Source: an uncultured Flavobacteriales bacterium (GTDB lineage: Bacteria > Bacteroidota > Bacteroidia > Flavobacteriales_D > CAJJDF01). From it: a stretch of 64,000 nt of DNA. This document shows positions 1 through 64,000 of this stretch, piece after piece. The notes under the pieces are model-generated. The model made no database searches. It was given only the letters and a program-made list of their open reading frames with translations, and was not told where the DNA came from. The stretch's first letter is position 1. The number at the start of each line of letters is the position of its first letter. Location: assembly GCA_905182785.1 (NCBI GenBank), contig CAJJDF010000015.1, positions 3,555 to 67,554 on the forward strand, written 5' to 3'. The translations under genes and the position numbers were made by a program.

Positions 1-1137
1 TTCAATTTTTTCTTCAGGCTGCAATCTAATTATTAACTTGTTCCGATCAATTTTATTCCCTGAGGGGAAAACATTGTGAGGGACTCTTTTAAAGTTAATA
101 ACAATCTCAGAAAATCTTCTTTTCATTCTTTTTCCTGTTCTGAGGTAAAAAGGAACGCCAGCCCATCTCCAATTATCTACATAAGTTCGTAAAGCTACAA
201 ATGTTTCAGTTTCAGAGTCAAATGTATCAATATCTTCTTGGTAAGACTGAACGTATTTATCATCAATTTCCCCCCTAGTATATTGTCCTTTTACTATTCC
301 TTTATTCACAGTGTTTTTATCAAAAGGACGAAGAGCTTTAAGGACTTTTAATTTTTCATCTCTAACGTTATCTGCGTTTAGTTTTGCTGGAGGTTCCATT
401 GCCACTATACATAGAAGTTGTAACAAATGATTTTGAACCATATCTTTTAAAGCTCCAAATTTATCATAATAGCCTTTTCTAGTTCCCACTCCTAAAGATT
501 CTGAAGCAGTTATTTGAACATTGTCAATGTTTTCTGCATTCCAAGCTAGTTCAAATATTTGATTAGCAAATCTTAATACCATTAAGTTTTGAACGGTTTC
601 TTTTCCTAGATAATGGTCTATTCTATATATCTGTTTTTCTTCAAAATACTTTCTGACATCTTTGTTTAATTGTTCGAATGTATTCAGGTCAGAGCCAAGA
701 GGTTTTTCTAAAACTATTTTGGAAGCTTCATTGATTATTCCATTTTCTGCAAGGTACTTTGAAATAGTACCAAATAGAGTAGAAGAAGTAGAATAATAAA
801 AAACGTCTTGTTCCATTTTTTTTTGAGCTAATTCTTTAGCAAGTACAATGTAATCTTTGCTATCCGTTAAGTCCATCTTGAGATAGCTTAACATGTTCTT
901 TATTTTCTCTAAAATAGATTTCTCTAAATCAGGAATATGAAGTGTTAAGTGTTCTTCTAATAACGTAAAAAATGAATTTACATCATTGGTATTCCTTGAA
1001 ACTACTATGATGTTGGTTTCAGTAATTAATTGGTTGCCTTTTACTCGGTAGTAAATTGCAGGAAATATCTTCCTGAAAGCGAGATCTCCATCTCCTCCAA
1101 AGATGATGAGATTAGTTTTGTAAAGTGTTTTAGTCAT
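1..1137 (-). CDS. zwf: glucose-6-phosphate dehydrogenase (partial; C-terminus lies beyond the left edge)
   Basis: Absent from the ORF track because it is open at the window edge. The minus-strand frame is open from base 1 to the ATG at 1135-1137 (379 codons). The translation starts MTKTLYKTNLIIFGGDGDLAFRKIFPAIYY (GxxGDLxxRK dinucleotide site) and contains EEKQIYRIDHYLGKETVQN (the RIDHYLGKE G6PD signature, encoded around 600-650). Confidence 0.9.
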   Translation of the reverse strand, partial: MTKTLYKTNLIIFGGDGDLAFRKIFPAIYYRVKGNQLITETNIIVVSRNTNDVNSFFTLLEEHLTLHIPDLEKSILEKIKNMLSYLKMDLTDSKDYIVLAKELAQKKMEQDVFYYSTSSTLFGTISKYLAENGIINEASKIVLEKPLGSDLNTFEQLNKDVRKYFEEKQIYRIDHYLGKETVQNLMVLRFANQIFELAWNAENIDNVQITASESLGVGTRKGYYDKFGALKDMVQNHLLQLLCIVAMEPPAKLNADNVRDEKLKVLKALRPFDKNTVNKGIVKGQYTRGEIDDKYVQSYQEDIDTFDSETETFVALRTYVDNWRWAGVPFYLRTGKRMKRRFSEIVINFKRVPHNVFPSGNKIDRNKLIIRLQPEEKIE

Positions 1138-1148
1138 AATTTGTTAGA

Positions 1149-1156
1149 CAAATATA
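1149..1156 (-). promoter_or_regulatory. candidate Bacteroidota -7 promoter box for zwf
   Basis: The minus strand reads TATATTTG (consensus TAnnTTTG) 11 nt upstream of the zwf ATG. This rests on a single motif. Confidence 0.3.
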
Positions 1157-1160
1157 GGGA

Positions 1161-1185
1161 AGTTATTGTAAACAAAACAATAAGT
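1161..1185. promoter_or_regulatory. candidate operator palindrome (ACTTATTGT-N7-ACAATAAGT family)
   Basis: The plus strand reads AGTTATTGT-aaacaaa-ACAATAAGT, so one arm is perfect and the other matches 8/9. It lies 24-48 nt upstream of the zwf ATG and ends 4 nt upstream of the putative -7 box. It has the same arms and the same 7-nt spacer as 18133-18157. Confidence 0.5.
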
Positions 1186-1234
1186 CTGATTAGGGATTTA
1201 ACACAATCAATTTTGTATAAATAAATTGGTGGGC

Positions 1235-2101
1235 TTAAATCTTGATAGTCTCCTTTTCAGAGTGGTATTGAGTTAACTCTTCTATCGGGCATCTAGTTAT
1301 TTTTTTTATCTCCATACCGTGTTTTTCTGCAACTTCTTCTAAAATATCTCTATAAAAATATGCTATAGACCCGACAAAACCTAATGGATATTTTTTATAA
1401 TTTTTATACGGCAAGATTCTTACCTCAAAGAAATTATTAAAACCCTTGACAATTATATTTCTTAGTTCAGGATAATCAAGTTTATTATGATAAAACCTAG
1501 CAAAGTTAGCTAGAAATACATTAGGGTTTTTCTCTCTGTATGTTGTATTAAGTATTTGATCCTTTGTTAATTTAAATTGTTCTTCAAATAAAAGATGCAA
1601 ATCAGGGTGTAAACTTCCACTTAAATATAGTTTTACAAGTTCAATTCCAAGATATGAACCACTTCCTTCATCACCAAAAATATAACCATGAGAAGCAATG
1701 TTTTCTATTTCATTTCCATTTTCCCAAGTACAAGAATTAGCTCCAGTACCCAATATACATGCAATCCCTGTTGAATCTCCTAAAGTAGATCTTGCTGCAG
1801 CAATTAAATCATGATTTACATGAATTTGTGCTTTAATAAATTGAGGTTGTAAAGCATTTTTAATAATTAAATTTTTCTCTTCAGAAGAGCAACCTGCACC
1901 ATAATAATGGACGTCTGTTACTTTCGAAAAATCGATTCTACATTCTAAAAAAACCCTATGCATTTCATTGAAGATCACTTCAGAAGTTTGAAAATAAGGA
2001 TTGAATCCAATAGTTTTTATTCTCTTTATTACGGTTGATTGATCGTCTATGACCACCCAATCCGTTTTTGTAGATCCACTATCAGCAATTACTTTGTACA
2101 T
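1235..2101 (-). CDS. BadF/BadG/BcrA/BcrD-type ATPase, N-acetylglucosamine-kinase-like sugar kinase (candidate glucokinase of the cluster)
   Basis: 288 aa. The N-terminal ADSGSTKTDW phosphate-binding motif plus ILGTGANS and FGDEGSGSYLG are typical of the ASKHA NAGK/BadF family. It lies 4 nt downstream of the GH gene. Confidence 0.7.
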   Translation of the reverse strand: MYKVIADSGSTKTDWVVIDDQSTVIKRIKTIGFNPYFQTSEVIFNEMHRVFLECRIDFSKVTDVHYYGAGCSSEEKNLIIKNALQPQFIKAQIHVNHDLIAAARSTLGDSTGIACILGTGANSCTWENGNEIENIASHGYIFGDEGSGSYLGIELVKLYLSGSLHPDLHLLFEEQFKLTKDQILNTTYREKNPNVFLANFARFYHNKLDYPELRNIIVKGFNNFFEVRILPYKNYKKYPLGFVGSIAYFYRDILEEVAEKHGMEIKKITRCPIEELTQYHSEKETIKI

Positions 2102-2105
2102 ATAA

Positions 2106-3368
2106 TTAAATTATTTTAAAAGGAATATTTCCTGTTGCTACATTCCCATTTCCATCATGAACAAAAAGGAATAGTCTATATTCACCTTTTTCTGGGGCTT
2201 TAAATTTTATTTTGTTCTTCTTTTGATCACTTTTATTAATTATTCCTTTTAACGGTTTAGGAGATCTTTCCTTATCACCACCTGTTTTTTTATCAGTACT
2301 CTCAGGAATAATTTGCCATTCATACCTTAGTTCATCTCCATCCTTATCTACTATTTCAACAGAAGCAGTCATTTGTTCATTTTCCAGAACAGTAACATTG
2401 TTAGATGAAGTTTTGGAATTTATCATGAAGTTATTAATTGAAGGAGCGAAATTTTTTGGATCCGCATTATTCCAACTTTTTATCAGAACATCCATTACTT
2501 CAGTTTCATCTCCATCTTCTGTAAAGAGTCCAAACCATGTAGAAGTATGTTCTTGTTTTTGTCCCCAAAGAAATACATAAGATCCAAGGCAATTGACCGT
2601 ATCAGAATTAATAGCTTTCATACTTTTATTGTAAGTCTCAGCTTTCTCAGTACTAGTTTGTTCTATGGATGCGCCCCATTTGGTTTTACTTACTTCCCAC
2701 CAACCATATGGTCCCCATTCGGCAACTACATAAGCTTTTTTCCAACCATATACTTTAATAGCTTCTGGTAAATAAGAAATATCACCATATGTATTAACTC
2801 CTAAGATATCTAGACTAGGAACGTACTTATTGATTAATTTCACTTCTGCAACATCTAAACCAGCTGTAACAGACATTGTAGGATGATTAGGATCTTCTTC
2901 ATGAATCATTTTACACAATTGCTCTAGGTATTTCCAAACATCAAAGTTTGTATAATCCAAATCCATTTCATTTCCAACCCCCCATAATAGAATAGCTGGA
3001 TGATCTTTGTATTTTCTTATAATTCTCCTGAATTCATTAAGTTGTGCTTTCACTGCACCTTCATTAGAATAATCGAAGCCTTGTCTTTCTTGCCCCATCC
3101 AAATACCGAATGTAACAGTAATTCCATTTTTATGAGCTTCGTCTAAAACTTTGTCAGTATTAGCATCTATCCCCCAAGTTCTTATTGAGTTTCCTCCATA
3201 AGATTTTAGCTTTTCCAATTCTACTGTTCCTCCAGCTCCCTTTATGAAATAAGGGGTGCCGTCTTTTAATAATTGAAATCCATTTTCTGTGGTTTTTACT
3301 TCAACTTTTGAAGAAAAACCAGTTATACAACTGAAACTTACTATAAGATATAATAGAATGATTTTCAT
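2106..3368 (-). CDS. secreted clan GH-A (beta/alpha)8 glycoside hydrolase with a C-terminal Ig-like domain; candidate endo-beta-1,3-glucanase (GH158-like?)
   Basis: 420 aa with a signal peptide. The NSIRTWG and LLWGVGNEMD (acid/base NE) motifs and a later VVAEWGP (candidate nucleophile E) fit a GH-A TIM barrel. The last ~100 aa (VTVLENEQMTASVEIVDKDGDELRYEWQ...) look like a beta-sandwich. The family number is unverified. Confidence 0.6.
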   Translation of the reverse strand: MKIILLYLIVSFSCITGFSSKVEVKTTENGFQLLKDGTPYFIKGAGGTVELEKLKSYGGNSIRTWGIDANTDKVLDEAHKNGITVTFGIWMGQERQGFDYSNEGAVKAQLNEFRRIIRKYKDHPAILLWGVGNEMDLDYTNFDVWKYLEQLCKMIHEEDPNHPTMSVTAGLDVAEVKLINKYVPSLDILGVNTYGDISYLPEAIKVYGWKKAYVVAEWGPYGWWEVSKTKWGASIEQTSTEKAETYNKSMKAINSDTVNCLGSYVFLWGQKQEHTSTWFGLFTEDGDETEVMDVLIKSWNNADPKNFAPSINNFMINSKTSSNNVTVLENEQMTASVEIVDKDGDELRYEWQIIPESTDKKTGGDKERSPKPLKGIINKSDQKKNKIKFKAPEKGEYRLFLFVHDGNGNVATGNIPFKII

Positions 3369-3372
3369 TTTT

Positions 3373-4176
3373 TTATTGATTTTGATAAACTCTAACGTAA
3401 TCTATTTCCATATATTGAGCCGTTTGAAGAGATGTGTTACTTACATTTCCTCCTAAGTTTCCCCCAACGGCTGTATTTAATAATAAATGAAATTCAGCAT
3501 CAAAAGGCCAAGTTGCACTAATTGTAGAATTTGTTCTTAATACTTTGTAAGTTTCTACATCATCAATGAACCAAACAATACTATTAGCATCCCATTCAAT
3601 TGTATATTTATGAAATAGATTGTCATAAGCCATCGGTTCTGTTTCTCCAAGTTGCCTGTGGTTTCCTAGATTGTCGGCAAAGTGTATCGTGTTAAAAATT
3701 TCAGTACCCCTATTTCCTACAAATTCCATAATGTCAATTTCACCACTAGTAGGCCACCCATTCTCAGGATTGGTTGGAAGCATCCAGAGCGCATGCCATA
3801 ATCCACCTGCATCTGACATCCTGATTGAAGCTTCAATCTTCCCATATTTAAAGTCACCTTTATTTAAAGAGCGTATTCTTCCTGAGGTATAATCAAAACC
3901 AGCAAAAGTTTCTTTAATGGATTTTATTTTTAATATTCCCCCAGATACAGTTACATTTTCTTTTCTGTAGTATTGTTCTTCATTATTTCCCCATCTATAT
4001 AGCCCATAAGTTGTACCATCCCCGATTTGAGTTTCCCATTTATTCAAGTCTAAATCACTTCCATTAAATTCATCTTGCCAAACTATGCTGGATTTTTTTT
4101 CAATTGGATCACTTTGTTTGCAATTATAGATTGTTGCAATTATACAAAGAAAGTATATAATAGATTTGTTTCTCAT
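3373..4176 (-). CDS. GH16 endo-beta-1,3-glucanase (laminarinase), lipoprotein
   Basis: 267 aa. Contains the catalytic GH16 motif GEIDIMEF (ExDxxE) and W/G-rich jelly-roll motifs. The signal peptide ends ...IYNC. Confidence 0.9.
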   Translation of the reverse strand: MRNKSIIYFLCIIATIYNCKQSDPIEKKSSIVWQDEFNGSDLDLNKWETQIGDGTTYGLYRWGNNEEQYYRKENVTVSGGILKIKSIKETFAGFDYTSGRIRSLNKGDFKYGKIEASIRMSDAGGLWHALWMLPTNPENGWPTSGEIDIMEFVGNRGTEIFNTIHFADNLGNHRQLGETEPMAYDNLFHKYTIEWDANSIVWFIDDVETYKVLRTNSTISATWPFDAEFHLLLNTAVGGNLGGNVSNTSLQTAQYMEIDYVRVYQNQ

Positions 4177-4225
4177 GTGTTATTAATTTTACACTTCAAG
4201 TTAGTAAAAATAAAAGCAAAAAAAA

Positions 4226-4249
4226 ACACAGCAACTGCTGTGTTTTTTT
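4226..4249 (-). terminator. rho-independent (bidirectional-looking) terminator after the 610-aa T9SS protein gene
   Basis: The stem ACACAGC/GCTGTGT has a 4-nt loop and is flanked by an A-run (4218-4226) and a T-run (4243-4249). It lies 11 nt downstream of the stop at 4260. Confidence 0.6.
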
Positions 4250-4259
4250 AATTGTAAGT

Positions 4260-6092
4260 CTAGTTTTTTACAACTCGCTTATTTGCTACTCCATTGTTAG
4301 TTATGGCTTTAATTATGTATATTCCAGAAGGATAATTTATTGCATTAATTTTAACTTTATTAGAGTTAGGATTTGATGTTTCAATTAGTTTCCCTTTTAA
4401 GTCATAGATATCAATTTGATTAATGATATTTCCGCCATTAGTAATGTTCCAGGTATTAGATGTTGGATTAGGGTAAACATTTAAGTTCTCTATTGCCAAC
4501 TCTCTGGCTCCTGCATAATTTCCTCCCCATTTAACATCATCAAAATAGTAAACTTTACCAGAACCAGCATTATTAAAATCAAAGAAAATAGAAGCTTTGT
4601 TGTAAACCCAACCACCTGCTAAACCAGTAGCAAGAGCAGCTGTCCCAGTAGCTTCATTAGAAAAGTTAAAGTTTAATATTTCCCATCCACCATTTATTGT
4701 GGTAGTTGCTTCTGTTTCACAGGTGTGTGTTACGTCATTCGCATCTTCAACTTTAAGTCTGATAACTGTATTTGAGTCTGGAGACCAAACTCTTACATTC
4801 ATTGTGTGATCAGTTGTAGAAAATGGAAGTAAAGTAGCAAAGCCAGTAGCAGTTCCAATAGTAGTACCTGCCCATGTTTGAGATCCGGCAGTTTTAGTAA
4901 CTTCCATTACATGATTTGTTGCACTTGTTGGATCTACTACTAACATAGAAGCGTTTCCCCCAAAATCAGTCATTGTATAATCAACATTAGTATCTTCAAA
5001 AGTAACAATTAAATCAATTTGTAATTTTGACGGAGGTGGAGGTGGAGAAGTTGTATCCCCTCCAAACATTACATCATCAAAATAGAAAGTATCTAGAGCC
5101 CCAGCTGTATTAAAGTCCATGAATATAGAAGCTTTGTCGTAGGTATTAGCAACATTAAGAGCAGCTGTTCCAGTTGCTTGGTTAGCAAAATCAAAAGTTA
5201 AAGTATCCCAACCTCCAGCAGTAACAGTTAATGCTTCAGTTTCACAAGTGATAGTTGCGCTAGTTGCATCTTCTACTTTTAATCTGATAGGCGTCCCTGT
5301 AGCAGCTGACCATACTCTTACTGTCATTTTTTGATCAGTAGCAGTAAAAGGAATAGCAGTTGCAAAACCAGTAGCAGTTCCAATAGTAGTACCCGCCCAA
5401 GTTTGTGCTCCAGCAGTTTTGATAACTCTCATTACTTTATTAGTAGCACTAGTAGGATCAACGACAAGATTAGAGGCATTACCACCAAAATCAGTCATTG
5501 TGTAATTTACAGTAGAACCTTCAAAAGTAACAGGTAAGTCGATTTGAGTTAAAGCAGGAGGAGGTGCTAAAGGTCCAGAAATAGAAACTGAATCTAATCC
5601 TATTCCTAAAGCAGAAGTGTTCCTTAATGAAATAATGTATACCATTGAAAGACATCCGGCAGGAGTTGTAATTGAATCCATATAAAGAGTTAATGAAGTA
5701 CCACTAAATGTTTGATAAGCAGTATAACTTCCAACATATGAAGAGTTAGTTATATCATAACATCTAACTCTAACTGAAGCTGTATCAGCAGCACCAGGTC
5801 CACCTGCAGCCCACATATTAATAGTATACTTTGTATTTGGTGTAACAGCAAAAGACTGAGTAGTCAATCTTTTATGAGATGTTGTAGCATTTACTATATT
5901 TGCAAATGAAGTTCCGTGTATTGCACCTAAAGATACTTGAGTAACATTTGAAGCTGAAATACTAGTTGTAGGTCCAAACCAATCTGTTGGATTTCCTGAA
6001 GCCCATGAAGATAAATCGCTTTGAAAAACGACTTGTGCAAATGACAGATTAGTAATTAATGCTAACGTGAATAAAGTAATTAATTTTTTCAT
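4260..6092 (-). CDS. T9SS-secreted non-catalytic protein with three beta-sandwich (CBM-like) modules
   Basis: 610 aa. It has a signal peptide, an N-terminal module (aa ~21-175), two duplicated modules separated by Pro-rich linkers (APPPA, TSPPPPPS), and a C-terminal ~75 aa matching the T9SS sorting-domain pattern (LNVYPNPTSNTWNI...IYDLKGKLI...GIYIIKAITNNG). I recognised no catalytic motif. Confidence 0.75.
   Translation of the reverse strand: MKKLITLFTLALITNLSFAQVVFQSDLSSWASGNPTDWFGPTTSISASNVTQVSLGAIHGTSFANIVNATTSHKRLTTQSFAVTPNTKYTINMWAAGGPGAADTASVRVRCYDITNSSYVGSYTAYQTFSGTSLTLYMDSITTPAGCLSMVYIISLRNTSALGIGLDSVSISGPLAPPPALTQIDLPVTFEGSTVNYTMTDFGGNASNLVVDPTSATNKVMRVIKTAGAQTWAGTTIGTATGFATAIPFTATDQKMTVRVWSAATGTPIRLKVEDATSATITCETEALTVTAGGWDTLTFDFANQATGTAALNVANTYDKASIFMDFNTAGALDTFYFDDVMFGGDTTSPPPPPSKLQIDLIVTFEDTNVDYTMTDFGGNASMLVVDPTSATNHVMEVTKTAGSQTWAGTTIGTATGFATLLPFSTTDHTMNVRVWSPDSNTVIRLKVEDANDVTHTCETEATTTINGGWEILNFNFSNEATGTAALATGLAGGWVYNKASIFFDFNNAGSGKVYYFDDVKWGGNYAGARELAIENLNVYPNPTSNTWNITNGGNIINQIDIYDLKGKLIETSNPNSNKVKINAINYPSGIYIIKAITNNGVANKRVVKN
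4518..5552 (-). repeat. intragenic tandem duplication of a ~165-170-aa module
   Basis: aa 181-345 (5058-5552) and aa 356-525 (4518-5027) of the 610-aa protein align end to end at roughly 60-70% identity by eye. Shared blocks include YTMTDFGGNAS, LVVDPTSATN, QTWAGTTIGTATGFAT, IRLKVEDA, CETEA, ATGTAAL, KASIF and YFDDV. Confidence 0.8.
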
Positions 6093-6101
6093 AATATTTG
6101 T

Positions 6102-7436
6102 TTACTTATTTGTTTTTATTATTATTTTTCTTTTGTAGTTCCCATTTTCATCTTTTATTTGAATGAAATAAGATCCCGGATTTAAAGATTTTAGGCTAAC
6201 ATTTGTTTTTAAAGATTTTATCCCGTTTAATTGAATTAATTTTCTTCCAGAAATACTAAAAACTATAATTTGCTCTATTTCATTTTCAGATGAAATAGTT
6301 AATTGATCTATGAAAGGATTAGGAAATACATTTACTTGGTTATCTATCTGTTTTTCGTTAATTCCTGCAGAAGCATTAAATGATAAACTGAAATTATCTA
6401 AGAAAATAGAATCTTCTGTTGCAGTAGTGGAGTTTAACAAGAACACAAATTTCTCTATCGAAGTAGCATTAGGAATACTAAAGAGATCCATTGTAAAACT
6501 TTCCCAAGTAGGTGAAGAGGAAGTAGTGAATGATTGATCTAATAAATCGACACCCATTGCATCTTGAAATACTATTTTAAAGTCATATGCTCCAGCTGGG
6601 CTATACAATTGAATTTTGGCTTCGTTAAATTTTGATGTATTAAAAGGGTATAAAATTGTTCCTCCAAAAGCACCATCATTTGTTGGTGGTACATATTTCG
6701 TAAATTTCCCACATGTTTTAGAGGTATTAATACCAGAAGTTACAGGATTTATTTCAAACTGGCTATGTGTACCATTTGCAAAATCAAACGTTACATTTCT
6801 TTGACATTCATAATCATCCACAATTGAAGAATCTTTAGGTGTTCCTAAACACGGGTCTATTAAAGTAGGCCCCATTAAATCATCAAACAAATAAGTGTCA
6901 GAGTTAAAAGAATTAGGGTCAAATAACAAAACCAATTGATTAATATTTGTATCTGAAACAGTTAGGTCGGGGGAGTTTACTAAATTAAAAGTAAGAGTTT
7001 CCCAAGCATTGGAAACAGTTGTTACAGCCGTATACTCGCTATGTCTACCAGTAGGATAGTTTGTTGGGCCTGCGGAAGTATTATCTTCCAATGTAATTTG
7101 TAGTGTTTTTCCAATAGATGTACTGTATACTTTTAGTGTCATTTTCTTGGTTCCAGCTCTATAATCTGCAACACTTGCAATCTTTGTAAGTCCAATTGGA
7201 TTAATTAATATTACATCATATTGTGAAGCTCCATCTCTAGTGTATTGAGCGCATTTTGCACTTGTGTTTACCCCTGTAGTAGAAGGGTTAGAAAATGACT
7301 CGTTAAAAACGGATCCATTAAAGAAAGGATAGGTAACTTTTCCGATGTTATCAAAACCATCCCAATTTGACTGAGAAATTGAGTTAAATGAAAAGGAAAG
7401 AGCTACAGAAATTAGTAAGAAGTTAAAGTGTTTCAT
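6102..7436 (-). CDS. T9SS-secreted non-catalytic protein with two CBM-like modules
   Basis: 444 aa with a signal peptide. Two modules each end in a ...Y/I-(F/L)LD(D/N)- strand (TYLFDDLMG, SIFLDNFSL). The C-terminal sorting domain reads VNVFPNPFIDQLTISS...GSYFIQIKDENGNYKRKIIIK. Confidence 0.7.
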   Translation of the reverse strand: MKHFNFLLISVALSFSFNSISQSNWDGFDNIGKVTYPFFNGSVFNESFSNPSTTGVNTSAKCAQYTRDGASQYDVILINPIGLTKIASVADYRAGTKKMTLKVYSTSIGKTLQITLEDNTSAGPTNYPTGRHSEYTAVTTVSNAWETLTFNLVNSPDLTVSDTNINQLVLLFDPNSFNSDTYLFDDLMGPTLIDPCLGTPKDSSIVDDYECQRNVTFDFANGTHSQFEINPVTSGINTSKTCGKFTKYVPPTNDGAFGGTILYPFNTSKFNEAKIQLYSPAGAYDFKIVFQDAMGVDLLDQSFTTSSSPTWESFTMDLFSIPNATSIEKFVFLLNSTTATEDSIFLDNFSLSFNASAGINEKQIDNQVNVFPNPFIDQLTISSENEIEQIIVFSISGRKLIQLNGIKSLKTNVSLKSLNPGSYFIQIKDENGNYKRKIIIKTNK

Positions 7437-7464
7437 TCTATTAGTTAAAAATTAATTTTAAAAT

Positions 7465-7511
7465 ACTTATTGTAAATTTAACTATTACTTATTGTTTAAA
7501 TTACAATTACT
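7465..7511. promoter_or_regulatory. two overlapping degenerate copies of the ACTTATTGT-N7-ACAATAAGT motif
   Basis: 7465-7489 reads ACTTATTGT-aaattta-ACTATTACT (right arm 6/9). 7487-7511 reads ACTTATTGT-ttaaatt-ACAATTACT (right arm 7/9). Both lie 29-75 nt upstream of the 444-aa gene start, in the only sizeable gap inside the cluster. Confidence 0.35.
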
Positions 7512-7548
7512 ATTGACGAATATAGAATAAAAATTGATGAATACCAAT

Positions 7549-9810
7549 TTATTTAACAACAAAGCCGAGCCTATTGTTCGCAATTTCTATTTTAAAATAA
7601 CCTTCTTCAACCTTCCATTTATTATTAACATCTACAAAAGCTAAGTCTGAAATAGGTAATTTGAATTGAACTCTTTTTGTTTCATTTGCATTCAAATTCA
7701 CCTTTCTAAAAGCTCTTAACCTTTTGACACTTGGTGTTATAGATGCGGTAGAGTCACTTATGTAAACTTGCACAACTTCCTTTCCTGCAATCTCGGAGTT
7801 GTTAGTTACATCTATACTAATTGTTATGCTATCAGTTTTAAGAATCTCAGTTTTATTGATTGATAAATTGGAATAACTAAAAATAGAATAGCTCATCCCA
7901 AATCCAAATTCCCATTGTGGATTAAATGCTTTGTGTCCAAAGCTTATGTCTAATATTTCTGTGTATTTATGATCATAAGGAACAAATGAACCGGTATACC
8001 TCGGGTAAGTAAATGGCAGTTTTCCTGATGGATTCGATTTTCCAAATAGAATTTGAGCCAAAGCTTCTCCTCCAAAATCTCCTGATAAATAGGTATGAAG
8101 AATTGCATTTGCATCATTCACAATAGAATTAATAATTCTAGGACGATTAAAACTTAAAGCAAATACAATAGGTTTATTCAATTTACTTAGTTCTTTTACC
8201 AATTCAACTTGAGCATCTGGTAAATTTAAATCCTTTATGTTTCCAGGTATTTCTGTACAAGGAATTTCTCCCAAGCAAATAACTATCACTTCGCTTTTCT
8301 TAGCTTTTGCAATTGTCTCATTCAAATTTGCTTTTTTATCTAATTCAGAACCTAAAGAATAGATTACATTCCCTGTGCTATTTTCTTTTATTGCCTCGTA
8401 AAAGGTTTTAGTTTTTTTAGTATTATATGCAGTGTCTACTCCTTGCCAAGTGTGAGTCCAAGCTCCGTTTTGTATATTCAATGAATTGGCAGCTGGTCCA
8501 CAAACTAAAATGTTAGTATTTTCCTTTAATGGAAGTAAACTTTTCTCGTTCTTTAATAAAGTGATAGACTCTAGAGCAGTATTTAATGCAATTTTTTTAT
8601 GCTCGTTGGAAGCGAATTTGGTATAATAATCAAAACTTGGGATAGGGTTTTTAAGTAATCCCAATTTTTTTTTTACCCATAATATTCTTCTACAGGATTC
8701 ATCCAGTCTGCTTTCTTTTATTTCTCCACTATCCACCAAACTAATTAACGCTCTATTGAAAGAGTAATCGTTTGGAGTCATACTCATATCAATTCCAGCA
8801 TCAATAGCTAGTTTTACTGCTTCACGCATATCTTTCGCTACTTTATGATCTCTATAAAGTTTTATAATATCTTCCCAATCTGTTACAGCAATCCCTTTGA
8901 ATCCTAATTCATCTCTAAGCAAATTTGTTAAAATAGCTGGATTTGCATGAACAGGAATTCCGTTTATTTCACCAGAATTTATCATTACTGTCAAAGCATT
9001 TTCTTTAATAGCAGTCTCAAAAGTTGGCAAATAGTATTCTTTAAGCTGTCTTGCAGGAATCCAAGCTGGAGTTCTGTCTTTTCCGGACAATGGAGTACTG
9101 TAACCTAAAAAATGCTTCATACAAGATGCTACTTTCTCAGGGTTGGAAGGATCGTCCCCTTGATATCCAGTTATACAAGCTTCTGTCATTTTTTTTGCTA
9201 AATAAACATCTTCTCCATAAGTTTCAAAAAACCTTGACCACAAAGGCTGACGTCCAATATCTAATACTGGAGAGAAATTCCAAGGAATTCCAGATGCACG
9301 ACATTCATAAGCAGTAACTGATGCCCCTTGTTTTACTAATTCTGGATTCCAAGTAGCTGCTTGTCCAATTTGCTGTGGAAAAAGAGTTGCATCTACTGTG
9401 TAGTTCACCCCATGAATAGCATCAATACCATAAATAACAGGAATCTTATTTCCTTCTGTAATTGCTTTAGTTTGTATTTGGGTAATAATTTTTTCCCAAC
9501 GATCTCTTGTGTAAGTGTGACCCCCAACATTAAGTATGGAACCAACAAAATAATGGTTGATTGCAGAATCTAATTTTAAAGAATCTAATTGATGAGGTTT
9601 TACTAGATTGAATATCTCTCCTTTCGAGATTACATCAATATTTATTTGAGTCATTTGCCCCACTTTCTCAGCAATACTCATTTTGGAAATGAAATTTTCA
9701 ATTTCTTTATCAAATCCTATTTCGGATTTATTATTTTTCTTCTTCTCAGAGCAAGAGTTCGTAAGAAAAATTATTGATACAAGGATTAAACCTAATTTCA
9801 TTCCTTTCAT
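7549..9810 (-). CDS. bglX: GH3 beta-glucosidase (exo-beta-glucanase), lipoprotein
   Basis: 753 aa. Contains the GH3 nucleophile motif GFKGIAVTDWEDI, an N-terminal TIM barrel, an alpha/beta sandwich and an Fn3-like tail. The signal peptide ends LTNSC. Its ATG overlaps the upstream stop (ATGA at 9807-9810). Confidence 0.9.
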   Translation of the reverse strand: MKGMKLGLILVSIIFLTNSCSEKKKNNKSEIGFDKEIENFISKMSIAEKVGQMTQINIDVISKGEIFNLVKPHQLDSLKLDSAINHYFVGSILNVGGHTYTRDRWEKIITQIQTKAITEGNKIPVIYGIDAIHGVNYTVDATLFPQQIGQAATWNPELVKQGASVTAYECRASGIPWNFSPVLDIGRQPLWSRFFETYGEDVYLAKKMTEACITGYQGDDPSNPEKVASCMKHFLGYSTPLSGKDRTPAWIPARQLKEYYLPTFETAIKENALTVMINSGEINGIPVHANPAILTNLLRDELGFKGIAVTDWEDIIKLYRDHKVAKDMREAVKLAIDAGIDMSMTPNDYSFNRALISLVDSGEIKESRLDESCRRILWVKKKLGLLKNPIPSFDYYTKFASNEHKKIALNTALESITLLKNEKSLLPLKENTNILVCGPAANSLNIQNGAWTHTWQGVDTAYNTKKTKTFYEAIKENSTGNVIYSLGSELDKKANLNETIAKAKKSEVIVICLGEIPCTEIPGNIKDLNLPDAQVELVKELSKLNKPIVFALSFNRPRIINSIVNDANAILHTYLSGDFGGEALAQILFGKSNPSGKLPFTYPRYTGSFVPYDHKYTEILDISFGHKAFNPQWEFGFGMSYSIFSYSNLSINKTEILKTDSITISIDVTNNSEIAGKEVVQVYISDSTASITPSVKRLRAFRKVNLNANETKRVQFKLPISDLAFVDVNNKWKVEEGYFKIEIANNRLGFVVK

Positions 9811-10949
9811 TTATCAGTAATTTTAATTTCATTTATAAAAACTTCTCCTTCGCCAGTTCCTTCAAAATAGACTTCTCTTATTTGGTCCATTGCAAAATTT
9901 TTATCTTTCAAATTCAAGTTTTTCATAGGGACATTTATTATAGTCCAGTCATTAGAAGTTATTGTTTGAGTTTTACTTGTAAAAATTTCAGCTTTATGTC
10001 CTCTGAAATCGTGTATAAAAACTTTGAATGCTGAGTTTTTTGTTGCTTTTATTTTAATTTGAAAACTAGAATTTTCATCAATACCTCTAAGGTTCATTGC
10101 ATACCAACCATTCCAGTTAATCCCCCATTTTGCCCAGCTGCATTCTTTTGAATTGTATATCCAGTGAATTTGTTTTGTTTCATTTTTAGATATTTCCTCT
10201 ACCAAAGTTTGACATTCGTTATTTTCAGAACCCCAAACATCTTCTTCAAAACTTCCTTCTCTGTAAACAATTTGATTCGCGTTTCCTTTTGGTCTCATGA
10301 GTTCAACATCTGCTCTCATTTTGTCATATTTTTCTTGAGAATAGTCGATAATCGTGATTTCATCTAGAAAGAATGACCCACCACCTTCTAGTTGAAATTT
10401 CATTTGTTTTATTGAGCTAATATCTACTTCATTTTCTTCATCTATAGGGAAATGCCATAATGGAACAATTATTTGTTTCCAAGTTGTATCCATTTCAAGA
10501 CCATAAAGGTATTTTCCTGCATCAATATAATAATAACTTCCTCCACCAGAAAAATCTTCTAAGTTTGCAACAATAGGAATTGCTCGTGCGGTTTTTTCTT
10601 GTGTTCTTACGTAAAATGAAAGTGCTTTTCTGAAACGGGATTCAGACAAATCTGTTGGCTGCCAGTTATTGAAACTGTTTCCAAATCCAATCCATTCACA
10701 TTTTGCTTTATTCCAATCTAACTTTATGCTGGATTTTCCAGAATAAGCTACTTGGTTACTTATTTCGAAGTTTCCACAATTGAAAAGTGAATTCCACATT
10801 GTCCCTGTCCCTTCGCTAAAAAATACTTGTTCATCATCTTCTCTAGAGGCAGGGAATTCATATTTGTCATATAAGACCTGTTCTTGAAATTTTATACTGT
10901 CACAAGTTGCAAGTAGTAATGTAAACGTTATAAAAACTAATTTTCTCAA
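9807..10949 (-). CDS. lipoprotein with two tandem aromatic-rich beta-sandwich modules (candidate surface glycan-binding protein)
   Basis: 380 aa. The lipobox reads LLATC. There are two ~165-aa halves, each with a W/G-rich core (CEWIGFGNSFNNW; WAKWGINWNGWY) and a terminal ...FLDEITII / ...VFINEIKI strand. ATGA overlaps occur at both ends. Confidence 0.6.
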   Translation of the reverse strand: MRKLVFITFTLLLATCDSIKFQEQVLYDKYEFPASREDDEQVFFSEGTGTMWNSLFNCGNFEISNQVAYSGKSSIKLDWNKAKCEWIGFGNSFNNWQPTDLSESRFRKALSFYVRTQEKTARAIPIVANLEDFSGGGSYYYIDAGKYLYGLEMDTTWKQIIVPLWHFPIDEENEVDISSIKQMKFQLEGGGSFFLDEITIIDYSQEKYDKMRADVELMRPKGNANQIVYREGSFEEDVWGSENNECQTLVEEISKNETKQIHWIYNSKECSWAKWGINWNGWYAMNLRGIDENSSFQIKIKATKNSAFKVFIHDFRGHKAEIFTSKTQTITSNDWTIINVPMKNLNLKDKNFAMDQIREVYFEGTGEGEVFINEIKITDK

Positions 10950-11947
10950 GGTGTGTAAGGTTTATTAGTAGTAAATATCAAATGATCAATGTATGCTTTG
11001 GCTAATCCATTGTCTTTGTTGGCCAGGTAAAACACGTTAATAGACATTAATTTTCCTGGTTCTGGTAGTCCGTTACCATTAGTGGAAACTTTATTACCGT
11101 CAACATCAAATTGTATGTCAGAGTACTTGTAACTGATTAGATTCCATCCTGTATCCTCGAACCAATATTCGTAAATAAATCTATCTTCAGTAGCTAAGTC
11201 GAATGTTCCATCTCCATTTTCGTCTTCATCAAACCAAAACTGGATAAATGTGTTTCCAGTACCAGAGTTTTCAATTGGCTTGAAAGCCATGTTAAAAAAC
11301 AAATTAGAAGCACTTGCTGGTAATCCGAAATTAGCTGTGCTAGGCTGAATCATAACTGACCCAATAGCCCAATCCCAAGGGACATTTCCAGTAAAACTGT
11401 AATGACAATTTCCTTTTGCAGATTCTCCGCTTCCACAATCGATTTTTCCTTGAACTGTCGATTGATTAAATTTAGACCAATTTGCACCTTCTCCATTTTC
11501 AAAACTTGTAATAAGGTATCCTGCATCTACTTTGCTTCCAGTAATAGAAACGGTATCATAAAGTATAGGTGAGCCTTCTTCCTTGGGAAAACTTATTTCA
11601 ATATAGGCAGTTTCTATTCCAAATCCAGGGAAAGAATTTGCTCCTCCATCCCAAGTAGAATTGTCAGCAGAAATAACTCTTTGGGTTCCACTTATAGACC
11701 TTTTAGCCCCAGTTGAAGCCCCAGTAATTGAAATTACCCAGTCGGTATTTTTCGATAATTCACCTGTAAAGTGAAGCGTGTTATCTACAGGGAAATCTGC
11801 TGTTTTTTTGTTAACTTCAATTTCTTGGATTATTGAAAATGGGCCGAATAAGTCATTTAAATCAGGACCATCAAAATTTTCTGAATCGTCTTTTCTACAA
11901 GAAAAGATTAAGAGAACTGATATAAGGACTAATGTTGTTTTTTTCAT
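10946..11947 (-). CDS. lipoprotein, candidate surface glycan-binding protein
   Basis: 333 aa. The lipobox reads LIFSC. The protein is rich in beta-strands and ends YIDHLIFT, like the neighbouring CBM-like modules. I recognised no known family. Confidence 0.55.
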   Translation of the reverse strand: MKKTTLVLISVLLIFSCRKDDSENFDGPDLNDLFGPFSIIQEIEVNKKTADFPVDNTLHFTGELSKNTDWVISITGASTGAKRSISGTQRVISADNSTWDGGANSFPGFGIETAYIEISFPKEEGSPILYDTVSITGSKVDAGYLITSFENGEGANWSKFNQSTVQGKIDCGSGESAKGNCHYSFTGNVPWDWAIGSVMIQPSTANFGLPASASNLFFNMAFKPIENSGTGNTFIQFWFDEDENGDGTFDLATEDRFIYEYWFEDTGWNLISYKYSDIQFDVDGNKVSTNGNGLPEPGKLMSINVFYLANKDNGLAKAYIDHLIFTTNKPYTP

Positions 11948-11950
11948 AAT

Positions 11951-13666
11951 TTAAAAAGTAAGAGAGTATAAAAATGTGAATTGTGAAATTCCATAATTCA
12001 CAGAAGTTGCGTCTTTGTGTTTTACATCAAAAAATTGGTATTGAGCAGACAAAGTATTTTTATCGTTAAATCTATATCTTAGCCCTGAAGCATAAGTATT
12101 TTCTGAAAAATTATAATCTAAGATATCGAAATTTTCAATGGCGTTAAATTGATTACGCAGATTCACGTAAGTATTTCCTTTTACCACCCATACTTTGGCA
12201 CCAACCAAAAGGTCTAGTTTCTCGGCAAACTCCCAAGATATTCCCGCATCTATAAAAGTGCTATTAAGTTTTACTTTTTCGTATACTTCTCCAGTTCTCG
12301 AAGTGTTTTCGTATCTAAGTCCTAAATCAACTTTTAGCTGTTTTTTCCATCCAAAAAAATCATTGATATATACATCAGTTCCTGCTTCAATTTGTATAAA
12401 TTTTTTCTTTTTAGAGGTTCCCGTTCCTCTAGACTGAGTCATAAATGCAGCCTTGACAAAACTGTTTTTAAATTTAACAGAATCCGTTCTTACTAAATTT
12501 AGATAAACTCCTCTTCTGTTTGGAGTTGCATCTCCGTAAGGATTCATATTGTTGTATCCAGCAAAATAAGGAATTAGCTCCTCTGATATCTTAATTGAAT
12601 TTTCAGTGTTTCCGCTAATAAAATCAGTGTAACTTATTGGTCTTCCTGTTACATTATTACTTATTTGCTGGTATAACCCAGGGAATTTCGAATAATTAAT
12701 TCTTTTTGTTTGCGCTCCTGGAGATAAAAAATCAGCTCCAATATCTTTATAACCCAATTCTACAGTGATTTTTTTGTCTTCAAAATCTGTAACGAATGCT
12801 AGATCATAAAAATAATCATTTATAGATTCTGGCGCTCTAGCATCTTTGTAATTTATGTATTGCGCTCCAGACATCCCTGTTTCCGTTTTTATCCCTAGAC
12901 TAATGTTTTCTCTCAAATTCCTTTTATAAAGTAAATTAAAAGTATGGACATTATTTTTATATTGAATACTGTCTTGAATAGTTTCTGTAAGGTCAAAAAT
13001 ATTAACACTATTGAAACCAAAGGAAAGGTTTTCACTTTGTTTAATATTTATTGTTCCACCACCATATAATCTTTCTGGCTCTACAATTCCATCAGTTGGT
13101 CTTTGTCTAGTAATGAATCCTTTAAATTTTATGGCTTCGATTACATTCGCAAACTCTAATCCAAAATTCACTTTTGCTCCTTGCATTCTCCAGGAGTTGT
13201 CTTCGTTATAGAACATATCGTAATACACTATTTCTCTTCTCATGGCAAACACATCTCCTTCATTTATTGCACCTTCTTCAATTGTATTGAATAAAGTATA
13301 AGGAGTCATTTTTAGATCTATATCCCCAATTTCATATTTTACTTTATTTCCTGCAACCCCTTTCAAAGTAAGTTGTCTTACATTAAAAGAAACACCACCT
13401 CCCCAGAACCCGCCAATTTCGTTTCTAATTCTAAACATAGAAATTACCTCAGTATTTTTATTTGGGAATAAACTAATTCCCATATCCAATAGCGTGTGTC
13501 CGTAATTCGCTTTTCTTGTTGTAACTGAATCAAGAGATTCGTCTATATTCAATTTATTAGAAAATAAATAACCCCTTGCCGCTCCGTTTATTTGAAACTT
13601 CTTTTGCTGACCAATAAGTACATTGGTAGTTAGAATTAAAAGCAGTATTAATATTTTTTTAGTCAT
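11951..13666 (-). CDS. plug-less outer-membrane beta-barrel (putative porin)
   Basis: 571 aa with a signal peptide. The mature N-terminus enters alternating beta-strand sequence directly, with no TonB box or plug-sized domain. It is rich in Y/G/N and has a C-terminal aromatic signature ...FLYSLTF. Confidence 0.6.
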   Translation of the reverse strand: MTKKILILLLILTTNVLIGQQKKFQINGAARGYLFSNKLNIDESLDSVTTRKANYGHTLLDMGISLFPNKNTEVISMFRIRNEIGGFWGGGVSFNVRQLTLKGVAGNKVKYEIGDIDLKMTPYTLFNTIEEGAINEGDVFAMRREIVYYDMFYNEDNSWRMQGAKVNFGLEFANVIEAIKFKGFITRQRPTDGIVEPERLYGGGTINIKQSENLSFGFNSVNIFDLTETIQDSIQYKNNVHTFNLLYKRNLRENISLGIKTETGMSGAQYINYKDARAPESINDYFYDLAFVTDFEDKKITVELGYKDIGADFLSPGAQTKRINYSKFPGLYQQISNNVTGRPISYTDFISGNTENSIKISEELIPYFAGYNNMNPYGDATPNRRGVYLNLVRTDSVKFKNSFVKAAFMTQSRGTGTSKKKKFIQIEAGTDVYINDFFGWKKQLKVDLGLRYENTSRTGEVYEKVKLNSTFIDAGISWEFAEKLDLLVGAKVWVVKGNTYVNLRNQFNAIENFDILDYNFSENTYASGLRYRFNDKNTLSAQYQFFDVKHKDATSVNYGISQFTFLYSLTF

Positions 13667-15561
13667 TAGAAAATAATTTTTAGTTCCAAAGTAGTTTCGT
13701 GACCTGCAAATTGATCCAATGCAAAATTGCGGTCTTTAAATGTGAAATACCTATGTCTTAAATAAATAGCTGTATTTTTTGCTAATAAATAATCTATCCC
13801 AAGCCCAAAAGCAAACCCCTCCTGGTTTCTTGGGCGGTTAGATTCAATATCAACTTCGGTATCGTAATTTGCAATTACCCTTTCCCATCCTAAATATTGA
13901 GATAATATTACTTTAGGATGTAGTTTGTAATAACTTTCTAATTGGTGAGAATAATAACGCAAATATGCCTCCTCATTAAATACGGTAACAGGCGAAAATT
14001 TCTTTTGTATAGAATTGTATGAACCTAAGTAAAATAAGTGCCAAGGATTTCCAAAAAGATTTATTTTATACTTTACTTGCGCTTCAATGTTATTAAAATG
14101 TTTGTCATTCACAACTGCCCCCTGATTGTCTAAATCAGTTAAATTAAGTGTTTGAAATACATTTCTAAATAAAACAGAAGTGCTGTTATACGGTCCAACA
14201 TTAGCTGGGAAACTCCATCTCCAAAATCTAGACATTGTTAATCCGTTTATGGCGTGACCGTAAGTAATGGATTTGTTTTCGTTTCTAATTTCTTTTGAGA
14301 AACCATTGCCAATTGAAACAATAGCCTCCTTTATTTTAAATTCGGTATTAATATTTAACCCCTGACGGTTATTTGCCATTTGTCCCATACCAAGCATTGC
14401 ACTTCCATTTTGTTGTAACACTCCATTGGCACCAATCACTGTGCTGATTCCAGCTGCAGCAGATGTTGCCTCAACTACAGAAGTATTTACAAATTCGGCA
14501 TTGTTATTTACAACATCAGGATTTATTCTGAAATAATGAATTTCGATTGGGATCTTAGTCAAGCTTTTCTTTAAATTTACTTTTAATGAAACCATTTCGC
14601 CTATTCCTAAATCTTTGTACACATCCTTATAATGTCCCGCTCCAACCTCTCCTAATAAAGAAAATTTATCGAAGCTAAAATAAAACTCACTGGTTAAAAC
14701 TTGGTTACTTATTTCTTCTGTTGCAAGAGCATTAGAGTAAGTTTTTCTATTAAAACTATTCAGACTAATTCTGTGTTTATTAAAAGTTTTTTTAATACTT
14801 CCCGCAATTACATTGTTAGGAATTGTATTGTCATAAAATTTAATAAAATTATTGGAAGTGGAATCATACGATATATTGGCAGGATCTATAAAAGCTGCTC
14901 CAGCATTTTGAGTCTTCCCATACATAAAATTAGCTGATATTCCAAGTGGTAATTCTGTTAAATCTAATATAAATCCTTGAACAGCTTGTTGCGCCCATCT
15001 TGTATCTTGAGAAATTGCCCCGTTCTTATAATAATCTTCGTACCTCTTGTTCAATTCTTTGAATTGCGGATCCCAAGGATTTCTGTCGAAAATGCTATAT
15101 CTATTATAACCAGAAAATGACTTCATTGTGAATGCAGTCATACTATGCCAGTGAATTCCTCCAGCTTTTACGCCAATATTTGCAAATTTTGTTTTAAAAT
15201 TCCCATACAAATTTATTCCTAATTGTAGATTGTGATAGTAATCGAAATCACCATTGTTTTGATTCCAGATTACCAAATCTGTACCAAAAGAAGTCCCTTT
15301 TGATGGACTTCCTCCAATGTTTAGAGTTAACTCTGGCAATTGAGATGCATCACCAACTAGGATCGTTCGTTTACTTAAATATTGGGGTTGGTCATTTAAT
15401 ACTTGAAAAGCATACGGGTTTGTAAACAACCTATGTTGTGTAAAAAATCGATAATTTCCACTGATATTAAATCCTTGCAAAGGAGCTTTTTTAACAATAG
15501 TGTCTTGAGCAACTAATTGAAAAGAAAACAACAGTAATATGATTGTATAAATTGACTTCAT
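13666..15561 (-). CDS. plug-less outer-membrane beta-barrel (putative porin)
   Basis: The ORF track gives 13666-15588. I prefer the second Met (MKSIYTIILLLFSFQLVAQ, a clean signal peptide), ATG at 15559-15561, which gives 631 aa and removes the 26-nt overlap with the symporter. The C-terminus is ...TTLELKIIF. No plug or TonB box. Confidence 0.6.
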   Translation of the reverse strand: MKSIYTIILLLFSFQLVAQDTIVKKAPLQGFNISGNYRFFTQHRLFTNPYAFQVLNDQPQYLSKRTILVGDASQLPELTLNIGGSPSKGTSFGTDLVIWNQNNGDFDYYHNLQLGINLYGNFKTKFANIGVKAGGIHWHSMTAFTMKSFSGYNRYSIFDRNPWDPQFKELNKRYEDYYKNGAISQDTRWAQQAVQGFILDLTELPLGISANFMYGKTQNAGAAFIDPANISYDSTSNNFIKFYDNTIPNNVIAGSIKKTFNKHRISLNSFNRKTYSNALATEEISNQVLTSEFYFSFDKFSLLGEVGAGHYKDVYKDLGIGEMVSLKVNLKKSLTKIPIEIHYFRINPDVVNNNAEFVNTSVVEATSAAAGISTVIGANGVLQQNGSAMLGMGQMANNRQGLNINTEFKIKEAIVSIGNGFSKEIRNENKSITYGHAINGLTMSRFWRWSFPANVGPYNSTSVLFRNVFQTLNLTDLDNQGAVVNDKHFNNIEAQVKYKINLFGNPWHLFYLGSYNSIQKKFSPVTVFNEEAYLRYYSHQLESYYKLHPKVILSQYLGWERVIANYDTEVDIESNRPRNQEGFAFGLGIDYLLAKNTAIYLRHRYFTFKDRNFALDQFAGHETTLELKIIF

Positions 15562-15562
15562 T

Positions 15563-17206
15563 TTACCAAAAGATTGAATATAGTGCAATTAATAATAAGA
15601 TGATTCCGAATGATAAAATATTGTAAGTTTTGTCAGTTTTGAATAAATTAGAAGTAAAATGTATTCCTTTTTTGTCGTCTACCCCTTTGTTTTGTAGTAA
15701 TGATATAACTATCATAATGGTAGTAGTAATTAGAAATGTAATTCCCATTTGATGCATAAATGGTAAGTCTGGAAAGATTGCACTACTTGACCATCCTTTG
15801 GGGCCAATCTTGAAAAACATTGCAATAGGTATAGAAAGAAAAGCACCAATTATTGCAGCTCTTGCTGTGGCTTTTTTCCAAAACAAACCTAAAATAAATA
15901 TGGCTAAGATTCCTGGACTAACTATACCAGTATATTCCTGAATGTATTGAAACATCTCTGGAACACTATCTAGTAAAGGAGCTAAAATCACAGCAATTAT
16001 CAAGGCAACTAATCCAGATAATCGACCTACTTTAACTAGTTGTTTTTCTGATGCTTCTTTGTTGATTAAGGGTTTGTACAAATCCATTGTGAAAATGGTA
16101 GAAGTACTATTTAGCATGGAAGCAAGCGAAGAAACAATTGCTGCTGCTAATGCTGCAAGGATTAATCCTTTTAATCCTGCTGGAATAAATTTAGAAATTA
16201 ACCAAGGATATGCTCTGTCGTTTTCTACAACACCCGCTGCATTGGTAAACTCGGCAACTACCTCAGGGTCTTCAATAAACATTGTGTATGCAATGATTCC
16301 CGGGATTATTACTATCAAAGGGACTATCATTTTTAAGATTGCTGCAAAAACAATTCCTTTTTGTGCTTCTTTGAGACTTTTTGCAGCTAATGTTCTTTGA
16401 ATAATATATTGATTGAAACCCCAATAGTAAATATTAGCAACCCACATTCCTCCTACTAATACTGCAATTCCAGGGTATTTATTGTAATCTTTATGAGCTT
16501 TATCTAAAATCATATCAAATTTCTCTGGAGCCTTTTCAAATATATATTGAAAACCACCCATTATAGATTCGTCAGGCGATATGTGAGTTAGTGCAATTCC
16601 TGTAGTAATTAGACCACCAACAATAAGTAAAACAACTTGAATAACGTCTGTCCATACAACAGAAGATAAACCACCCCACAAAGAGTAAGCAGCTGTAAAC
16701 AATGCAAATCCTATTATGCAATAGATAACCATGGCTCCATCACCTTCTCCCATAATGGTATCAAGTGCTGTTGCTCCTAAATACAAAACAGAGGTTAAAT
16801 TAACTAACACAAACAAGGCTACCCAAAATACTGCTAGAACAGATTTTACTTGAGCGTTGTATCTTTTTTCTAAGAATTCAGGAATGGTGTAAAGTCCTTT
16901 TTCAATGAAAATAGGGAGGAAATATTTACCGACAATAATAAGAGTTAAGGCTGCCATCCATTCGTAAGATGCAATAGCTAGTCCTACTACAAAACCTCCT
17001 CCAGACATTCCAATAAATTGCTCAGCAGATATATTTGCGGCAATTAGCGAAGCTCCAACAGCCCACCAGGGGAGAGATTTACTAGCAAGAAAGTAATCAC
17101 TAGAATTGACTTGATCTTTCTTAGGACGAGAGACAAACAATCCGACTGATAATATTAGGATTGCGTAAACTACTAAAACAACAATGTCAATGGGAGCTAA
17201 ATTCAT
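15563..17206 (-). CDS. sodium:solute symporter family (SGLT-like Na+/glucose) transporter
   Basis: 547 aa with ~13-14 hydrophobic helices. The N-terminus reads ...DYFLASKSLPWWAVGASLIAANISAEQFIGMSG, characteristic of the SSF/SGLT family. Confidence 0.88.
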   Translation of the reverse strand: MNLAPIDIVVLVVYAILILSVGLFVSRPKKDQVNSSDYFLASKSLPWWAVGASLIAANISAEQFIGMSGGGFVVGLAIASYEWMAALTLIIVGKYFLPIFIEKGLYTIPEFLEKRYNAQVKSVLAVFWVALFVLVNLTSVLYLGATALDTIMGEGDGAMVIYCIIGFALFTAAYSLWGGLSSVVWTDVIQVVLLIVGGLITTGIALTHISPDESIMGGFQYIFEKAPEKFDMILDKAHKDYNKYPGIAVLVGGMWVANIYYWGFNQYIIQRTLAAKSLKEAQKGIVFAAILKMIVPLIVIIPGIIAYTMFIEDPEVVAEFTNAAGVVENDRAYPWLISKFIPAGLKGLILAALAAAIVSSLASMLNSTSTIFTMDLYKPLINKEASEKQLVKVGRLSGLVALIIAVILAPLLDSVPEMFQYIQEYTGIVSPGILAIFILGLFWKKATARAAIIGAFLSIPIAMFFKIGPKGWSSSAIFPDLPFMHQMGITFLITTTIMIVISLLQNKGVDDKKGIHFTSNLFKTDKTYNILSFGIILLLIALYSIFW

Positions 17207-17231
17207 GTCTTATAATGTTAATTACACGATT

Positions 17232-17256
17232 ACTTATTGTAATACTGACGCTAAGA
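17232..17256. promoter_or_regulatory. operator-like site in the leader of the symporter gene
   Basis: Reads ACTTATTGT-aatactg-ACGCTAAGA (perfect left arm, right arm 6/9), 26-50 nt upstream of the symporter ATG (17206). A TATTTTTG -7-like box lies on the minus strand at 17260-17267, just upstream of it. Confidence 0.4.
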
Positions 17257-17268
17257 TAGCAAAAATAA

Positions 17269-17961
17269 TTATACATCAAAATTGAATCCTTTCTTTTCAA
17301 GGATTTCATACTGTTTTTTATCGAACTGAAATAATTTGGCAGGTCTATGAGAAACATTCTCTTGGAGTTTCCCAGTTTCTTTTAAAAGTTTCATTTGAAG
17401 AATTTTTTTACGAAAATTCCTTGTATCCATTTTAATATCTAAAATAGCTTCATACAAAAGTTTTAGCTCGGTAAGTGTAAATAGTTGTGGCAACAATTCA
17501 AATCCTAAAGGCCTGATTCTAACTGATTTTTGAAGTTTTTGGATAGAACTCAATAGAATTTTATCATGATCAAAAGCAAGTTCGTTTATTTTTTTTATTT
17601 TAAACCACTTAGCTTTCGAGGCAAAAGAAGAAGGATTTAATTCGTAATCGTCAATTTTTATAAGGGTATAATAACCAGTGGTTATTACTCTGCCAAGAGG
17701 GTGTCTTTTAATTTCACCAAAAGTTTCTACTTGTTCGAAGAACAAATCACTCAAACCAGTAAGATCTTTTAAAATATGATTTACAGAGACATTCAAATCT
17801 TCATCAGGTTTCATTAAGTCTCCAGGTAAGGCCCAAAAATTTTTAAAAGGAACTTCACCTCTTTTGATTAATAAGACTTTTAAATCTTTTCCGTCAAAAC
17901 CGAAAACGACACAATCAATTGAGACGGCCAGTGTAAAATATTTTTTTAGGTTTTTTTCCAA
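17269..17961 (-). CDS. Nudix-domain + winged-helix transcription regulator (NrtR/AraR-like), catalytically degenerate
   Basis: 230 aa. The N-terminal Nudix fold has its Nudix box degenerated (GDLMKPDEDLNVSVNHILKDLTG; REUxEE is replaced by NHILKD). The C-terminal ~90 aa (FTLTELKLLYEAILDIKMDTRNFRKKILQ...) resembles the NrtR wHTH. Confidence 0.7.
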   Translation of the reverse strand: MEKNLKKYFTLAVSIDCVVFGFDGKDLKVLLIKRGEVPFKNFWALPGDLMKPDEDLNVSVNHILKDLTGLSDLFFEQVETFGEIKRHPLGRVITTGYYTLIKIDDYELNPSSFASKAKWFKIKKINELAFDHDKILLSSIQKLQKSVRIRPLGFELLPQLFTLTELKLLYEAILDIKMDTRNFRKKILQMKLLKETGKLQENVSHRPAKLFQFDKKQYEILEKKGFNFDV

Positions 17962-18124
17962 GAGTAAATAGTTTAATCAAATTGTAACAATGAATTGCAA
18001 TAGTAGGTTTAATATATAAAACTACAAATTCTAATTTATTATTCAAATTAATAAGTTAATCAATTTGAGAAAATAGGACTTTAGTTTATTGAGCTTTTAA
18101 TTTTTTTTAGTTTACTTCTTTATT

Positions 18125-18165
18125 TTCAAATAACTTATTGTACATTTAACAATAAGTTATTTGAA
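18125..18165. promoter_or_regulatory. perfect 17-bp-arm palindrome; candidate operator
   Basis: Reads TTCAAATAACTTATTGT-acattta-ACAATAAGTTATTTGAA, with a core ACTTATTGT-N7-ACAATAAGT at 18133-18157. It sits in the 317-nt divergent region between the regulator (start 17961) and gap (start 18279). Confidence 0.55.
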
Positions 18166-18242
18166 GAGGCTCCATTATATTTAATCTTTTAATTTGATAA
18201 TAATTGTTCGTCAGATAGTTTAAATTTAAAAGAGAAATATAA

Positions 18243-19274
<1,032 letters not shown>

Positions 19275-19364
19275 TTAACGAAGTTTTTACGAGAATTATT
19301 TAATATATTTTTAGTGTCTTTATTTAGATTAACGGCCATTATTTTTTATATTGTAAAGAGCTAA

Positions 19365-19994
19365 TTATTCAATAGTTTCAATCAAAAACCCACATGGCTC
19401 TTTAGTATTACTATTCTGAAAAGGATTTTTGAATATATTATTTTCTAACGATAACCAATTACCTCCCTTTTTATTGTTGGAACTAGCACAATGTAAAAGA
19501 TAAACAAGGTTTTCTTGTTTACTTGTTTTCATTAGCTCCATTAGGTTCAATGAAAGTTGTGAAACCTGAGACCTTTGCATTTCTAAATTATCTGCAGAAT
19601 TTGCAATATTTATGGCGCTTTTCATGATTAGTCCTCTTCTCGCTTGCCAAGCTTGTTTAGTTTCTTTAGAAAACCCAGTAGTGTCAATTGTGTTGACAGC
19701 TCTATACATTGAACCTGCATAATCTGCCGCTTTATTATTATTATCTAAACTAAGCGCATCTCTCAGTTTAAAATATGAAAAATAGAGTACACTAAATCCA
19801 TTCGCTTTCATTGTGTCTGCCTCTGTAATCGAAGCCATATATGGATGTTCACTTTCATCTCCATGAGAATGAGAGCTATGATCATGGTCTTCGTTTTCAG
19901 TTGTTTCAGCTTTTTTTTGTTCTTTTTGAGTTTTACACTGAATCAATGAAACGGACAGCAATATAATTAGAGTGATTTTATAAATTGACATCAT
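19365..19994 (-). CDS. His-rich lipoprotein (DUF3347-like?), putative metal-binding
   Basis: 209 aa. The lipobox reads LIQC. It is followed by ENEDHDHSSHSHGDESEH and a helical remainder. Confidence 0.45.
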   Translation of the reverse strand: MMSIYKITLIILLSVSLIQCKTQKEQKKAETTENEDHDHSSHSHGDESEHPYMASITEADTMKANGFSVLYFSYFKLRDALSLDNNNKAADYAGSMYRAVNTIDTTGFSKETKQAWQARRGLIMKSAINIANSADNLEMQRSQVSQLSLNLMELMKTSKQENLVYLLHCASSNNKKGGNWLSLENNIFKNPFQNSNTKEPCGFLIETIE

Positions 19995-20047
19995 AGTTTT
20001 TTTATGTAAAGTTTAAGATAAGATTAAAAACAGAAAGTTGAAATAGA

Positions 20048-21013
20048 TCAGTCATAAAAGTGTAAGATTGTCCATAATGCGGCTATTGAAATAAATCCCC
20101 ACAATATAACTCCTTGAATAATTGGTTTTAACCCAGCATTTATTATTAAGCTTCTATTCAATCCACAACCAATTAAAAATAAGGTAAGCGTTAATCCTTT
20201 TTTGGCGATTTCTACAATAATCCCCTTATAATCCTCGATAAATGGGACGTAAGTGCTTAATATAATTGCAAGAATAAATAGAAAGATGAAGTAAGGAATT
20301 TTCACTTTACTTCCTTTTGTTTTGAATATAAATGAGGATAAAAATCCTAGAGGAATTATCCATAAAGCTCTTGCTAATTTTACTGTCGTAGCAATTGTTA
20401 GTGCTTCATCTCCATAAGTACTTGCTGCTCCCACAACAGAGCTTGTGTCGTGAATTGCAATTGCACACCACATACCAAATTGGGTTTGAGACAAACTTAA
20501 TGTTGTTCCAAAGTATGGAAAAACAATAAGCGCAACAGAATTTAGGATAAACACAGTCCCCAAAGCAATGGAAATTTGATTCTCCTTTGCGTTAATAATT
20601 GGTGAAATAGCAGCAATGGCACTTCCTCCACAAATAGCTGTTCCTGCAGAGATAAGGTAGGAAGTTTTTCGTTCAACTTTAAATAATTTACCTAATAGAA
20701 ATCCAAATATTAAGATGCTGACTATGGAAATTACGGTAAATATAAAACCGTCTTTCCCAACCTGAAGTGCAGTAGTCATATTTAATCCAAACCCTAAGCC
20801 AATGACTGATGTTTTTAATAAATAACTACTTGCTTTACTATTTTTACTAGAATAGGGATGGCCAATAAATTGAGCTATTAAAACTCCCATTAATAGAGCA
20901 AGAGCTGGAGTAACATAATTTGTTATACAAAGAATAACCCCCAAAAAAAAAATAATTTTTTTGGGAGTTGATTCTAAAGATAAAAATGTTTCCTTCTTGT
21001 CTTGTTTATTCAA
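20048..21013 (-). CDS. YeiH/UPF0324 family inner-membrane protein (putative sulfate-exporter-family transporter)
   Basis: 321 aa with ~10 TM helices. The motif GTAICGGSAIAA is typical of the YeiH family (from recollection). Confidence 0.65.
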   Translation of the reverse strand: MNKQDKKETFLSLESTPKKIIFFLGVILCITNYVTPALALLMGVLIAQFIGHPYSSKNSKASSYLLKTSVIGLGFGLNMTTALQVGKDGFIFTVISIVSILIFGFLLGKLFKVERKTSYLISAGTAICGGSAIAAISPIINAKENQISIALGTVFILNSVALIVFPYFGTTLSLSQTQFGMWCAIAIHDTSSVVGAASTYGDEALTIATTVKLARALWIIPLGFLSSFIFKTKGSKVKIPYFIFLFILAIILSTYVPFIEDYKGIIVEIAKKGLTLTLFLIGCGLNRSLIINAGLKPIIQGVILWGFISIAALWTILHFYD

Positions 21014-21021
21014 ATTTTTTT

Positions 21022-22146
21022 TTAAACAGGATCTACTCTAACTACTTTATTTGAAGAATAATCTACATACCAAAGTTTTCCGGCTGGGCCAACTTTTATT
21101 CCTTTAATACTCGTAGCTGTTGTTTGAATTCTAGCTAGTTCTTCTTTCGTATCTAAACGATAAGCAATTATTTTATTTGTAGAGTTGTCACTTACAAACA
21201 ATCTATTTCCTATTACTTCAATTCCGCAAGGATCGACTAAATCAGTATCTGCAAACACTTCCCATTCCGGGTTTTCCATTTCTCTTCTTTGTGCAAGTAC
21301 TTCATAAAGAAGAGGTAAATCTCTTTTCTTTGTTCCGGAATTTATTCTCATTCTTAAAATTCTCTTATTTCCAGTGTCAGCAATATATAACCAACCTGAC
21401 TCTTTATCAATCACCATATGACTAGGAACTCCAGCTTTTCTAGAAACAGAGATATCAATGTATCTATCTACCTGACCATCATCATGATTTGAATTACCAG
21501 GACCGTGATCCGATTTAAAATCATATTTCACAATCTGACCAGCATTTCCATCAAAAACCCAAAAAACATTGTCTTTTTCGTGAGCAATTCCCATGCAATA
21601 AGGACTTTCGTGAAGCATATCTAAGTGACTTCCATTTCCTCCAGAAGGACGCGCATAGACACTCATATCGCTTGACCAAAGTGCAGGACCTGTAAAAGGA
21701 GCACCTCCATTATGGTTGGCATCATAAACACCCGGTGAAGTACCAAAATTTTCATTTTCGGGACTAAAAGCAATAGCAGTTGATAAGGACATAAAATGCC
21801 ATGCATTTCCATCTATTCTTCTGTCAGTTACTTGGCTTGTTTGGCCGGCATTACTAATTGTAACAGTAGAACTACCTGAATTTTGAGTTCCTTTATTTAA
21901 TATCCATAATTCATTTTGTCTACTCGCATTTGGATGAAAATCTAAATCTTGAGGAGTAATGACTTGGTCGGTTGCATCTGCTATTACTGTATAGCCCGGA
22001 GTATTTGTAGAGCCTAGAGAGCTATAAAACTGAGTTACGAGGCCAGAGTCTGGAGTACACATTTCTTCTTCTTCTTCAACTTTATCTTTTTTACAGGCTA
22101 CCATAAGTAGAGATAAAGACAAAATACTAAATGCAATTTTTTTCAT
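21022..22146 (-). CDS. lipoprotein, beta-propeller (NHL/SMP-30-like) protein
   Basis: 374 aa. The lipobox reads MVAC. It carries repeated blade-like segments (WLYIADTGNKRILRM, RLFVSDNSTNKIIAY, KLWYVDYSSNKVVRV). Confidence 0.55.
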   Translation of the reverse strand: MKKIAFSILSLSLLMVACKKDKVEEEEEMCTPDSGLVTQFYSSLGSTNTPGYTVIADATDQVITPQDLDFHPNASRQNELWILNKGTQNSGSSTVTISNAGQTSQVTDRRIDGNAWHFMSLSTAIAFSPENENFGTSPGVYDANHNGGAPFTGPALWSSDMSVYARPSGGNGSHLDMLHESPYCMGIAHEKDNVFWVFDGNAGQIVKYDFKSDHGPGNSNHDDGQVDRYIDISVSRKAGVPSHMVIDKESGWLYIADTGNKRILRMRINSGTKKRDLPLLYEVLAQRREMENPEWEVFADTDLVDPCGIEVIGNRLFVSDNSTNKIIAYRLDTKEELARIQTTATSIKGIKVGPAGKLWYVDYSSNKVVRVDPV

Positions 22147-22236
22147 GTTTTAATAATTTTATGTGAAAATAGTTAATAAAAGTTGAAAAATCAACAAACA
22201 GAAGTAACTTCCGCTTAAGCTCTCTAAAAGTAGGAG

Positions 22237-23850
22237 TTAATGTTTTACTATTTTTTTTGTAATTACTCCAATTGAGGTTTCAATTTTGGCAAAATAGATT
22301 CCTTTTTTTAAATGAGAGATGTCTATCTGTGTATTTTCCTTATTCAGGATAAATTGCTGAATTAATTTACCTTGAATATCAAGCACTAAAATTGTAAAGT
22401 TTTTGTCCGGAAGGTTGTTTTTGTCGTGAATTGAGAAGTAATTTCTAGTTGGATTAGGGTAAATAATCAATTCATTATTAATTGTTAATTCATAAACTGA
22501 ATTGATGCTACAAACATTAATAGGCTTGGTTAAAGTATTTCCAATTTTGAGAATTGGGTTTGTGATTCCAGAACCGGAACTTTCACTAGAAGCAGTAGTT
22601 GTTTTTACCGTTAATGGATTTACAACAATTGTAGAGGTTGAATTTTGATGACAACCGCTATTTCCAAGGCTATCTGTTTTTACTAGGTAAATATCATAAT
22701 TCCAAGTGTTAAAACTATTTGTGTAGCCCGCCATGATAAATCCTTTATCGATAGTTTGTTTTATAGATTCACCAAAGTCTATAGAGGTTCCTCCGTATGT
22801 TCTTGTCATTATTGTATCTCCCAAAGAATTTAGTTTTATGAGGTAATAATCTTCAAACCCTTTTCCATAACTTCGGGTGTTGCCAAATACTACAATGTCC
22901 TTATTAGGAAGTTCTAGGATAGATTTCCCAGATTCATTTTCTGACCCACCCATGGCTTTAGACCAGATTAAGTTACCAATAGAATCAATTTTCAGGATAT
23001 AAATATCTCTTTGTCCAGAGCCAAAACTTTCTGTAGAGCCGGATATTACAAATCCACTATCGCTAGTTTCTGTAATTGCGTTTCCAAAATCATTTAAGAG
23101 GCCACCGTAAGCATTTGCCCATTGTAATGCTCCTGAAGCATTAATTTTTATAACATAAACATCTGATACACCCTCGCCAAAGCTAAATGTATTTCCAACT
23201 ATTGCAAATCCACCGTCTTGTGTTTGTACCATATCGTTTGAGCCATCTATTCCGCTCCCTCCGTAAGCTTTTGCCCATAATGTGTCGCCCAACTTATTTA
23301 TTCTTAACACATAAATATCTCTTATTCCTGAGCCATAAGTTTCTGTGTAACCCGATAAAATATAACCACTATCTGCAAGTTGAATTACTTTATAGCTGTA
23401 GTCTGAATTTATTCCACCATAAGTTTTGGTCCAAGCTGTATCTCCAGTTGTAGTAAGTTTAAGTGCAAAAATATCAGAAGATCCAGATCCAAAAGCATGA
23501 GCTTCTCCCACAACCATGTAACCCAAATCAAAAGTTTGAATGACGTTATACGCTTCATTTCCTGCGCCATCTCTATTGCTTGTAATTGTAGTATCTACTG
23601 TTGGTCCATAAGTATTTGCCCACAAAGTATCTCCATTGGCATCTAGTTTTACCACATAATACTCTGCACTGAGTAAACCAGAAACATCATAAGAACCGGC
23701 AAGTATAAAACCACCATCTTTGGTTAAGTCTACAGAATACGCTCTGCTAGCATTCGTACTTTCGTATTTTTTTTGGAATAGCTGTTGGGCGTTAATGTTC
23801 TCTGCTACAAATAATAATAGAACAATAAATAGAGGGTTATATCGATTCAT
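22237..23850 (-). CDS. T9SS-secreted seven-bladed propeller-like repeat protein
   Basis: 537 aa. It has about seven ~50-aa repeats (GDTLWAKAYGGSGxDxxxxVxQTxDGGFxIxGxTxSFGxGxxDxYVIKxxxx) followed by a T9SS C-terminal domain (LIIYPNPTRNYFSI...LDIQGKLI...GIYFAKIETSIG). Confidence 0.65.
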   Translation of the reverse strand: MNRYNPLFIVLLLFVAENINAQQLFQKKYESTNASRAYSVDLTKDGGFILAGSYDVSGLLSAEYYVVKLDANGDTLWANTYGPTVDTTITSNRDGAGNEAYNVIQTFDLGYMVVGEAHAFGSGSSDIFALKLTTTGDTAWTKTYGGINSDYSYKVIQLADSGYILSGYTETYGSGIRDIYVLRINKLGDTLWAKAYGGSGIDGSNDMVQTQDGGFAIVGNTFSFGEGVSDVYVIKINASGALQWANAYGGLLNDFGNAITETSDSGFVISGSTESFGSGQRDIYILKIDSIGNLIWSKAMGGSENESGKSILELPNKDIVVFGNTRSYGKGFEDYYLIKLNSLGDTIMTRTYGGTSIDFGESIKQTIDKGFIMAGYTNSFNTWNYDIYLVKTDSLGNSGCHQNSTSTIVVNPLTVKTTTASSESSGSGITNPILKIGNTLTKPINVCSINSVYELTINNELIIYPNPTRNYFSIHDKNNLPDKNFTILVLDIQGKLIQQFILNKENTQIDISHLKKGIYFAKIETSIGVITKKIVKH

Positions 23851-23942
23851 TTGTTAGCTTATCTATGTTTTGATTCGCTAAGATATAGAATTAATTTCAT
23901 TATTGTTTGAGATAAAACAACTTCAATTTTTTAACTTCAACC

Positions 23943-24623
23943 ATGAAAAAACACTTGGTATTTTTGACAGGCGCTGGAATGAGTGCTGAAAGTGGGATTT
24001 CTACTTTTAGGGACTCTAATGGATTGTGGGAAAATCATGCGATAGAAGACGTGGCAACTCCCGAAGGGTTTGAGAAAAACCCAGCTTTGGTTTTGAAGTT
24101 TTATAATGCCCGTAGAAAACAATTGTTTGAAGTAGAGCCCAATTCAGGACATCAATTAATTGCTGAGCTGGAAAAAGATTATAAAGTTTCTATTGTTACT
24201 CAAAATGTGGACGATTTACATGAGAGATCAGGAAATACTGAAGTTTGGCATTTGCACGGGGAGTTAAGAAAAGTAAGAAGTACACTTCATCCTGATTTAA
24301 TTTATAAGTGGGAAAAAGATTTGAATTTGGGAGATAAATGCGAAAAGGGTTCTCAGCTTAGACCTCACATTGTTTGGTTTGGAGAAGAAGTTCCTTTGAT
24401 GGATAAAGCTATAGGTATTGTAACAAGCGCAGATGTGATTGTAGTGATTGGGACTTCGTTACAAGTTTACCCTGCTGCAGGATTAATGGATTATGCACGA
24501 ACAGAATGCTCTGTTTTTTATATCGACCCTAAGCCGAGTATTCAATCTTCGGGTAGGGTGGAGGTTATTTCAAAAATTGCTTCTAAAGGGATGAAAGAAT
24601 TTATTGAGAACCACCTTCCTTAA
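23943..24623 (+). CDS. cobB: NAD-dependent protein deacylase, Sir2 family
   Basis: 226 aa. Contains GAGMSAESGISTFRD and TQNVDDLHERSG (catalytic His). The usual CxxC...CxxC zinc module is absent; there are only two Cys in the whole protein. Confidence 0.88.
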   Translation: MKKHLVFLTGAGMSAESGISTFRDSNGLWENHAIEDVATPEGFEKNPALVLKFYNARRKQLFEVEPNSGHQLIAELEKDYKVSIVTQNVDDLHERSGNTEVWHLHGELRKVRSTLHPDLIYKWEKDLNLGDKCEKGSQLRPHIVWFGEEVPLMDKAIGIVTSADVIVVIGTSLQVYPAAGLMDYARTECSVFYIDPKPSIQSSGRVEVISKIASKGMKEFIENHLP

Positions 24624-24644
24624 TTTTTTAGTTAACTTTATTTC

Positions 24645-25337
24645 ATGGCAAACGAAAAATATAAAATTATAGACGGACACAAACACATTTTGTATTCCGA
24701 TTATTTAAAAGTGAAAAATATTGAAGAAAAATCAGAATCTTTTTTTCAAGAAATGGATTGGAGAAGAAGTGTGAGAGATTTTTCTGATAAGCCAGTTCCT
24801 AAGTCTGTGATAGAAAACATTATAAAAACAGCTTCTACTGCTCCAAGTGGAGCTCATAAACAACCTTGGTTTTTTTGTGTGATAGAATCTGCAGAGTTGA
24901 AATCACAAATAAGAAAAGCAGCCGAAGAGGAAGAAAGAAAAAGTTATGAAGGAAGAATGAGTAAAGAATGGCTTAATGATTTAAAACCTTTGGGAACTAA
25001 TCATTCTAAACCTTTTTTGGAGATTGCTCCTTATTTGATAATTGTGTTCAAAAAGCCTTATGATTTAAGCAAGGAAGAAGAAAAACTACAAAATTATTAC
25101 GTGAATGAATCCGTAGGAATAGCTTGCGGAATGTTGATTACAGCAATTCATCAAGCTGGTCTAGTCACTTTGACTCACACTCCAAGCCCTATGAATTTTT
25201 TGACAAAATTATTGGAAAGGCCAAGTAATGAAAGAGCTTTTTTACTCTTGCCAGTTGGATATCCCGTTACCGAAGCGTATGTTCCAGATATTGAAAGGAA
25301 AAATTTAGATGAGGTTTCTAAATTTTATTCTAAATAA
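24645..25337 (+). CDS. nitroreductase-superfamily flavoprotein, iodotyrosine deiodinase (IYD)-like
   Basis: 230 aa. RRSVRDFSDKPVP, APSGAHKQPW and the segment EEEERKSYEGRMSKEWLNDLKPL followed by ...YYVNESVGIACGMLITAIHQAGLVTLTHTP...LLLPVGYP...VPDIERK are collinear with my recollection of animal IYD. Confidence 0.75.
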   Translation: MANEKYKIIDGHKHILYSDYLKVKNIEEKSESFFQEMDWRRSVRDFSDKPVPKSVIENIIKTASTAPSGAHKQPWFFCVIESAELKSQIRKAAEEEERKSYEGRMSKEWLNDLKPLGTNHSKPFLEIAPYLIIVFKKPYDLSKEEEKLQNYYVNESVGIACGMLITAIHQAGLVTLTHTPSPMNFLTKLLERPSNERAFLLLPVGYPVTEAYVPDIERKNLDEVSKFYSK

Positions 25338-25364
25338 AAGGGCAAAAACTGAACATTTACTTTA

Positions 25365-26864
25365 TCAAGGTTTTTCAAAAAATTTCAAGGTTGTTTCGTA
25401 AATATCTGTTCCCATCATTTTGGATTTGAGATAGGCAAAGAAACTCATGATGTAAATATCCTCTCTAGCAGCAGATTTTATTTCTACAGAATTGTAAAAA
25501 CCATCCATGAATTCCTTTGTTTTTAGCTTTTCGGGATGTGTATAACTTGTTTTTAAGTATTTTAAAAACACCATTGCGCGCGTATCTTGTTTCAAGTATT
25601 CTTGGTTTTTAAATAAAAAACTTTCTAGCCTAGCGTCTGCATAATCAATGTTATCTAATTCAATGTGAGTGAGAATTTCGATTAAATTTTTGTTCATTAC
25701 CCAATTTGCTCCCATAGTTTTGTTATACCAATTTTCTGTAGCATTCAGTTTAGAGAAAATAGTTTGATTTTCTCGGTAATTTTTTTGCTGAAAATTTATC
25801 ATACTTGAGACGACCATGGCATCCAAATAATCTTTGTTTTTTGTGTCTTTTGTACCCGAAATAGCTTTTTCTATGACAACAATTGCTTCCTCTTTTTTAC
25901 CTAAATAATTATTGTTAAGTGCAGAAAGCACATTCATTTTTATTCCAAATATTTTTTCGTACTTTTTATTAGAACTATCAATCACAGATTTCATTTTTTC
26001 TAAGTACAAATTGCTGTTTTTAAATTTTTTCTCTCTAAAAAAGATATTTGCAATGAAATATAACAACTTAAGATGGGAAAACACATAGCGGGTATTTTCT
26101 TCATCTTTATTTGCAATTATTTTGTAGCGTTCTGTTACGAAAGGAGCAACTTGATAATAGTCTTTTGTAATGTTTGCACTTGCCGATACAATTTGTATCA
26201 ATTGGTACAGGGTTTTGTAATTATATCCAGATTCTTCTGTGATGTTGAACCGAGTAAAAACTTCATCAAGGATGGATTCAATCTCAATAGGAATTCCTTT
26301 TAATCTAGTTTCTTCTAGCGTCTTTTTCACAGTGGCATAAGCCAAATTTAGGTTAGAGTCCTGAATAAGTAGCTCTCGATTTTTCTTTAATTTTATAATT
26401 GTATCCTCTAGATTTATTGAAGAATTATAATGCGAAAACTGGACGAGCAAGCTGTAAATTTCAGCCAATGCAATCACGTCATTATCTTCTTTGGCTTTAT
26501 TTTCTGCTTTATCCAGTAGTTTAAATCCTATTTTGTAATTCTTACTTTCTATTAAGTATTTTCCAGTTAAGATTAGTTTGGTTATTTCTAGGACATTTCC
26601 TTCTTCCTGATTGAATCTTTCGTTTGCAATAAAATCTACTATTTCTCCAAACAAGCGTTTTCTCAGTTGATGATATGCTGCCTTATGATCGCTCCCGTAA
26701 AGTTTTACTGAAATCAATTTAGGGTTCACTTTTTCCTCTTTTATGAGTTTGTAAAGCTTAAGTTTTTGAGAATCGGGATTCTGCTTGTTTTTTTTTAAAA
26801 AAGACACAAACTTTCCTTGTTCTTCCAAACTCATACCCCTGATTATATCAGATAAAGGAATCAT
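25365..26864 (-). CDS. hypothetical all-helical (TPR-like) protein
   Basis: 499 aa with no signal peptide. It is Lys/Glu/Asn-rich with helical repeat character. I recognised no motif. Confidence 0.5.
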   Translation of the reverse strand: MIPLSDIIRGMSLEEQGKFVSFLKKNKQNPDSQKLKLYKLIKEEKVNPKLISVKLYGSDHKAAYHQLRKRLFGEIVDFIANERFNQEEGNVLEITKLILTGKYLIESKNYKIGFKLLDKAENKAKEDNDVIALAEIYSLLVQFSHYNSSINLEDTIIKLKKNRELLIQDSNLNLAYATVKKTLEETRLKGIPIEIESILDEVFTRFNITEESGYNYKTLYQLIQIVSASANITKDYYQVAPFVTERYKIIANKDEENTRYVFSHLKLLYFIANIFFREKKFKNSNLYLEKMKSVIDSSNKKYEKIFGIKMNVLSALNNNYLGKKEEAIVVIEKAISGTKDTKNKDYLDAMVVSSMINFQQKNYRENQTIFSKLNATENWYNKTMGANWVMNKNLIEILTHIELDNIDYADARLESFLFKNQEYLKQDTRAMVFLKYLKTSYTHPEKLKTKEFMDGFYNSVEIKSAAREDIYIMSFFAYLKSKMMGTDIYETTLKFFEKP

Positions 26865-27321
26865 AATGTGTGTTTTTTAATTTCTTGTGTTGGTAAATGA
26901 TCTTTTTTTATTTGCAGGAGGACGGGAATAAAAATAATAAATAAAGCAAAATGGAATTGTACAAATTAGCAGCCCCATATGTTGTAGGGAAAAACCGAAA
27001 AATTAAGAAATTAATAAGGTAACTAACAAAAAAAACTTTTCTTGAAGCAAAAATTGTAAGGCTTTATTTATTTTAATTAAATGCTGAAAACCAATCAAAT
27101 ATAGTGTTAATTTTTCTTAATTAGAGTTAGTTACAGTTATTCTTTATGTTTTAATGATTAAAACTTTTGTGAATAGATGATTATACCAAAAGAATTAAGG
27201 CATGAAAATATTACTTAACGCAATAGTGGCTAGGTTATGTTTCTTATTTGGTTTTCATAAAATAGAGGAACAGACGAGAGCAATACTATTAAAGAGTTTA
27301 TGGTTTGGGTTTAATGGCGTA

Positions 27322-27963
27322 TTATAAAAACCAACCAATTCCACCAGAAATCATTATAGGATGATATTTAAAGCCATCAAGATTTAAAATATCATCTCCT
27401 TTCTTGTTTTTGAACCTGCCTTTTGTGATGTCATATTGAGTTTCTGCTTTCACGGAAACAGCAAATTTTTGCTTTACAATAAATCTCAGTTCAGAAGAAA
27501 TTCTTGGAGCAAAAATCCAGTTTTTATATTTTACATCCCTATCAATTCTCACTTTTTTACTTCCTATGTTAAAGCCTGTACTGATCACAAAATCTATCCA
27601 TTTCGTTTTCGGCAAAAAATTAATTCCATAAACATCTATTCCAAATAAGTATCCAGAAAACTTTGTTCTTATAGAATCTGTGGAATAAACGGGATAAAAA
27701 TATTTCCAAGAAATGTTTCCAGCATTTTTTAAGTATTTCCCTTCTAGACTAGAATAATCAGTAGAAGAAAGAGAAAATTCTATGAATGAAATTTGATTTT
27801 CGTATAAACTTTTTACGTGATAATTATTTTGGTCTACAAATTTAATTTCATTTTTCCCTTGAGTAATTCCTGTATGGATACCAAAAATAAATTGACTGTC
27901 AAATGCTTCTTGAGCAAAAGTATAATTCGATAAAAGCAACAATGCTAAAAGTCTTTTTTTCAT
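27322..27963 (-). CDS. small outer-membrane beta-barrel-like hypothetical protein
   Basis: 213 aa. The signal peptide reads MKKRLLALLLLSNYTFAQ. It has alternating strand patterns and the C-terminus is ...GGIGWFL. It lies 4 nt downstream of recJ. Confidence 0.45.
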   Translation of the reverse strand: MKKRLLALLLLSNYTFAQEAFDSQFIFGIHTGITQGKNEIKFVDQNNYHVKSLYENQISFIEFSLSSTDYSSLEGKYLKNAGNISWKYFYPVYSTDSIRTKFSGYLFGIDVYGINFLPKTKWIDFVISTGFNIGSKKVRIDRDVKYKNWIFAPRISSELRFIVKQKFAVSVKAETQYDITKGRFKNKKGDDILNLDGFKYHPIMISGGIGWFL

Positions 27964-27967
27964 AATA

Positions 27968-29695
27968 TTAAGTTGTAATTTTTATGTCTCTAAGATTCAG
28001 TTGTAGTTTTGTGTTATTGTTCCAGGTATTTTCTTCTATTACAAAGGCAATATCAAATGATTGATTGTCTTTTATGTCATTGAAGTATTCTCCAAGTCCA
28101 AAACCTATGCAGTCTAATAAAAAATCAGGAAAATCTGGATCGTAAACTGATAATTTAAGGTGAGTTTCCCCTACAATTTTAGAATATTTTGCCTTCACTT
28201 GTTTTGCCACAAAAAGCGGATGCATGTTTTGTGGACCAAAAGGAGCAAATTGTTTTATTATTCTATAAAATTTAGGAAATTTCTGACCACTATTGGACTT
28301 TAATTTCCCTAGTAAAATTTCTTCGTCAATCTTTATTTCTGGCGTAAGTTGTTCTTCTGTAATTGTTTTAGAGACAATTACCTCAAATTTATCTCTAAAA
28401 GCATCTACGTTTTCAATCGGCATTGTCATTCCTGCAGCATACATGTGCCCACCAAATTGTGTTAATAGATCGGAGCATTCATCAATCGCATTGTATACAT
28501 CAAACCCTTGCACAGAACGAGCAGATCCTGCTGCTTTTCCATTGCTTTCGGTCAAAATAATAGTTGGACGATAATAGGTTTCTATCACTCTCGAAGCCAC
28601 AATTCCTATCACACCTTTGTGCCAGTCTTCACTGTACAGCACACAAGATTTAGCAGTAAGAAACGCTTCATTTTCTTCTACCATTTTTAGCGCTTCTTCG
28701 GTAATGGATTTATCAAAAGTCTTACGTGCTTTGTTTTCACTTTCAATAAATTCACCTAATTCTTTGGCAGCTCCATCTTCCTCAGAAACTAATAATTTCA
28801 CTGCATTCATACCTGATTTCATTCTTCCAGCAGCATTTATTCTTGGGCCAACAATAAATACTACATCCGTAATATTTAAGTCTCTTTTTAGTGCCGATAG
28901 TTTCAAAATCTCTGCAATTCCTTTCCTTGGGCTGTGGTTTATTTTCATTAATCCAAAAAATGCCAACACTCTATTTTCTCCAGTCACAGGAACAATATCA
29001 GAACCAATGCTCACGACCAATAAATCAAAATATTCTTCTAAGTCAGAGAACTCATAACCTAATTCTTGATTAAGCGCTTGCACCAATTTGAAACCAACTC
29101 CACAGCCACATAATTCTTTGTAAGGATAGTTGCAATCCTTTCTCTTTGGATCTAGAACAGCTATTGCTTTAGGTATTTCATCTCCAGGCCTATGGTGGTC
29201 ACAGATAATAAAGTCCACTCCTTTTTCTGTAGCATAATTTACTTTTTCTATGGCTTTTATCCCACAATCTAGCGCAATTATTAATTTAAAATCATTGTCG
29301 GCAGCATAATCTATTCCTTGGTAAGAAATCCCGTAACCTTCGGTATATCTATCTGGAATATAATATTCTACGCTCTTATAATGTTTTATCAGGAAAGTGT
29401 ACATTAAGGAAACGGCAGTAGTTCCGTCCACATCATAATCTCCGTAAACCAATATTTTTTCTTCTTTTTCAAAAGCCTCAAAAACTCGATCAACAGCTTT
29501 ATCCATATCTCTCATCAACAAAGGGTCGTGAATGTGAGACATTTGTGGGCGAAAGAAATCTTGAGCTTCCTCAAAAGTATAAATCTCTCTTTGATGTAAA
29601 AGTTCTACCAGTTCTTTATCAACCCCCAGTTTTTCTTCCAATTCCTTTGTGGATTTGGTGCTTTTTGGGGTTAAGGTCCATCTTTTTTCTTGCAT
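27968..29695 (-). CDS. recJ: single-stranded-DNA-specific exonuclease RecJ
   Basis: 575 aa. Contains DHH-family motifs (VYGDYDVDGTT, LDCG, ICDHHRP) and DHHA1 (GGHMYAAG). Confidence 0.92.
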   Translation of the reverse strand: MQEKRWTLTPKSTKSTKELEEKLGVDKELVELLHQREIYTFEEAQDFFRPQMSHIHDPLLMRDMDKAVDRVFEAFEKEEKILVYGDYDVDGTTAVSLMYTFLIKHYKSVEYYIPDRYTEGYGISYQGIDYAADNDFKLIIALDCGIKAIEKVNYATEKGVDFIICDHHRPGDEIPKAIAVLDPKRKDCNYPYKELCGCGVGFKLVQALNQELGYEFSDLEEYFDLLVVSIGSDIVPVTGENRVLAFFGLMKINHSPRKGIAEILKLSALKRDLNITDVVFIVGPRINAAGRMKSGMNAVKLLVSEEDGAAKELGEFIESENKARKTFDKSITEEALKMVEENEAFLTAKSCVLYSEDWHKGVIGIVASRVIETYYRPTIILTESNGKAAGSARSVQGFDVYNAIDECSDLLTQFGGHMYAAGMTMPIENVDAFRDKFEVIVSKTITEEQLTPEIKIDEEILLGKLKSNSGQKFPKFYRIIKQFAPFGPQNMHPLFVAKQVKAKYSKIVGETHLKLSVYDPDFPDFLLDCIGFGLGEYFNDIKDNQSFDIAFVIEENTWNNNTKLQLNLRDIKITT

Positions 29696-29722
29696 AAGAT
29701 TTAGTTATTTTTTCTATAAGTT

Positions 29723-29829
29723 ATCCTGACCTTGATTCAGAATCTAACAGAGAATATTACACGAGTATAAAAATATTACTATTAGTAATATTTCAATGAA
29801 TAAAGATACTGAAACAAGCTCAGCATGAC
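29723..29829. repeat. left arm of an inverted repeat bracketing paaZ
   Basis: Aligns with the reverse complement of 32156-32240. A ~33-nt block (ATCCTGA..TTGATT.CAG.ATCT.ACA.AGAAT) and a 49-nt block (43/49 identical) match. They are separated by a 25-nt insertion that is present only in this arm. Confidence 0.7.
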
Positions 29830-29860
29830 ACGTGTTATTTTAAGTTAATCAGTTAAGTTG

Positions 29861-29972
29861 CGCTTCGAGACATTTTTCCTGTCAGAAAAACCCTCAGCTC
29901 GCAGTTTTGTAAAAACCCGAACCCTGAGGATTTTGTTCCTTTTCAGGAACAAAATGTCTCGAAGGGTGACTT
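29861..29972. repeat. structured intergenic repeat, copy A
   Basis: Shares the blocks CTTCGA.AC, TCAGAAAAAC, CTCAGC, CAGTTTT, CCGAACCCTGAG and TCGAAGGGTGACTT with 49414-49513. The outer stem is 29863-29876/29951-29964 and the inner stem is 29892-29897/29924-29929. It lies just 3' of the paaZ stop. Confidence 0.7.
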
Positions 29973-29997
29973 TACCTCCGAACCCAAATCAAAAGAC

Positions 29998-32046
29998 TTA
30001 ATTACTCTGATCAATTTTCCTAACCATTGTCAAAATAGTAGCAATTGCTACCGTTTCTCCTGTTTGATCATACACATCAACCAAGAATTTCACAATTCCT
30101 TTTGCAATGTCTTCTTCATCTCTTTTTTCTCCTTCAATTTTTTCTTTCACAGTGAATTTCACTCCAATTGTTGTTCCTACATAAACAGGTTTTACAAATC
30201 TAGCTTCTTCCAATCCGTAGTTTAGTAATACAGGTCCTTTAGCAGGGTCTACAAATAATCCGGCAGCTTTAGAAAGGATAAAATATCCATGCGCAACACG
30301 TTCTTCAAAGATTGTTCCTTCAAGCGAAGTTACATCCATGTGTGCATAAAAATTATCGCCACTTACATTAGCAAAATTTACAATGTCTGTTTCTGTGACT
30401 GTGTGTTTGGCAGTAATCCAAGTTTCTCCAATTTCTAGTTCTTCAAAATGCTTACGGAAAGGATGAACATTATCCAGTTTGAATTCCGCACCAGTTTGGT
30501 ATTGGTTTGTAATTGCTGTCAAAGTAGTTGGCGAGCCTTGTATAGCAGTTCTTTGCAAGTAATGCTTCACGCCTCTCATTCCACCCATTTCTTCCCCACC
30601 TCCAGCTCTTCCTGGTCCTCCGTGAGTTAATTGTGGCATTGGCGAACCGTGTCCTGTACTTTCTTTAGCGCAATCTGCGTTCAACACTAATATTCTCCCA
30701 TGAAGTGCAGCTGCACCTAACACAAATTCTTTTGCAATTTGATTATCTCCCGTTATAATGGAACAAACTAAAGAACCTTTCCCCATTTTGGCAAGCTCTA
30801 TGGCTTCTTCAATTGTTTTGTATGGCATTATCGTAGAGACTGGACCAAAAGCTTCTAAATTATGCACATCTGTTTTATTAAACGGATCGTCATTAACAAA
30901 TAGAATAGGAGAGAAAAACGCTCCTTTATTTTTGTCGGCTCCAATTACTTCAAAACTTGATAAACTACCAAATACTATTTCTTGACTTTTTGCCAATTGA
31001 TTTACTCTATCTGTAACTTCTTTCACTTGTTCTTGTCCAGCAAGAGCTCCCATTCTTACTCCTTCTTGAGCAGGATCTCCAATTACTGTTTTTGCCAATC
31101 TTTGTCCTAATGCAATTTGAACATCTTCTACCAGTTTTTCTGGCACTAGAATTCTTCGAATAGCGGTACATTTTTGACCACATTTCGCAGTCATTTCTCT
31201 TTGAACTTCTTTTATAAATAAATCAAATTCTGGTGTTCCGGGAACTGCATCTTCTCCCAAAACAGAACAGTTAAGTGAATCGGCTTCCATATTGAACGGA
31301 ACAGATTCTTCCAAAATTCTTGGGTGAGATTTAAGCATTTTTCCAGTAGTAGCCGAACCAGTAAATGTAACTACATCTTGGTTTTCTACGTGATCCAAAA
31401 TTCCATTTGCCGATCCACAAATTAATTGTAACGAACCTTCTGGCAAAATTCCTGAAGCAATTATTTCTCTTACAACAGCTTCTGTCAAGTAACTAGTGAT
31501 TGTTGCAGGTTTCACTACTGCCGGTACTCCAGCAAGTAAATTTACGGCTATCTTTTCTAGCATTCCCCACACAGGGAAGTTAAACGCATTAATATGAATT
31601 GCAACTCCTTGTTTAGAAGTTAAAATATGGTGACCAATAAAAGTTCCTCCTTTTGAAAGCGGAGCAATTTCTCCATCCAATGCAAACGATTCGTTTGGAA
31701 ATTGTTTTCTCAAAGATGCATTGGCAAATAAGTTTCCAATTCCTCCTTCAATGTCAACCCATGAATCCATTTTTGTAGCTCCAGAATAGGCACTGACTTT
31801 ATAAAATTCTGCTTTTTTTTCTAGTAAATGAAAGGCCAATGCTTTTAACATTCTTCCTCTCTCGTGAAACGTTAATTTACGTAAAGCAGGCGAACCAACT
31901 TCTCTTGCATAAGTCAACATATCACCAAAATCCAATCCTTTTGAAGTTGCTTCAGCAATTACTTCTCCATTTATTGCATTGTATAAGGATTTCCCTTCTC
32001 CTTCTCCATTTACCCATTTCCCTTGAGCGTAACTTTGTAATTTCAT
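29998..32046 (-). CDS. paaZ: bifunctional aldehyde dehydrogenase / MaoC-hydratase, PaaZ-type (oxepin-CoA hydrolase / 3-oxo-5,6-dehydrosuberyl-CoA semialdehyde dehydrogenase)
   Basis: 682 aa, collinear with E. coli PaaZ as I recall it. Matching segments include HINAFNFPVWGMLEK, EADSLNC, GQKCTAIRR, ESTGHGSPMPQLTHGGPGRAGGGEE and a C-terminal hot-dog region (DIVNFANVSGDNFYAHMD). Confidence 0.9.
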   Translation of the reverse strand: MKLQSYAQGKWVNGEGEGKSLYNAINGEVIAEATSKGLDFGDMLTYAREVGSPALRKLTFHERGRMLKALAFHLLEKKAEFYKVSAYSGATKMDSWVDIEGGIGNLFANASLRKQFPNESFALDGEIAPLSKGGTFIGHHILTSKQGVAIHINAFNFPVWGMLEKIAVNLLAGVPAVVKPATITSYLTEAVVREIIASGILPEGSLQLICGSANGILDHVENQDVVTFTGSATTGKMLKSHPRILEESVPFNMEADSLNCSVLGEDAVPGTPEFDLFIKEVQREMTAKCGQKCTAIRRILVPEKLVEDVQIALGQRLAKTVIGDPAQEGVRMGALAGQEQVKEVTDRVNQLAKSQEIVFGSLSSFEVIGADKNKGAFFSPILFVNDDPFNKTDVHNLEAFGPVSTIMPYKTIEEAIELAKMGKGSLVCSIITGDNQIAKEFVLGAAALHGRILVLNADCAKESTGHGSPMPQLTHGGPGRAGGGEEMGGMRGVKHYLQRTAIQGSPTTLTAITNQYQTGAEFKLDNVHPFRKHFEELEIGETWITAKHTVTETDIVNFANVSGDNFYAHMDVTSLEGTIFEERVAHGYFILSKAAGLFVDPAKGPVLLNYGLEEARFVKPVYVGTTIGVKFTVKEKIEGEKRDEEDIAKGIVKFLVDVYDQTGETVAIATILTMVRKIDQSN

Positions 32047-32155
32047 ATCTAAATTTTGCTGTTATTTATTATTTTAATTACTGTCAGTAATTGAAACGTA
32101 AATATACAGAATGATTGAATAAAAAGCTAATGGGAAAATGAATAGTAAAAGAGAA

Positions 32156-32240
32156 GTCATACTGAATTTATTTCAGCATCTTTATTCATTGAAATATTGC
32201 TAATGGAATTCTTTGTGAGATCCTGAAATCAATTCAGGAT
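32156..32240. repeat. right arm of the inverted repeat bracketing paaZ
   Basis: Its reverse complement aligns with 29723-29829 (see that entry). It contains a terminal hairpin ATCCTGAA-atcaa-TTCAGGAT (32220-32240). Confidence 0.7.
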
Positions 32241-32251
32241 GAGATAATACT

Positions 32252-32967
32252 TTATCTCAGATGAACACGAAATGGCAACACCATTTTTGTTCTAACAGGC
32301 TTTCCTCTTTGTATGCCAGGATTCCATTTTGGCATATCGTTAAATGCTAAGGCTATATTTTTATAAAATTCTTGACTCTCATTTTTTAAAAGGCTGAGAT
32401 TGGAAAGAGATCCGTTTTTCTCAATAATAAATTCAAGGTAAAATTTACTTCTAATTCCGTTTTGTGTGTCTAGTTCAGGATATTTTATTGACTTGCCTAA
32501 AAACTCAAATAATTTAGAGTCACCACTAGGGAATTTAGGTTGAGTTTCTAAAACTTTATAAAGCTCATCATGATTTATTTCAAATTTAATAGGCAGAACC
32601 ATTCTAACATCCACAGAATCTCCCCTTAAGTTTTTTCCAGGATTCCAATTTGGCATTAGTTTTACGATTCGAATTGCTTCTTGGCTCAATAGAGTGTCAG
32701 GTGAACGAAGAATTTTAATATCGAAATGTCTCCAGTTTTTTTAACAACAAATTGAACATAGACTTTTCCTTCAATTCTTCTAGCTTTTGCAGAATCAGGA
32801 TAGTGTTTTACTAATTTAATGAATGAAAATAATTTCTCTTCTCCTCTAGGAAATGAGGCAGGTTCTTCTGTAACAAAAATGTGTTTTATTTCTTGATTTG
32901 TGTTATTTTGGGAACAGCCAATACAAGCAAAAAGTATAAGAAATAATAATGGGATTAGTTTTTTCAT
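32252..32967 (-). pseudogene. frameshifted gene for a signal-peptide + two TonB-C-terminal-like domains protein
   Basis: The track ORFs 32686-32967 (93 aa) and 32252-32689 (145 aa, TTG-initiated) are one reading unit. The first frame ends ...KKTGDIS and the -1 frame continues DIKILRSPDTLLSQEAIRIVKLMPNWNPGK. This restores the domain seen intact in the neighbour (TDGSISNIEIIRSPNPAFSEIVKNAILRIPNWNPGM). The shift is near 32720-32724. Confidence 0.6.
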
Positions 32968-33383
32968 TTTATCTTAAAACTTACGGGTACAACAAATTGA
33001 ACTCTTACTTTTTTTCCTTCTTGCATACCTGGATTCCAATTCGGTATTCTTAGAATAGCATTTTTTACAATCTCAGAAAAAGCTGGGTTTGGAGACCTTA
33101 TGATTTCTATATTTGAAATAGATCCATCCGTTTCTATCACAAATTTACAATACACTTTGCCAGTCACTCCTTTTTCTCTTAAACTATCTGGATAATTAAT
33201 GTTTTTGTTTAAAAATGACATAAATTGAGAATCTCCACCTTTGAATGAAGGCATAATTGGAGCAATACAAAAGAGAGAGTCAATTTTTATTTCTTTTCTC
33301 ACTGTAATCACTCCTGGTTGGTCTTGGCTAAATATAGTTTGAAAACAAAAAGCACCTAAGAGAATTGTAAATACTTGTTTCAT
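32964..33383 (-). CDS. secreted TonB C-terminal-domain (TonB_C-like) protein
   Basis: 139 aa with a signal peptide. Contains PSFKGGDSQFMSFLNKNINYP...GKVYCKFVIETDGSIS...IPNWNPGMQEGKKVRVQFVVPVSF, the TonB_C pattern. There is no Pro-rich spacer or N-terminal TonB anchor. An ATGA overlap links it to the next gene. Confidence 0.7.
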   Translation of the reverse strand: MKQVFTILLGAFCFQTIFSQDQPGVITVRKEIKIDSLFCIAPIMPSFKGGDSQFMSFLNKNINYPDSLREKGVTGKVYCKFVIETDGSISNIEIIRSPNPAFSEIVKNAILRIPNWNPGMQEGKKVRVQFVVPVSFKIK

Positions 33384-33485
33384 AGTTGTTGTTTTAATTA
33401 TTACAAATCAACTATTGCACCAAGTTACAAAATAAAGGGCTGTATTTATTTAAAGGGGATTTTGAAAATTAAAAGGAAAAAAGTA

Positions 33486-33899
33486 TTATCTTTTTTTTCG
33501 AGGAAGGTAAAACTGAACAGGAAGTGCTTGTTTTACTTTTATTTTTTTGCCTTTTTGTTCGGCAGGGATCCATTTAGGCATATCTTTTATTACTCGAATT
33601 GTTTCTTTATCACAACCTCCACCAATTCCTCTGTAAATTTTAACTCCTGAAATACTTCCGTCAATCTCAACAGTGAATTCGGCATATACTTTTCCTTGAA
33701 TTCTTTTTTTGATTGCTTCTTGAGGGTAAGTAATACTTTTTAACAAATATTGAGACAACATCCTTTCTCCTCCTGGAAACTGAGGTTTCCTATAACTTTT
33801 GAATTCAGTAGTCTCTCCGTTTGGCTCAGAAAAATCTTTGTCATAAGTGAAACTTAAGCTAGCAAAAGTTAGTGATATGAGTAAAATAATCTGTTTCAT
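33486..33899 (-). CDS. secreted TonB C-terminal-domain (TonB_C-like) protein
   Basis: 137 aa with a signal peptide. Contains PQFPGGERMLSQYLLKSITYPQEAIKKRIQGKVYAEFTVEIDGSIS...MPKWIPAEQKGKKIKVKQALPVQF. Confidence 0.7.
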   Translation of the reverse strand: MKQIILLISLTFASLSFTYDKDFSEPNGETTEFKSYRKPQFPGGERMLSQYLLKSITYPQEAIKKRIQGKVYAEFTVEIDGSISGVKIYRGIGGGCDKETIRVIKDMPKWIPAEQKGKKIKVKQALPVQFYLPRKKR

Positions 33900-34091
33900 T
33901 TTAATTAAAAACTTATTTCCTGCTTTTTTCTGAAGATAAGAGTGAAGAAAAGAATTTTTTGAGTATGCTTATGAATCTCTCTTTTATTTTGTCGTTAATC
34001 TTAGACAAAAGCTTGATTTTAATAAGTAAATGTACTTAAAAATTATTTAAATACAGTAAAAATACTGAGTTTTAACAAAAATATAACCCAT

Positions 34092-34130
34092 AAAAAAGTC
34101 AGTAGTGTCTTTTTACTACTGACTTTTTTT
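34092..34130. terminator. bidirectional rho-independent terminator downstream of gdhA
   Basis: The stem AGTCAGTAGT/ACTACTGACT (34097-34106 / 34115-34124) is flanked by an A-run and a T-run, 18 nt from the gdhA stop. Confidence 0.6.
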
Positions 34131-34147
34131 AATTTATTATTCTTAGA

Positions 34148-35506
34148 TTACACTAATCCTTGAGCCATCATAGCGTCTGCAACTTTCACAAAACCAGCAA
34201 CATTAGCTCCTTTTACGTAATCGACATGTCCACTACTGTCTGTTCCAAATTCTACACATGATGAATGAATGTCTTTCATGATTTGTAATAATTTAGCATC
34301 CACTTCTTCCCGAGTCCAGTTAAACCTCAATGAGTTTTGAGACATTTCTAATCCTGAAGTGGCAACTCCCCCTGCGTTAGATGCTTTTCCTGGTGCAAAT
34401 AATACTTTTGCTTCTTCAAATGCAGCTACACCATCTGGTGTAGTTGGCATGTTTGCTCCTTCAGCAATACACATCACTCCATTTGCAATTAGTCCTTTTG
34501 CTTCGTCTCCGTTCAATTCGTTTTGAGTAGCACAAGGTAATGCAACATCACATGTTACTCCCCAAGGCCTTTCACCTACAAAGTACTGAACCCCATCAAA
34601 TTTTTCTGCAACTTCAGAGATTCTTCCTCTTTTTACATTTTTAAGTTCTTTTATGAAAGCAAGTTTTTCAGAATGAATTCCTCCAGGAACATAAATGTAA
34701 CCTCCAGAATCAGACATGGTAACAACTTTCCCTCCTAAATGAATTACTTTTTCACAAGCATATTGTGCTACGTTTCCTGATCCAGAAATTGCAACTATTT
34801 TTCCTGTAAAAGAATCTTTTTTAGTTTCTAGCATTTCTTGAGCAAAATAAACACATCCGTATCCAGTTGCTTCTGGGCGAATTAAACTCCCTCCATATTC
34901 AATTCCTTTACCTGTAAGTACCCCGGTAAATTCATTTTTTAACCTTTTATATTGTCCAAACATGAATCCGATTTCTCTTCCACCAACCCCTATGTCTCCT
35001 GCAGGAATATCTGTGTTTGGTCCAATATGACGACATAATTCCGACATAAAACTTTGACAAAATTTCATTACTTCATTGTCTGATTTACCCTTTGGGTTAA
35101 AATCAGATCCTCCTTTACCACCTCCCATTGGAAGTGTTGTAAGTGAGTTTTTAAATACTTGCTCAAAAGCTAAGAATTTAAGAATACTTAAGTTTACAGA
35201 AGGGTGAAAACGCAAACCACCTTTGTAAGGTCCAATTGCACTATTCATCTCAATTCTATACGCTCTGTTAATTTGAATCTCACCAGCATCATCCAGCCAG
35301 GGTACACGGAACATGATAACACGTTCTGGGTTTACCATTCTCTCAAGAATTTTGGCTTTTTTATACTTTGGGTTTGCTTCAATATAAGGAATTACAGTTT
35401 CCGCAACTTCAAGAACAGCTTGTAAAAATTCAGGCTCTTCAGGAACGATATTTTTAACATAATTCATAAACTCATCAATTTGAGTTTGGTAATTAGATGA
35501 TGACAT
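34148..35506 (-). CDS. gdhA: NADP-specific glutamate dehydrogenase
   Basis: 452 aa. Contains the catalytic-Lys region LPMGGGKGGSDFNPKGKS and the dinucleotide fold GSGNVAQYA; it resembles GdhA across its whole length. Confidence 0.95.
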   Translation of the reverse strand: MSSSNYQTQIDEFMNYVKNIVPEEPEFLQAVLEVAETVIPYIEANPKYKKAKILERMVNPERVIMFRVPWLDDAGEIQINRAYRIEMNSAIGPYKGGLRFHPSVNLSILKFLAFEQVFKNSLTTLPMGGGKGGSDFNPKGKSDNEVMKFCQSFMSELCRHIGPNTDIPAGDIGVGGREIGFMFGQYKRLKNEFTGVLTGKGIEYGGSLIRPEATGYGCVYFAQEMLETKKDSFTGKIVAISGSGNVAQYACEKVIHLGGKVVTMSDSGGYIYVPGGIHSEKLAFIKELKNVKRGRISEVAEKFDGVQYFVGERPWGVTCDVALPCATQNELNGDEAKGLIANGVMCIAEGANMPTTPDGVAAFEEAKVLFAPGKASNAGGVATSGLEMSQNSLRFNWTREEVDAKLLQIMKDIHSSCVEFGTDSSGHVDYVKGANVAGFVKVADAMMAQGLV

Positions 35507-35654
35507 TAGCTTTAATTTTTAAATTATATGCAAAAAAACGCAAAAGAATTAATATAGTACCATTATTTGATAGTTTTTTTAGTAAAATTCTGCATTTTTG
35601 TAGGAGTAAAATTTATTTTTTGATAAAATTTACGAAAACCTTATTGTATATATT

Positions 35655-36296
35655 TTGAATAATTTTTTACAAATCCTTTTTTTAAACCCAACGGACAAGA
35701 ATAATATTCCGGTTGCTTTACTTTACCTATTAATTTTTGTTGGAGTTGTTTTTGTGATAATAAAATTAGCTAATGACAATTATTTAAGACAGATACTCTC
35801 GAGAGTAGGCCTTGATAGAAAGAAGTTTGACAATCAAACCTCTAATTATAGTTTTTCTAAAAGTAATTTGTTTCTTCAAATTTCATCAATAATACTGGTT
35901 ACATTAGGTTTGAGTATACTTACCAATGAGTATTTAGGAAGTTTTAATTTAGCACAAAATTTTATTGGAGCGTTTCTTTTTTATATAATTCAAGTGCTTA
36001 GTTTTACCATTTTTTCATCATTAATAATTAATACCGAGTCGTCTTTTTTAAAACATAGACTTTCTTATTACGAATTACTTAGTGTGTGTTTATTTCCACT
36101 TATTTTGTTTTCTCTTTATTCTCCTATTAATTTATCTGTATTAGTTTTGTTGGTTATGTTGTCCTCGGTATTTTTAATAATGATTAGGATAAGTATTTAT
36201 TTAACTAGCTTGATTTCTGTATTTCATATAATTTTGTACATTTGCACCTTGGAAATAACACCAATTCTATTTTTATTAAAATTCACTTTTAACTAA
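35655..36296 (+). CDS. DUF4271-like polytopic membrane protein
   Basis: 213 aa with ~6 TM helices. It sits immediately upstream of hemD, as is usual in Bacteroidota (from recollection). Confidence 0.5.
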   Translation: MNNFLQILFLNPTDKNNIPVALLYLLIFVGVVFVIIKLANDNYLRQILSRVGLDRKKFDNQTSNYSFSKSNLFLQISSIILVTLGLSILTNEYLGSFNLAQNFIGAFLFYIIQVLSFTIFSSLIINTESSFLKHRLSYYELLSVCLFPLILFSLYSPINLSVLVLLVMLSSVFLIMIRISIYLTSLISVFHIILYICTLEITPILFLLKFTFN

Positions 36297-36303
36297 TAAT
36301 AAT

Positions 36304-37065
36304 ATGAGTTCAACGACAATTGATACAAAATTAAAGACTATTTTAATTTCTCAGCCAAAACCTGAGGAAGGAACAAAATCGCCTTATTTTGATTTAGCTA
36401 CAGAGAGAAAAATAAAGGTTGACTTTAGGCATTTCATTCATGTAGAAGGAATAGAGGCGCAAGAGTTTAGACAAAGTAGAATAGAGTTGAAAGAACATTC
36501 TGCAGTTATTTTAACCAGTAAAAGTTCTATAGATCATTATTTTAGAATTGCAGAAAAAATGAGATTTGATGTTCCTGACACAATGAAATATTTTTGCACA
36601 AACGAAACTATTGCTAAGTATTTGCAAAAATACATTGTCTATAGAAAAAGAAAAATCAGTTTTGGTAAAGCACAATTCAATGATCTTTTGCCATTAATAG
36701 TGAAGAACAAAAGCGAAAAATTTATTTTACCACTTTCGGCTCAGCATAATGGAAGTATTTCTGTTCTTTTGAAAAGTAACGACATTAATTTTTCTGAAGC
36801 GATCATGTACAAAACTGTAATTTCAGATTTATCTGATTTGGCAGATGTAAATTATGACATGTTGGTTTTCTTTAGTCCTTCTGGAATAGAGTCACTTTAT
36901 CACAATTTTCCTGATTTTAAACAAAACAAAACTAGGATTGCAGTTTGGGGTAAATCCACAGTAGAAGCTGTTATAAAAAAAGGCTTAAGAATTGATGTTG
37001 AGGCACCAATGCCGAAGATTCCATCTATGAAGAAGGCAATCGAAATGTATATGGACGGAAAGTAA
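36304..37065 (+). CDS. hemD: uroporphyrinogen-III synthase-like protein
   Basis: 253 aa. The HemD-like two-lobe pattern is present (ILISQPKPE..., AVILTSKSSIDHYF, VFFSPSGIESL, IAVWGKSTVEAV). Confidence 0.7.
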   Translation: MSSTTIDTKLKTILISQPKPEEGTKSPYFDLATERKIKVDFRHFIHVEGIEAQEFRQSRIELKEHSAVILTSKSSIDHYFRIAEKMRFDVPDTMKYFCTNETIAKYLQKYIVYRKRKISFGKAQFNDLLPLIVKNKSEKFILPLSAQHNGSISVLLKSNDINFSEAIMYKTVISDLSDLADVNYDMLVFFSPSGIESLYHNFPDFKQNKTRIAVWGKSTVEAVIKKGLRIDVEAPMPKIPSMKKAIEMYMDGK

Positions 37066-37079
37066 ATCTTACCTGACTT

Positions 37080-37469
37080 ATGAAAAATAAATTTTGTAAA
37101 GAAGAAAGGCTTTGCAACAGGAAAACGATTGATTTCTTGTTCACTGGTAAGGATAAAATAACATTTACAGAATTTCCTTTTATGGTCATAGCCAAAGAAT
37201 CGGTAAATGACGATCAAAAATTTCCTGCACAAATGATGGTTAGCGTAAGCAAAAGAAAAATACGGCTTGCAGTAAACAGAAACTTGATGAAGAGGAGAAT
37301 GAAAGAGGCTTACCGTTTGCATAAAAATGAATTTTACGACTCTCTAAAATCACAAAACAAAGGACTTATTTTATGTTTTATATTTCTCGGCAATAAACCC
37401 GCGCCATATGAATTGATAGAACAGAAAATAATTGTACTTTTAAACCGTTTAACGGAACAAAATGTTTAA
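37080..37469 (+). CDS. rnpA: ribonuclease P protein component
   Basis: 129 aa and basic. Contains [26 protein letters not shown] (the RNR-type motif) and is followed by yidD. Confidence 0.85.
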
Positions 37470-37683
37470 GATTTTAAGTTACATATTGATTTTCCTTGTA
37501 AGGATTTATCAATACGTTATCTCGCCAATTTTACCATCTGCTTGCAGATATACTCCAAGTTGCTCAGTGTATACGGTAGATGCGATTAAAAAACATGGGC
37601 CAATTAAAGGGGGCTGGTTGGGAATAAAGAGAATAGCTTCCTGTAATCCTTGGGGAGGTCATGGACACGATCCAGTTCCTTAA
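37462..37683 (+). CDS. yidD: membrane protein insertion efficiency factor YidD
   Basis: 73 aa. Contains [22 protein letters not shown]...[17 protein letters not shown]. It overlaps rnpA by 8 nt. Confidence 0.9.
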
Positions 37684-37698
37684 TAATTTATTGATACT

Positions 37699-39345
37699 AT
37701 GAAAAATATATACATTTTAATCTTTTTAATTACTTCTAATTTTGGAGCGTTTTCACAAAAAGAAAACACAGAAGAGTTTTTTGAAATATCTAAAAACTTA
37801 ACTATTTTTAGTGAAGTTTATAAAAATATAAACTTCTATTTTGTAGATGAAACTAATCCAGGTGAATTAATGAAAACAGGGATTGATGCCATGCTAAAAT
37901 CACTTGATCCTTACACCAATTTCATTCCAGAATCAAACATAGAAGATTATAGAATGATGCAAAGTGGTCAATATGGAGGAATTGGCTCACTGATAAGAAA
38001 GCAAGGTGAATTTGTGCAAATTACAAATCCTTATAAAGGTTTTCCTGCTCAAAAAGCTGGACTAAAAGCGGGTGATTTAATCAAAGAAATTGACGGAAAA
38101 TCTATAGAGGGAAAACGCTCTAGCGAAGTGAGTGATTTACTGAAAGGGGCAAAAGGGACAGACGTAATTTTATCTGTAGAAAGAACTAAAGAGACTACTT
38201 TATTACTAATTACTGTAACTAGAGAATTAATAACAATCCCTACTGTTCCTTACTTTAATGAAGTTTCTAATGGGGTGGGTTATATAAAATTAACTCAATT
38301 TATGGGAACTTCAAGTTCTGAATTGGGGAAAGCATTTAGAGCATTAATTGATACAAATAACATTACAAGTTTAATTCTTGATTTAAGAGGAAATCCAGGG
38401 GGTTTGTTGAATGAATCGGTAAACATTGTAAATATGTTTGTGCCGAAAGGAACTAAAGTTGTGGAGACAAAAGGAAGGCTTAAGCAAAACAACCTTACTT
38501 ATTTTGGAAGAAATAAACCGCTAGATTTAAAAATCCCATTAGTTGTTTTAGTCAATGGAAACTCAGCATCAGCCTCTGAAATTGTATCGGGGACTTTACA
38601 AGATTTGGATAGAGCTGTTATTATTGGAAACCAATCTTATGGGAAAGGACTTGTGCAGCAAACTAAAGACATGGAGTATAATTCCATTATTAAATTGACT
38701 ATAGCAAAATACTACACACCAAGTGGAAGATGTATTCAGAGGTTAGATTATTCGAACAGAAATACAACAGGAAAAGGGACAAACATTTCTGACTCTTTAG
38801 TACAAAGCTTTAAGACAAAAAATGGAAGACCAGTAACAGACGGAAGGGGAATTACTCCTGATATTGAAGTGAAAGAAAAATCAATTTCGTCCATAAGTGC
38901 AGCTTTACTTACGAAGGATATTATTTTTGATTTTGCCACCGATTTTTATTACAAAAACAAAGAGATAGCTTCTCCTAAAGATTATAAGTTAGGGGATGAA
39001 GAGTACAAGAAGTTCGTACTTTATGCTTTGAACAAAGATTTTGACTATACTACTGGGTCAGAAAAAACACTAGAAAGGTTGAAAGAAGTAGCTCAAGACG
39101 AGCAGTATTATGAAGCAGCAAAAGAAGAGTTTGATGCTTTGGTGAAATCACTTTCTCCTGATAAAAAGAGAGACCTTAAAAAGTTTAAGGATGAAATCAC
39201 CATGTTGGTTGAGAATGAAATAATAGGGAGGTATTATTTTCAGGAAGGTCAAATTACACACGACTTAATGAAAGATGATTATGTACTAAAAGCAATTGAG
39301 GTACTAACAAATAAAGCAGAGTACGATAAAATTTTGAAGCCTTAG
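37699..39345 (+). CDS. S41 family C-terminal processing (tail-specific) peptidase with a PDZ domain
   Basis: 548 aa with a signal peptide. Contains a PDZ region (GFPAQKAGLKAGDLIKEIDG), LDLRGNPGG and the catalytic region VLVNGNSASASEIVSG ... YGKG. Confidence 0.85.
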   Translation: MKNIYILIFLITSNFGAFSQKENTEEFFEISKNLTIFSEVYKNINFYFVDETNPGELMKTGIDAMLKSLDPYTNFIPESNIEDYRMMQSGQYGGIGSLIRKQGEFVQITNPYKGFPAQKAGLKAGDLIKEIDGKSIEGKRSSEVSDLLKGAKGTDVILSVERTKETTLLLITVTRELITIPTVPYFNEVSNGVGYIKLTQFMGTSSSELGKAFRALIDTNNITSLILDLRGNPGGLLNESVNIVNMFVPKGTKVVETKGRLKQNNLTYFGRNKPLDLKIPLVVLVNGNSASASEIVSGTLQDLDRAVIIGNQSYGKGLVQQTKDMEYNSIIKLTIAKYYTPSGRCIQRLDYSNRNTTGKGTNISDSLVQSFKTKNGRPVTDGRGITPDIEVKEKSISSISAALLTKDIIFDFATDFYYKNKEIASPKDYKLGDEEYKKFVLYALNKDFDYTTGSEKTLERLKEVAQDEQYYEAAKEEFDALVKSLSPDKKRDLKKFKDEITMLVENEIIGRYYFQEGQITHDLMKDDYVLKAIEVLTNKAEYDKILKP

Positions 39346-39352
39346 AATAAAT

Positions 39353-40924
39353 ATGTTAGAAAAAGGAAAACTCTTCATATCATATATTACTGGTTATTGG
39401 ACTCATCTGTTTTTCTTGAGTTTGATAGTTATAGGAATGCCTTTTTCTAAGTTTTTGATGAGTTTAGGAACAATAGCCTTAATCGTAAATTGGCTTCTAG
39501 AAGGGGGGCTAATTTCCAAATTCAAATCTTTCTTCAATAATAGAGTTGCTTTGTTCTCTACAGGAGTTTTTGTCGTTTTTTTTCTTGGATTAATCCATAC
39601 TCAGGATTTTGCTTATGGATTTAAAGATTTAAGGATAAAAATCCCACTGCTTGTTTTTCCAGTTATTTTCAGTACAACTCACAGGCTTAAGAAGCCGCAT
39701 TATTTTTTAATAGTTAGACTGTTTGTTCTTTCTGTTTTAGCTAGTTCACTGTATGGGTTTTTGGCTTATCAGGATATTCTCCCAGCCAAAAAAGAAGTAA
39801 ATCAAATAAGGGATATCTCTCAATTTATTTCTCACATCAGGTTTTCTATGATGATTGTGCTGAGTTTGTTTTTAATTCCTAAATTATTTAATAAAAATAT
39901 TCCTCAAAAAGTATTTAGTGTAATTACAAGCCTTTGGTTTCTATATTTTTTATCTTTTATGGAGTCCGCAACTGGCCTTGTTTTGGGATTTGTGACTTTA
40001 TTCTTCATCTCACTTTATTACCTTTTTAAGAAAAAAAGCATTTATGGTTTTGCTATGATTGCCCCAATTTTGATTTCAGGGTTTATTATGGGACAAAACT
40101 TATTGAGCACCTACAATACAGTAAAACTTGATGTTTCTGACAAACAGGAAACGACCAAAAGTGGCAATGCTTACGACATAGACTCTGTCTATTATTTCTT
40201 TGACAACGGAAATTATTCGAACGATTATATGTGTGAGAAGGAGCTTGAAACTTCGTGGAACTCCATTTCTGATGTTCCTTATTATGGAGTTGAGGATGAA
40301 TACGGAACGAAGTACATTTTAATTAGATATTTAACATCCAAAGGATTAAGAAAAGATAAAGAAGGAGTTTTGACGTTAACTAATAGAGACATTACAAATA
40401 TAGAAAACAAGATTCCAAATTATTTACATGCCAACTCCAACATTGTCTCTAGAATTCATTTGTTGATGTTTGAAATAGATGGGTATTTTCAAGGAGTAAA
40501 TTCTGGCGGGAATTCACTTGCTCAAAGACTTCAATACTGGAAATTAAGCAAAGCTATGATTCAAGAAAGTCCTTTCTTTGGATACGGAACGGGAGACGTT
40601 CCTTTGGAATTTAAAAAACAATACGAAGCCAATAAAAAATGTTTAGATAAAGTCTACCAATTACGCTCACACAATCAATATTTATCTACAACAATTGCAT
40701 TAGGTTTGGTTGGGCTATTATTCTTTTTGTTTTTTGTTCTTTATCCTGTAAAAACAGCTTTTAGAGAAAGAAATTACTTTTATTTAATCTGCTTGTGTAT
40801 AGCTCTGTTGTCTTTTATTTCTGAGGATACACTGGAAACTCAAGACGGAGTTTTCTTCTTTGCTTTTTTAACTAATTTCTTTCTTTTTAGCTCAAGAAAT
40901 AGATATTTAAAAAGTGTAGATTAA
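39353..40924 (+). CDS. O-antigen ligase (Wzy_C)-like polytopic membrane protein
   Basis: 523 aa with ~10-12 TM helices and a large loop. The late motif LRSHNQYLSTTIALGLVG is typical of the O-antigen ligase family. Confidence 0.6.
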   Translation: MLEKGKLFISYITGYWTHLFFLSLIVIGMPFSKFLMSLGTIALIVNWLLEGGLISKFKSFFNNRVALFSTGVFVVFFLGLIHTQDFAYGFKDLRIKIPLLVFPVIFSTTHRLKKPHYFLIVRLFVLSVLASSLYGFLAYQDILPAKKEVNQIRDISQFISHIRFSMMIVLSLFLIPKLFNKNIPQKVFSVITSLWFLYFLSFMESATGLVLGFVTLFFISLYYLFKKKSIYGFAMIAPILISGFIMGQNLLSTYNTVKLDVSDKQETTKSGNAYDIDSVYYFFDNGNYSNDYMCEKELETSWNSISDVPYYGVEDEYGTKYILIRYLTSKGLRKDKEGVLTLTNRDITNIENKIPNYLHANSNIVSRIHLLMFEIDGYFQGVNSGGNSLAQRLQYWKLSKAMIQESPFFGYGTGDVPLEFKKQYEANKKCLDKVYQLRSHNQYLSTTIALGLVGLLFFLFFVLYPVKTAFRERNYFYLICLCIALLSFISEDTLETQDGVFFFAFLTNFFLFSSRNRYLKSVD

Positions 40925-41349
40925 TTGTAAATACGTAGCGTGTTATTTCCAGAATTAAATGAAGTTTGGTAGGTTTTAAGTGGTAAAGTAGCTGGGGAAT
41001 TATTTACCGCACCATCAAATATATTATACTGACTTCCATCACAAAGACAATCTACTACAATGTTATCCGTATTTACTTCTGCTGTACCACAAGAATTTAC
41101 TTCGTTATAAGTGCAGTTTCTATCGTAAGCTACGAATTCATTTCCTCCCTTTGCATAAACCAAAATCCCCTTTAATCCACCTGCTACATAAGCCCATCCT
41201 CCGGGAACTTGTAGTGTATTGTATTGAGGTAAACTAATATTAATGTATACATCCAGAGCGGGATAAAAAGCTCTCTCTTGGTTTTTGTTGCAATTGGTAA
41301 TTGCAATTAGGATTAAAATTATTGAAGCTATTTTTACAATTGATTTCAT
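40921..41349 (-). CDS. hypothetical lipoprotein (Cys-rich beta-protein)
   Basis: 142 aa. The lipobox reads AITNC. It has five further Cys residues (NCTYNEVNSCGTA...VVDCLCDG). It is convergent with the ligase-like gene, overlapping by 4 nt. Confidence 0.5.
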   Translation of the reverse strand: MKSIVKIASIILILIAITNCNKNQERAFYPALDVYINISLPQYNTLQVPGGWAYVAGGLKGILVYAKGGNEFVAYDRNCTYNEVNSCGTAEVNTDNIVVDCLCDGSQYNIFDGAVNNSPATLPLKTYQTSFNSGNNTLRIYN

Positions 41350-41398
41350 ACTGTAATGAACTTTTAAATTGTTTGTTTATTGTTGGTTACAAATCTAG

Positions 41399-41596
41399 CT
41401 ATTGCTGTGGCGTAAATTTACGAATTAATTCTCCAATTGAATCAAAAGGAATGTTCGCCATTTTTTTGAAACGGATACAACTTTTTCCACTGTCTAGTTT
41501 GTATTTACAAGCTTTAGGATATTCTTTTACAAACCATTCATGAATTTCCTCACCTGCGTACAATCCTATGTGGTACAATGCACTAAAGACTTTATG
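41399..41596 (-). pseudogene. possible C-terminal remnant of a small gene (DUF1801/YdhG-like?)
   Basis: A 65-codon open frame has no ATG near its 5' end. It reads HKVFSALYHIGLYAGEEIHEWFVKEYPKACKYKLDSGKSCIRFKKMANIPFDSIGELIRKFTPQQ* and is bounded upstream by a TAG at 41597-41599. It looks protein-like, and the family guess is from memory only. A TTG at 41576-41578 could give a 59-aa product. Confidence 0.25.
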
Positions 41597-41615
41597 CTAA
41601 GAATGGATGAGTATT

Positions 41616-44486
41616 TTACGCCTCCTCCATTTCATAATTTTCAATTCCAGGACAAGAACATATAAGATTTCTATCTCCATATCCTTGATCAACTCTTGAT
41701 ACATGAGCCCAGAATTTAAACTCTTTCAAGTAAGGCAAAGGCATAATAGCTTGTTTTCTTGGGTAAGGAAATTTCCATTTGTCTTCCATTACATCACTCA
41801 GTATGTGAGGAGCATTTTTCAATAAGTTATTTTCCTTGTCGTAAACCCCTTCTTCAATTTCTTTCACTTCATTTCTAATCGCAATCATTGCATCACAAAA
41901 TCTATCCAATTCTGCTTTCGATTCACTTTCTGTTGGTTCTACCATTAGGGTATTTGCTACTGGAAAAGACACTGTGGGAGCATGAAAACCGAAATCAATT
42001 AAGCGTTTCGCAATATCTGCTACTTCAACACCAGAACTAGCTTTAAAATCTCTACAATCCAATATCATTTCATGCGCTACAGTTCCGTTCTCTCCCTGAT
42101 AAAGAATACTATAATGTTTGTCTAGCTTTGCTTTGATGTAATTTGCATTTAAAATAGCATGTTCAGTTGATTTTCTCAACCCTCGTTCTCCTAACATCTT
42201 AATGTATCCATAAGAAATTAACAAGATTAATGCACTTCCAAAAGGAGCTCCAGAAATAGAAGTAATAGCTTGTTCCCCTCCAGTTTTCACTAGTGGATTT
42301 CCTGGCAAGAAAGGAGTAAGTTGTTTCGCAACTCCAATTGGCCCAACTCCTGGTCCACCACCTCCGTGAGGAATAGCAAATGTTTTATGTAAATTAAGGT
42401 GACACACATCTGCACCAATGTTTCCTGGACTAGTCAATCCAACTTGTGCATTCATGTTTGCACCATCCATATAAACTTGACCTCCGTGTTCGTGAATTAA
42501 AGAGGTCATTTCTATGATTGAAGCTTCAAATACTCCGTGAGTAGAAGGATAAGTAATCATCACTCCAGCAAGATTTTCACTGTGAGTTTCTGCTTTTTCT
42601 TTTAAATCGGTTATGTCAATGTTTCCTTTTTCATCACATTTGGTAACTACCACTTTCATACCCGCCATTACAGCAGATGCAGGGTTTGTTCCGTGAGCCG
42701 AAGCAGGAATCAACATAATGTTTCTGTTAAAGTCTCCTCTGCTTTCGTGGTAAGCTCTTATCACCATAAGTCCAGCATACTCACCTTGAGCACCAGAGTT
42801 TGGCTGCATAGATACTTTGTCAAATCCAGTGATTTCTGACAATAAATCATCCAATTCTTCAATAATTTCGTAATATCCTAGAGCTTGTTCTTTAGGAACA
42901 AAAGGATGAATATTAGCAAATTCTGGCCATGTGATTGGCATCAGTTCACTTGCCGAGTTCAGTTTCATTGTACAAGAACCCAAGGAAATCATAGAATGTG
43001 TCAATGACATATCTCTGTTCTCTAATTTCTTGATATAACGCATCATATCCGTTTCAGTATGGTACATATTGAAAACAGGATGAGTTAAAAATTCAGAGGT
43101 TCTTTTGAATTTATCATCAAAAGAAATGGTTTCGTTAGCTTCTTCAATTGTTTCCTTAGTTTTAGAAGTTGCTTCTGCAAATACACCCAAAATAGCATTA
43201 ACCTCAGTAATTGAAGTTGTTTCGTTTAAACTAATTTTTACTGTAGTGTCATTTTTCATGAAAAAGTTCATTTCATGTTTCAATCCGACAGCAGAAATTT
43301 CACCAGCTTGGTCTGTTTTGATAGAAATAGTATCGAAGTAATTGTTTGTAATTACTTCCATTCCCATTTTAGTCAATCCATTTGCCAAAATAGAAGTTAA
43401 AGAATGAACTTGAGTTGCAATTCTTTTTATCCCGGCTTGACCGTGATAAACAGCATACATGGCTGCCATATTTGCCAATAAAGCTTGAGCTGTACAAATG
43501 TTTGAAGTTGCTTTTTCTCTTCTTATATGTTGTTCACGAGTTTGTAACGCCATTCTCATTGCGTTATTTCCATGTCTGTCTTTAGAAACTCCAATAATTC
43601 TTCCTGGTAGGTTTCTTTTGTATTCTTCGCTAGTTGCAAAGTAAGCTGCGTGTGGCCCTCCAAATCCCATTGGCACACCAAATCTTTGTGTATTTCCAAC
43701 TACTACATCAGCTCCCCATTCTCCTGGAGGAGTCAATAGTGCTAAACTTAATATATCGGCAGCTACAACTAGTTTTGCTTTGTGCTCGTGTAACTCTTCT
43801 GCAAGAGTTCTATAATCATGAACTTCTCCATTAGAATCTGGATATTGAACAATTGCTCCAAAAAATTCGGAAGTGATTGCAAATTCTTTGTGGTTACCAA
43901 TGAATAATTCAATTCCAAAACCTTTTGCTCTTGTTTTTATTACGTCAATTGTTTGTGGGAAACAATCTTCCGAAACAAAAAACTTAACAGCTCCACTTTT
44001 TACTTGGTCTCTTTTTCTTGTGTTGAATAACATTGACATTGCTTCAGCAGCAGCTGTAGATTCATCCAACAAAGAAGCATTTGCGATACTCATTCCTGTC
44101 AGGTCGCTTACCATAGTTTGGAAATTCAGTAGCGACTCCAATCTGCCTTGAGCAATCTCAGCTTGGTAAGGCGTGTAAGCAGTGTACCATCCTGGGTTTT
44201 CCAAAACATTTCTTTGAATAACTGGAGGAACTATTGTATTGTAATAACCTAAACCTATGTAAGATTTAAATACTTTATTTTTTGTACCAATCTCTTTCAC
44301 TAAGTTCAAATATTCAAACTCGGTAAGAGCTTCTGGAACATTTAAATTATTTTTTAGCCTTATGTTGCTAGGAATAGTTTTATCTATTAGAGAATCAACT
44401 GAGTCAATTCCAATTTCTTTCAACATTAATTCTCTATCGTTTCCAAGAGTACCAATGTGTCTGGTTTCAAAAAGTTCTTTTTTCAT
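41616..44486 (-). CDS. gcvP: glycine dehydrogenase (decarboxylating), glycine cleavage P protein
   Basis: The ORF track extends to 44525. I prefer the Met giving [13 protein letters not shown] (ATG at 44484-44486), the usual GcvP N-terminus. The PLP-Lys region is [19 protein letters not shown]. About 956 aa. Confidence 0.95.
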
Positions 44487-44868
44487 TGAATATTTTTCTA
44501 AGTAATAACTAGTGTTTGAGAACACAAAATTAATTTATTTTTTGATTACTTGTAAGTAAAATACAGGAAATAATTTTAAACAAAAGAGAATTATTTAATG
44601 TCAGTTTTTAATTTTTAATGTGCTGAATTATAAATAGATATTTCATTTTTATCTAAAACATAAGTCATAAACTGTTAGTTTTTGCTTTTCATTTTGATTC
44701 CTATAGTAGAATTTTGGTATAGAAAAAAGAACTAAGCCAATTCAAATGTAATTTTTTGAATTAAATCTAAAAAAGATGAAAAGAGAAAGTATAACATTGA
44801 AAGAAGAATTAAATTATGATAGAAATAGGAATTATTTTTCTAGCAATTACCTTAATTAGATTAACAAT

Positions 44869-46032
44869 CTAATCCACTTTCACCCTCTTCGCCACTTCTT
44901 TAGTTTTCTCAATAAGAGCGTTCATGTCGCATCCAAGTTTATCATAGCTTAGAGCTATAGCCATTCTTCTGTATGGTCTTGTAACTTGTTTTCCAAATAT
45001 TTTAATATCAGAGTTTGGTTGAGCCAAAACTTCTTCAATTCCATCATAAACAGGGTTTTCTCCGTGTTCTTTTCCAAGAATTACGGCACTAACTCCCGCT
45101 TGTAGTAGTTTTATTTCTGGAATAGGAATTCCTAAAATTGCTCTAAAATGCAATTCAAATTCATTAAAATTTTGTGTGTTTGCTAAAGTAACCATTCCGG
45201 TATCGTGTGGTCTTGGTGAAAGTTCAGAGAAATAAACATCCTCTTTCGTTAAGAAAAACTCTACTCCCCAAATTCCAGCCCCACCCAATTCTTGAGTAAC
45301 TTCTGCAGCCATTCTTTGGGCAATTTCAAGCAATGAACTATCTACAGTTGCTGGTTGCCAACTTTGTTGGTAATCTCCTCTTTCTTGCACATGTCCAATT
45401 GGTGAACAAAATAAGGTGTTTCCGTTTTTTTGAGTAACAGTAAGTAAGGTAATTTCCGAATCAAAAGGAACAAATTCTTCTACAATAACTTCTATAATAT
45501 CTCCTCTAGAACCTTGAACTGCATACTTCCATGCTTTTTCAATATCTTCTTCTGTTTTTATTACAGATTGTCCTTTTCCTGAAGATGACATCAAAGGCTT
45601 TACAACACAAGGCATTCCCAATTTAGCTACAGCAGTTTTCAATTCTTCTCCGGAAGTAGCATAAAAATAAGCCGCAGTTTTAAGGCCTAATTTCTTAGCA
45701 GCAAGATCTCTTATCTCTTTACGGTTCATGGTATAGTTAGCTGCTTTTGCACTTGGCACAACTGTGATTCCTTGTTTTTCGTAATCGTAAAATCTTTCGG
45801 TACGAATCGCTTCAATCTCTGGAACAATGTAATCGGGAGCATGTTTAGCAACAATTCTATCTAGTTCATCTCCATCTAGCATGTCAATTACCTCATGTAA
45901 ATCAGAGACTTGCATGGCGGGAGCATTTTCATAACTATCTACGGCTATAACTGTTTGTCCCATTCTTTTTGCTGCAATTGCAAATTCTTTCCCTAGCTCT
46001 CCAGAGCCCAATAACATTATTTTAAAAGCCAT
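44869..46032 (-). CDS. purT: formate-dependent phosphoribosylglycinamide formyltransferase
   Basis: 387 aa. The N-terminus reads [21 protein letters not shown], with an ATP-grasp core ([14 protein letters not shown]) and a PurT-like C-terminus. Confidence 0.9.
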
Positions 46033-46071
46033 TTCGTTTATTTTTTATAAAATTAAGGAATTTCTCTCTTT

Positions 46072-46110
46072 AAAATAAAAAATGCAACATAGATTTCTTT
46101 GTATTGCATT
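46072..46110 (-). terminator. possible rho-independent terminator after the 46138-46554 gene
   Basis: A 7-bp stem AATGCAA/TTGCATT (46081-46087 / 46104-46110) has a 16-nt loop and is followed on the minus strand by a U-run. The large loop makes this weak. Confidence 0.35.
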
Positions 46111-46137
46111 TTAAACTTTTATTTAAAGTTAAATTAA

Positions 46138-46554
46138 TTAGTATTCTTCCATTTTAATGCCTGTGGGTAAAAAAGCAGAAATATAGGTTCTATCTTCTAT
46201 GATATCGCTAGTTCCTCCTGATAATCTTTCTACTTGTAACACACCGTCTTCGTATATTCGTGTTGTAATGAGTTGATTTGAGTTTGAAACTCTATCTTCT
46301 AAACACTCTACACTCATAAAATATTCTTTAGGGACTTCATCACTTGGAATTGAGAATTCTTGAAAATAATAGGTCGCAGAAACACCCCGTTTTACGTCTT
46401 CACCAAAAGTGGTATTTGCGTAAAAAATGGAAAATGTCCTATCTGGATTTGTCGCTTCCACTTCGTATCGGATAATCACATCAACAATTCGTTCTTTGGT
46501 GCAGCTCGTCAAGATTAAAATTAGGGCTGTTGTAAGTAAAGTAATTTTTTTCAT
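46138..46554 (-). CDS. hypothetical lipoprotein
   Basis: The track ORF starts at 46590. The Met at 46554 gives MKKITLLTTALILILTSC, a clean lipoprotein signal (138 aa). Confidence 0.5.
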   Translation of the reverse strand: MKKITLLTTALILILTSCTKERIVDVIIRYEVEATNPDRTFSIFYANTTFGEDVKRGVSATYYFQEFSIPSDEVPKEYFMSVECLEDRVSNSNQLITTRIYEDGVLQVERLSGGTSDIIEDRTYISAFLPTGIKMEEY

Positions 46555-46600
46555 AGCATTTGTGTTTTCAATAACTAAACCAAAAAACATGCCATAAAAA

Positions 46601-46634
46601 AAGCAAAAGCCGATTTTTCAGCTTTTGCTTTTTT
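46601..46634. terminator. bidirectional rho-independent terminator
   Basis: The stem AAGCAAAAGC/GCTTTTGCTT has a 10-nt loop and is flanked by an A-run and a T-run, 19 nt downstream of the stop at 46653. Confidence 0.6.
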
Positions 46635-46652
46635 AGTATTCTTTTGGTTAGT

Positions 46653-47171
46653 TTACTTCCCCAACAATCCACCAATGAATCCTGCAATTCCTCCTTTTTT
46701 CTTAGTGATAAACAGATTAGCAATATCACCTAAATCAACTCCATCTCCATTCGAGTCAATTCCTCCTAATAAATTGGAAAGCATACCACCAATTCCATTA
46801 GATTGAACATTACTTTGTTTTTTCTCTTTACCTAAATAAGCCATAACAAGAGGTGCAGCCATTTCCATAATCTTACTCATAGATCCTGAACTCACTCCAG
46901 TCTTCTGGCTCAACATTCCTTCTACTTTCGTTCTTCTAGAACCTAAAGTGTGATTCAATATTCCTTTCCCGTTTACTGCTTTTGGGTTATCCAAAAACCC
47001 AGATAGGTTATCTAATAAACTTCCGTCATGATCTTTTTCTAAAGCTGTTGCCAATTGTTTTTGTCCCAATTTACTTTGGGAGTTTCCTTTTAGTGCAGTC
47101 AATAAGGTTGGCACTACAGCCGATAAAGCACTCACTGTTTGATTTTTATTCAGCCCTGCTTGGTTACTCAT
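46653..47171 (-). CDS. DUF937-like Gly-rich hypothetical protein
   Basis: 172 aa with two repeated ...LG/LLGG segments and a C-terminus GIAGFIGGLLGK. The family assignment is from recollection. Confidence 0.45.
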   Translation of the reverse strand: MSNQAGLNKNQTVSALSAVVPTLLTALKGNSQSKLGQKQLATALEKDHDGSLLDNLSGFLDNPKAVNGKGILNHTLGSRRTKVEGMLSQKTGVSSGSMSKIMEMAAPLVMAYLGKEKKQSNVQSNGIGGMLSNLLGGIDSNGDGVDLGDIANLFITKKKGGIAGFIGGLLGK

Positions 47172-47336
47172 TTTTTCTATTTTGTCATTATCAAGAAGTC
47201 CTAGTATGCTATTTAAATCGATATTTTTATTTTTTATGTTGTATTAAAAACATAAAGTATTAAATCTTTCTAATTAATCTTAATTATTAAGTGTATAATT
47301 TTATACTTTTGAGGAACTAACTGTTAAAACAAAAGA

Positions 47337-48515
47337 ATGAAAACGGACCAGTTTCAAGCACCAGATTATTACAACTTAGACGATTTATTGACTGACGAAC
47401 ACAAATTAATTCGTGATTCGGCTCGTGAGTGGATAAAAAAAGAAGTAAGCCCAATTATAGAAGATTATTATGAAAGAGCAGAATTTCCTAAACAAGTAAT
47501 CCCAGGATTAGCTGCAATAGGAGGTTTTGGACCTTACATTCCTGAGCAATACGGAGGACCAGGATTAGACCAAATATCGTACGGATTAATCATGCAAGAA
47601 CTAGAAAGATGCGACAGTGGATTAAGATCTACTTCATCTGTACAAAGTTCATTGGTAATGTACCCAATATATGCTTATGGAAACGAGGCTCAAAGAATGA
47701 AATACTTGCCAAAATTGGCTTCAGGAGAATTTATTGGAAGTTTTGGATTAACAGAACCTGACCATGGTTCAAATCCAAGCGGAATGCTTTCTAACTTTAA
47801 AGATATGGGCGACCATTATTTATTGAACGGAGCAAAAATGTGGATTTCTAACGCTCCTTTTTGTGACATTGCTGTAGTTTGGGCAAAAAACGAAGAAGGA
47901 AGAATACATGGATTGATTGTAGAAAGAGGGATGGACGGGTTTACAACTCCTGAAACTCACGGGAAATTATCTTTGAGAGCTTCGGCAACTGGAGAGCTTA
48001 TTTTTGATAACGTGAAAGTGCCAAAAGAAAATTTATTACCAAACAAATCGGGATTAGGAGCACCACTTGGCTGCCTTGATTCTGCAAGGTATGGAATTGC
48101 TTGGGGAGCAATAGGAGCTGCAATGGATTGTTACGATTCTGCACTTAGGTATTCTAAAGAAAGAATTCAATTTGGGAAACCAATTGCAAGTTTCCAATTG
48201 ATGCAAAAGAAATTGGCTGAGATGATTACTGAAATCACAAAAGCTCAATTATTAACTTTCCGTTTGGGGCAAATGAAAAATGCTGGAACTGCAACAACAG
48301 CTCAAATCTCTATGGCAAAACGTAATAACGTAGCCATGGCTTTAGATGTAGCGAGAGAAGCAAGACAAATTCATGGAGCAATGGGAATTACAAACGAATA
48401 TTCTATTATGCGTCATATGGCAAATCTAGAATCGGTAGTCACTTATGAAGGAACTCACGATATTCATTTATTGATTACAGGAATGGATATTACTGGGATA
48501 CCTGCATTCAAATAA
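47337..48515 (+). CDS. acyl-CoA dehydrogenase, glutaryl-CoA dehydrogenase-like
   Basis: 392 aa. ACAD motifs are present (GSFGLTEPDHGSNPSGM, MWISNAP, YEGTHDIH). The N-terminus (DYYNLDDLLTDEHKLIRD) is typical of GCDH-type enzymes. Confidence 0.85.
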   Translation: MKTDQFQAPDYYNLDDLLTDEHKLIRDSAREWIKKEVSPIIEDYYERAEFPKQVIPGLAAIGGFGPYIPEQYGGPGLDQISYGLIMQELERCDSGLRSTSSVQSSLVMYPIYAYGNEAQRMKYLPKLASGEFIGSFGLTEPDHGSNPSGMLSNFKDMGDHYLLNGAKMWISNAPFCDIAVVWAKNEEGRIHGLIVERGMDGFTTPETHGKLSLRASATGELIFDNVKVPKENLLPNKSGLGAPLGCLDSARYGIAWGAIGAAMDCYDSALRYSKERIQFGKPIASFQLMQKKLAEMITEITKAQLLTFRLGQMKNAGTATTAQISMAKRNNVAMALDVAREARQIHGAMGITNEYSIMRHMANLESVVTYEGTHDIHLLITGMDITGIPAFK

Positions 48516-48537
48516 GATATTTAAAATTCAGAATTGA

Positions 48538-48570
48538 AAGTCTCAAATTTATTTAATTTGGGACTTTTTT
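48538..48570 (+). terminator. rho-independent terminator after the acyl-CoA dehydrogenase gene
   Basis: The stem AAGTCTCAAATT/AATTTGGGACTT (one G-U pair) is followed by TTTTTT. Confidence 0.6.
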
Positions 48571-48581
48571 AGTTTAAAATA

Positions 48582-49397
48582 TTATTTATTATTCTGCTTT
48601 ATGGTTTGATCAATTTTTTCATAAATTATTTTGCCATCAACTAGAAATATAATTTTATCATCACAAATTTCGTAATCATCAAAATCATCAACCGAACTAG
48701 CTTCCCATTTTGATTCGAAATTTTTTAAATTGTAGCTAAATATATTATTGACGGACTTATGATAAAGTTTATCGTTTTTAAACTTATAATTTTCTGCATT
48801 TTTAAAATAAATAGCTCCAACATAATTTCCAAACAAATCAAACTTTAGAAATCCATGTTTTTGGTCAAATAAATACACTAAGTTTTCATATTCTATCAAC
48901 TTTGTAGGATTAATGTCTTTTTGTACCAATTGTGCAATGTTTTTATAACGATTGGTGACTTTTCCTTGTTTGTCAGTTTTTATAAGAGATTGTGTTGTAA
49001 TAGAATAAAGCCAAAAAGAATTATCTCTGTTTGAGGCACAAGCCAAATCAACTAATTCGAAAAAGAATAAATCAATTTTGTTGGTTTGTGATAATGTGTT
49101 GTCAAGTAAAATAATTTCTTGTTGTTGCTTATAAAACAACATCAGTTGCAAAGGATTTCTAGAATCGAACGAAGAAATAGTTCCGTTACTAAAAATTGAA
49201 TTGGATTGAATTGGTTTCAAATCACTGGAGTATTTCGTGATTTTCATATCCGAAATTTGATAAATATTACCCAGTTTATCTTGTGAGAGAAAGGAGGTTG
49301 ATTCTTCTGGTTTTGTAATGTTTTTGGTTGTATTGCAGGAGAATGTGAATAGGAGGAAACCTAGGAATAGAAATGATATTTTGGTTAGGTTTTTCAT
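48582..49397 (-). CDS. hypothetical lipoprotein
   Basis: 271 aa. The signal peptide ends FTFSC. It is beta-rich and Asn/Lys-rich, and I recognised no family. Confidence 0.5.
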   Translation of the reverse strand: MKNLTKISFLFLGFLLFTFSCNTTKNITKPEESTSFLSQDKLGNIYQISDMKITKYSSDLKPIQSNSIFSNGTISSFDSRNPLQLMLFYKQQQEIILLDNTLSQTNKIDLFFFELVDLACASNRDNSFWLYSITTQSLIKTDKQGKVTNRYKNIAQLVQKDINPTKLIEYENLVYLFDQKHGFLKFDLFGNYVGAIYFKNAENYKFKNDKLYHKSVNNIFSYNLKNFESKWEASSVDDFDDYEICDDKIIFLVDGKIIYEKIDQTIKQNNK

Positions 49398-49413
49398 TTA
49401 TCTTTCTCAAGTC

Positions 49414-49513
49414 GGACTTCGATACTTTTTTCTTTCAGAAAAACACTCAGCCCTCAGTTTTTGTTTTCCGAACCCTGAGTTCGACCGATAGGGAGAGTAT
49501 CGAAGGGTGACTT
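49414..49513. repeat. structured intergenic repeat, copy B
   Basis: Same element as 29861-29972. The outer stem is CTTCGATAC/GTATCGAAG (49417-49425 / 49497-49505) and the inner stem is ACTCAG/CTGAGT (49445-49450 / 49475-49480). It ends 2 nt from the hflX stop codon. Confidence 0.7.
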
Positions 49514-49515
49514 AG

Positions 49516-50733
49516 TTACTGTTCTTCATAATTCTGGTACAAGAAATCATTGTATGGAAATCTTTGGATGTGAATTTCTTTCACTTGCGCATACATTTTC
49601 TCTCTCAGCTCTTCTATATTAAGCTTTTTAACGGCAGAAATAAAAATACAGTTGTCCTCATTCATTCTTCCCATCCAAGTCTTTTTCAATTCCTCTAAAG
49701 AGATATTTTCTCTAAGAACAGGAGACAAATCATCTTCGTCTTTTTTTACAAACGTAAAAGCATCAATTTTATTAAAAACCAAGATAGTTGGTTTGTCCAT
49801 TGCGCCAATTTCTTTCAAAGTTTCGTTCACAGTGTTATAGTGATCTTCAAATGCAGGGTGTGCAATATCTACAATATGCAACAATAAATCTGCCTCACGA
49901 ACTTCGTCAAGTGTAGACTTAAAAGACTCTACCAATTGGTGAGGTAATTTTCTTATAAACCCTACAGTATCGGCCAATAAAAATGGAATATTTTGGAATA
50001 CTATTTTACGAACTGTAGTATCCAAAGTGGCAAATAATTTGTTTTCGGCAAACACTTTTTCTTTTCCTAAAAGGTTGAGCACAGTTGATTTTCCTACATT
50101 GGTATAACCCACCAAAGCAACTCGCACCATTTTCCCTCTGTTTTGTCTTTGGGTAAATTTTTGCTTGTCTATTTTTTCTAATTTCTTTTTTAGCAGTGAA
50201 ATTTTATCGCCAATAATTCTTCTATCCGTTTCAATTTCTGTTTCTCCAGGCCCTCTCATTCCAATTCCCCCTTTTTGTCTATCCAGGTGAGTCCACATTT
50301 TGGTAAGTCTTGGTAAAAGATACTGATATTGAGCCAATTCTACTTGTGTTCTTGCATGCGAAGTTTGAGCCCTACTTGCAAAAATATCTAGGATTAATGC
50401 ACTTCTATCCAGTATTTTTATTTCCAAAATGGCTTCAATATTTCTCAATTGTGAAGGCGAAAGTTCGTCATCAAAAATTGCTAAATCAATGCTATTGGAT
50501 TTTATATATTGCCTTATTTCGTCTAGTTTTCCTTTTCCCACAAATGTTTTTGGGTGAGGGTATTCTACTTTTTGCGTAAATCGTTTTACCGTAATTGCTC
50601 CAGCAGTTTCTGCAAGAAAAGCCAATTCATCTAAATACTCTTTCACATCATCTTGCGACTGTTGTTGCGTAATTACCCCAATAATCACAGCTTTTTCGGC
50701 TGCATAATGAACCTTTTTATTCTTTTCTATCAT
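49516..50733 (-). CDS. hflX: GTPase HflX
   Basis: 405 aa. It has the HflX N-terminal domain, G1 (GYTNVGKST), G3 (DTVGF) and G4 (NKID). Confidence 0.92.
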   Translation of the reverse strand: MIEKNKKVHYAAEKAVIIGVITQQQSQDDVKEYLDELAFLAETAGAITVKRFTQKVEYPHPKTFVGKGKLDEIRQYIKSNSIDLAIFDDELSPSQLRNIEAILEIKILDRSALILDIFASRAQTSHARTQVELAQYQYLLPRLTKMWTHLDRQKGGIGMRGPGETEIETDRRIIGDKISLLKKKLEKIDKQKFTQRQNRGKMVRVALVGYTNVGKSTVLNLLGKEKVFAENKLFATLDTTVRKIVFQNIPFLLADTVGFIRKLPHQLVESFKSTLDEVREADLLLHIVDIAHPAFEDHYNTVNETLKEIGAMDKPTILVFNKIDAFTFVKKDEDDLSPVLRENISLEELKKTWMGRMNEDNCIFISAVKKLNIEELREKMYAQVKEIHIQRFPYNDFLYQNYEEQ

Positions 50734-50748
50734 TCCTTTTGCTCTTCT

Positions 50749-51390
50749 TTATCTTAAAAATCTATTGTTTGCTTTTTCAAAACCTATCGTAGTTTCGGGA
50801 CCGTGACCACAATATACCACAAACTCATCTGAGAGTGTAAATAATTTGGTTTTAATACTGTGAACTAAAATAGCTTCATCACCTCCCGGTAAATCTACTC
50901 TTCCCACACTTCCGTAAAAAAGACAATCTCCGTTTATTACAAATTTCTCTTCTCTGGCTACAAAGACAACATGTCCTGGAGCATGACCAGGAACAAATAG
51001 GATGTCTAATTCTGAGTTTCCAAAAGTAATGGTATCTCCTTCTTCAAAAAATGAAGTGGGAGATTCGCAAGCTTGGTAATTGGTGAATCCATAATTTCCT
51101 GCGTAAGTGGGAACAGAAATTAGAGTTTGTAAATCTAGTTTGTGAATTTGTAACTTAATTCCATACGTTTCCATCACAAACTTATTTCCCAATACATGGT
51201 CAATGTGACTATGTGTAGAGATTAGTTTTACTGGTGTTAGTCCATTAGCATCTATGAAGTTCTTCAATTCATCTTGCTCGTGTTCTTCGTAACAGCCTGG
51301 GTCAATGATTACACACTCCTTGGTTTCATCAAAAAGGATATAAGTGTTCTCTTGAAACGGGTTAAAAGTTATTTTTTGTACGGAAATCAT
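50749..51390 (-). CDS. MBL-fold metallo-hydrolase (glyoxalase II-like)
   Basis: 213 aa. Contains STHSHIDH (HxHxDH), PGHAPGH and a late GH. Confidence 0.85.
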   Translation of the reverse strand: MISVQKITFNPFQENTYILFDETKECVIIDPGCYEEHEQDELKNFIDANGLTPVKLISTHSHIDHVLGNKFVMETYGIKLQIHKLDLQTLISVPTYAGNYGFTNYQACESPTSFFEEGDTITFGNSELDILFVPGHAPGHVVFVAREEKFVINGDCLFYGSVGRVDLPGGDEAILVHSIKTKLFTLSDEFVVYCGHGPETTIGFEKANNRFLR

Positions 51391-51405
51391 TTATTTATTA
51401 AATTT

Positions 51406-51516
51406 TTATAAAACAAAAATTGCTGCAATTATAAAGAGTAGAATTATCAATAGATATTGCCAAGCATCTACAAAGTAAGGTTTTAATTTCTGCCAAGTTT
51501 CCTTTATTTTTTTCAT
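51406..51516 (-). CDS. possible 36-aa single-TM peptide upstream of the MBL hydrolase gene
   Basis: Below the 60-aa track cutoff. Reads ATG...TAA = MKKIKETWQKLKPYFVDAWQYLLIILLFIIAAIFVL and lies 15 nt upstream of, and co-directional with, 50749-51390. There is no independent support. Confidence 0.3.
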   Translation of the reverse strand: MKKIKETWQKLKPYFVDAWQYLLIILLFIIAAIFVL

Positions 51517-51862
51517 TGCTTATTTGTTCCACAAAGTTAACTATTCTAATTTGTTTCTAAATTAGAATACAGATAAAACATGAGATACCTTTAAGTTAAA
51601 AACTAGAGAAATACTATTTTGTCTCCATTCCTCAAGATTACCAAATAAATATTTATATTTAAAGCTAAATAGAATAAGAAACTAAATGAAAAAGTCAAAG
51701 AAATTTATCCTTTCCATACTTGTCATATTAATTATAGCAGTTACTTTATTGCTTGCCTTCCCAGGTTTGTTTGAGAGCGGAAAAGAGGAAGTTGCCGAAA
51801 CAGAATCAACTGAGATTCAAACAGAATTAGGAGACGAGATTTTTGATTAAGTTTAACCTTAA

Positions 51863-53572
51863 TTAAAACCTCAGTGTAGCTCCTCCCATTATATTTATTC
51901 CTTGAACAGGATATAAATAATACTGTTGGTATTTGCGGCTGATTATATTATTGAAATTTAAGAAAGCAGAAATCGATTTGTTATATCGGTATTCAAATCC
52001 TAAGTTAAAATCAATAATAGGTTTTAAATTTATCGAATACGTATTGTCACTATTAGTTTCAGCTCCGTCAACATAGACTAAAGATTTAGCTTTTCTGGTT
52101 CCAAGGAAATAAGCGTCAGCTCTAACTAAAATTTTATCAGCTAAATCATAAATTCCTCCCACAGTAATATCCAAAGCTGGGGTATTCCATACATGTTCTT
52201 GATTAAGTGGCGAAAAAAAGCTGTATTTTCCGTTTACATACACTCTTAGTTTGTCCGTTTGATCATACATTACTTGAGCACTTATTTCTGTCACATCCAT
52301 AGAATCGTACAGTACATCCATTTTGTTTTGAATGGAATAAGTAGTGTCGTTATAGTATAATGCATTTCCGTAAACACTTTTTCTTGCTACTTGTGCATTG
52401 AATGAAACTTTATTAGAAATACTTCCTCTAACCCCTGCATATACATTGTATCGAGTGTTTGTATTTTGCAAAGTAACTTGCGACAACAAGAAAGGGTTTT
52501 CGTTTGTAAGCGAACGAAAAGAGTTTCTTTCCAATCCTCCATTAATTCCAATATAGGGAACAAAAATATCATGAAAACTATACTTGGCTTCAGCATTGGG
52601 ATAAAAATGGAAACTTGTTTTATCATTCACATCAGCAAATATTCCTAGTCCCACTCTTGCGTACCATTTTTTACCTGAAGTAGTAATGTTAGGAACAACT
52701 TTAATTAGGGTATTGTTTACAGTATTTTCATTCATTGGCCAATTCCAAACACCTCCTAATGGAAGCCCCTTTATACTAGAGTAATTATTAAAATCCACTC
52801 CAAAATCCACTCCGTAAATCTCTTTATTTTGCATTTTTGATGCACTCAAATCTAAAACGACATTATTTTCTGAGGCATTATACTTGTCAAAATAATGGGT
52901 GTAGCCTAAAGAACCTTTGTAGTTTATATCTCCTGTGTCTGTATCAAAACTAGAGAAGCTCACTTTTCCTCCAATGTTATTAAAAGCTTGTTTAATATCG
53001 TTCTTATCAATTACAGTGTCTTCTGAATTGAAACCATAAAAATGATTTCCGCTTCTTTCGTAATTTATTTCTCCTGTTACCGAGAATTTCTTGTAAAAAT
53101 GCTGGTAAAAAGCACTCGCTTTATTCTCGCTCATCCCACTAAAACCTGTTCCTTTTATAGTAGAATTTGACGAAACATGTCTTCCGTGAATTCCCCAACT
53201 GCTGTTTTTAGATCTTAAAGAATTGTAATATACTTCAACCAAAGGAGTGGTGTACATTCCTATCCCACCTTTTATATAACCTCTTTTAAGTTTATCAAGA
53301 GGATCAATGATTTTTAATTTCGCTGGTGAAATTGACTGTAGTTGAAACTCAGAATTTGCTTTGTATTCATAAAATAAAAAGCTCGATTTTATCTGAGATT
53401 TTGATGTATCTCCAATCAATTTTGGGGTAAGCAGAGTTTTTTTGGTCGGCTTAATTATTCTGTCTCCAGTTCCAATTGCAGCTGTTTCTATGATAGTATC
53501 ATTCTGACTAAATCCATTTACGATAGCCAAAATAAACACTAAAAATACCGATATGTTTTTAATATAATTCAT
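51863..53572 (-). CDS. outer-membrane beta-barrel (putative porin)
   Basis: 569 aa with a signal peptide. It is Y/G/N/S-rich with alternating strands and a C-terminus ...MGGATLRF. Its start shares 1 nt with the stop of the upstream TPR gene. Confidence 0.55.
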   Translation of the reverse strand: MNYIKNISVFLVFILAIVNGFSQNDTIIETAAIGTGDRIIKPTKKTLLTPKLIGDTSKSQIKSSFLFYEYKANSEFQLQSISPAKLKIIDPLDKLKRGYIKGGIGMYTTPLVEVYYNSLRSKNSSWGIHGRHVSSNSTIKGTGFSGMSENKASAFYQHFYKKFSVTGEINYERSGNHFYGFNSEDTVIDKNDIKQAFNNIGGKVSFSSFDTDTGDINYKGSLGYTHYFDKYNASENNVVLDLSASKMQNKEIYGVDFGVDFNNYSSIKGLPLGGVWNWPMNENTVNNTLIKVVPNITTSGKKWYARVGLGIFADVNDKTSFHFYPNAEAKYSFHDIFVPYIGINGGLERNSFRSLTNENPFLLSQVTLQNTNTRYNVYAGVRGSISNKVSFNAQVARKSVYGNALYYNDTTYSIQNKMDVLYDSMDVTEISAQVMYDQTDKLRVYVNGKYSFFSPLNQEHVWNTPALDITVGGIYDLADKILVRADAYFLGTRKAKSLVYVDGAETNSDNTYSINLKPIIDFNLGFEYRYNKSISAFLNFNNIISRKYQQYYLYPVQGINIMGGATLRF

Positions 53573-56500
53573 TATTCTGTTATTTCAATCTCAATATCCT
53601 CTTCATCTTGATTGTCCTTAGATTCTTCTGCCGCAATTATTGCATCAAGTTTAGACTGAGCAATCGTTTTTATCGCGTCATCATTGTTTTTGTAATAATC
53701 GATTACACTTTGCAGTGTAGCTTTTGCTTGGAAATTATCTTCTAACTTTACATACGAGTCAGCTAATAAAATATATCCTTTTGCCAACCAATAATCGTAG
53801 GAAGGCTTTTGTTTTAAGTAACTAAAAATTTCTGCTTCGGCTTGTTTATATTCTCCAGCTTTGTATGTTATTTCACACAGTTTATATCCAGCTTCTGCTT
53901 TGTCGATATCAGTAGATAGATTGACGACCTTTTTGTAGACAGTTTCTGCTTTGGCATTGTTTCCCAGTTCATAATTAGAATTGGCATTTATCATTAACGC
54001 TTCTTCTTTTTGTCCATTAGATAATTGCTCATCCATCAATACTTTCTCAGCATAAGTGGAAGCTTTTGCATAATTATTCATCTTGTAATGGGTTAGCATA
54101 AGTCCCCTGTTCATTACGGGAATTTTCAATTCATCCGTATTAATCAGTTCTAATTGAGAATATAAAGCATTTGCTTTTTCATTTTCTTTCAGTCTGTAAT
54201 TGATGTTAGCAGCATGGAAAAGTGCTTCTACCATATGCTTTTCATTTTTCTCAATTACTTTGTTGTAATTGAATAAAGCTGTTTCGTATTCTTTCTCCAA
54301 ATAGTTACATTCTGCAATGAAGAAATGAGCCGGAACATAATTTTTTGGATTTTCTATTTTCTCTAAATAAGCATTAAATCCACTTTTTGCATTGTTGCAA
54401 TCTCCACTTAGGTAAGCTTGATTCGCAGGATACCATAAAGTAGAATCCAGTTTAGACTGAGAATATTTTATTCCTAAAGAAGTTAATAAATCTGGAAATT
54501 GAGCAATTTTATTTTGTGCTAAATAAGATTTTTCCAATTCGTTTATTGCCGCTTCCCCTTCTTGTGATTTTGGGTATTTTTTCACCAAATCCACAAAGCT
54601 TATTTCAGCCAAGTTAAAGTTTTTATCCCTAAGGTGAATTCCTCCAATCTGTAACCTAGATTTTCTTTCTTGGTAAGTTCCTTCTTGGCTTGTTACAATA
54701 GTTTCGTACAAGGCAAGTGCTTTCACATTCTTGTTTTGAATACGATAATTGTTTGCCAACTCAAATGCTGTATTTGTAGAGTATTTAGATCTAGGGTACT
54801 TTATAAGCAAAAGATTAAGCAACCTTTCTTTTTCTTCGTAATCTTTATTGTATCCACTACTCACGGATTTTTGATACAAAGCATAATCCACATTTCTTTG
54901 GTCCAAATCAATCGCATTTTGGTAATATTTTACCGCTTCATCATCATTTTTTAATAGAAAATAAGAATCCCCCAACCTTAAATTAGCATCACTTTTCTTT
55001 GCTAGATCGGTAGATGATTTGATGTAATTTCTAAAAGCAGTGATACTTTTGGTGTAATCTTTTTGTTCAAAATATGCATAACCTACATTGTATTCTACCA
55101 ATTTTGCAAGAGGAGAATTTACAGCTCCAGGTAAAGATTTAAAACTTTCATAACCTGCAATAGCTTCTTTGTATTTCCTTTGCTTGTAGTTTGCTTCAGC
55201 AACCCAAAATTTACTCTTAGAAGTAAGCTTAGTATTCACAGGATAAATAGTTACATCCTTGTAATACTTAATTGCTTGTTTGTAATCGTGTTTATAATAC
55301 AATTCGGTAGCTCTGTTGTAACTTAATTTTTGGTGAGCTTCTTTTATTTTGTAGTTTTTATCTGCAATTTTATTGATAGAGTTAAGAGCAGCCTTGTAGT
55401 TCTTTGTTGTAGTGTATACGTCTAATAAATATTCATATACTTCCTCCTTTTTTGTAGAAGTAGGGTATTCGTCTAAGAATTTATGAAATATCTCGGTAGC
55501 TTCATCATAGGGGTTGTAGCTTAGTTCATAAGTTGTTTTTGCATAACCAAACAAAGCATCTTCTCTCAGTCTTTTATCAAAATCTAGTTCATAAGCTCTT
55601 TTAAAAGCAGCTTTTGCAAATTGTTTTTTATCAGATTTGATGTAGCATTCTGCCAATATAAAATTACAAACTTGTGCTCGTTCTGTTTTCTTTGCGGCAA
55701 CTCTTCCCAAGTATTTTATGGCCTTTTTATACTCTTCGTTTTTGTAATAAGAATAGCCCAATTGGTAATAATCATCAATGGATTTTTTTGCCGTTTTACT
55801 AAAATACTCTTGTAGGTATGGAATTGCTTCTTTGTATTGTTTTGATTTGAAATAGGAAGAACCTAAAATTCCTTTTATCTCAGCCTCACGCTTTATTCCA
55901 TCTCCCGATAAGGCAGTTGGAATGTAGGCTATTACTTCCTTGTATTTTTCTTGCTTGAATAATATTTGAGAAATGTAATACGGTACAATTGGAGCGAACC
56001 CAGGATTGTCTTTTATGTTGTTAAATCCTTCAAGAGCAGTTTGGTACTTTCCATCTTGATACGATAAATGAGAATAATAGTATTGAGTAGGTGCATAGTA
56101 ATCCGATTCTTTTCTGTCTTTTATTTCATAAAATACTTGCTTTGCTTTAGCAAACTCATCTCGGTTGAAATAACAATAACCCAACTTGAAAAAATATTCT
56201 GTTTTCTCATCTTCGGTCAAATCGTATTTATCCACTTTTTCATACCATTCAATTGCACTTTTGAATCTTTTCTTTCTGTAGAAATCATTTCCTAATAGAT
56301 TGAAAATTTTCTTTGTTTTTGGCGAATCAGGATGCTTGATAGCAAACTCTGACAAGAGAAACTGTGCATTTTTATGAAATAACTCCAAGGCACAAACTGC
56401 ATGAAGATATTCAGCATCTATTTGTATTTCATCTTGCGAATCATCAATAGAATTAATAGTTTCTTCAAACTTTTTTTGTGCTGCACCAAAGGCATCCTTG

Positions 56501-56628
56501 TCGTACAAGTCTAATCCATCTCGGTAATTTTTGTATTTATCTTTATAAATACCTGTGAATTGTGAGAAAGAAAAATTGTGTAAAACAACTACACCTAAAA
56601 CTATTGCTATGTAACGAATTATTCTCAT
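53572..56628 (-). CDS. large exported tetratricopeptide-repeat protein
   Basis: 1018 aa with an N-terminal signal/anchor. It carries more than 20 TPR-like units (recurrent ...Y..A...Y......P......A.Y..G.....) and an acidic tail DNQDEEDIEIEITE. Confidence 0.8.
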   Translation of the reverse strand: MRIIRYIAIVLGVVVLHNFSFSQFTGIYKDKYKNYRDGLDLYDKDAFGAAQKKFEETINSIDDSQDEIQIDAEYLHAVCALELFHKNAQFLLSEFAIKHPDSPKTKKIFNLLGNDFYRKKRFKSAIEWYEKVDKYDLTEDEKTEYFFKLGYCYFNRDEFAKAKQVFYEIKDRKESDYYAPTQYYYSHLSYQDGKYQTALEGFNNIKDNPGFAPIVPYYISQILFKQEKYKEVIAYIPTALSGDGIKREAEIKGILGSSYFKSKQYKEAIPYLQEYFSKTAKKSIDDYYQLGYSYYKNEEYKKAIKYLGRVAAKKTERAQVCNFILAECYIKSDKKQFAKAAFKRAYELDFDKRLREDALFGYAKTTYELSYNPYDEATEIFHKFLDEYPTSTKKEEVYEYLLDVYTTTKNYKAALNSINKIADKNYKIKEAHQKLSYNRATELYYKHDYKQAIKYYKDVTIYPVNTKLTSKSKFWVAEANYKQRKYKEAIAGYESFKSLPGAVNSPLAKLVEYNVGYAYFEQKDYTKSITAFRNYIKSSTDLAKKSDANLRLGDSYFLLKNDDEAVKYYQNAIDLDQRNVDYALYQKSVSSGYNKDYEEKERLLNLLLIKYPRSKYSTNTAFELANNYRIQNKNVKALALYETIVTSQEGTYQERKSRLQIGGIHLRDKNFNLAEISFVDLVKKYPKSQEGEAAINELEKSYLAQNKIAQFPDLLTSLGIKYSQSKLDSTLWYPANQAYLSGDCNNAKSGFNAYLEKIENPKNYVPAHFFIAECNYLEKEYETALFNYNKVIEKNEKHMVEALFHAANINYRLKENEKANALYSQLELINTDELKIPVMNRGLMLTHYKMNNYAKASTYAEKVLMDEQLSNGQKEEALMINANSNYELGNNAKAETVYKKVVNLSTDIDKAEAGYKLCEITYKAGEYKQAEAEIFSYLKQKPSYDYWLAKGYILLADSYVKLEDNFQAKATLQSVIDYYKNNDDAIKTIAQSKLDAIIAAEESKDNQDEEDIEIEITE

Positions 56629-56643
56629 TATGTTAAGTTTCCT

Positions 56644-57318
56644 TTATTTTTTTTGAGGAGTTTTAATCAATACTTCATCAATCATTCCGTAGTCTTTTGC
56701 TTCACCCGAAGTCATCCAGTAATCTCTATCACTGTCTGCCCATACTTTATCGTAATCTTGCTTAGAGTGGTCTGCAATAATTGTGTATAATTCTTTCTTA
56801 AGTTTTTGAATCTCTTTCAAAGTAATTTCCATATCACTTGCTTGCCCTTGAGCTCCACCAAGAGGTTGGTGAATCATAACTCTTGAGTGTTTCAAAGCAG
56901 TTCTTTTACCCTCTGCTCCTGCACACAATAATACGGCTCCCATAGAAGCTGCCATTCCTGTACAAATAGTTGCTACATCTGGCTGAATGTATTGCATGGT
57001 GTCATAAATCCCTAACCCTGCATACACAGAACCTCCAGGAGAGTTGATGTAAATTTGAATGTCCTTTTTAGGGTCAACTGAAGCTAAAAACAACAATTGC
57101 GCCTGAATAATATTTGCAACTTGGTCGTTAATTCCCGTTCCCATAAAAATAATTCTGTCCATCATTAATCTAGAGAACACATCCATTTGTGCTACATTTA
57201 ATTGTCTTTCTTCAATAATGTAAGGAGTTACAGAAGATTCTACATAGCTATTAAGATGCATGCTGCTAATCCCTGCGTGTTTTGTTGCGTATTTTTCAAA
57301 TTCTTTTGAGTCAAACAT
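56644..57318 (-). CDS. clpP: ATP-dependent Clp protease proteolytic subunit
   Basis: 224 aa. Contains the catalytic Ser region TGMAASMGAVLL, His (MIHQPLGG) and Asp (DSDRDYWM). Confidence 0.95.
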   Translation of the reverse strand: MFDSKEFEKYATKHAGISSMHLNSYVESSVTPYIIEERQLNVAQMDVFSRLMMDRIIFMGTGINDQVANIIQAQLLFLASVDPKKDIQIYINSPGGSVYAGLGIYDTMQYIQPDVATICTGMAASMGAVLLCAGAEGKRTALKHSRVMIHQPLGGAQGQASDMEITLKEIQKLKKELYTIIADHSKQDYDKVWADSDRDYWMTSGEAKDYGMIDEVLIKTPQKK

Positions 57319-57568
57319 GTTTTTTATATTTTTTAAGTAGTTAGTTTTTAATTTGTAATTGAAGATTGAATAGTAAACAGTAAAGACAATCTTAAGGTCC
57401 GAAAATAATTAAAATAGTTGCCATTTTCGTCATATTTCGATGGAGTAATAAACCTTTTGTTGTTTATAACGTCTAATTATAAAAATCATTTTGTAGCTAG
57501 ATAATTTTTATAAAAAAACATAAAGCAATAAAAATAGTAAAAAACGTGTGGTTTTTCTAAAAAAAAGG

Positions 57569-57576
57569 TATCTTTG
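57569..57576 (+). promoter_or_regulatory. candidate -7 promoter box for tRNA-Leu
   Basis: TATCTTTG (TAnnTTTG) lies 24 nt upstream of the mature tRNA 5' end. Confidence 0.3.
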
Positions 57577-57600
57577 CATCCGATATTTTTGAAATATTAA

Positions 57601-57682
57601 GCGGGCGTGGCGGAATTGGTAGACGCGCTAGACTTAGGATCTAGTGCCGCAAGGTGTGAGAGTTCGAGTCTCTCCGCCCGCA
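57601..57682 (+). tRNA. tRNA-Leu (anticodon TAG), class II with a long variable arm
   Basis: I folded the cloverleaf by hand. The acceptor stem is GCGGGCG/CGCCCGC. The anticodon arm is CTAGA-CTTAGGA-TCTAG. The variable arm is 13 nt. The T arm is GAGAG-TTCGAGT-CTCTC and the discriminator is A. No CCA is encoded. Confidence 0.9.
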
Positions 57683-57690
57683 CAAAAAAC

Positions 57691-57722
57691 AAGGCGTAAG
57701 AATATTTCTTATGCCTTTTTTG
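57691..57722 (+). terminator. rho-independent terminator after tRNA-Leu
   Basis: The stem AAGGCGTAAGA/TCTTATGCCTT (one G-U pair) has a 5-nt loop and is followed by TTTTTT. Confidence 0.6.
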
Positions 57723-57766
57723 TATAACATATTTTCAAAATAATTTTATTTTTAAAATTCAATATT

Positions 57767-59098
57767 ATGAATATTACAGACGAAAAAATTGATGATTTAA
57801 ATGCAGTTATCAAAATCAAATTAACTCCAGAAGATTACATGGGGAAGTATGAGGCTAAATTAAAAGAAGCAAGAAAGCAATCTACTGAAGCAGGATTTAG
57901 ACCGGGAAAAGTTCCTATGGGAATGATTAAGAAGAAATTTGGTCAATCTATCCTTGCAGATGAATTGAACGGTATGATTAATGAAACTTTATACAAGCAC
58001 ATTCAGGAAAAAGGATTGAATGTATTAGGTAATCCCTTACCTTCTGAGGAGCACACTACTTTTGAGAAATGGGAAGCAGGAAGTGATTTCGAATTTGGAT
58101 ATAAAATAGGATTGGCTCCAGAATTTACGGTTAAACTTTCTTCTAAGGATAAAGTAGTCTTTCATAAAATAAAAGTTGACAGTGAAATTATCGACAAGCA
58201 AATAGAAGATTTTGCTAAGAGATATGGTCAAATGAAAGCTGCAGATGTTGCTGAAAAAGACGACATGGTTTTTGGAGAATTTGTACAAAAAGAGGGAGAC
58301 ATTACAGCTAAGTCTACTGTTTCTATTCCATTGATTGATGATGCTAAGATTCAAAAGAAATTTATTGGATTAAAAGCAGGAGATAAGATTGTGATAGACC
58401 CAAAGACCGTTTCTAAAGGAGATGCTGATATGGCAGCAATGCTTCACATCAAAAAAGAAGAATTGAATACTGCAACTGGAGATTTTGAATTTACAGTAGA
58501 AGAAATAAAAAGACTTGAAAAAGCACCAGTAGACCAAGAATTATTTGATAAGATTCATGGGAAAGATACCGTGAAGACTGAAAAAGAATTCAGAGCTAAG
58601 ATTGAAGAAGAAATGAGTGTTGCTTTTGTAAATGATAGCGAAAGATTGTTTCAAAAAGATTTGGCTGCTTATTTCGTAAAAAAATTAGCCATTAAATTAC
58701 CGGACGAATTTCTTAAAAGTTGGATTCAACAATCTAATGAGAAAAATGCTTCAATGGAAGAGATTGAAGCTGAATACCCACAGTATTCTGATCAATTGAA
58801 ATGGCAACTTATTGAGAACAAAATCATTCAAGAGAATGAAATAAAAGTAGAAATAGAAGAGGTGAAGGATTACGTGAAAGGAATGTTGGTGCAACAATAT
58901 GCACAATATAATATGCCGACTCCGGATGATGCAGCTTTGGAAGAAAATGCTTTAGGTGTTCTTAAGAACCAAGAGGAAACAAAAAAGATTTTTGATTATT
59001 TATACAAAAATAAAGTTTCTGATTTTTTCAAAAACAGCATCAAGTTGCAAGATAAAGAAGTGAGCCAAGAAGATTTTATTAAATTATTCTATGCTTAA
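57767..59098 (+). CDS. tig: trigger factor
   Basis: 443 aa. Contains the N-terminal ribosome-binding motif GFRPGKVP, with a middle FKBP-like region and a C-terminal helical domain, in clpP/tig neighbourhood. Confidence 0.9.
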   Translation: MNITDEKIDDLNAVIKIKLTPEDYMGKYEAKLKEARKQSTEAGFRPGKVPMGMIKKKFGQSILADELNGMINETLYKHIQEKGLNVLGNPLPSEEHTTFEKWEAGSDFEFGYKIGLAPEFTVKLSSKDKVVFHKIKVDSEIIDKQIEDFAKRYGQMKAADVAEKDDMVFGEFVQKEGDITAKSTVSIPLIDDAKIQKKFIGLKAGDKIVIDPKTVSKGDADMAAMLHIKKEELNTATGDFEFTVEEIKRLEKAPVDQELFDKIHGKDTVKTEKEFRAKIEEEMSVAFVNDSERLFQKDLAAYFVKKLAIKLPDEFLKSWIQQSNEKNASMEEIEAEYPQYSDQLKWQLIENKIIQENEIKVEIEEVKDYVKGMLVQQYAQYNMPTPDDAALEENALGVLKNQEETKKIFDYLYKNKVSDFFKNSIKLQDKEVSQEDFIKLFYA

Positions 59099-59121
59099 GA
59101 GTTTATTAGATTAAAATTTTA

Positions 59122-59156
59122 AATGTCTTTGAATTTCTTCAAAGGCATTTTTTTTT
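59122..59156 (+). terminator. rho-independent terminator after tig
   Basis: The stem AATGTCTTTGAA/TTCAAAGGCATT (one mismatch) has a 4-nt loop and is followed by a T9 run. Confidence 0.55.
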
Positions 59157-59282
59157 GCTTGGTTTATCTTGAGTGTTAGTAAGAGGTTTTTTGGCAATGC
59201 AAAAAAATGGACAAAGTGTTTTTGAGATAAAAACCTTAGTTTCTTTTGGATAGTTTTTTTAAAGCAAAATAATAGAACAGCA

Positions 59283-59320
59283 AAAAACCCTATTTCACAA
59301 CTGTGAAATAGGGTTTTTTG
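59283..59320. terminator. bidirectional rho-independent terminator (serves the 59348-59569 gene)
   Basis: Reads AAAAACCCTATTTCACA-ac-TGTGAAATAGGGTTTTTT, a perfect 14-bp stem flanked by an A-run and a T-run. Confidence 0.65.
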
Positions 59321-59347
59321 AAACAATTAAGTTTACTTTGTGTTTAA

Positions 59348-59569
59348 CTAATATTCATCCTCGTTAAAGAAAAAATCGTCTTTTGTAGGATAATCTGGCC
59401 AAATATCTTCGATAGATTCGTAGATTTCTCCTTCTTCTTCAATGCTTTGTAGGTTTTCTACTACTTCTAATGGAGCAGCTCTACGCATAGAGTAATCTAT
59501 TAATTCTTCTTTAGTTGCAGGCCAAGGTGCATCTTCCAAATATGATGCTAATTCTAATGTCCAGTACAT
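59348..59569 (-). CDS. DUF2795-like small acidic protein
   Basis: 73 aa. Reads MYWTLELASYLEDAPWPATKEELIDYSMRRAAPLEVVENL. The family assignment is from recollection. Confidence 0.55.
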   Translation of the reverse strand: MYWTLELASYLEDAPWPATKEELIDYSMRRAAPLEVVENLQSIEEEGEIYESIEDIWPDYPTKDDFFFNEDEY

Positions 59570-59660
59570 ATTTTTTTCGTTTTAATTTCTATTATTACGC
59601 AAAAGTAATTTTTTTGTTGTCAAAAGCAACTAATTATAGATTTATTTTCAATTTAAATGA

Positions 59661-59668
59661 TAATTTTG
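59661..59668 (+). promoter_or_regulatory. candidate -7 promoter box for purD
   Basis: TAATTTTG (TAnnTTTG) lies 19 nt upstream of the purD ATG. Confidence 0.3.
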
Positions 59669-59687
59669 TACAAAATAACAACATATT

Positions 59688-60959
59688 ATGAATATTCTTA
59701 TCATTGGTTCTGGAGGAAGAGAACATGCACTTTCTTGGAAACTTACACAAAGTAAAAAACTATCTAATCTTTTTATTGCACCTGGTAATGCAGGAACAAG
59801 TGAACTAGGAACAAATGTAGATTTATCTGTTTCAGATTTTGAGGGAATAGGAAACTTCTGTATTCAAAATAACATAGAAATATTAGTTGTAGGACCAGAG
59901 GTCCCTTTGGTAGAGGGAATTCATGATTATTTTGAATCAAAGCCAGAATTAAATAAAACGGCAGTAATTGGCCCTAAGAAAATGGGAGCTCAATTGGAAG
60001 GAAGTAAAAAATTCTCAAAGGAATTTATGGAAAGACATAATATTCCTACAGCTCGTTACAAAGCATTCACAAAAGAAACACTGGAAGATAGTTTTGCATT
60101 TTTAGAAACACTTTCGCCACCATACGTATTAAAAGCAGATGGATTGGCAGCAGGAAAAGGAGTTGTAATTCCAGATAACATAGAAGATGCAAAAAAGGAA
60201 CTGACAGAGATGTTGGCCAACTCTAAATTTGGAGCAGCAAGTCAAGAAGTAGTTATCGAAGAATTTTTGGATGGAATAGAATTATCTGTTTTTGTTTTAA
60301 CAGACGGAGATTCTTATAAAGTACTTCCAACAGCAAAAGATTACAAAAGAATAGGCGAGGGTGATAAAGGATTAAATACGGGAGGAATGGGAGCTATTTC
60401 ACCAGTTCCATTTGCTACGAATGAATTTTTACAAAAAGTAGAAGAAAGAATCATAAAGCCTTCTGTAGACGGATTGAAAAAAGATGGAATAGATTACGTA
60501 GGTTTTTTGTTCATTGGGTTAATGAATGTAAAAGGAGATCCTTTTGTGATAGAATATAACGTGAGAATGGGAGATCCAGAAACAGAAGTGGTGATTCCAA
60601 GAATAAAATCGGACTTGGTAGAAGTGTTTGCAGCAGTTGGAAACAAAACGCTAGGAGAAATAGAGTTTAAAGTAACTCCACAAACTGTATGCACGGTTAT
60701 GGCAGTTTCTGGAGGTTATCCAGAAGCTTATGAAAAACAAAAGGTAATTAACGGATTAAACTTAGTTACAGAAAGTACCGTGTTTCATGCAGGAACAAAA
60801 ATACAAGATGGAAATGTAGTTACAAATGGAGGAAGAGTAGTTGCAGTAAGCTCATTTGGGAGCACAAAAAAAGAAGCATTAGATAAATCTTATGCTTCTT
60901 TAAAGAAAATTTCGTTTGATAATATGTATTTCAGATCCGATATCGGATTTGACTTGTAA
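59688..60959 (+). CDS. purD: phosphoribosylamine-glycine ligase
   Basis: 423 aa. Starts MNILIIGSGGREHALSWKL, with an ATP-grasp core (VLKADGLAAGKGV) and EYNVRMGDPETEV. Confidence 0.95.
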   Translation: MNILIIGSGGREHALSWKLTQSKKLSNLFIAPGNAGTSELGTNVDLSVSDFEGIGNFCIQNNIEILVVGPEVPLVEGIHDYFESKPELNKTAVIGPKKMGAQLEGSKKFSKEFMERHNIPTARYKAFTKETLEDSFAFLETLSPPYVLKADGLAAGKGVVIPDNIEDAKKELTEMLANSKFGAASQEVVIEEFLDGIELSVFVLTDGDSYKVLPTAKDYKRIGEGDKGLNTGGMGAISPVPFATNEFLQKVEERIIKPSVDGLKKDGIDYVGFLFIGLMNVKGDPFVIEYNVRMGDPETEVVIPRIKSDLVEVFAAVGNKTLGEIEFKVTPQTVCTVMAVSGGYPEAYEKQKVINGLNLVTESTVFHAGTKIQDGNVVTNGGRVVAVSSFGSTKKEALDKSYASLKKISFDNMYFRSDIGFDL

Positions 60960-60962
60960 GTC

Positions 60963-61145
60963 CTACTTCAACTGATTTTCGTCAGCTTCGGCTTGGGCAT
61001 TGTATTTTTTTTGCCAAAACAACCAGTATAATAGCCCAAATGCTATAAGTAATGAAAAAATCATCCAGGGCCCATCTTCTGCAAATTTTAAAATCCCAAA
61101 AGTCCACTGAAATATACCTTCTAATAATGATGCTAGCCAACCCAT
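60963..61145 (-). CDS. small hypothetical membrane protein
   Basis: 60 aa with one clear TM segment (WMIFSLLIAFGLLYWLFW) and a charged tail. Its position is compact, 3 nt from the purD stop. Confidence 0.4.
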   Translation of the reverse strand: MGWLASLLEGIFQWTFGILKFAEDGPWMIFSLLIAFGLLYWLFWQKKYNAQAEADENQLK

Positions 61146-61231
61146 AAATTTGTTTTTTTGCTGTTTTACTCTACAAATATAAATAACTTTATAAAATTAG
61201 CTTAAACTCTCAAGAGTATTTTTTTAAATAT

Positions 61232-62182
61232 ATGATTACTTCACTTTTCAAAAACGACATTTTCAGCTATTTATTAGCCTCCATAATTGGAGTTGTATTA
61301 TGGGGGATAGCTTATTTTGAAGTTATTCTAGATATTTCTGTTTCGATAAATATTGCTAATCAAGAGTTTTTTTTTAGTAAACAAACCGCTATTCTGTTCT
61401 CTTTCTTTGTTACACTTTTTGGAGCCACCTTATTAAATTACAAGTTAAAAAAGTATTTATTTAGCTACGAGCCCACTAATTTATTCTTGCTTTTTTACAT
61501 ACTTATAGCTTCGTTAGGCTTGCGATCTAGCAATGTTATTTCCTATAGCTTAGTTTCTTTCCTATTGGTATTGGTGGTCAATTATTTGTTTTATTTCATT
61601 GAAAACAAGAAACAAGCAGATCAAGTTTTTAATTCATCTTTCATTATTGGTTTATTGATTTTTCAGAATTTATCTTTTGTCATTCTTATTCCCCTACTTT
61701 TATTGAATTTGGGAGCAGTAAAAAGAGTTTCGCTTAAAGAGTTAGCATTAATTTTTATTGGGTTTCTATTGCCTACACTTTTCGTTATTTTCTTTACGAT
61801 TCTCACAGAAAACTTAGAGATACTAGACTCCTTGTTTCGGTTAGAAATTAACTTTCCAAAAATTCCATGGAAATTTGGATTGTATTTTTTGGCATTGATT
61901 TTTATTTCTATCAGGGGTTATAGACTCGTAATAATAAAAAGAACGGGAATAGACATTAATATCATAAGACTTACAAAAAACATGTTTGTATTCTTTATAG
62001 CAATGACAATAATTATAGGGCTATCGCTATTTTCTTTCCCAAAGGAGTATGTGGCATTTATTTTCGCAATTCCGCTTTCTATTTTCCTTGCAGATTTCTT
62101 TGCAAACTCAGCTTTTAGATTCAGGGAGTTAATATTTTTAATTGTGATTTTGTTTCCGTTTTTGATAAGATTTTTAAATTAG
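61232..62182 (+). CDS. hypothetical polytopic membrane protein
   Basis: 316 aa with ~9 TM helices. I recognised no motif. Confidence 0.5.
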   Translation: MITSLFKNDIFSYLLASIIGVVLWGIAYFEVILDISVSINIANQEFFFSKQTAILFSFFVTLFGATLLNYKLKKYLFSYEPTNLFLLFYILIASLGLRSSNVISYSLVSFLLVLVVNYLFYFIENKKQADQVFNSSFIIGLLIFQNLSFVILIPLLLLNLGAVKRVSLKELALIFIGFLLPTLFVIFFTILTENLEILDSLFRLEINFPKIPWKFGLYFLALIFISIRGYRLVIIKRTGIDINIIRLTKNMFVFFIAMTIIIGLSLFSFPKEYVAFIFAIPLSIFLADFFANSAFRFRELIFLIVILFPFLIRFLN

Positions 62183-62259
62183 ATTTCTTTTGAAGAATCA
62201 CGCGTTATCATCTTCTAATTTTTATTACTTTTGTAACTAATTATTTTAATACAAGCTAT

Positions 62260-62961
62260 ATGAAATTTGGTGTAATTACATTTCCAGGATCCAATTGTGA
62301 CGAAGACATGATTTATGTTTTAAAAGACATTATGAATCAAGAGGTTGTAGAGCTTTGGCACAAAGATACAGATTTACAAGGTGTAGATGTAGTAGTAGTT
62401 CCAGGAGGATTTTCTTATGGAGATGCTCTTCGTTCTGGAGCAATTGCTAGATTTTCACCAATTATGGAACAAGTAATTACCCATTGTAATAATGGAGGAT
62501 ACGCAATAGGAGTTTGTAATGGATTTCAAATTTTATGCGAGTCTGGATTATTGCCAGGGACTTTGTTGCATAACAATAGCCATAAATTCATTTGTAAAAA
62601 TGTATTCATAGCACCTCAAAATAACGACACTGCAATTACTGCTAACCTTGAAAAAGGAAAAGGATATAAAATTCCTATCGCTCACGGAGAAGGGAGGTAT
62701 TTTGCATCAGAAGAAACAATAAAAGAGTTAAATGAGAACAACCAAGTTTTGTTTAGGTATTGTGAAGAAGATGGATCTATATCAGCTGAATCTAACCCAA
62801 ATGGGTCGATAGAAAGCATTGCAGGTGTAACAAACAAGCAAAGAACTGTATTTGGGATGATGCCTCACCCAGAGAGAGCAGCAGATGCTGAATTAGGAAA
62901 CACAGACGGACGTCTTTTCTTTGAATCTCTGATTAAAGAGATTGAAGGGAAGTTGGTTTAG
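62260..62961 (+). CDS. purQ: phosphoribosylformylglycinamidine synthase, glutamine amidotransferase subunit
   Basis: 233 aa. Starts MKFGVITFPGSNCDEDM, with the nucleophile Cys in GVCNGFQIL and the HPER triad region MMPHPERA. Confidence 0.9.
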   Translation: MKFGVITFPGSNCDEDMIYVLKDIMNQEVVELWHKDTDLQGVDVVVVPGGFSYGDALRSGAIARFSPIMEQVITHCNNGGYAIGVCNGFQILCESGLLPGTLLHNNSHKFICKNVFIAPQNNDTAITANLEKGKGYKIPIAHGEGRYFASEETIKELNENNQVLFRYCEEDGSISAESNPNGSIESIAGVTNKQRTVFGMMPHPERAADAELGNTDGRLFFESLIKEIEGKLV

Positions 62962-62962
62962 T

Positions 62963-63556
62963 CTACCTATAAAACCCCATTTCGTCTACATATTTCTCTA
63001 CCTTTTCAGTCAATAAATAAGCTACACTTTTACCTTCTTTTATTCGCTCACGAATATAGCTTGCCGATATTTTCATTACTGGAATATTTTCTAAGACAGA
63101 AATATTTTTGTGTGTTATAATTTCAGATTTTGCAACTGACTTATCATTTACACCCATCCTTGGGTAAACAATAATAGAATGATTTTTTAGAATTACTTCG
63201 TAGTTTTTCCATTTGTGAAAAGATTTAATGTTGTCCTCTCCCATGATTAATGAAAATTCATATTTTGGATATTTATCCATCAAGTAAGCCAAAGTATCTG
63301 ACGTGTAGGATGGTTTTGGCATTGAAAACTCAATATCACACGATTTTAATTTTTGATTATCTTCAATCGCTTCATTTACCAAAGCAAGCCTGTGATAATC
63401 TTCTAATAAGGATTTTTTTTCTTTGAACGGGTTTTGGGGCGAAACCACAAACCAAACTTCATCCAAAAGATCAGATTGAGCAATGTGATTAGCAATAACT
63501 AAGTGACCAACGTGAATTGGGTTAAACGAGCCAAAAAATAATCCTATCTTTTTCAT
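62963..63556 (-). CDS. nadD: nicotinate-nucleotide adenylyltransferase
   Basis: 197 aa. Contains GLFFGSFNPIHVGHL (the (H/T)xGH motif) and ISASYIR (the ISST-like motif). Confidence 0.92.
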   Translation of the reverse strand: MKKIGLFFGSFNPIHVGHLVIANHIAQSDLLDEVWFVVSPQNPFKEKKSLLEDYHRLALVNEAIEDNQKLKSCDIEFSMPKPSYTSDTLAYLMDKYPKYEFSLIMGEDNIKSFHKWKNYEVILKNHSIIVYPRMGVNDKSVAKSEIITHKNISVLENIPVMKISASYIRERIKEGKSVAYLLTEKVEKYVDEMGFYR

Positions 63557-63647
63557 TTATTACTTTTTCATTTCAGAGAATTTATCTCATTTTATTTGAA
63601 GTCTAACTATCCGAATCCAAGTTTGGAATTTTTTTTGGATCTCGCCT

Positions 63648-64000
63648 TTAGGTTTTTTCTTCTGAATTTAAATCTTTTCCTTCGAGGTAATTACAAACTG
63701 TTTTTCTAGCCTCTTTCTTTGCGTCTTCTAGCTTGTCGTTTATCAAAATATAATCAAACTCCGAAGCCGATTTCATTTCTATTTCTGCTTTCCCAACCCT
63801 TCTAATTATAGTTTCTGGAGTTTCAGAACCTCTTCCTATCAGCCTGTTTTCTAGTTCCTGAATAGAAGGAGGTTGAACAAAAACAGAAAGTGCTTTGTCG
63901 CCAAATATTGATTTTAATTTTATTCCTCCCATCACATCCACATCAAAAATCACGTGTTTTTTCTCACTCCAAATTCTTTCAATTTCTGACTTTAAGGTTC
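63648..64000 (-). CDS. gmk: guanylate kinase (partial; N-terminus lies beyond the right edge)
   Basis: The track shows only the GTG-initiated tail. The same frame stays open to base 64000 (...TLKSEIERIWSEKKHVIFDVDVMGGIKLK...VFVQPPSIQELENRLIGRGSETPETIIRRV), matching the core and lid of Gmk. Confidence 0.85.
   Translation of the reverse strand, partial: TLKSEIERIWSEKKHVIFDVDVMGGIKLKSIFGDKALSVFVQPPSIQELENRLIGRGSETPETIIRRVGKAEIEMKSASEFDYILINDKLEDAKKEARKTVCNYLEGKDLNSEEKT

Follow-up and report, generated by a model that had tools for sequence, protein, structure and literature searches.

The usual outer-membrane importer of glycan utilisation clusters of this kind is the SusC/SusD pair. In Cytophaga hutchinsonii an "atypical PUL", chu_1276-1280, has been described, in which chu_1276 and chu_1277 (outer-membrane proteins), chu_1279 and chu_1280 (endoglucanase) have each been reported to be required or important for cellulose use. 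CHU_1277 is needed for the use of cellulose and cello-oligosaccharides, and loss of CHU_1277 or CHU_1276 gives less cell-associated beta-glucosidase activity, which was read as altered enzyme presentation (PMC5553014). The chu_1276 mutant shows a defect on low glucose too, and what counts in CHU_1279 is less its binding activity than its physical presence, a property also reported for SusD (PMC12016534). The latter paper, citing Zhu 2015, also reports the organism's own SusC/SusD homologues to be unnecessary for cellulose use. Channel, enzyme presentation or glucose uptake have been considered as roles for CHU_1276/1277.

The window analysed here, a stretch of 64 kb from an uncultured Flavobacteriales bacterium, holds a locus of related design (Table 1). 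We think, with a probability of about 0.72 for the explanation as a whole, that this marine, uncultured flavobacterium uses the locus to break down beta-1,3-glucan (laminarin), that the cluster is complete and regulated, and that its outer-membrane uptake module is not SusC/SusD but a four-gene cassette comprising a pair of mutually unrelated plug-less beta-barrels (BarA, 631 aa; BarB, 571 aa) and a pair of lipoproteins (lp333, and lp380 with its tandem CBM-like domains). The ORF listing gives 13 co-directional ORFs on the minus strand, from the NrtR/AraR-type regulator to zwf, with the same coordinates as an earlier note on this DNA, and the tight packing described there was found again: the ATGA start/stop overlap of GH3 and lp380 at 9807-9810, the 1-nt overlap (TAATG) of barA and barB at 13666, the 1-nt gap at 15562, and only two spacers above 80 nt, 4177-4259 (83 nt) and 7437-7548 (112 nt). 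The overlap of lp380 and lp333 at 10946-10949 is present too, but it reads TTGA, i.e. a TTG start, instead of ATGA as claimed. The terminator hairpin that had been placed within 4177-4259 was located as a 13-bp stem at 4249..4220. A longer form of barA, with a TTG start at 15588, is also offered by the listing; the start was taken as the ATG at 15561 because the homologues have 631 aa.

Table 1. Coordinates of the genes and sites of the locus within the window
Feature	Position	Strand	Basis or remark
zwf, glucose-6-phosphate dehydrogenase, N-terminal 379 aa	1..1165	-	runs off left window end
BadF/BadG/BcrA/BcrD-type (N-acetylglucosamine-kinase-like) sugar kinase, 288 aa	1235..2101	-	
GH158 endo-beta-1,3-glucanase, 420 aa	2106..3368	-	TIM barrel + C-terminal Ig-like domain
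GH16 laminarinase, 267 aa, probable lipoprotein	3373..4176	-	…IYNC|KQSD; lipobox read from sequence
Intrinsic-terminator-like hairpin	4220..4249	-	13-bp stem + T-run, 3' of 610-aa T9SS protein gene
T9SS-sorted surface protein, 610 aa	4260..6092	-	two ~165-aa repeats + C-terminal sorting domain
T9SS-sorted surface protein, 444 aa	6102..7436	-	two beta-rich domains + CTD; Por_Secre_tail 6.7e-12
Two TACAATAAGTA-like motif copies, candidate operator of NrtR-type regulator	7464..7496	-	112-nt gap
GH3 beta-glucosidase, 753 aa, probable lipoprotein	7549..9810	-	Pfam GH3 N, C, Fn3-like domains
lp380, lipoprotein, counterpart of CHU_1279	9807..10949	-	…LLATC|DS; two homologous CBM-like beta-sandwich domains; TTG start
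lp333, lipoprotein, 333 aa	10946..11947	-	…IFSC|RKDDSE; no known domain
barB, 571-aa plug-less outer-membrane beta-barrel, CHU_1277 family	11951..13666	-	~22 strands; AF2, HMM
barA, 631-aa plug-less outer-membrane beta-barrel, presumed CHU_1276 counterpart	13666..15561	-	AF2, fold matches, synteny
SSF (SGLT-type) Na+/solute symporter, 547 aa	15563..17206	-	Pfam SSF 1.1e-72
TACAATAAGTA motif (ATTAC-N5-GTAAT), candidate operator	17231..17241	-	62-nt gap upstream of symporter
NrtR/AraR-family regulator, 230 aa	17269..17961	-	degenerate Nudix + winged helix; TTG start
GAPDH, divergently transcribed	18279..19274	+	Pfam Gp_dh_N, Gp_dh_C

The enzymes point to beta-1,3-glucan. Pfam and PDB matches confirm the GH16 and GH3 assignments made previously, the former at 4.3e-24 with the endo-1,3-beta-glucanase 4crq (1.5e-49) and many laminarinases, the latter at 4e-70 with BoGH3B (5jp0, 8e-187). 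What had been called a "GNE-type TIM-barrel hydrolase" is indeed a TIM-barrel glycan enzyme, but its family, GH158, had been missed: the product matches PDB 9oro ("Glycoside hydrolase family 158") at 1.3e-99 and 6pal at 1.6e-74, with only a weak Glyco_hydro_2_C match in Pfam. The cluster also encodes two T9SS-anchored proteins that the earlier reading had overlooked. The 610-aa one, putatively glucan-binding, matches Por_Secre_tail (2.3e-11), TIGR04183 (1.6e-13) and, weakly, PDB 8qx6 (5e-4); most related loci keep the gene of the 444-aa one, placed between GH3 and GH16.

No cluster product matches Plug, TonB_dep_Rec or SusD in Pfam/NCBIfam profile scans, even at E<=1, nor does any of the other large ORFs scanned in the window, and all three domains are missing as well from 34 homologues of one barrel and 36 of the other (70 in total). 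The enzyme families and these empty scans thus agree with the claim of a beta-1,3-glucan cluster lacking SusC/SusD, and the description of its outer-membrane slot as two plug-less barrels and two beta-sandwich-type lipoproteins is likewise supported. In the AF2 models, BarB (pLDDT 69.5) has 22 strands and BarA (pLDDT 77) is a large barrel, and in both strand 1 follows the signal peptide directly, ~7 residues past the cleavage site. Both sequences end in a C-terminal Phe, and an N-terminal extension, a Plug domain and a TonB-box-bearing segment are absent from BarA and BarB. The models are of moderate confidence, which is lowest in the best-conserved loops (BarB 120-160 and 316-357; BarA 219-246 and 359-384). 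Foldseek returned generic barrel matches only (TM <=0.43, 8-10% identity), which for BarA comprise porin, AlgE, OccK and LptD folds and also PgaA, PelB/C and BcsC. No relationship between BarA and BarB was detected with hhalign (probability 14%).

It had been proposed to check by HMM and structure whether the 571- and 631-aa proteins are SusC/TBDT fragments; this check was run, and the fragment reading fails: the barrels belong to full-length, length-conserved families in which the signal peptide leads straight into strand 1, there is no Plug/TonB_dep_Rec signal and the Foldseek matches are generic. A search with the BarB profile gave 600 clusters (50% identity), and in almost all of them the length is 560-600 aa. 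Since the plug is missing, we infer that uptake via the barrel pair would be TonB-independent.

Of the two lipoproteins, lp380 matches CBM30 (1.4e-6) and CBM_4_9_1 (7.6e-3) in Pfam; its N- and C-terminal halves align by BLASTP at 7e-8 and share invariant CxWxx[FW]G and F motifs, and it has no sequence relative in the PDB. lp333 matches nothing in Pfam, NCBIfam or the PDB, and the stretch after its lipobox is acidic, like a surface-export signal. Its family HMM matches the gene after barB in the xylan-/mannan-type loci L043, L044 and L046, and the other sampled catabolic loci have a similar-sized unannotated gene in this position, so that each sampled catabolic locus has an lp333-like lipoprotein behind its barrel pair. 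This constant partner, with two lipoproteins for two barrels, could also fit an energised, gated transporter. One lipoprotein, or both, would then be placed inside the barrels as a plug resembling LptE or on top of them as a lid resembling SusD, and the opening would draw on TonB/ExbBD or another energy source by way of an unrecognised contact. The cassette would thereby do the work of SusCD with other components and would not be a passive channel. The Foldseek matches, which include LptD-LptE and SusC/RagA barrels, the 22 strands of BarB, which equal the TBDT barrel count, and the SusD-like behaviour of CHU_1279 (PMC12016534) speak in the same sense. We nevertheless find such a transporter rather doubtful, since the barrels lack the N-terminal segments named above, no sampled locus carries tonB or exbBD genes, and a barrel pair linked to a GT2 gene (L045) does without any lipoprotein.

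In the explanation that we prefer, laminarin would be captured at the cell surface by the T9SS-anchored repeat proteins with lp333 and lp380, and cut into oligosaccharides by GH16, an endo-laminarinase to judge by its family and a lipoprotein to judge by its lipobox. The oligosaccharides would cross the outer membrane via a BarA-BarB channel complex by facilitated diffusion, because there is neither plug nor TonB box, drawn inwards by hydrolysis in the periplasm (GH3, GH158) and by uptake coupled to Na+. Glucose brought in by the symporter would be phosphorylated by the BadF-type kinase, presumably a glucokinase, and enter central metabolism, zwf being one exit among others. The barrel pair would be a generic glycan-chain conduit, with substrate specificity left to the lipoproteins, CBMs and enzymes that accompany it; the BarB loop motifs WRxQG, SPGAQ and PYGxATPNRxG are kept across all sampled substrate types, which argues for a shared mechanism and not for substrate specificity.

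Synteny was sampled in 39 GTDB species loci and in JGI/ENA contigs, the order being read as far as the fetched DNA extends. Conservation of gene order in related genomes, another check proposed earlier, was found in ~40 species-level genomes: barA-barB-lp333-lp380 is kept wherever the DNA extends, and most loci that reach far enough continue with GH3, GH16 and GH158, in this order. As these genomes are independent, the arrangement lies far beyond chance. All of these genomes are from uncultured Flavobacteriales or Cytophagales, and all members come from MAGs or metagenomes. barA always stands immediately upstream of barB, abutting or overlapping it by 1 nt in many loci. Sampled distant members form barA-barB-lp cassettes beside GH10+GH3, GH26, GH18 and GH16/GH158-like genes. 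The barrel family is large, and the cassette is widespread beside various glycan-degrading enzymes.

This distribution bears on whether the barrels could be general porins, or scaffolds or anchors on which surface enzymes and cargo (T9SS or lipoprotein) are presented, with import left to an unlinked SusCD pair. The lower beta-glucosidase activity after loss of CHU_1277/CHU_1276 (PMC5553014) and the two T9SS-CTD proteins of the cluster would suit such a role, and the view on SusC/SusD covers 64 kb of the genome, so that a canonical laminarin PUL with SusCD may lie elsewhere in it. We consider it improbable, as several loci that have no T9SS protein still carry the cassette (L018, L022-L024, L032, L034, L038, L043, L046, L049), which moreover occupies the exact susC/susD position beside an inner-membrane sugar transporter, tightly (translationally) coupled to it (1-nt gap), and travels with CAZymes of differing specificity, as an importer would; the SusC/SusD homologues of C. 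hutchinsonii, reported as dispensable for cellulose use (PMC12016534, citing Zhu 2015), argue likewise. Primary export of polysaccharide, as in synthase-dependent EPS secretion through AlgE, BcsC or PgaA, with the catabolic setting secondary, would find its model in L045, where the pair stands between a GT2 (cellulose-synthase-like) protein of 1263 aa, whose C-terminal domain is GH158-like, on its upstream side and an acyltransferase on its downstream side, with no lipoproteins present, and in the AlgE, PgaA, PelB/C and BcsC matches of BarA. We give it hardly any credence, because those matches are generic (TM <=0.45), CHU_1277 is needed for using cellulose and cello-oligosaccharides (PMC5553014), and the setting is catabolic (GHs, sugar symporter, kinase, sugar-type regulator) in 11/12 contexts sampled from distant members and throughout the ~40 close loci.

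Inner-membrane uptake by an SGLT-type Na+ symporter, as proposed, is supported by the Pfam SSF match and by PRK10484 (2.4e-115) and TIGR00813 (3e-108) in NCBIfam. The kinase, with which many related loci also end, matches PF01869 weakly (1.3e-7, 31.9 bits, just above cutoff) and NagK at 1.4e-9, far below cutoff. zwf is clear (G6PD_N 3.9e-48, G6PD_C 1.9e-85), but the idea that glucose is fed straight into the oxidative pentose-phosphate route was an over-reading: just 3 of the related loci have zwf after the kinase, and PGI, GAPDH, PFK or PK stand beside the regulator in others (GAPDH in L001, L006, L029 and L035). The regulator matches NrtR_WHD (5.4e-26), AraR_C (5.3e-15) and NUDIX (5.4e-6), and NtrR of NCBIfam at 3.6e-44, below cutoff. 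The operator motif has 9 matches in the window vs 2.8 expected, with 4/9 in promoter gaps of the cluster, and many related loci also have the motif in their NrtR|SSF or NrtR|barA gap. Its recurrence suggests a ATTACAATAAGTAAT-like operator through which the regulator would control at least two promoter regions, the 112-nt gap being a candidate internal promoter region. GAPDH may belong to the same regulon, because the intergenic region that it shares with the regulator contains a variant of the motif, at 18132-18142.

Coming back to C. hutchinsonii, CHU_1277, with the sequence given in the PMC5553014 supplement, matches the family HMM of BarB (E 1.9e-123) and BarB of the window with 33.5% identity over 546 aa (E 3e-88). 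Because BarB is a clear homologue of CHU_1277, the cassette is, on sequence grounds, homologous to the atypical PUL chu_1276-1280 and hence precedented, as a member of a type that is little understood. Sequence homology was tested for BarB/CHU_1277 only; BarA, lp333 and lp380 are equated with CHU_1276, CHU_1278 and CHU_1279 by order, size and domain type. In size and make-up lp380 resembles CHU_1279: 380 against 375 aa, each with a pair of CBM-like domains, which in lp380 are in tandem. The spacing of the invariant aromatics in lp380 is also like that of the binding residues in CHU_1279.

Positions 1-17961 hold 13 genes, all co-directional on the minus strand (see table), in which the glycoside hydrolases GH16, GH158 and GH3 share one cluster with an SSF symporter and an NrtR-type regulator, a co-localisation of the kind that is found in polysaccharide utilisation loci (PULs). 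The packing is as tight as the earlier note described it, except that the overlap at 10946-10949 reads TTGA instead of ATGA, the TTG start of lp380 overlapping there the stop of lp333; the regulator is the other gene with an apparent TTG start. The terminator hairpin proposed within 4177-4259 is real and lies at 4249..4220. The hydrolase that had been called GNE-type is indeed a TIM-barrel enzyme, but its family is GH158. Beta-1,3-glucan/laminarin, already favoured in that first reading, is well supported as the predicted substrate, because the Bacteroides locus for beta(1,3)-glucan utilisation has GH16, GH158 and GH3 as its catalytic set.

Genes of the cluster, with the matches on which their assignment is based
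Feature	Coordinates	Strand	Evidence
NrtR/AraR-family regulator	17269-17961	-	Pfam NrtR_WHD 5.4e-26, AraR_C 5.3e-15, weak NUDIX
SSF Na+/solute symporter	15563-17206	-	Pfam SSF 1.1e-72
BarA, outer-membrane beta-barrel, 631 aa	13666-15561	-	
BarB, outer-membrane beta-barrel, 571 aa	11951-13666	-	
lp333, lipoprotein	10946-11947	-	
lp380, lipoprotein	9807-10949	-	
GH3	7549-9810	-	BoGH3B-like (8e-187)
T9SS C-terminal sorting domain protein, 444 aa	6102-7436	-	
T9SS C-terminal sorting domain protein, 610 aa	4260-6092	-	
GH16	3373-4176	-	laminarinase, PDB 4crq 1.5e-49 and many others
GH158, 420-aa TIM-barrel enzyme	2106-3368	-	PDB 9oro 1.3e-99; BuGH158 6pal 1.6e-74
BadF-type kinase	1235-2101	-	
zwf, 5' part	1-1165	-	G6PD_N and G6PD_C

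In the 610-aa T9SS protein, a segment of ~165 aa occurs twice in near-identical form (about residues 180-345 and 355-520). The protein weakly matches PDB 8qx6, a 'PKD domain-containing protein' (5e-4), and may have a relationship with the laminarin-binding CBM families that were recently described from marine Bacteroidota. Just beyond the cluster, at 21022-23850 (-), lie the genes of two proteins, one of 537 aa with a T9SS C-terminal domain and one of 374 aa that weakly matches NHL/lactonase-like beta-propellers.

A candidate operator for the NrtR/AraR-type regulator is provided by the motif TACAATAAGTA, the core of ATTAC-N5-GTAAT, with sites of the form ATTACAATAAGTAAT. The window has nine copies of the motif where 2.8 would be expected, and no shuffle reached nine. 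Four of the matches fall in promoter gaps of the cluster: two ahead of the 444-aa gene (7464-7474 and 7486-7496), one ahead of the symporter (17231-17241) and one between the regulator and the GAPDH gene (18132-18142), and near-matches are also present within 1166-1234. The same motif is found in many related loci, in the gap between the regulator and either the symporter or barA, and in two of them upstream of zwf.

The cluster lacks the SusC/SusD pair, as the earlier note had claimed and as the profile searches bear out. Neither the ~1000-aa SusC-like TonB-dependent transporter (TBDT), a defining feature of the canonical Bacteroidota PUL, nor the SusD-like (TPR-like, SGBP-A) lipoprotein that stands beside it is encoded. 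With Pfam and NCBIfam, no Plug, TonB_dep_Rec, CarboxypepD_reg or SusD model matches any of the 13 products, no SusC-type model matches BarA or BarB even at E<=1, and no SusC/SusD model matches the other large ORFs scanned within the 64-kb window. The two lipoproteins of the cluster are beta-sandwich/CBM-like or without assigned domain. The possibility that the barrels are SusC/TBDT fragments can be dismissed: both families are conserved over their full length, their predicted structures have no N-terminal domain, and 34 BarB plus 36 BarA homologues, each scanned individually, gave no Plug, TonB_dep_Rec or SusC match, only sub-threshold OMP_b-brl matches in Pfam. A SusC/SusD-sized pair of 1018 and 569 aa at 51863-56628 (-), whose genes overlap by 1 nt, was also rejected, the larger product being a TPR-repeat protein and the smaller one having no Pfam hit. 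With its signal peptide and its C-terminal ...TLRF, the 569-aa protein resembles another unannotated outer-membrane barrel; neither the barA nor the barB HMM matches it.

Both barrels carry a signal peptide and a C-terminal Phe. The AlphaFold2 model of BarB (pLDDT 69.5) has 22 strands, the first one starting ~7 residues past the signal peptide, and BarA is modelled (pLDDT 77) as a barrel of similar type and greater size; an N-terminal globular domain is absent from both. Foldseek against the PDB returned only generic barrel matches, with TM <=0.45 and 6-11% identity: 22-strand TBDT barrels, SusC, RagA, MtrB and LptD for BarB, and porins, OccK, AlgE and LptD for BarA. Sequence and profile searches of the PDB with both barrels gave nothing, as did sequence searches with lp333 and lp380, and neither family of barrels is represented by a solved structure. 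Pfam, the PDB searches and Foldseek placed neither barrel in the LamB, OprB, KdgM, AlgE, BcsC or PgaA families. The two barrels are not recognisable as paralogues of each other (hhalign probability 14%, nothing by BLASTP), and neither are the two lipoproteins (nothing by BLASTP). In BarB, the long loops are modelled with least confidence, and those at 120-160 and 316-357, with the lowest values, contain the densest invariant residues. Its motifs WRxQG, SPGAQ and PYGxATPNRxG are kept among members tied to different substrates, and these conserved long loops would be lumen or interface loops.

A relative of this construction is known in Cytophaga hutchinsonii, where chu_1276-chu_1280 has been called an atypical PUL (PMC12016534, Zhang et al. 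2025; also Ji 2014, Zhou 2016). Its products are two outer-membrane proteins, a pair of beta-sandwich proteins and an endoglucanase; one of the pair, CHU_1279, of 375 aa with two CBM-like domains, is essential for growth on cellulose, and the organism reportedly does not need its own SusC/SusD homologues to use cellulose (PMC12016534). The sequence of CHU_1277, taken from the supplementary table of PMC5553014, matches an HMM built on 38 BarB sequences with E 1.9e-123 (399 bits), and by BLASTP it is 33.5% identical to BarB of the window over 546 aa (E 3e-88). Judged by these scores, BarB is a homologue of CHU_1277. For the other three proteins the correspondences with CHU_1276 (BarA), CHU_1278 (lp333) and CHU_1279 (lp380) are presumed from order, size and domain type. 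BarA is always encoded directly upstream of BarB, as chu_1276 is of chu_1277, and lp333 sits where the bimodular beta-sandwich protein CHU_1278 does, between barrel and CBM protein. The two halves of the 380-aa lp380 are related to each other (E 7e-8), which makes it an internal tandem; it gives a weak CBM30 / CBM_4_9 match, and its invariant W86/F89/F185 and W272/W275/F362 are spaced like W89/F92/F180 and Y253/F256/F343 of CHU_1279.

Hundreds of homologues exist for each barrel, all annotated 'hypothetical' and nearly all from metagenome-assembled genomes (MAGs) of Flavobacteriales, Crocinitomicaceae or Cytophagales; one 100% match bears the label 'Urechidicola sp.' MAG. With one genome scanned for each GTDB species, 39 loci were obtained, all of them in MAGs. 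When the 13 proteins of the window were searched against the ORFs of 42 loci, the order barA-barB-lp333-lp380 was found to be kept wherever the DNA reaches, which answers positively the question of conserved gene order raised in the first reading. Downstream of this four-gene cassette there usually follow GH3, an optional T9SS protein, GH16 and GH158; most loci have the regulator and the symporter upstream, and many have the kinase downstream. The proposal that glucose is fed straight into the oxidative pentose-phosphate route fares less well, since zwf comes next in only three loci and PGI+GAPDH or PFK+PK adjoin the regulator in some others; the locus would therefore feed central sugar metabolism generally, and not that branch specifically.

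The carriers found are MAGs or metagenome contigs, marine and freshwater ones, from Flavobacteriales, Crocinitomicaceae and Cytophagales. Apart from C. hutchinsonii, known from the literature, the cassette was not met in any cultured isolate: the cluster entries of 20 family representatives contain no name of a cultured organism, and a search with a Cytophagales BarA homologue returned the MAG family again, with no Cytophaga entry. The lack of isolates may explain why it has gone unstudied.

The family extends well beyond these close relatives. The BarB profile retrieved 600 clusters at 50% identity from 1.84 billion cluster representatives at E<=1e-3, 254 of them at E<=1e-30, with members almost all of 560-600 aa. 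Twelve distant contexts were inspected, four of them (L043-L046) with HMM checks. A BarA-sized barrel gene followed by BarB is present in all 12, and an lp333-sized gene comes next in 11. The neighbouring enzymes are GH10+GH3 in two loci, GH18, and also sets of GH16 and GH158-like enzymes accompanied by MFS or SSF transporters. In the mannan-type locus L044, a 993-aa CBM30-GH26-CBM9 enzyme (13147-16128) carries the CBM tandem of lp380 type (HMM 1.3e-69) as an N-terminal fusion; two lp333-like genes lie ahead of it and there is no separate lp380-type lipoprotein. Locus L045 (2941-12416) has a distant barA-barB pair, of 608 and 558 aa and again with stop and start overlapping by 1 nt, between a 1263-aa GT2 cellulose-synthase-like protein upstream, whose C-terminal GH158-like domain matches the GH158 of the window at 6.6e-34, and a 689-aa acyltransferase downstream. 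Lipoproteins are absent here, and the arrangement suggests synthase-dependent export of a beta-glucan with the same barrels. Because the enzymes differ around a constant core, the barrel pair behaves as a general glycan conduit to which the neighbours supply specificity.

We think that BarA and BarB, with an lp333-type lipoprotein, could represent a second phylum-wide class of outer-membrane glycan transport in Bacteroidota, structurally unrelated to SusC/SusD, TonB-independent, modular and perhaps bidirectional; we put the probability of this at somewhat less than one half, about 0.45. For the locus itself, the mechanism that we consider probable is the following. The T9SS-anchored proteins together with lp333 and lp380 would capture the glucan at the surface, where GH16 would cleave it internally. 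The oligosaccharides would pass through a BarA-BarB complex without TonB and be trimmed in the periplasm by GH3 and GH158, and the glucose would be taken up by Na+-coupled transport and then phosphorylated. The chief alternative is a machine of barrels and lipoproteins that is gated and perhaps energised, similar to LptDE or SusCD. LptD and SusC do figure among the fold matches and the lipoproteins are part of the cassette; on the other side stand the plug-less barrels and the locus with no lipoproteins, and we regard such a machine as rather unlikely. If a TonB-independent conduit is the correct reading, one core would serve the enzyme sets for beta-1,3-glucan, xylan, mannan, chitin and cellulose, and it might work in both directions, because the same pair also stands beside a GT2 glucan synthase, presumably for export there.

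PULs are operationally defined by SusC/SusD pairs, which are also the marker by which glycan use of Bacteroidota is predicted or quantified in gut and ocean, for example in algal-bloom metaproteomics, and laminarin is among the largest carbon fluxes of the ocean. With a widespread, conserved cassette in their place, surveys based on SusC/SusD under-count glycan-utilising capacity, for laminarin and apparently for xylan, mannan and chitin too. Under the conduit reading, PUL predictors keyed to susC/susD would systematically overlook a whole class of loci, especially in the abundant uncultured Flavobacteriales of marine and fresh waters. A design devoid of SusC/SusD already has precedent because of chu_1276-1280. 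In the literature we found no description of the replacement as a conserved cassette of two barrels and two lipoproteins with homology to the Cytophaga system, of its serving soluble laminarin in abundant uncultured marine flavobacteria, or of a family that extends over several glycan classes and hundreds of lineages. The cellulose-uptake system of C. hutchinsonii, long unexplained, gains hundreds of relatives, with soluble substrates that are simpler to assay, and the BarB motifs together with CxWxx[FW]G of lp380 offer targets for mutagenesis.

Several known systems can be compared with this one. The plug-less sugar channels LamB/ScrY, ChiP, CymA and OprB and the exopolysaccharide exporters AlgE, BcsC and PgaA would share the proposed principle, a barrel that conducts glycan without TonB. 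Proteins of this kind appear among the Foldseek matches, yet without sequence relationship; they have 12-18 strands, whereas BarB has ~22 and BarA probably more, and here two distinct barrels are always co-encoded, with dedicated lipoproteins. The canonical laminarin PULs of marine flavobacteria, Gramella/Christiangramia forsetii and Formosa, reportedly those of Kabisch 2014 and Unfried 2018, have the same substrate, ecological setting, GH16 and GH3, as well as CBM-rich surface binding proteins, but they are defined by SusC/SusD and usually include GH17, GH30 and MFS transporters. The highly expressed 'porin' of Formosa B (Unfried 2018) was considered as a relative and is unrelated, being part of a nitrogen-metabolism cluster. 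For a laminarin PUL in a MAG of the NS4 clade, a bloom study mentions the absence of susCD in passing, with the replacement not described (PMC10108472). The Bacteroides locus 1,3GUL (Déjean et al. 2020, PMC7157763; also Tamura et al. 2021) has in common the GH16 endo-laminarinase, the GH158 endo-beta-1,3-glucanase, the BoGH3B-like GH3 beta-glucosidase and non-catalytic surface glycan-binding proteins with CBM-like tandems. Its TBDT (SusC-like) and SGBP-A (SusD-like) pair and its hybrid two-component sensor are absent from the cluster products and the scanned ORFs of the window, which has BarA, BarB, lp333, lp380 and an NrtR-type regulator in their stead.

The closest likeness is with chu_1276-1280. 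Judged by position, size and domain type, both appear to have the order barrel, second barrel, beta-sandwich protein, tandem CBM-like protein of ~375-380 aa and glycoside hydrolase; neither has SusC/SusD, and the predicted barrel retrieves TBDT barrels in fold searches, as reported for CHU_1276. The differences are also considerable. The predicted substrate here is soluble beta-1,3-glucan (GH16+GH158+GH3) instead of crystalline cellulose, the regulator is an NrtR/AraR-type repressor instead of an ECF sigma factor, and the locus adds an inner-membrane SSF symporter, a kinase, zwf and two T9SS-anchored proteins in a marine planktonic flavobacterium. Finally, the chu_1276-1280-type cluster is reported in the literature from only three cellulolytic Cytophagaceae, whereas the family described here amounts to 600 clusters at 50% identity, with several CAZyme sets.

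Follow-up and report, generated by a model that had tools for sequence, protein, structure and literature searches.

Two plugless, paralogous outer-membrane barrels as a candidate passage step in a SusC/SusD-free glucan operon of Flavobacteriales

The β-1,3-glucan locus of B. uniformis carries genes for a TonB-dependent transporter (TBDT), the proteins SGBP-A and SGBP-B, and GH16_3, GH158 and GH3 enzymes. The operon analyzed here lies on a 64,000-nt stretch of DNA from an uncultured Flavobacteriales bacterium (hereafter the window); it harbors the same GH16, GH158 and GH3 triad, with a four-gene cassette (OMP-A, OMP-B, LipoA and LipoB; Table 1) in the position of the TBDT, SGBP-A and SGBP-B. 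As in SusC/SusD systems, large barrels (~22 strands) are followed by glycan-binding lipoproteins, the whole forming a modular cassette that is reused with different CAZyme sets, and the LipoB-type domains are reminiscent of SGBP-B and CBM30 modules. Unlike SusC/SusD, the cassette comprises a pair of paralogous barrels rather than a single one, lacks a TPR SusD protein and includes one accessory protein that is predicted to face the periplasm; unlike SusC, its barrels have no plug, N-terminal extension domain, TonB_dep_Rec signature or detectable TBDT relationship.

Sugar-specific porins (LamB/ScrY, ChiP, OprD/Occ) are likewise plugless barrels encoded inside sugar-utilization operons, and maltoporin is, comparably, accompanied by a periplasmic binding protein (MalE) downstream of the channel. 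However, these porins have 18 or 16 strands and ~350–450 aa, as opposed to 22–24 strands and 571–631 aa in the cassette barrels, reach Foldseek TM scores of just 0.25–0.37 against them, and lack the paired paralog and the lipoprotein partners that the cassette barrels have. LptD/LptE and MtrB/MtrA, both among the Foldseek matches, are comparable in barrel size and in their obligatory lipoprotein or periplasmic partner, but serve LPS export and electron conduction in a different genomic context, have no sequence relationship to the cassette barrels and hold a partner in the lumen, of which there is no sign here.

Table 1. Features of the operon, in order of decreasing coordinates; loops are listed below the barrel they belong to.
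Feature	Coordinates	Strand	Basis or remark
Nudix-type winged-helix regulator (NrtR/AraR-like), probable operon regulator	17269..17961	(-)	Pfam
Na+/solute symporter (SSF family)	15563..17206	(-)	Pfam SSF, E 1e-72
OMP-A, 631-aa outer-membrane beta-barrel	13666..15561	(-)	ORF and translation, AlphaFold
OMP-A loop L3, residues 140–191	14989..15144	(-)	candidate pore-constricting or sugar-contacting
OMP-A loop L7, residues 347–398	14368..14523	(-)	long, conserved, joins strands 13/14
OMP-B, 571-aa outer-membrane beta-barrel	11951..13666	(-)	ORF and translation, AlphaFold
OMP-B loop L3, residues 115–162	13181..13324	(-)	conservation above strands
OMP-B loop L7, residues 310–383	12518..12739	(-)	long, length-invariant
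LipoA, 333-aa lipoprotein	10946..11947	(-)	sequence
LipoB, 380-aa lipoprotein, CBM30-like domain(s)	9807..10949	(-)	Pfam CBM30, E 1.4e-6
GH3 beta-glucosidase	7549..9810	(-)	Pfam Glyco_hydro_3 (4e-70), Glyco_hydro_3_C, Fn3-like
Type IX secretion cargo, 444 aa	6102..7436	(-)	Pfam Por_Secre_tail, E 7e-12
Type IX secretion cargo, 610 aa, two internal repeats	4260..6092	(-)	Pfam Por_Secre_tail, E 2e-11
GH16 endo-beta-1,3-glucanase, lipoprotein signal	3373..4176	(-)	Pfam Glyco_hydro_16, E 4e-24
GH158 endo-beta-1,3-glucanase	2106..3368	(-)	phmmer
BadF/GlcNAc-kinase-type sugar kinase	1235..2101	(-)	Pfam BcrAD_BadFG, E 1.3e-7

An initial annotation of the DNA had described a PUL-like operon with GH16 and GH3 but free of SusC/SusD. 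This description holds, as Pfam finds both enzymes, and neither SusC nor SusD turned up in those of the window's larger ORFs that were tested; with CAZymes present and the pair missing from those ORFs, the operon is not a canonical PUL (adjacent susC/susD plus CAZymes). The regulator matched NrtR_WHD (5e-26), AraR_C (5e-15) and NUDIX (5e-6), and 44 of the 80 related loci also have a Nudix-type regulator. The symporter is a probable inner-membrane glucose importer, and the GH3 enzyme, whose lipoprotein signal comes without an export signal, is probably periplasmic. GH158 was assigned by its similarity to PDB 9oro (GH158; E 1.3e-99) and 6pal (1.6e-74). The 610-aa cargo protein weakly matches PDB 8qx6 and is possibly a laminarin-binding surface protein.

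Coordinates confirmed two neighboring genes for proteins of 571 and ~631 aa with 1 nt in common at 13666, where the last A of the OMP-A stop codon (TAA, 13668..13666) doubles as the first base of the OMP-B ATG (13666..13664). OMP-A starts at the ATG at 15561 (an alternative ORF call from an upstream TTG yields 640 aa), 1 nt after the stop of the symporter gene, which lies upstream. This spacing and the stop/start overlap indicate co-translation with the symporter. The N-terminal peptides quoted for both barrels and the endings ...LKIIF and ...YSLTF match the translations, and both proteins carry a signal peptide whose n-region is lysine-rich, followed by a hydrophobic core and by the site VAQ↓D or LIG↓Q. 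Across 48 and 49 homologs of the two barrels, the Phe at the C-terminus never varies. Compared to the other 10 operon proteins, the barrels are enriched in Asn (10.1 and 9.1% vs. 6.7%), Tyr (5.6 and 5.8% vs. 3.8%) and Phe (7.2 and 7.4% vs. 5.7%); the Gly content, also said to be high, is only marginally so (7.4 and 8.2% vs. 7.2%).

AlphaFold predicts ~24 strands for OMP-A, all-beta past the signal helix (pLDDT 82.3, pTM 0.80), and, at moderate confidence, 22 strands for OMP-B (pLDDT 68.1, pTM 0.65), i.e. within the 18–24 strands considered possible from the sequence. With a signal peptide, a modeled all-beta barrel and a C-terminal Phe, both proteins have the attributes of outer-membrane beta-barrels. 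As had been proposed, strand sequence directly follows the signal helix (residues 2–16 and 2–18): strand 1 begins at around residue 30 in OMP-A and 26 in OMP-B, ~10 residues past the signal peptide in the models, and neither model contains a globular N-terminal domain. Nor did either barrel match Pfam Plug (PF07715) or TonB_dep_Rec, even at E ≤ 1. Models and profiles therefore imply that a plug domain is absent. The earlier argument that the proteins leave no room for a plug of ~150 aa is invalid all the same, because E. coli BtuB fits a plug and 22 strands into 614 aa.

The only Pfam match of the barrels was to PF13505 (OMP_b-brl), below threshold at 19–21 bits (cut-off 28.7), and NCBIfam returned none for OMP-A or OMP-B. 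Foldseek gave a probability of 1.0 to many outer-membrane barrels for both proteins, yet these were generic barrels alone (TM ≤ 0.49), the top scores going to 22-strand barrels. Sequence searches of the PDB with both family profiles matched no TBDT and no export-barrel family, and hhalign comparisons to FhuA, BtuB and FepA remained below 1% probability. Candidate assignments were thus discarded: TBDT/SusC for want of a plug, a TonB_dep_Rec signature and detectable TBDT homology; maltoporin (LamB/ScrY) as there was no LamB match at E ≤ 1, 22–24 strands instead of 18, and TM scores of 0.32–0.35; OprD/Occ, including the ChiP proteins of E. coli and Serratia, as OprD was unmatched at E ≤ 1 and the strand count differs from 18; and OprB-type (also unmatched at E ≤ 1), putative-porin and alginate-export families, as no Pfam or NCBIfam model fitted. 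By these searches, the barrels belong to an uncharacterized family, matching none in Pfam, NCBIfam or the PDB. None of the 321 homologs of OMP-A has a name, and its relatives form 310 clusters at 50% identity.

The two barrels had been judged not to be close paralogs, which is correct, but alignment of the OMP-A and OMP-B families by hhalign (97.7%, E 2e-12, 523 columns) showed that they are distant paralogs, probably anciently duplicated. In the OprD family, L3 and L7 form the constriction, with inward-folded loops conferring specificity, and L3 and L7 are likewise the long conserved loops of OMP-A and OMP-B. Both are invariant in length, with conservation equal to or above that of the strands. 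L3 of OMP-A, 52 aa in 62 of 62 orthologs, is conserved and rich in aromatic residues like its counterpart in sugar-specific porins; in OMP-B, 12 positions of L3 and 16 of L7 (74 aa in 62/62 orthologs) are at least 90% conserved. L3 and L7 probably constrict the pore, presumably from inside the lumen.

The mature N-terminus of LipoA (C-R-K-D-D) exactly matches the Bacteroidota lipoprotein export signal, defined as C-X-K-(D/E)2-X (PMC5080379), and LipoA is therefore predicted to be surface-exposed. The motif is kept in most of 67 LipoA orthologs. The LipoA profile had no match in the PDB, and distant versions weakly match CBM_11. LipoB, named a carbohydrate binding domain-containing protein by NCBI, has a conserved F-K-x-x-x-L-Y-D motif at its N-terminus and no export signal, and is therefore predicted to face the periplasm; a profile search (E 6e-4) links it to 1wmx and 2c24, both structures of CBM30. 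In other species, the fourth protein is either periplasmic, exported via signal peptidase I (SPI), or fused to GH3; all three of its variants have a predicted periplasmic N-terminus. Neither lipoprotein is SusD-like, there being no SusD or RagB Pfam match and LipoB being CBM30-like instead.

Relatives occur in ~350 Flavobacteriales species from marine and fresh waters. The order OMP-A, OMP-B, LipoA, LipoB is invariant wherever a related locus provides sufficient sequence: OMP-B lies immediately downstream of OMP-A in 74/74 loci, and LipoA and LipoB occupy their cassette positions in 65/65 and 59/59, making co-occurrence with the two downstream lipoproteins, proposed as possible partners, absolute. 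A test of co-occurrence with GH16/GH3 genes had also been suggested, and GH16, GH158 or GH3 accompany the cassette in 67 of 80 loci. Distant cassettes, however, adjoin genes for GH9, for GH5 and mannose-6-phosphate isomerase, or for pectate lyase, which speaks against the claimed specialization of the family for gluco-oligosaccharides. Synteny with carbohydrate-binding proteins and CAZymes persists down to 40% identity, across different CAZyme sets.

Taken together, the most likely function of OMP-A and OMP-B is the entry of laminarin oligosaccharides across the outer membrane, and we give a probability of about 55% to the reading that a laminarin (β-1,3-glucan) utilization system independent of SusC/SusD uses them for passage through the outer membrane. 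Laminarin would be captured at the surface by exported LipoA and the type-IX-secreted proteins, after which the endo-glucanases GH16 and GH158 would cleave it. The barrels, acting together as the import conduit, would carry the oligosaccharides over the outer membrane, in the marine version possibly independent of energy, with aromatic- and polar-rich L3 and L7 folded into the lumen to narrow the pore and provide selectivity. On the periplasmic side, the membrane-tethered, CBM30-like LipoB may catch the oligosaccharides, which GH3 would trim to glucose; the Na+/solute symporter would take glucose into the cell, where the BadF-type kinase may phosphorylate it, all under control of the Nudix-type regulator. 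The need for two barrels is a weak point of this explanation. Barrel size also counts against it: to our knowledge, 22–24 strands far exceed any known passive glycoporin (14–18 strands), and all known barrels with at least 22 strands are closed by a plug or partner (TBDTs, LptD/LptE, MtrB/MtrA, PapC, SprA).

That occlusion of large barrels favors a gated or energized importer, in which a plug would be supplied in trans (by LipoB or a fused CBM) or TonB coupling would run via the N-terminus of OMP-A or the fourth protein, i.e. a split TBDT. In this respect, the initial annotation, which saw no TonB-box-like N-terminus on either barrel, was right for OMP-B but not for OMP-A, whose mature N-terminus (QDTIVKKA) resembles those of FepA (DDTIVVTA), BtuB (PDTLVVTA) and FhuA (EDTITVTA). 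These proteins also share ~22 strands with the cassette barrels, and a D-T-[IL]-x-V-like motif near the mature N-terminus with OMP-A and type-3 fourth proteins; in OMP-A, however, no plug lies between the motif and strand 1. In the OMP-A family, the looser motif D-[ST]-[LIV] occurs more often than in controls (19/57, 33%, vs. 43/487, 9%; p 2e-6). Products of the freshwater fourth gene carry L/M-D/E-T/E-V-x-V ~9 residues past the signal peptidase site, which is where TonB boxes of TBDTs lie. The TonB-box-like motifs on OMP-A and the freshwater fourth protein make an energized or gated mechanism possible and are awkward for a model of purely passive diffusion. The periplasmic N-terminus predicted for the fourth protein in its three variants, the occurrence of GH3 fusions, the strict 1:1:1:1 synteny of barrels and accessory proteins, and the CBM_4_9 fused to the N-terminus of some OMP-A homologs (the topology of a TBDT plug) point in the same direction. 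Against this, the exact OMP-A motif is kept in closer relatives only, its columns falling short of majority conservation; LipoB of the window has a lipid anchor in place of a TonB-box-like segment; and CBM30-like jelly rolls bear no relation to the plugs of TBDTs. Moreover, whether or not a locus has a TonB-box-like motif, L3 and L7 are of the same length, and the barrels are therefore not visibly emptied for a foreign plug. On balance, we regard a gated importer as unlikely. Quite improbable in our view is the bolder proposition that the cassette represents a fourth type of glycan importer in the outer membrane, a four-protein system independent of SusC/SusD in which two plugless paralogous barrels work with a lipoprotein at the surface and a carbohydrate-binding protein on the periplasmic side, the TonB box residing in some lineages on the barrel N-terminus or being provided in trans by the carbohydrate-binding protein (a split TBDT with detachable plug).

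Alternatively, the barrels might be surface-display machinery that exports or anchors LipoA, the lipidated GH16 and type IX cargo, while sugars enter elsewhere. LipoA with its export signal is always encoded beside the barrels, marine loci hold type IX cargo genes, and other phyla possess a barrel translocon dedicated to surface lipoproteins, Slam. Yet the barrels have no similarity to PorV/PorP/Slam-type families in the Pfam search, many cassette-bearing loci are devoid of type IX cargo genes, and SusC/SusD loci with many surface lipoproteins do without such barrels. As for another sugar route through the outer membrane, the 80 related loci contain no SusC-like ORF (at least 700 aa, aromatic C-terminus), and hence no TBDT. 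In addition, Bacteroidota are believed to export lipoproteins by a general route that accepts heterologous signals (PMC5080379). Surface display is thus very improbable. That they are unrelated housekeeping barrels (LPS, capsule, lipid or general porin) merely adjoining glycan genes is scarcely credible: the weak generic OMP_b-brl match and the label 'opacity protein-like surface antigen', given to OMP-B by one source, are outweighed by the conserved CAZyme and carbohydrate-binding synteny, the CBM_4_9 fusions and the unmatched export-barrel families. A relationship to exporters of LPS, capsule or fatty acids and a non-glycan context had been named at the outset as grounds for refutation; the analysis found neither.

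The way in which glycan uptake in Bacteroidota is taught, predicted and measured rests on SusC/SusD, and PUL finders and bloom metaproteomics rely on the pair as markers. TBDTs are the one outer-membrane class of glycoside transporter listed in a 2026 review. A conserved cassette lacking SusC/SusD is present in ~350 species, where it is combined with enzymes acting on laminarin, mannan, cellulose and pectin; in aquatic systems, some polysaccharide turnover would therefore be invisible to current annotation, one example being a Crocinitomicaceae isolate that has been reported to 'lack PULs'. Two new barrel families and a new lipoprotein family, defined by the cassette, are open to structural work, and whether large oligosaccharides can enter without a classical plugged TBDT becomes tractable to test. 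Our analysis suggests that many marine and freshwater Flavobacteriales import algal sugars by an undescribed route.

The 420-aa enzyme of the operon, for which Pfam yields only a weak GH2 TIM-barrel match, is on sequence clearly a GH158 endo-β-1,3-glucanase (its structural relative PDB 6pal being BuGH158), and with it the window contains the full enzyme triad (GH16, GH158, GH3) known from the Bacteroides 1,3-glucan locus. The characterized β-1,3-glucan locus of Bacteroides uniformis combines GH16_3, GH158 and GH3 with a TonB-dependent transporter (TBDT), SGBP-A (SusD) and SGBP-B. The enzyme set of the present operon is identical, whereas two barrels (OMP-A, OMP-B) and two lipoproteins (LipoA, LipoB) hold the position of TBDT, SGBP-A and SGBP-B. 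None of the larger window ORFs tested encodes SusC or SusD. Two further adjacent genes, whose stop and start codons share 1 nt, have SusC/SusD-like sizes but encode a TPR-repeat protein (1018 aa) and a 569-aa product lacking a Pfam match.

Usual PUL regulators are of the hybrid two-component or SusR/ECF type, whereas that of the window is a Nudix-type winged-helix protein with NrtR_WHD and AraR_C matches, also present in 44 of the 80 related loci. The sorting tail is the sole Pfam domain of the two type-IX-secretion cargo proteins in the operon. The 610-aa one contains two internal repeats of ~170 aa and weakly matches PDB 8qx6 (E 5e-4), deposited as 'PKD domain-containing protein'; another cargo protein (537 aa) is encoded outside the operon.

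Features of the window, with operon members numbered 5′ to 3′ on the minus strand
Order	Feature	Window position	Strand	Details
1	NrtR/AraR-type Nudix regulator	17269-17961	-	
2	SSF symporter	upstream of OMP-A	-	
3	OMP-A	15561..13666	-	631 aa; ATG at 15561, TAA stop 13668..13666 (ORF and translation)
4	OMP-B	13666..11951	-	571 aa; ATG 13666..13664, end 11951 (ORF and translation)
5	LipoA		-	
6	LipoB		-	
7	GH3		-	
8	Type-IX-secretion cargo protein	6102-7436	-	
9	Type-IX-secretion cargo protein	4260-6092	-	610 aa
10	GH16		-	
11	GH158	2106-3368	-	420 aa; E 1e-99 to PDB 9oro, 2e-74 to 6pal
12	BadF-type kinase		-	
	Periplasmic turn of OMP-A	14182-14253	-	residues 437-460
	Type-IX-secretion cargo protein outside the operon	22237-23850	-	537 aa
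	Gene pair of SusC/SusD-like sizes	51863-53572, 53572-56628	-	569-aa and 1018-aa products

The genes of interest are all encoded on the minus strand, and the peptides quoted for both barrels in the initial annotation proved correct on translation. OMP-A starts 1 nt after the stop codon of the Na+/solute symporter gene and one base is common to the OMP-A stop and the OMP-B start codon; the three genes therefore constitute a translationally coupled unit. An in-frame TTG upstream of the OMP-A ATG would extend the product by 9 residues. Both barrels possess signal-peptide-like N-termini (…FQLVAQ-DTIV… in OMP-A, …NVLIG-QQKK… in OMP-B), are richer in Asn, Tyr and Phe than the remaining operon proteins, and end in a Phe that is invariant across 48 (OMP-A) and 49 (OMP-B) homologs.

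AlphaFold2 models built on alignments of these 48 and 49 homologs are all-beta downstream of the signal helix (pLDDT 82.3 and pTM 0.80 for OMP-A; 68.1 and 0.65 for OMP-B). With short turns taken as periplasmic and the C-terminal strand required to finish in the periplasm, the models contain 24 (OMP-A) and 22 (OMP-B) strands, with an uncertainty of ~2. Strand 1 begins ~10 residues past the predicted cleavage site in both, so that neither model has an N-terminal globular domain. The initial annotation had argued from size that neither protein has room for a plug. This argument fails, as E. coli BtuB has only 614 aa, but models and profiles do exclude a plug in either barrel. An hhalign comparison of the family profiles with FhuA, BtuB and FepA revealed no relation to TBDTs. 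A profile search against porin families, also suggested at the outset, placed both barrels outside LamB, OprD, OprB and the other Pfam porin models, none of which, nor Plug or TonB_dep_Rec, matched at E ≤ 1. The sole Pfam match was a sub-threshold one to the generic OMP_b-brl, an NCBIfam scan of both barrels returned no match, and profile searches of the PDB with the OMP-A, OMP-B and LipoA families returned nothing meaningful.

A shallow hhalign comparison of OMP-A with OMP-B was ambiguous (47%); with ~120 sequences per family, the two aligned end to end (97.7% probability, E 2e-12, 523 columns) and, by these profiles, are paralogs. They share two long non-strand insertions at matching places, namely L3, which links strands 5 and 6 and is 52 aa long in OMP-A and 48 aa in OMP-B, and L7, which links strands 13 and 14 (52 and 74 aa, respectively). 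Extracellular loops are normally the most variable part of outer-membrane proteins. L3 and L7 are at least as conserved as the strands and fixed in length: down to 40% identity, none of the 62 orthologs departs from 52 aa in OMP-A L3 or from 74 aa in OMP-B L7. OMP-A L4, in contrast, is 11 aa long in every freshwater ortholog and averages ~31 aa in marine ones (overall range 11–33 aa). Aromatic residues make up 17–21% of L3, whose invariant positions include Asn, Arg, Asp, Gln, Trp and Tyr, and L3 and L7 of OMP-B together amount to 122 residues, near the mass of a TBDT plug. In OprD-family channels, the constriction is formed by L3 and L7, and by analogy we infer that the two loops fold into the barrel lumen and constrict it here as well. 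OMP-A additionally harbors an unusually long, conserved periplasmic turn (residues 437–460) that bears a short helix (AINGLTMSRFWRWSFPANVGPYNS) with four positions at least 90% conserved. This turn may dock a partner on the periplasmic side; alternatively, it may insert into the lumen as T8 of AlgE does.

Scanning one genome per species, we found ~350 stretches encoding a relative and kept 80 loci. These come from MAGs of marine and freshwater Flavobacteriales, many of them labelled as Crocinitomicaceae, Cryomorphaceae or Lishizhenia. Wherever there was enough sequence, OMP-A was followed by OMP-B (74/74 loci), then LipoA (65/65), then a fourth gene (59/59), which is LipoB in the window. GH16, GH158 or GH3 was present in 67 of the 80 loci, and no ORF in any of the 80 both reached 700 aa and had an aromatic C-terminus, so that none has a SusC-like neighbor. 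The OMP-A family spans 310 clusters at 50% identity, and the four-gene architecture is unchanged in distant cassettes (loci L082, L083, L085-L088). Neighbors of distant cassettes comprise a GH5-mannosidase, mannose-6-phosphate isomerase and ROK kinase; a pectate lyase; a GH9; and LacI, MFS, GH3 and GH16, this last set on a high-GC contig whose origin probably lies outside Flavobacteriales. Recurring with differing glycan enzymes, the cassette thus behaves like SusC/D, as a module portable between glycan loci.

The OMP-A barrel family is also physically joined to carbohydrate-binding domains: some distant homologs (L081:2543-4921 and L082:10001-12382 in related loci; proteins P0272, P0283 and P0278) carry an N-terminal CBM_4_9, which sits where TonB-dependent transporters have their plug. 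The gene downstream of these fusions encodes an OMP-B homolog (33% identity, overlapping stop/start), followed by two small proteins. The four window proteins are abundant in marine assemblies, those of Tara included, and are publicly annotated as 'hypothetical', 'opacity protein-like surface antigen' or 'carbohydrate binding domain-containing protein'.

LipoA has a lipobox and a mature N-terminus (C-R-K-D-D) that exactly matches the lipoprotein export signal of Bacteroidota, defined by experiment as C-X-K-(D/E)2-X (PMC5080379), predicting surface exposure; most of 67 LipoA orthologs keep C-R/K-K-D/E-D/E. LipoB is CBM30-like (Pfam E 1e-6; profile matches to the CBM30 structures 1wmx and 2c24), and a related short form exceeds the SGBP_B_XBD threshold. 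Its mature N-terminus (C-D-S-I-K-F-Q-E-Q-V-L-Y-D) lacks the export signal, which predicts a periplasm-facing anchor. The fourth protein has retained F-K-x-x-x-L-Y-D as an N-terminal motif across species. It occurs in three forms: a lipoprotein (marine, including the window), a protein exported via signal peptidase I (SPI) without lipid anchor, and another SPI-exported one with an additional segment at the N-terminus. Two species have it joined to the GH3 N-terminus, which links the domain to the compartment in which GH3 acts. At these loci (L043:8926-11916 and a 971-aa ORF in L076), a CBM30-like domain with F-Q-K-x-x-L-Y-E precedes a complete GH3. Together, the missing export signal, the three N-terminal forms and the GH3 fusion point to a predicted location of the fourth protein on the periplasmic side. 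No significant relation was detected between LipoA and LipoB, or between the fused CBM_4_9 and either.

The best-supported reading is that the barrels would serve as the outer-membrane entry for laminarin oligosaccharides. Laminarin would be captured at the surface by LipoA and the type IX cargo proteins of the operon, which may be laminarin-binding surface proteins, and endo-cleaved by GH16 and GH158; the oligosaccharides would pass the loop-constricted barrels, be captured in the periplasm by LipoB and be saccharified by GH3, and the symporter would take up the glucose. The porin analogy of the initial annotation is reasonable, and its testable parts (barrel models, absence of a plug, a glycan operon free of SusC/D) held.

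However, 22–24 strands and TonB-box-like motifs call for caution on passive diffusion. No passive sugar channel known to us exceeds 18 strands, and a plug or a partner closes every barrel we know of with 22 or more strands. The mature OMP-A N-terminus (QDTIVKKA) matches that of FepA (DDTIVVTA) at 5/7 positions, and 19 of 57 family representatives have D-[ST]-[LIV] after the signal peptide, compared with 43 of 487 secreted ORFs used as controls (p 2e-6). Moreover, 18 distinct freshwater fourth-gene products carry L/M-D/E-T/E-V-x-V ~9 residues past the cleavage site (e.g. MDTVRVTG, MEEVNVLG). Such SPI-exported non-lipoproteins occur in loci L048, L051-L053, L055, L057, L060, L062, L064-L066, L068, L070-L072 and L077-L080, with the fourth gene at ~14.4-15.7 kb in most; many freshwater fourth proteins have a CBM9-like domain at the C-terminus. 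These features would fit a TonB-coupled or plug-in-trans mechanism. Yet the OMP-A motif columns fall below majority conservation, the window LipoB has a lipid anchor in place of the motif, and, across orthologs, lumen loops are no shorter in barrels whose loci encode TonB-box-type fourth proteins; for these reasons we place this mechanism second and consider it unlikely. That the barrels are a display or export platform for surface proteins, or have an unrelated housekeeping role, is poorly supported.

We found no prior description of the cassette in the open literature; a Formosa 'porin' (PMC6246565), which is part of a nitrogen-metabolism cluster, is unrelated. In a 2026 review of glycoside transporters in bacteria, TBDTs are the sole outer-membrane class listed, and a Crocinitomicaceae isolate was scored in a 2025 study as being without PULs. 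What the cassette adds is a probable outer-membrane channel encoded in a sugar operon, from new families and in a new four-part architecture; a TonB-in-trans mechanism, if true, would be categorically new.

Follow-up and report, generated by a model that had tools for sequence, protein, structure and literature searches.

A perfect palindrome upstream of gap as the predicted operator of a putative NrtR/AraR-family repressor of glucan and glucose utilisation in a marine flavobacterium

Introduction

Regulation of sugar catabolism is poorly mapped in marine and environmental Bacteroidota, and the regulators of glycan use that are known are mostly membrane sensors tied to individual PULs. In Proteobacteria, HexR, a member of the RpiR family, is a sugar-responsive repressor with palindromic sites before zwf, gap, and glucose-uptake genes. 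In Formosa agariphila, BguR is required for laminarin induction and growth (bioRxiv 10.64898/2026.01.10.698779); the paper describing it makes no mention of Nudix or NrtR.

The operator of the NrtR family is a 21-bp palindrome with a GT-N7-AC core (PMC2330246). The AraR dimer covers 25 bp, and tandem sites are known in the family (PMC4666351). The catalytic signature of Nudix enzymes is GX5EX7REUXEEXGU (PMC2330246, PMC4666351), and the phosphate- and adenine-binding space of SoNrtR is filled in BtAraR (PMC4666351). In the AraR-DNA crystal structure, residue 179 is a lysine that contacts G7, and Arg180 intercalates at the T-G step; what determines specificity at these two residues had been left open by the same paper (PMC4666351). 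No glucose- or glucan-specific NrtR-type regulator, and no such regulon, was found in the literature searched.

A Palindrome between a Regulator Gene and gap

The window, meaning the whole 64-kb stretch of flavobacterial DNA analysed here, contains a gene for a regulator of this kind, divergent from gap:

18125..18165, no strand: 41-bp perfect palindrome (17-bp arms, 7-nt centre), the best-scoring site of the window (30.0 bits)
17269..17961, minus strand: regulator of 230 aa with a TTG start, a Nudix-like domain and an NrtR/AraR winged-helix domain (Pfam, PDB)
18279..19274, plus strand: gap (glyceraldehyde-3-phosphate dehydrogenase), likely target of the palindrome

The palindrome reads TTCAAATAACTTATTGT-acattta-ACAATAAGTTATTTGAA. 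As the first-pass annotation of this DNA had described, its arms are complementary at 17/17 positions and it lies in the divergent region of 317 nt, which is bounded by the regulator start (TTG, 17961) and the gap ATG (18279). The first pair outside the arms is T/G. The predicted operator core occupies 18133-18157 and reads ACTTATTGT-acattta-ACAATAAGT. Judged from sequence, the palindrome is very probably the strongest of five sites for the adjacent protein, a putative NrtR/AraR-family repressor of a glucan/glucose regulon.

A mini-palindrome in the same region, ATTGT-a-ACAAT (17981-17991), had been regarded as related. It is indeed present, but it was rejected as a site, as its spacing is wrong and it is not kept in a relative whose regulator is 90% identical.

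Four Further Sites and the Genes They Precede

The 25-bp core, ACTTATTGT-N7-ACAATAAGT, recurs at 1161, 7465, 7487, and 17232, and the genes downstream are as follows:

1161..1185, no strand: predicted operator before zwf, AGTTATTGT-aaacaaa-ACAATAAGT, 25.2 bits
7465..7511, no strand: two tandem predicted operators with a 22-bp offset (7465-7489 and 7487-7511), 22.6 and 25.2 bits
17232..17256, no strand: predicted operator located after the regulator stop codon and before the SSF transporter start, 22.8 bits
16620..16628, minus strand: lone ACTTATTGT half-site in the SSF gene, 1.4 bits as a 25-mer
1..1137, minus strand: zwf (glucose-6-phosphate dehydrogenase), its 3' part beyond the window (TIGR00871, 451 bits, cutoff 400.6)
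1235..7436, minus strand: operon under the 7465/7487 sites (profile and PDB matches)
7549..17206, minus strand: operon under the 17232 site (gene order)

The repetition of the core arms with their 7-nt spacing at 1161-1185, 7465-7511, and 17232-17256, which had been noticed in the first pass, is confirmed at 22.6-25.2 bits by a weight matrix trained exclusively on 20 sites from other genomes. This matrix scores the sites at 18133, 1161, 7487, 17232, and 7465 at 30.0, 25.2, 25.2, 22.8, and 22.6 bits, respectively, while the next best site in the 64 kb has 7.7 bits and the mean of the best scores per shuffle is 10.1. All five sites are intergenic. They stand before zwf, before the T9SS-protein/GH16/GH158/glucokinase operon (the tandem pair), before the SSF-transporter/porin-like/GH3 operon, and before gap.

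The 9-mer ACTTATTGT is expected 1.19 times in the window (the earlier estimate was once or twice in the two strands of 64 kb) and occurs seven times, a count reached in 0/100 shuffles. Six intergenic copies had been reported as the full set; these six stand, but there is a seventh inside the SSF transporter gene (16620-16628), which was not counted as an operator given its score as a 25-mer. A pattern search with mismatches had been proposed, and on the window it returned six matches to the 25-bp pattern at ≤3 mismatches, five of them in the non-coding DNA that makes up 9.7% of the sequence.

The window is 31-35% G+C, and exact matches also occur in unrelated metagenome contigs, so that the recurrence might be put down to chance in AT-rich intergenic DNA or to a small mobile or repetitive element present in several copies. 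This explanation is already refuted and has next to no probability. The six matches compare with 0.12 expected from shuffles, the matrix from other genomes sets the five sites apart by 15 bits, and other genomes have sites at the orthologous positions. The copies in the window differ from one another in flanks and spacers, and are therefore not copies of one element.

The individual sites vary in quality. Those at 7465 and 17232 are symmetric at only 6/9 positions, which counts against the operator reading. On the minus strand, the latter reads TCTTAGCGT-cagtatt-ACAATAAGT; orthologues of it were found in loci L001, L004, L072, L081, and L085-L090. The 22-bp tandem layout of 7465..7511 recurs in L081, L085, and L089. 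A degenerate tandem partner of the 17232 site (17210-17234) scores 0.7 bits and was not counted. The counterpart of 17210-17234 is a good site in L081, L085, and L089.

The operon at 7549..17206 encodes an SSF sodium:solute symporter, a 640-aa porin-like beta-barrel, unannotated proteins of 571 aa and 333 aa, a 380-aa CBM30-like protein, and a GH3 enzyme; at least 10 other loci have these genes in the same order after the regulator. The operon at 1235..7436 encodes two T9SS-tailed proteins, GH16, GH158 (a beta-1,3-glucanase family; PDB 9oro 1e-99, 6pal 2e-74), and a BadF-type sugar kinase.

The Regulator Belongs to the NrtR/AraR Family

The regulator matches NrtR_WHD (5e-26), AraR_C (5e-15), and NUDIX (5e-6) in Pfam, and aligns with BtAraR (PDB 5bs6) over residues 9-218 with an E-value of 1e-45. 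It has the architecture of the family, an N-terminal Nudix fold followed by the family's C-terminal winged helix. Its Nudix box reads G-DLMKP-D-EDLNVSV-NHILKDLTG, with NHILKD in place of REUxEE; this impaired signature suggests that the domain acts as a ligand sensor rather than as an enzyme. The sugar-binding residues R34, R86, and H131 of AraR are kept, while F36, F49, and D87 are changed to E, L, and H. The sites fit the family as well: the box TTATTGT-N7-ACAATAA, assigned to all five, contains the GT-N7-AC core, and the sites adjoin the regulator and coherent metabolic promoters in an arrangement that is conserved across genomes. The assignment of the regulator and its sites to the NrtR/AraR family of Nudix-related regulators, a known kind, is well supported.

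Conservation in Other Genomes

The comparison set consisted of 79 loci carrying relatives of the regulator. Phylogenetic footprinting, which had been suggested as a check, supports the palindrome: it is kept in relatives with regulators 98% and 90% identical, where the flanks diverge, and sites stand at orthologous positions elsewhere. Within 300 bp upstream of the regulator relatives, these loci contain 37 motif matches, against an expectation of 0.77 from an all-DNA background or 3.7 from other intergenic DNA. In 36/79 loci, with representatives in Flavobacteriales, Saprospiraceae, Pedobacter, and Cytophagales, the motif stands upstream of the regulator relative at a distance of 23-285 bp, for the most part 44-136 bp. 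Across the compared loci, 67 of the 81 motif matches are intergenic. The motif precedes gap in L003, L081, L084, L101, and L151, and further genes preceded by it are those for SSF, pfk, an MFS sugar transporter, T9SS proteins, and SusC-like proteins. Cultured carriers of the box include Pedobacter montanisoli (L074), where the site belongs to pfk-glk-gap, and Phaeodactylibacter xiamenensis (L034). In L090 (pfk-gap-kinase-regulator), the site expected upstream of pfk was not detected, which counts against the operator reading.

An exact-pattern metagenome scan is supporting evidence only, and no clean genome-wide test. Genes found to have the box at their start were zwf (4), gap (2), glk (2), GH16, and GH158, and the box also lay beside six regulator relatives. 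An identical box adjoins a canonical nrtR-pncA pair in 69% GC soil contigs from another phylum, where it directly follows the nrtR gene and lies 28 bp upstream of the PncA-like gene. The metagenome scan also picked up some 17 palindromes lying where two genes converge, and seven occurrences of a single gut-metagenome locus. The exact palindrome between convergent ends in unrelated contigs counts against the operator reading, and looks like chance or a terminator-like hairpin.

On an alternative reading, the 41-bp palindrome would act mainly as a nucleic-acid structure and not as a protein site, whether as a DNA cruciform, as a terminator or insulator, or as an RNA hairpin in the leader of gap or of the regulator gene. 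As RNA, it has a folding energy of -20 kcal/mol (z = -6.9). In the relative with the 90%-identical regulator, substitutions in the outer arms are symmetric (C>T with G>A), with a G-U pair resulting from the single core change; gap-linked sites in three lineages have 6-14 bp of extra symmetry; and similar palindromes lie between convergent genes in Pedobacter as well as in metagenome contigs. However, the palindrome sits between two divergent gene starts, and neither strand has a T-run after it. It was recognised neither as an intrinsic terminator (the terminator scan gave 0 terminator-like sites) nor as a known structured RNA (no Rfam family at threshold; the microRNA-hairpin matches reached 25 bits where the gathering score is 79). 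What is conserved between genomes is the sequence of the half-sites more than their pairing, as in ACTTAGTGT...ACAATAAGT with its G/A mismatch, spacers vary freely, and the other four sites of the window are poor hairpins (6-8 of 9). A mainly structural role is distinctly improbable. As a secondary feature, structure may explain the extra 8 bp per arm, which exceed the 25 bp covered by an AraR dimer and are absent from the other four window sites, both points counting against the operator reading.

A Proposed Recognition Code at Residues 179 and 180

The recognition helix of the regulator, D-T-R-N-F-R-K-K, contains the conserved DNA-contacting residues R180, N181, R183, and K184. Among regulators with Lys179, position 6 of the half-site is G in 53 cases and T in 25, while with Thr179 it is T in 19 and G in 2 (Fisher P = 2e-6, for counts that are not phylogenetically independent). 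Where residue 180 is Arg, position 7 is T in 33/34 half-sites; where it is Ser, Pro, or Ala, A or G is found in 10/10, and again these half-sites are not phylogenetically independent, which counts against the operator reading. Position 6 of the operator thus co-varies with residue 179, and position 7 with residue 180, in line with the predictions of the AraR-DNA structure. The Ala180 regulators of L119 and L155 adjoin perfect TGT sites, a further point against; because of this, loss of Arg180 appears to relax position 7, rather than to act as a strict switch. The pairing of Lys/Thr179 with G/T and of Arg180 with the T of TGT yields a recognition code that can be tested throughout the NrtR family.

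The initial suggestion was an operator for a dimeric regulator, with the adjacent NrtR-like protein as the obvious candidate and an RpiR/HexR- or LacI-type regulator encoded elsewhere as the alternative. Four independent lines of evidence, namely family geometry, the linkage of motif and regulator, co-variation, and the box at the nrtR-pncA pair, point to the adjacent protein, and we infer that it binds the sites. Were the operator that of an RpiR/HexR, LacI, or Crp type of regulator, with the Nudix-type protein as a bystander, the presence of sites at zwf and gap would be readily understood, as these are classic HexR targets in Proteobacteria. Yet the motif tracks relatives of the Nudix-type regulator across orders, even beside unrelated neighbour genes, the helix residues of this very protein co-vary with operator bases, and GT-N7-AC is the NrtR family's own geometry. 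Moreover, no DNA-binding domain of another regulator was found among the 46 window ORFs scanned. A regulator from elsewhere is, thus, highly improbable.

Promoter Context and Mode of Action

The -7 promoter consensus of Bacteroidota is TAnnTTTG. A scan for it gave a clean result only for zwf among the zwf, gap, SSF, and T9SS-operon promoters. Two candidate elements were placed:

1149..1156, minus strand: candidate Bacteroidota -7 box of zwf, TATATTTG, 4 bp downstream of the predicted operator
18017..18047, minus strand: putative regulator-gene promoter, TTTG-N19-TAGTTTTA, about 100 bp from the palindrome

The near edge of the zwf site is 24 bp from the zwf ATG (1137). This arrangement is also seen before zwf in L119, L155, L134, and L168, and in four other genomes the TATATTTG box likewise stands 2-4 bp away from the operator. 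The block at 18017..18047 is kept in the relative with the 90%-identical regulator; because an alignment of the regulator upstream regions of more distant relatives shows no conserved block, this putative promoter is drawn from close relatives. A sigma-70 promoter scan of 17900-18320 found no excess over shuffles, the sigma-70 consensus being the wrong one for Bacteroidota.

The target of the palindrome in this genome is probably gap, and not the promoter of the regulator itself. Two observations at gap count against the operator reading: the palindrome ends 114 bp from the gap ATG, and the TAnnTTTG scan placed no convincing gap promoter. The distance and the absence of overlap with a clear -7 box would suit a regulator that activates gap from a site whose centre lies about 45 bp before a possible TATATTTA -7 box (18176-18183) and represses elsewhere, and gap is needed whenever sugar is catabolised. 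Nevertheless, the characterised members of the family, NrtR, AraR, and NdnR, are all described as ligand-released repressors, the site at zwf clearly overlaps the promoter, ending 4 bp from the candidate -7 box, and the assignment of the gap promoter is weak. Activation of gap is, therefore, unlikely, and we infer repression.

Proposed Mechanism and Significance

The regulator appears to be a repressor that switches a set of beta-glucan and glucose utilisation genes in this marine flavobacterium. A BtAraR-like homodimer would place its winged-helix domains on the TTATTGT and ACAATAA half-sites, with the TGT and ACA cores 7 bp apart. The apo-dimer on DNA would cover or abut the promoter and so repress transcription; a neutral sugar in the catalytically dead Nudix pocket would then rotate the DNA-binding domains and release the DNA. 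D-glucose is the favoured effector, albeit tentatively. The four weaker copies of the 25-bp box would act in the same way before zwf, the SSF/porin-like/GH3 operon, and, in tandem, the T9SS-protein/GH16/GH158/kinase operon. Such a regulon would link beta-1,3-glucan breakdown and glucose uptake to the entry of carbon into glycolysis and the pentose-phosphate pathway.

It is tempting to speculate, with rather less assurance than for the effector, that this subgroup of regulators comprises glucose-sensing master repressors that are widespread in Bacteroidota (Flavobacteriales, Saprospiraceae, and Sphingobacteriales), one of their main targets being an undescribed outer-membrane module for glucan uptake free of SusC/SusD. 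If so, one repressor would tie beta-glucan harvest to gap, pfk, zwf, and glk, a role that falls to HexR, Cra, or CcpA in other phyla, and the module would comprise the 640-aa plug-less beta-barrel, a CBM-like lipoprotein, and the 571-aa and 333-aa proteins that lack annotation. The regulon points to this conserved, unannotated outer-membrane gene set as a candidate for glucan uptake. If the proposal is true, a cytoplasmic one-component switch would link glycolysis and the pentose-phosphate pathway to the degradation of laminarin-type glucan, a major flux of carbon in the sea, and the DNA motif could be used to find regulon targets in uncultured genomes.

Comparison with Known Systems

HexR is a functional analogue whose protein fold and effector domain are unrelated to those of the window regulator; none of the window ORFs scanned was found to encode an RpiR-type protein. 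BguR likewise governs laminarin utilisation genes in marine Bacteroidota, but unlike the window regulator it is a PUL-linked, membrane-spanning one-component activator of 940 aa with a periplasmic sensor and a GerE-type HTH (bioRxiv 10.64898/2026.01.10.698779).

NrtR sensu stricto (Shewanella SO1979, Synechocystis Slr1690; PMC2330246) belongs to the same family, has the 21-bp GT-N7-AC palindrome, and represses near the regulator gene. These are ADP-ribose-responsive repressors of NAD metabolism, whereas the window regulator is far closer to BtAraR. Against the NCBIfam equivalog NF050029 ('NtrR'), which covers the ADPR-responsive proteins, it scores 150.9 bits with a cutoff of 400, and no NAD gene in the window has a site: the two NAD-related ORFs detected there, Sir2 (23943) and a cytidylyltransferase-like ORF (62963-63556), are both siteless.

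XylR of the BT0791 type, a predicted NrtR-family xylose regulator of Bacteroidetes (PMC3878776, PMC4666351), shares family and phylum. A xylan-linked context is seen in L068 (Cytophagales), where a regulator 52% identical has a near-identical box by genes for a GH10 xylanase and an FGGY kinase. Its pocket has Y36, F49, and Y87, in contrast to E, L, and H in the window regulator. On gene content and on the L068 pocket, the window regulator falls outside the XylR group; xylA, xylB, and xylan genes are absent from the window.

The closest system is BtAraR (BT0354), the L-arabinose repressor of Bacteroides thetaiotaomicron (PDB 5bs6, 5dd4, 5ddg, 5deq; PMC4666351). The window regulator stands apart from the arabinose group in several respects. 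Firstly, within the R34/F36/F49/R86/V92/F129/H131 pocket, F36 and F49 are replaced by E and L, and the neighbouring D87 by H. Secondly, Lys179 is Thr in the window regulator, and the operators differ, AAGTGT-N7-ACACTT in BtAraR against TTATTGT-N7-ACAATAA in the window. Thirdly, the tandem offset is 24 bp in BtAraR (21-bp sites 3 bp apart) and 22 bp in the window. Finally, neither the window nor the related loci that were examined contained ara genes; in their place, the regulon has beta-1,3-glucanases, a glucose-type transporter, a kinase, zwf, and gap (with pfk elsewhere). The two proteins nonetheless share a two-domain architecture that can be aligned end to end, a dead Nudix box, the sugar contacts R34, R86, and H131, and the helix x-R-N-F-R-K, and both systems have TGT-N7-ACA palindromic operators in the promoter regions of sugar genes, with tandem operators before some operons.

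The predicted operator in the window

The 317-nt divergent region between the TTG start of the regulator gene (17961, minus strand) and the start of gap (18279) contains a palindrome that the first-pass annotation had described as having 17-bp arms. This description is borne out, and the symmetry is perfect:

18125-18165: TTCAAATAACTTATTGT-acattta-ACAATAAGTTATTTGAA, perfect palindrome, 17-bp arms and 7-nt centre

The 9-mer ACTTATTGT occurs seven times in the window, compared to 1.19 expected from dinucleotide-preserving shuffles of the window. Six copies had been counted previously, all of them intergenic; six are indeed intergenic, and the seventh is a lone half-site in coding sequence (16620-16628). 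The pattern ACTTATTGT-N7-ACAATAAGT with up to 3 mismatches (the 25-bp box) gives six matches, compared to 0.12 expected, five of them in the non-coding DNA that makes up 9.7% of the window. The reported recurrence at 1161-1185, 7465-7511 and 17232-17256 was recovered both by this search and by an independent weight matrix, whose 20 training sites come from other genomes only, so that the window scan is not circular. Five window sites (18133, 1161, 7487, 17232 and 7465) score 22.6-30.0 bits. The next best of the ~64,000 window positions reaches 7.7 bits, and the top score in shuffled windows averages 10.1 bits. The five sites are all intergenic, and they are confined to 1-18.2 kb of the window; no matrix site was found in the other 46 kb, where the 25 ORFs scanned include recJ, gdhA, gcvP, purD, purT, clpP and hflX.

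A good isolated half-site, CATTATTGT, is located 21 bp before a Sir2/CobB-type NAD-dependent deacetylase gene (23943-24623), 5.7 kb away from the regulator. The corresponding 25-mer (23898-23922) matches 13 of 18 positions and is absent from the 25 best matrix scores. For Mycobacterium, acetylation of NrtR is reported (PMC6800001). The half-site before the Sir2/CobB gene is probably a coincidence.

Genes downstream of the sites

Every target gene except gap is encoded on the minus strand. The sites preceding these genes, and the enzyme that defines the substrate, are:

1161-1185: predicted operator, near edge 24 bp from the zwf start
7465-7489 and 7487-7511: predicted tandem operators, overlapping at a 22-bp offset, upstream of an operon encoding two T9SS-tailed proteins, GH16, GH158 and a BadF-type sugar kinase
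17232-17256: predicted operator upstream of an operon encoding SSF, 640-aa beta-barrel, 571-aa, 333-aa, CBM30-like and GH3 proteins
2106-3368, minus strand: GH158 enzyme (PDB 9oro, 1e-99; 6pal, 2e-74)

The identity of zwf is given by TIGR00871 (451 bits), and the first gene product under 17232-17256 is an SSF sodium:solute symporter. Pfam finds only a weak GH2 TIM-barrel in ORF 2106-3368. GH158 is a family of beta-1,3-glucanases, and the assignment of this ORF to it therefore identifies beta-1,3-glucan as the substrate of the locus. Together, the site-bearing genes form a system for the utilisation of beta-1,3-glucan and glucose, to which two central enzymes are added.

Conservation of the predicted operator

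A scan of one genome per species gave 80 loci with relatives of the regulator (47-81% identity), whose hosts include Flavobacteriales, Saprospiraceae/Lewinellaceae, Pedobacter, Cytophagales and others. A degenerate box (ACTTAkTGT-N7-ACAmTAAGT, at least 14 of 18 matches) is present in 76 copies in the 1.23 Mb of these loci. Of these, 37 copies, in 36 of 79 loci, lie within 300 bp upstream of the regulator gene, most of them 44-136 bp from its start, compared to 0.77 expected at the overall rate or 3.7 at that of other intergenic DNA. The genes divergent to the regulator gene in Saprospiraceae are unrelated ones (HU-like protein, beta-eliminating lyase, ComEC), so the site there belongs to the regulator itself, which indicates putative autoregulation. 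The box also precedes SSF transporters in five lineages, gap in L003 (L-numbers denote comparison loci from other genomes or metagenome contigs), pfk in Pedobacter and L050, as well as MFS sugar transporters, T9SS-tailed proteins and a SusC-like receptor.

In closer relatives, obtained by exact protein look-up, the SSF/beta-barrel operon is still preceded by the site, in many cases by a pair in 22-bp tandem, and those with gap as the divergent neighbour retain the 41-bp palindrome. The palindrome is unchanged in L084 (regulator 98% identical) and has three changes in L081/L082 (90%); around it, the rest of the intergenic region has either diverged or undergone deletion.

When metagenome contigs were searched for an exact match to the 18 specified bases, 80 loci were returned. 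Here the box is found at the starts of zwf (four cases), gap (two), sugar kinase (two), GH16 (one) and GH158 (one) genes, and adjoins T9SS/CBM48 proteins and a TonB-dependent receptor; a regulator relative adjoins it in six loci.

Three Pedobacter genomes carry a perfect palindrome, TCTTAGTGT-aagtaat-ACACTAAGA (L074 6885-6909, L076 6886-6910, L080 6873-6897), 3' of gap, at the end of the pfk-glk-gap operon and between convergent genes; the pfk start has a weaker site. About 17 metagenome matches likewise lie between convergent gene ends. These gene-end palindromes may be terminator-like hairpins, roadblocks or chance occurrences.

Three soil contigs of 69-70% G+C carry an identical ACTTATTGT-N7-ACAATAAGT, in each case 28 bp before an isochorismatase-family (PncA-like) gene:

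L153 1219-1243: box before PncA-like gene
L113 2121-2145: box before PncA-like gene
L166 2-26: box before PncA-like gene

In L153, the one contig examined, the gene directly upstream encodes NUDIX and NrtR_WHD domains with the helix D-A-R-N-F. This nrtR-pncA order is canonical for NAD-type NrtR regulons. It is very unlikely that an 18-base AT-rich palindrome would arise by chance in such GC-rich DNA. As judged from sequence, the box is shown to be an old, family-typical NrtR operator, common to NAD-type NrtR regulons in a distant phylum.

The regulator and its proposed recognition of DNA

The regulator (230 aa, 17269-17961) comprises NUDIX and NrtR/AraR winged-helix domains, and aligns almost full-length to the structure of BtAraR, the Bacteroides thetaiotaomicron arabinose repressor (PDB 5bs6, E 1e-45). 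Its Nudix catalytic box is destroyed, with NHILKD in place of REUxEE; the box is likewise described as impaired in NrtR and AraR. Every runnable membership test placed the window system in the NrtR/AraR family. The regulator scores 150.9 bits against the NCBIfam ADP-ribose-responsive NrtR equivalog (cutoff 400), and is therefore a family member and not that equivalog. Membership tests rejected all three narrower identities: the ADP-ribose NrtR equivalog, an AraR orthologue and a xylose regulator.

BtAraR operators have the form AAGTGT-N7-ACACTT, the dimer covers 25 bp, and tandem sites precede the ara operon (PMC4666351). The window box, TTATTGT-N7-ACAATAA in a 25-bp unit, has exactly this geometry, including the tandem copies. 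The tandem pairs, which overlap by 3 bp at a 22-bp offset (about two helical turns), precede transporter and T9SS-protein operons:

Window 7465-7511: tandem operators
L081 6706-6752: tandem operators
L085 2841-2887: tandem operators
L089 10707-10753 and 20413-20459: tandem operators

The arrangement is reminiscent of the tandem AraR sites in Bacteroides and points to possible cooperative binding by two dimers.

In complex with DNA, BtAraR contacts G7 of GTGT through a hydrogen bond from Lys179, and its Arg180 intercalates at the T8-G9 step (PMC4666351). On the half-site ACTTATTGT, the equivalents of these bases are positions 6 and 7-8. In loci with Lys179, position 6 is G in 53 half-sites and T in 25; at Thr179 loci (Thr is the residue of the window regulator), the split is 19 T to 2 G (Fisher P = 2e-6). 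For residue 180, sites were defined by their outer arms alone and the core was left free. Position 7 is T in 33 of 34 half-sites at Arg180 loci, and A or G in all 10 half-sites at Ser180 or Pro180 loci. The Ala180 locus L073, found only by the degenerate-box scan, has a GGT core in three of four half-sites. The exceptions are two Ala180 metagenome loci that were picked for an exact TGT box and whose own upstream sites have GGT or AGT cores; they imply that loss of Arg180 relaxes the position-7 requirement and does not switch it. The half-site counts for both residues come from loci that share ancestry, and P values calculated from them overstate the evidence; even so, the direction of the apparent co-variation at 179 and 180 matches the crystal structure.

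Extended symmetry of the long arms

In each arm of the 18125-18165 palindrome, just the inner 9 bp are part of the shared motif. The outer 8 bp, TTCAAATA (18125-18132) and TATTTGAA (18158-18165), are conserved in close relatives; L081 has C>T in one arm and the matching G>A in the other, which preserves the symmetry. Past the 25-bp unit, the symmetry extends by 8, 14 and 6 bp at gap-linked sites in three lineages, by 9 bp at a GH16-gene site and by 7 bp at a TonB-receptor-gene site:

Window 18125-18165: operator with extra symmetry
L081 5805-5857: operator with extra symmetry
L101 3397-3433: operator with extra symmetry
L171 5512-5554: operator with extra symmetry
L116 2393-2431: operator with extra symmetry

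The remaining 16 listed sites, some in closely related contigs, have 0-2 extra bp. The probability of at least 6 extra matches by chance is 0.016 per site even in pure A/T sequence. The AT-rich symmetric flanks could favour minor-groove wing contacts, or flanking half-site-like sequence in the 22-bp tandem register could recruit further dimers; AGTTATTTG in the flank resembles AGTTATTGT. It is also possible that the long arms add a hairpin function to the transcript. However, an RNA hairpin cannot explain the whole motif, given that pairing is not conserved across genomes, the spacers vary, and there is neither a T-run at the palindrome nor an Rfam or terminator match.

Mode of action and effector

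At zwf, the operator edge is 4 bp upstream of TATATTTG, which matches the Bacteroidota -7 element (consensus TAnnTTTG). The operator-to-box distance at zwf is 2-4 bp also in L119, L155, L134 and L168. This juxtaposition means that the operator spans roughly -13 to -37, where the bound regulator would block RNA polymerase. In the SSF operon, the site is located downstream of a TATTTTTG box, which would be a roadblock position. Because every characterised NrtR/AraR family member is described as a repressor released by its ligand, the window regulator is likely to be a repressor too.

The three residues with which BtAraR hydrogen-bonds arabinose (R34, R86, H131) show no variation in the regulator group, nor do V92 and F129. 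Those packing on arabinose C4/C5 are altered (F36>E/A/T, F49>L), and the neighbouring D87 is replaced by an invariant His; the xylan-linked relative L068, unlike the window group, has Tyr at both 36 and 87. The pocket looks like a neutral-sugar site reshaped for another sugar. Given the regulon content (glucanases, glucose-type transporter, kinase, zwf, gap and pfk), D-glucose is a tentative best guess for the effector; glucose-6-phosphate or a beta-glucan oligosaccharide is possible.

The candidate promoter of the regulator lies ~100 bp from the palindrome, and is conserved in a relative with a 90% identical regulator:

18017-18047: TTTG-N19-TAGTTTTA, candidate regulator promoter

Close relatives in which the regulator gene and gap are not adjacent lack a site before the regulator gene, so the palindrome in the window lineage most likely controls gap. 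It ends 114 bp before the gap ATG, and no convincing promoter could be placed in the gap upstream region. At gap alone, the regulator could repress by occlusion, act from afar, or even be an activator.

A possible glucan-uptake module

Several genes under the 17232 operator are unannotated:

9807-15588, minus strand: gene set for 640-aa, 571-aa, 333-aa and 380-aa CBM30-like proteins
13666-15588, minus strand: 640-aa beta-barrel protein

The AF2 model of the 640-aa protein is a confident large beta-barrel with no plug domain (pLDDT 77, pTM 0.76), with only a loose likeness to solved porins (TM-scores 0.2-0.4). For the 640-aa, 571-aa and 333-aa proteins, comparison with Pfam, NCBIfam and PDB sequences gave nothing significant, the sole exception being a sub-threshold OMP_b-brl match of the barrel. 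The 380-aa CBM30-like protein has a lipoprotein-type signal. Among the matches listed, all relatives of the 640-aa protein carry a hypothetical or nameless annotation. In at least 10 genomes the gene set accompanies the regulator, SSF, GH3, GH16 and GH158, in loci that contain no SusC/SusD pair; it may represent an undescribed SusCD-independent glucan-uptake module. A Tara Oceans gene-catalogue entry (P0121) matches the 640-aa protein at 100% identity, and the Tara scaffold L151 has the same gap-regulator palindrome. The best genome matches (81% identity) are uncultured marine Flavobacteriales MAGs, which places the origin of the window in an uncultured marine flavobacterium.

Comparison with known regulators

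In the full-text literature searched, no NrtR-type regulator of glucose, beta-glucan or glycolytic genes is described. The recently described laminarin regulator BguR is a membrane protein unrelated to the window regulator. The outcome is a solid, transferable regulon prediction, together with a useful recognition-code observation. By analogy, the window system would work like BtAraR and NrtR; it is a known mechanism, not a new one.
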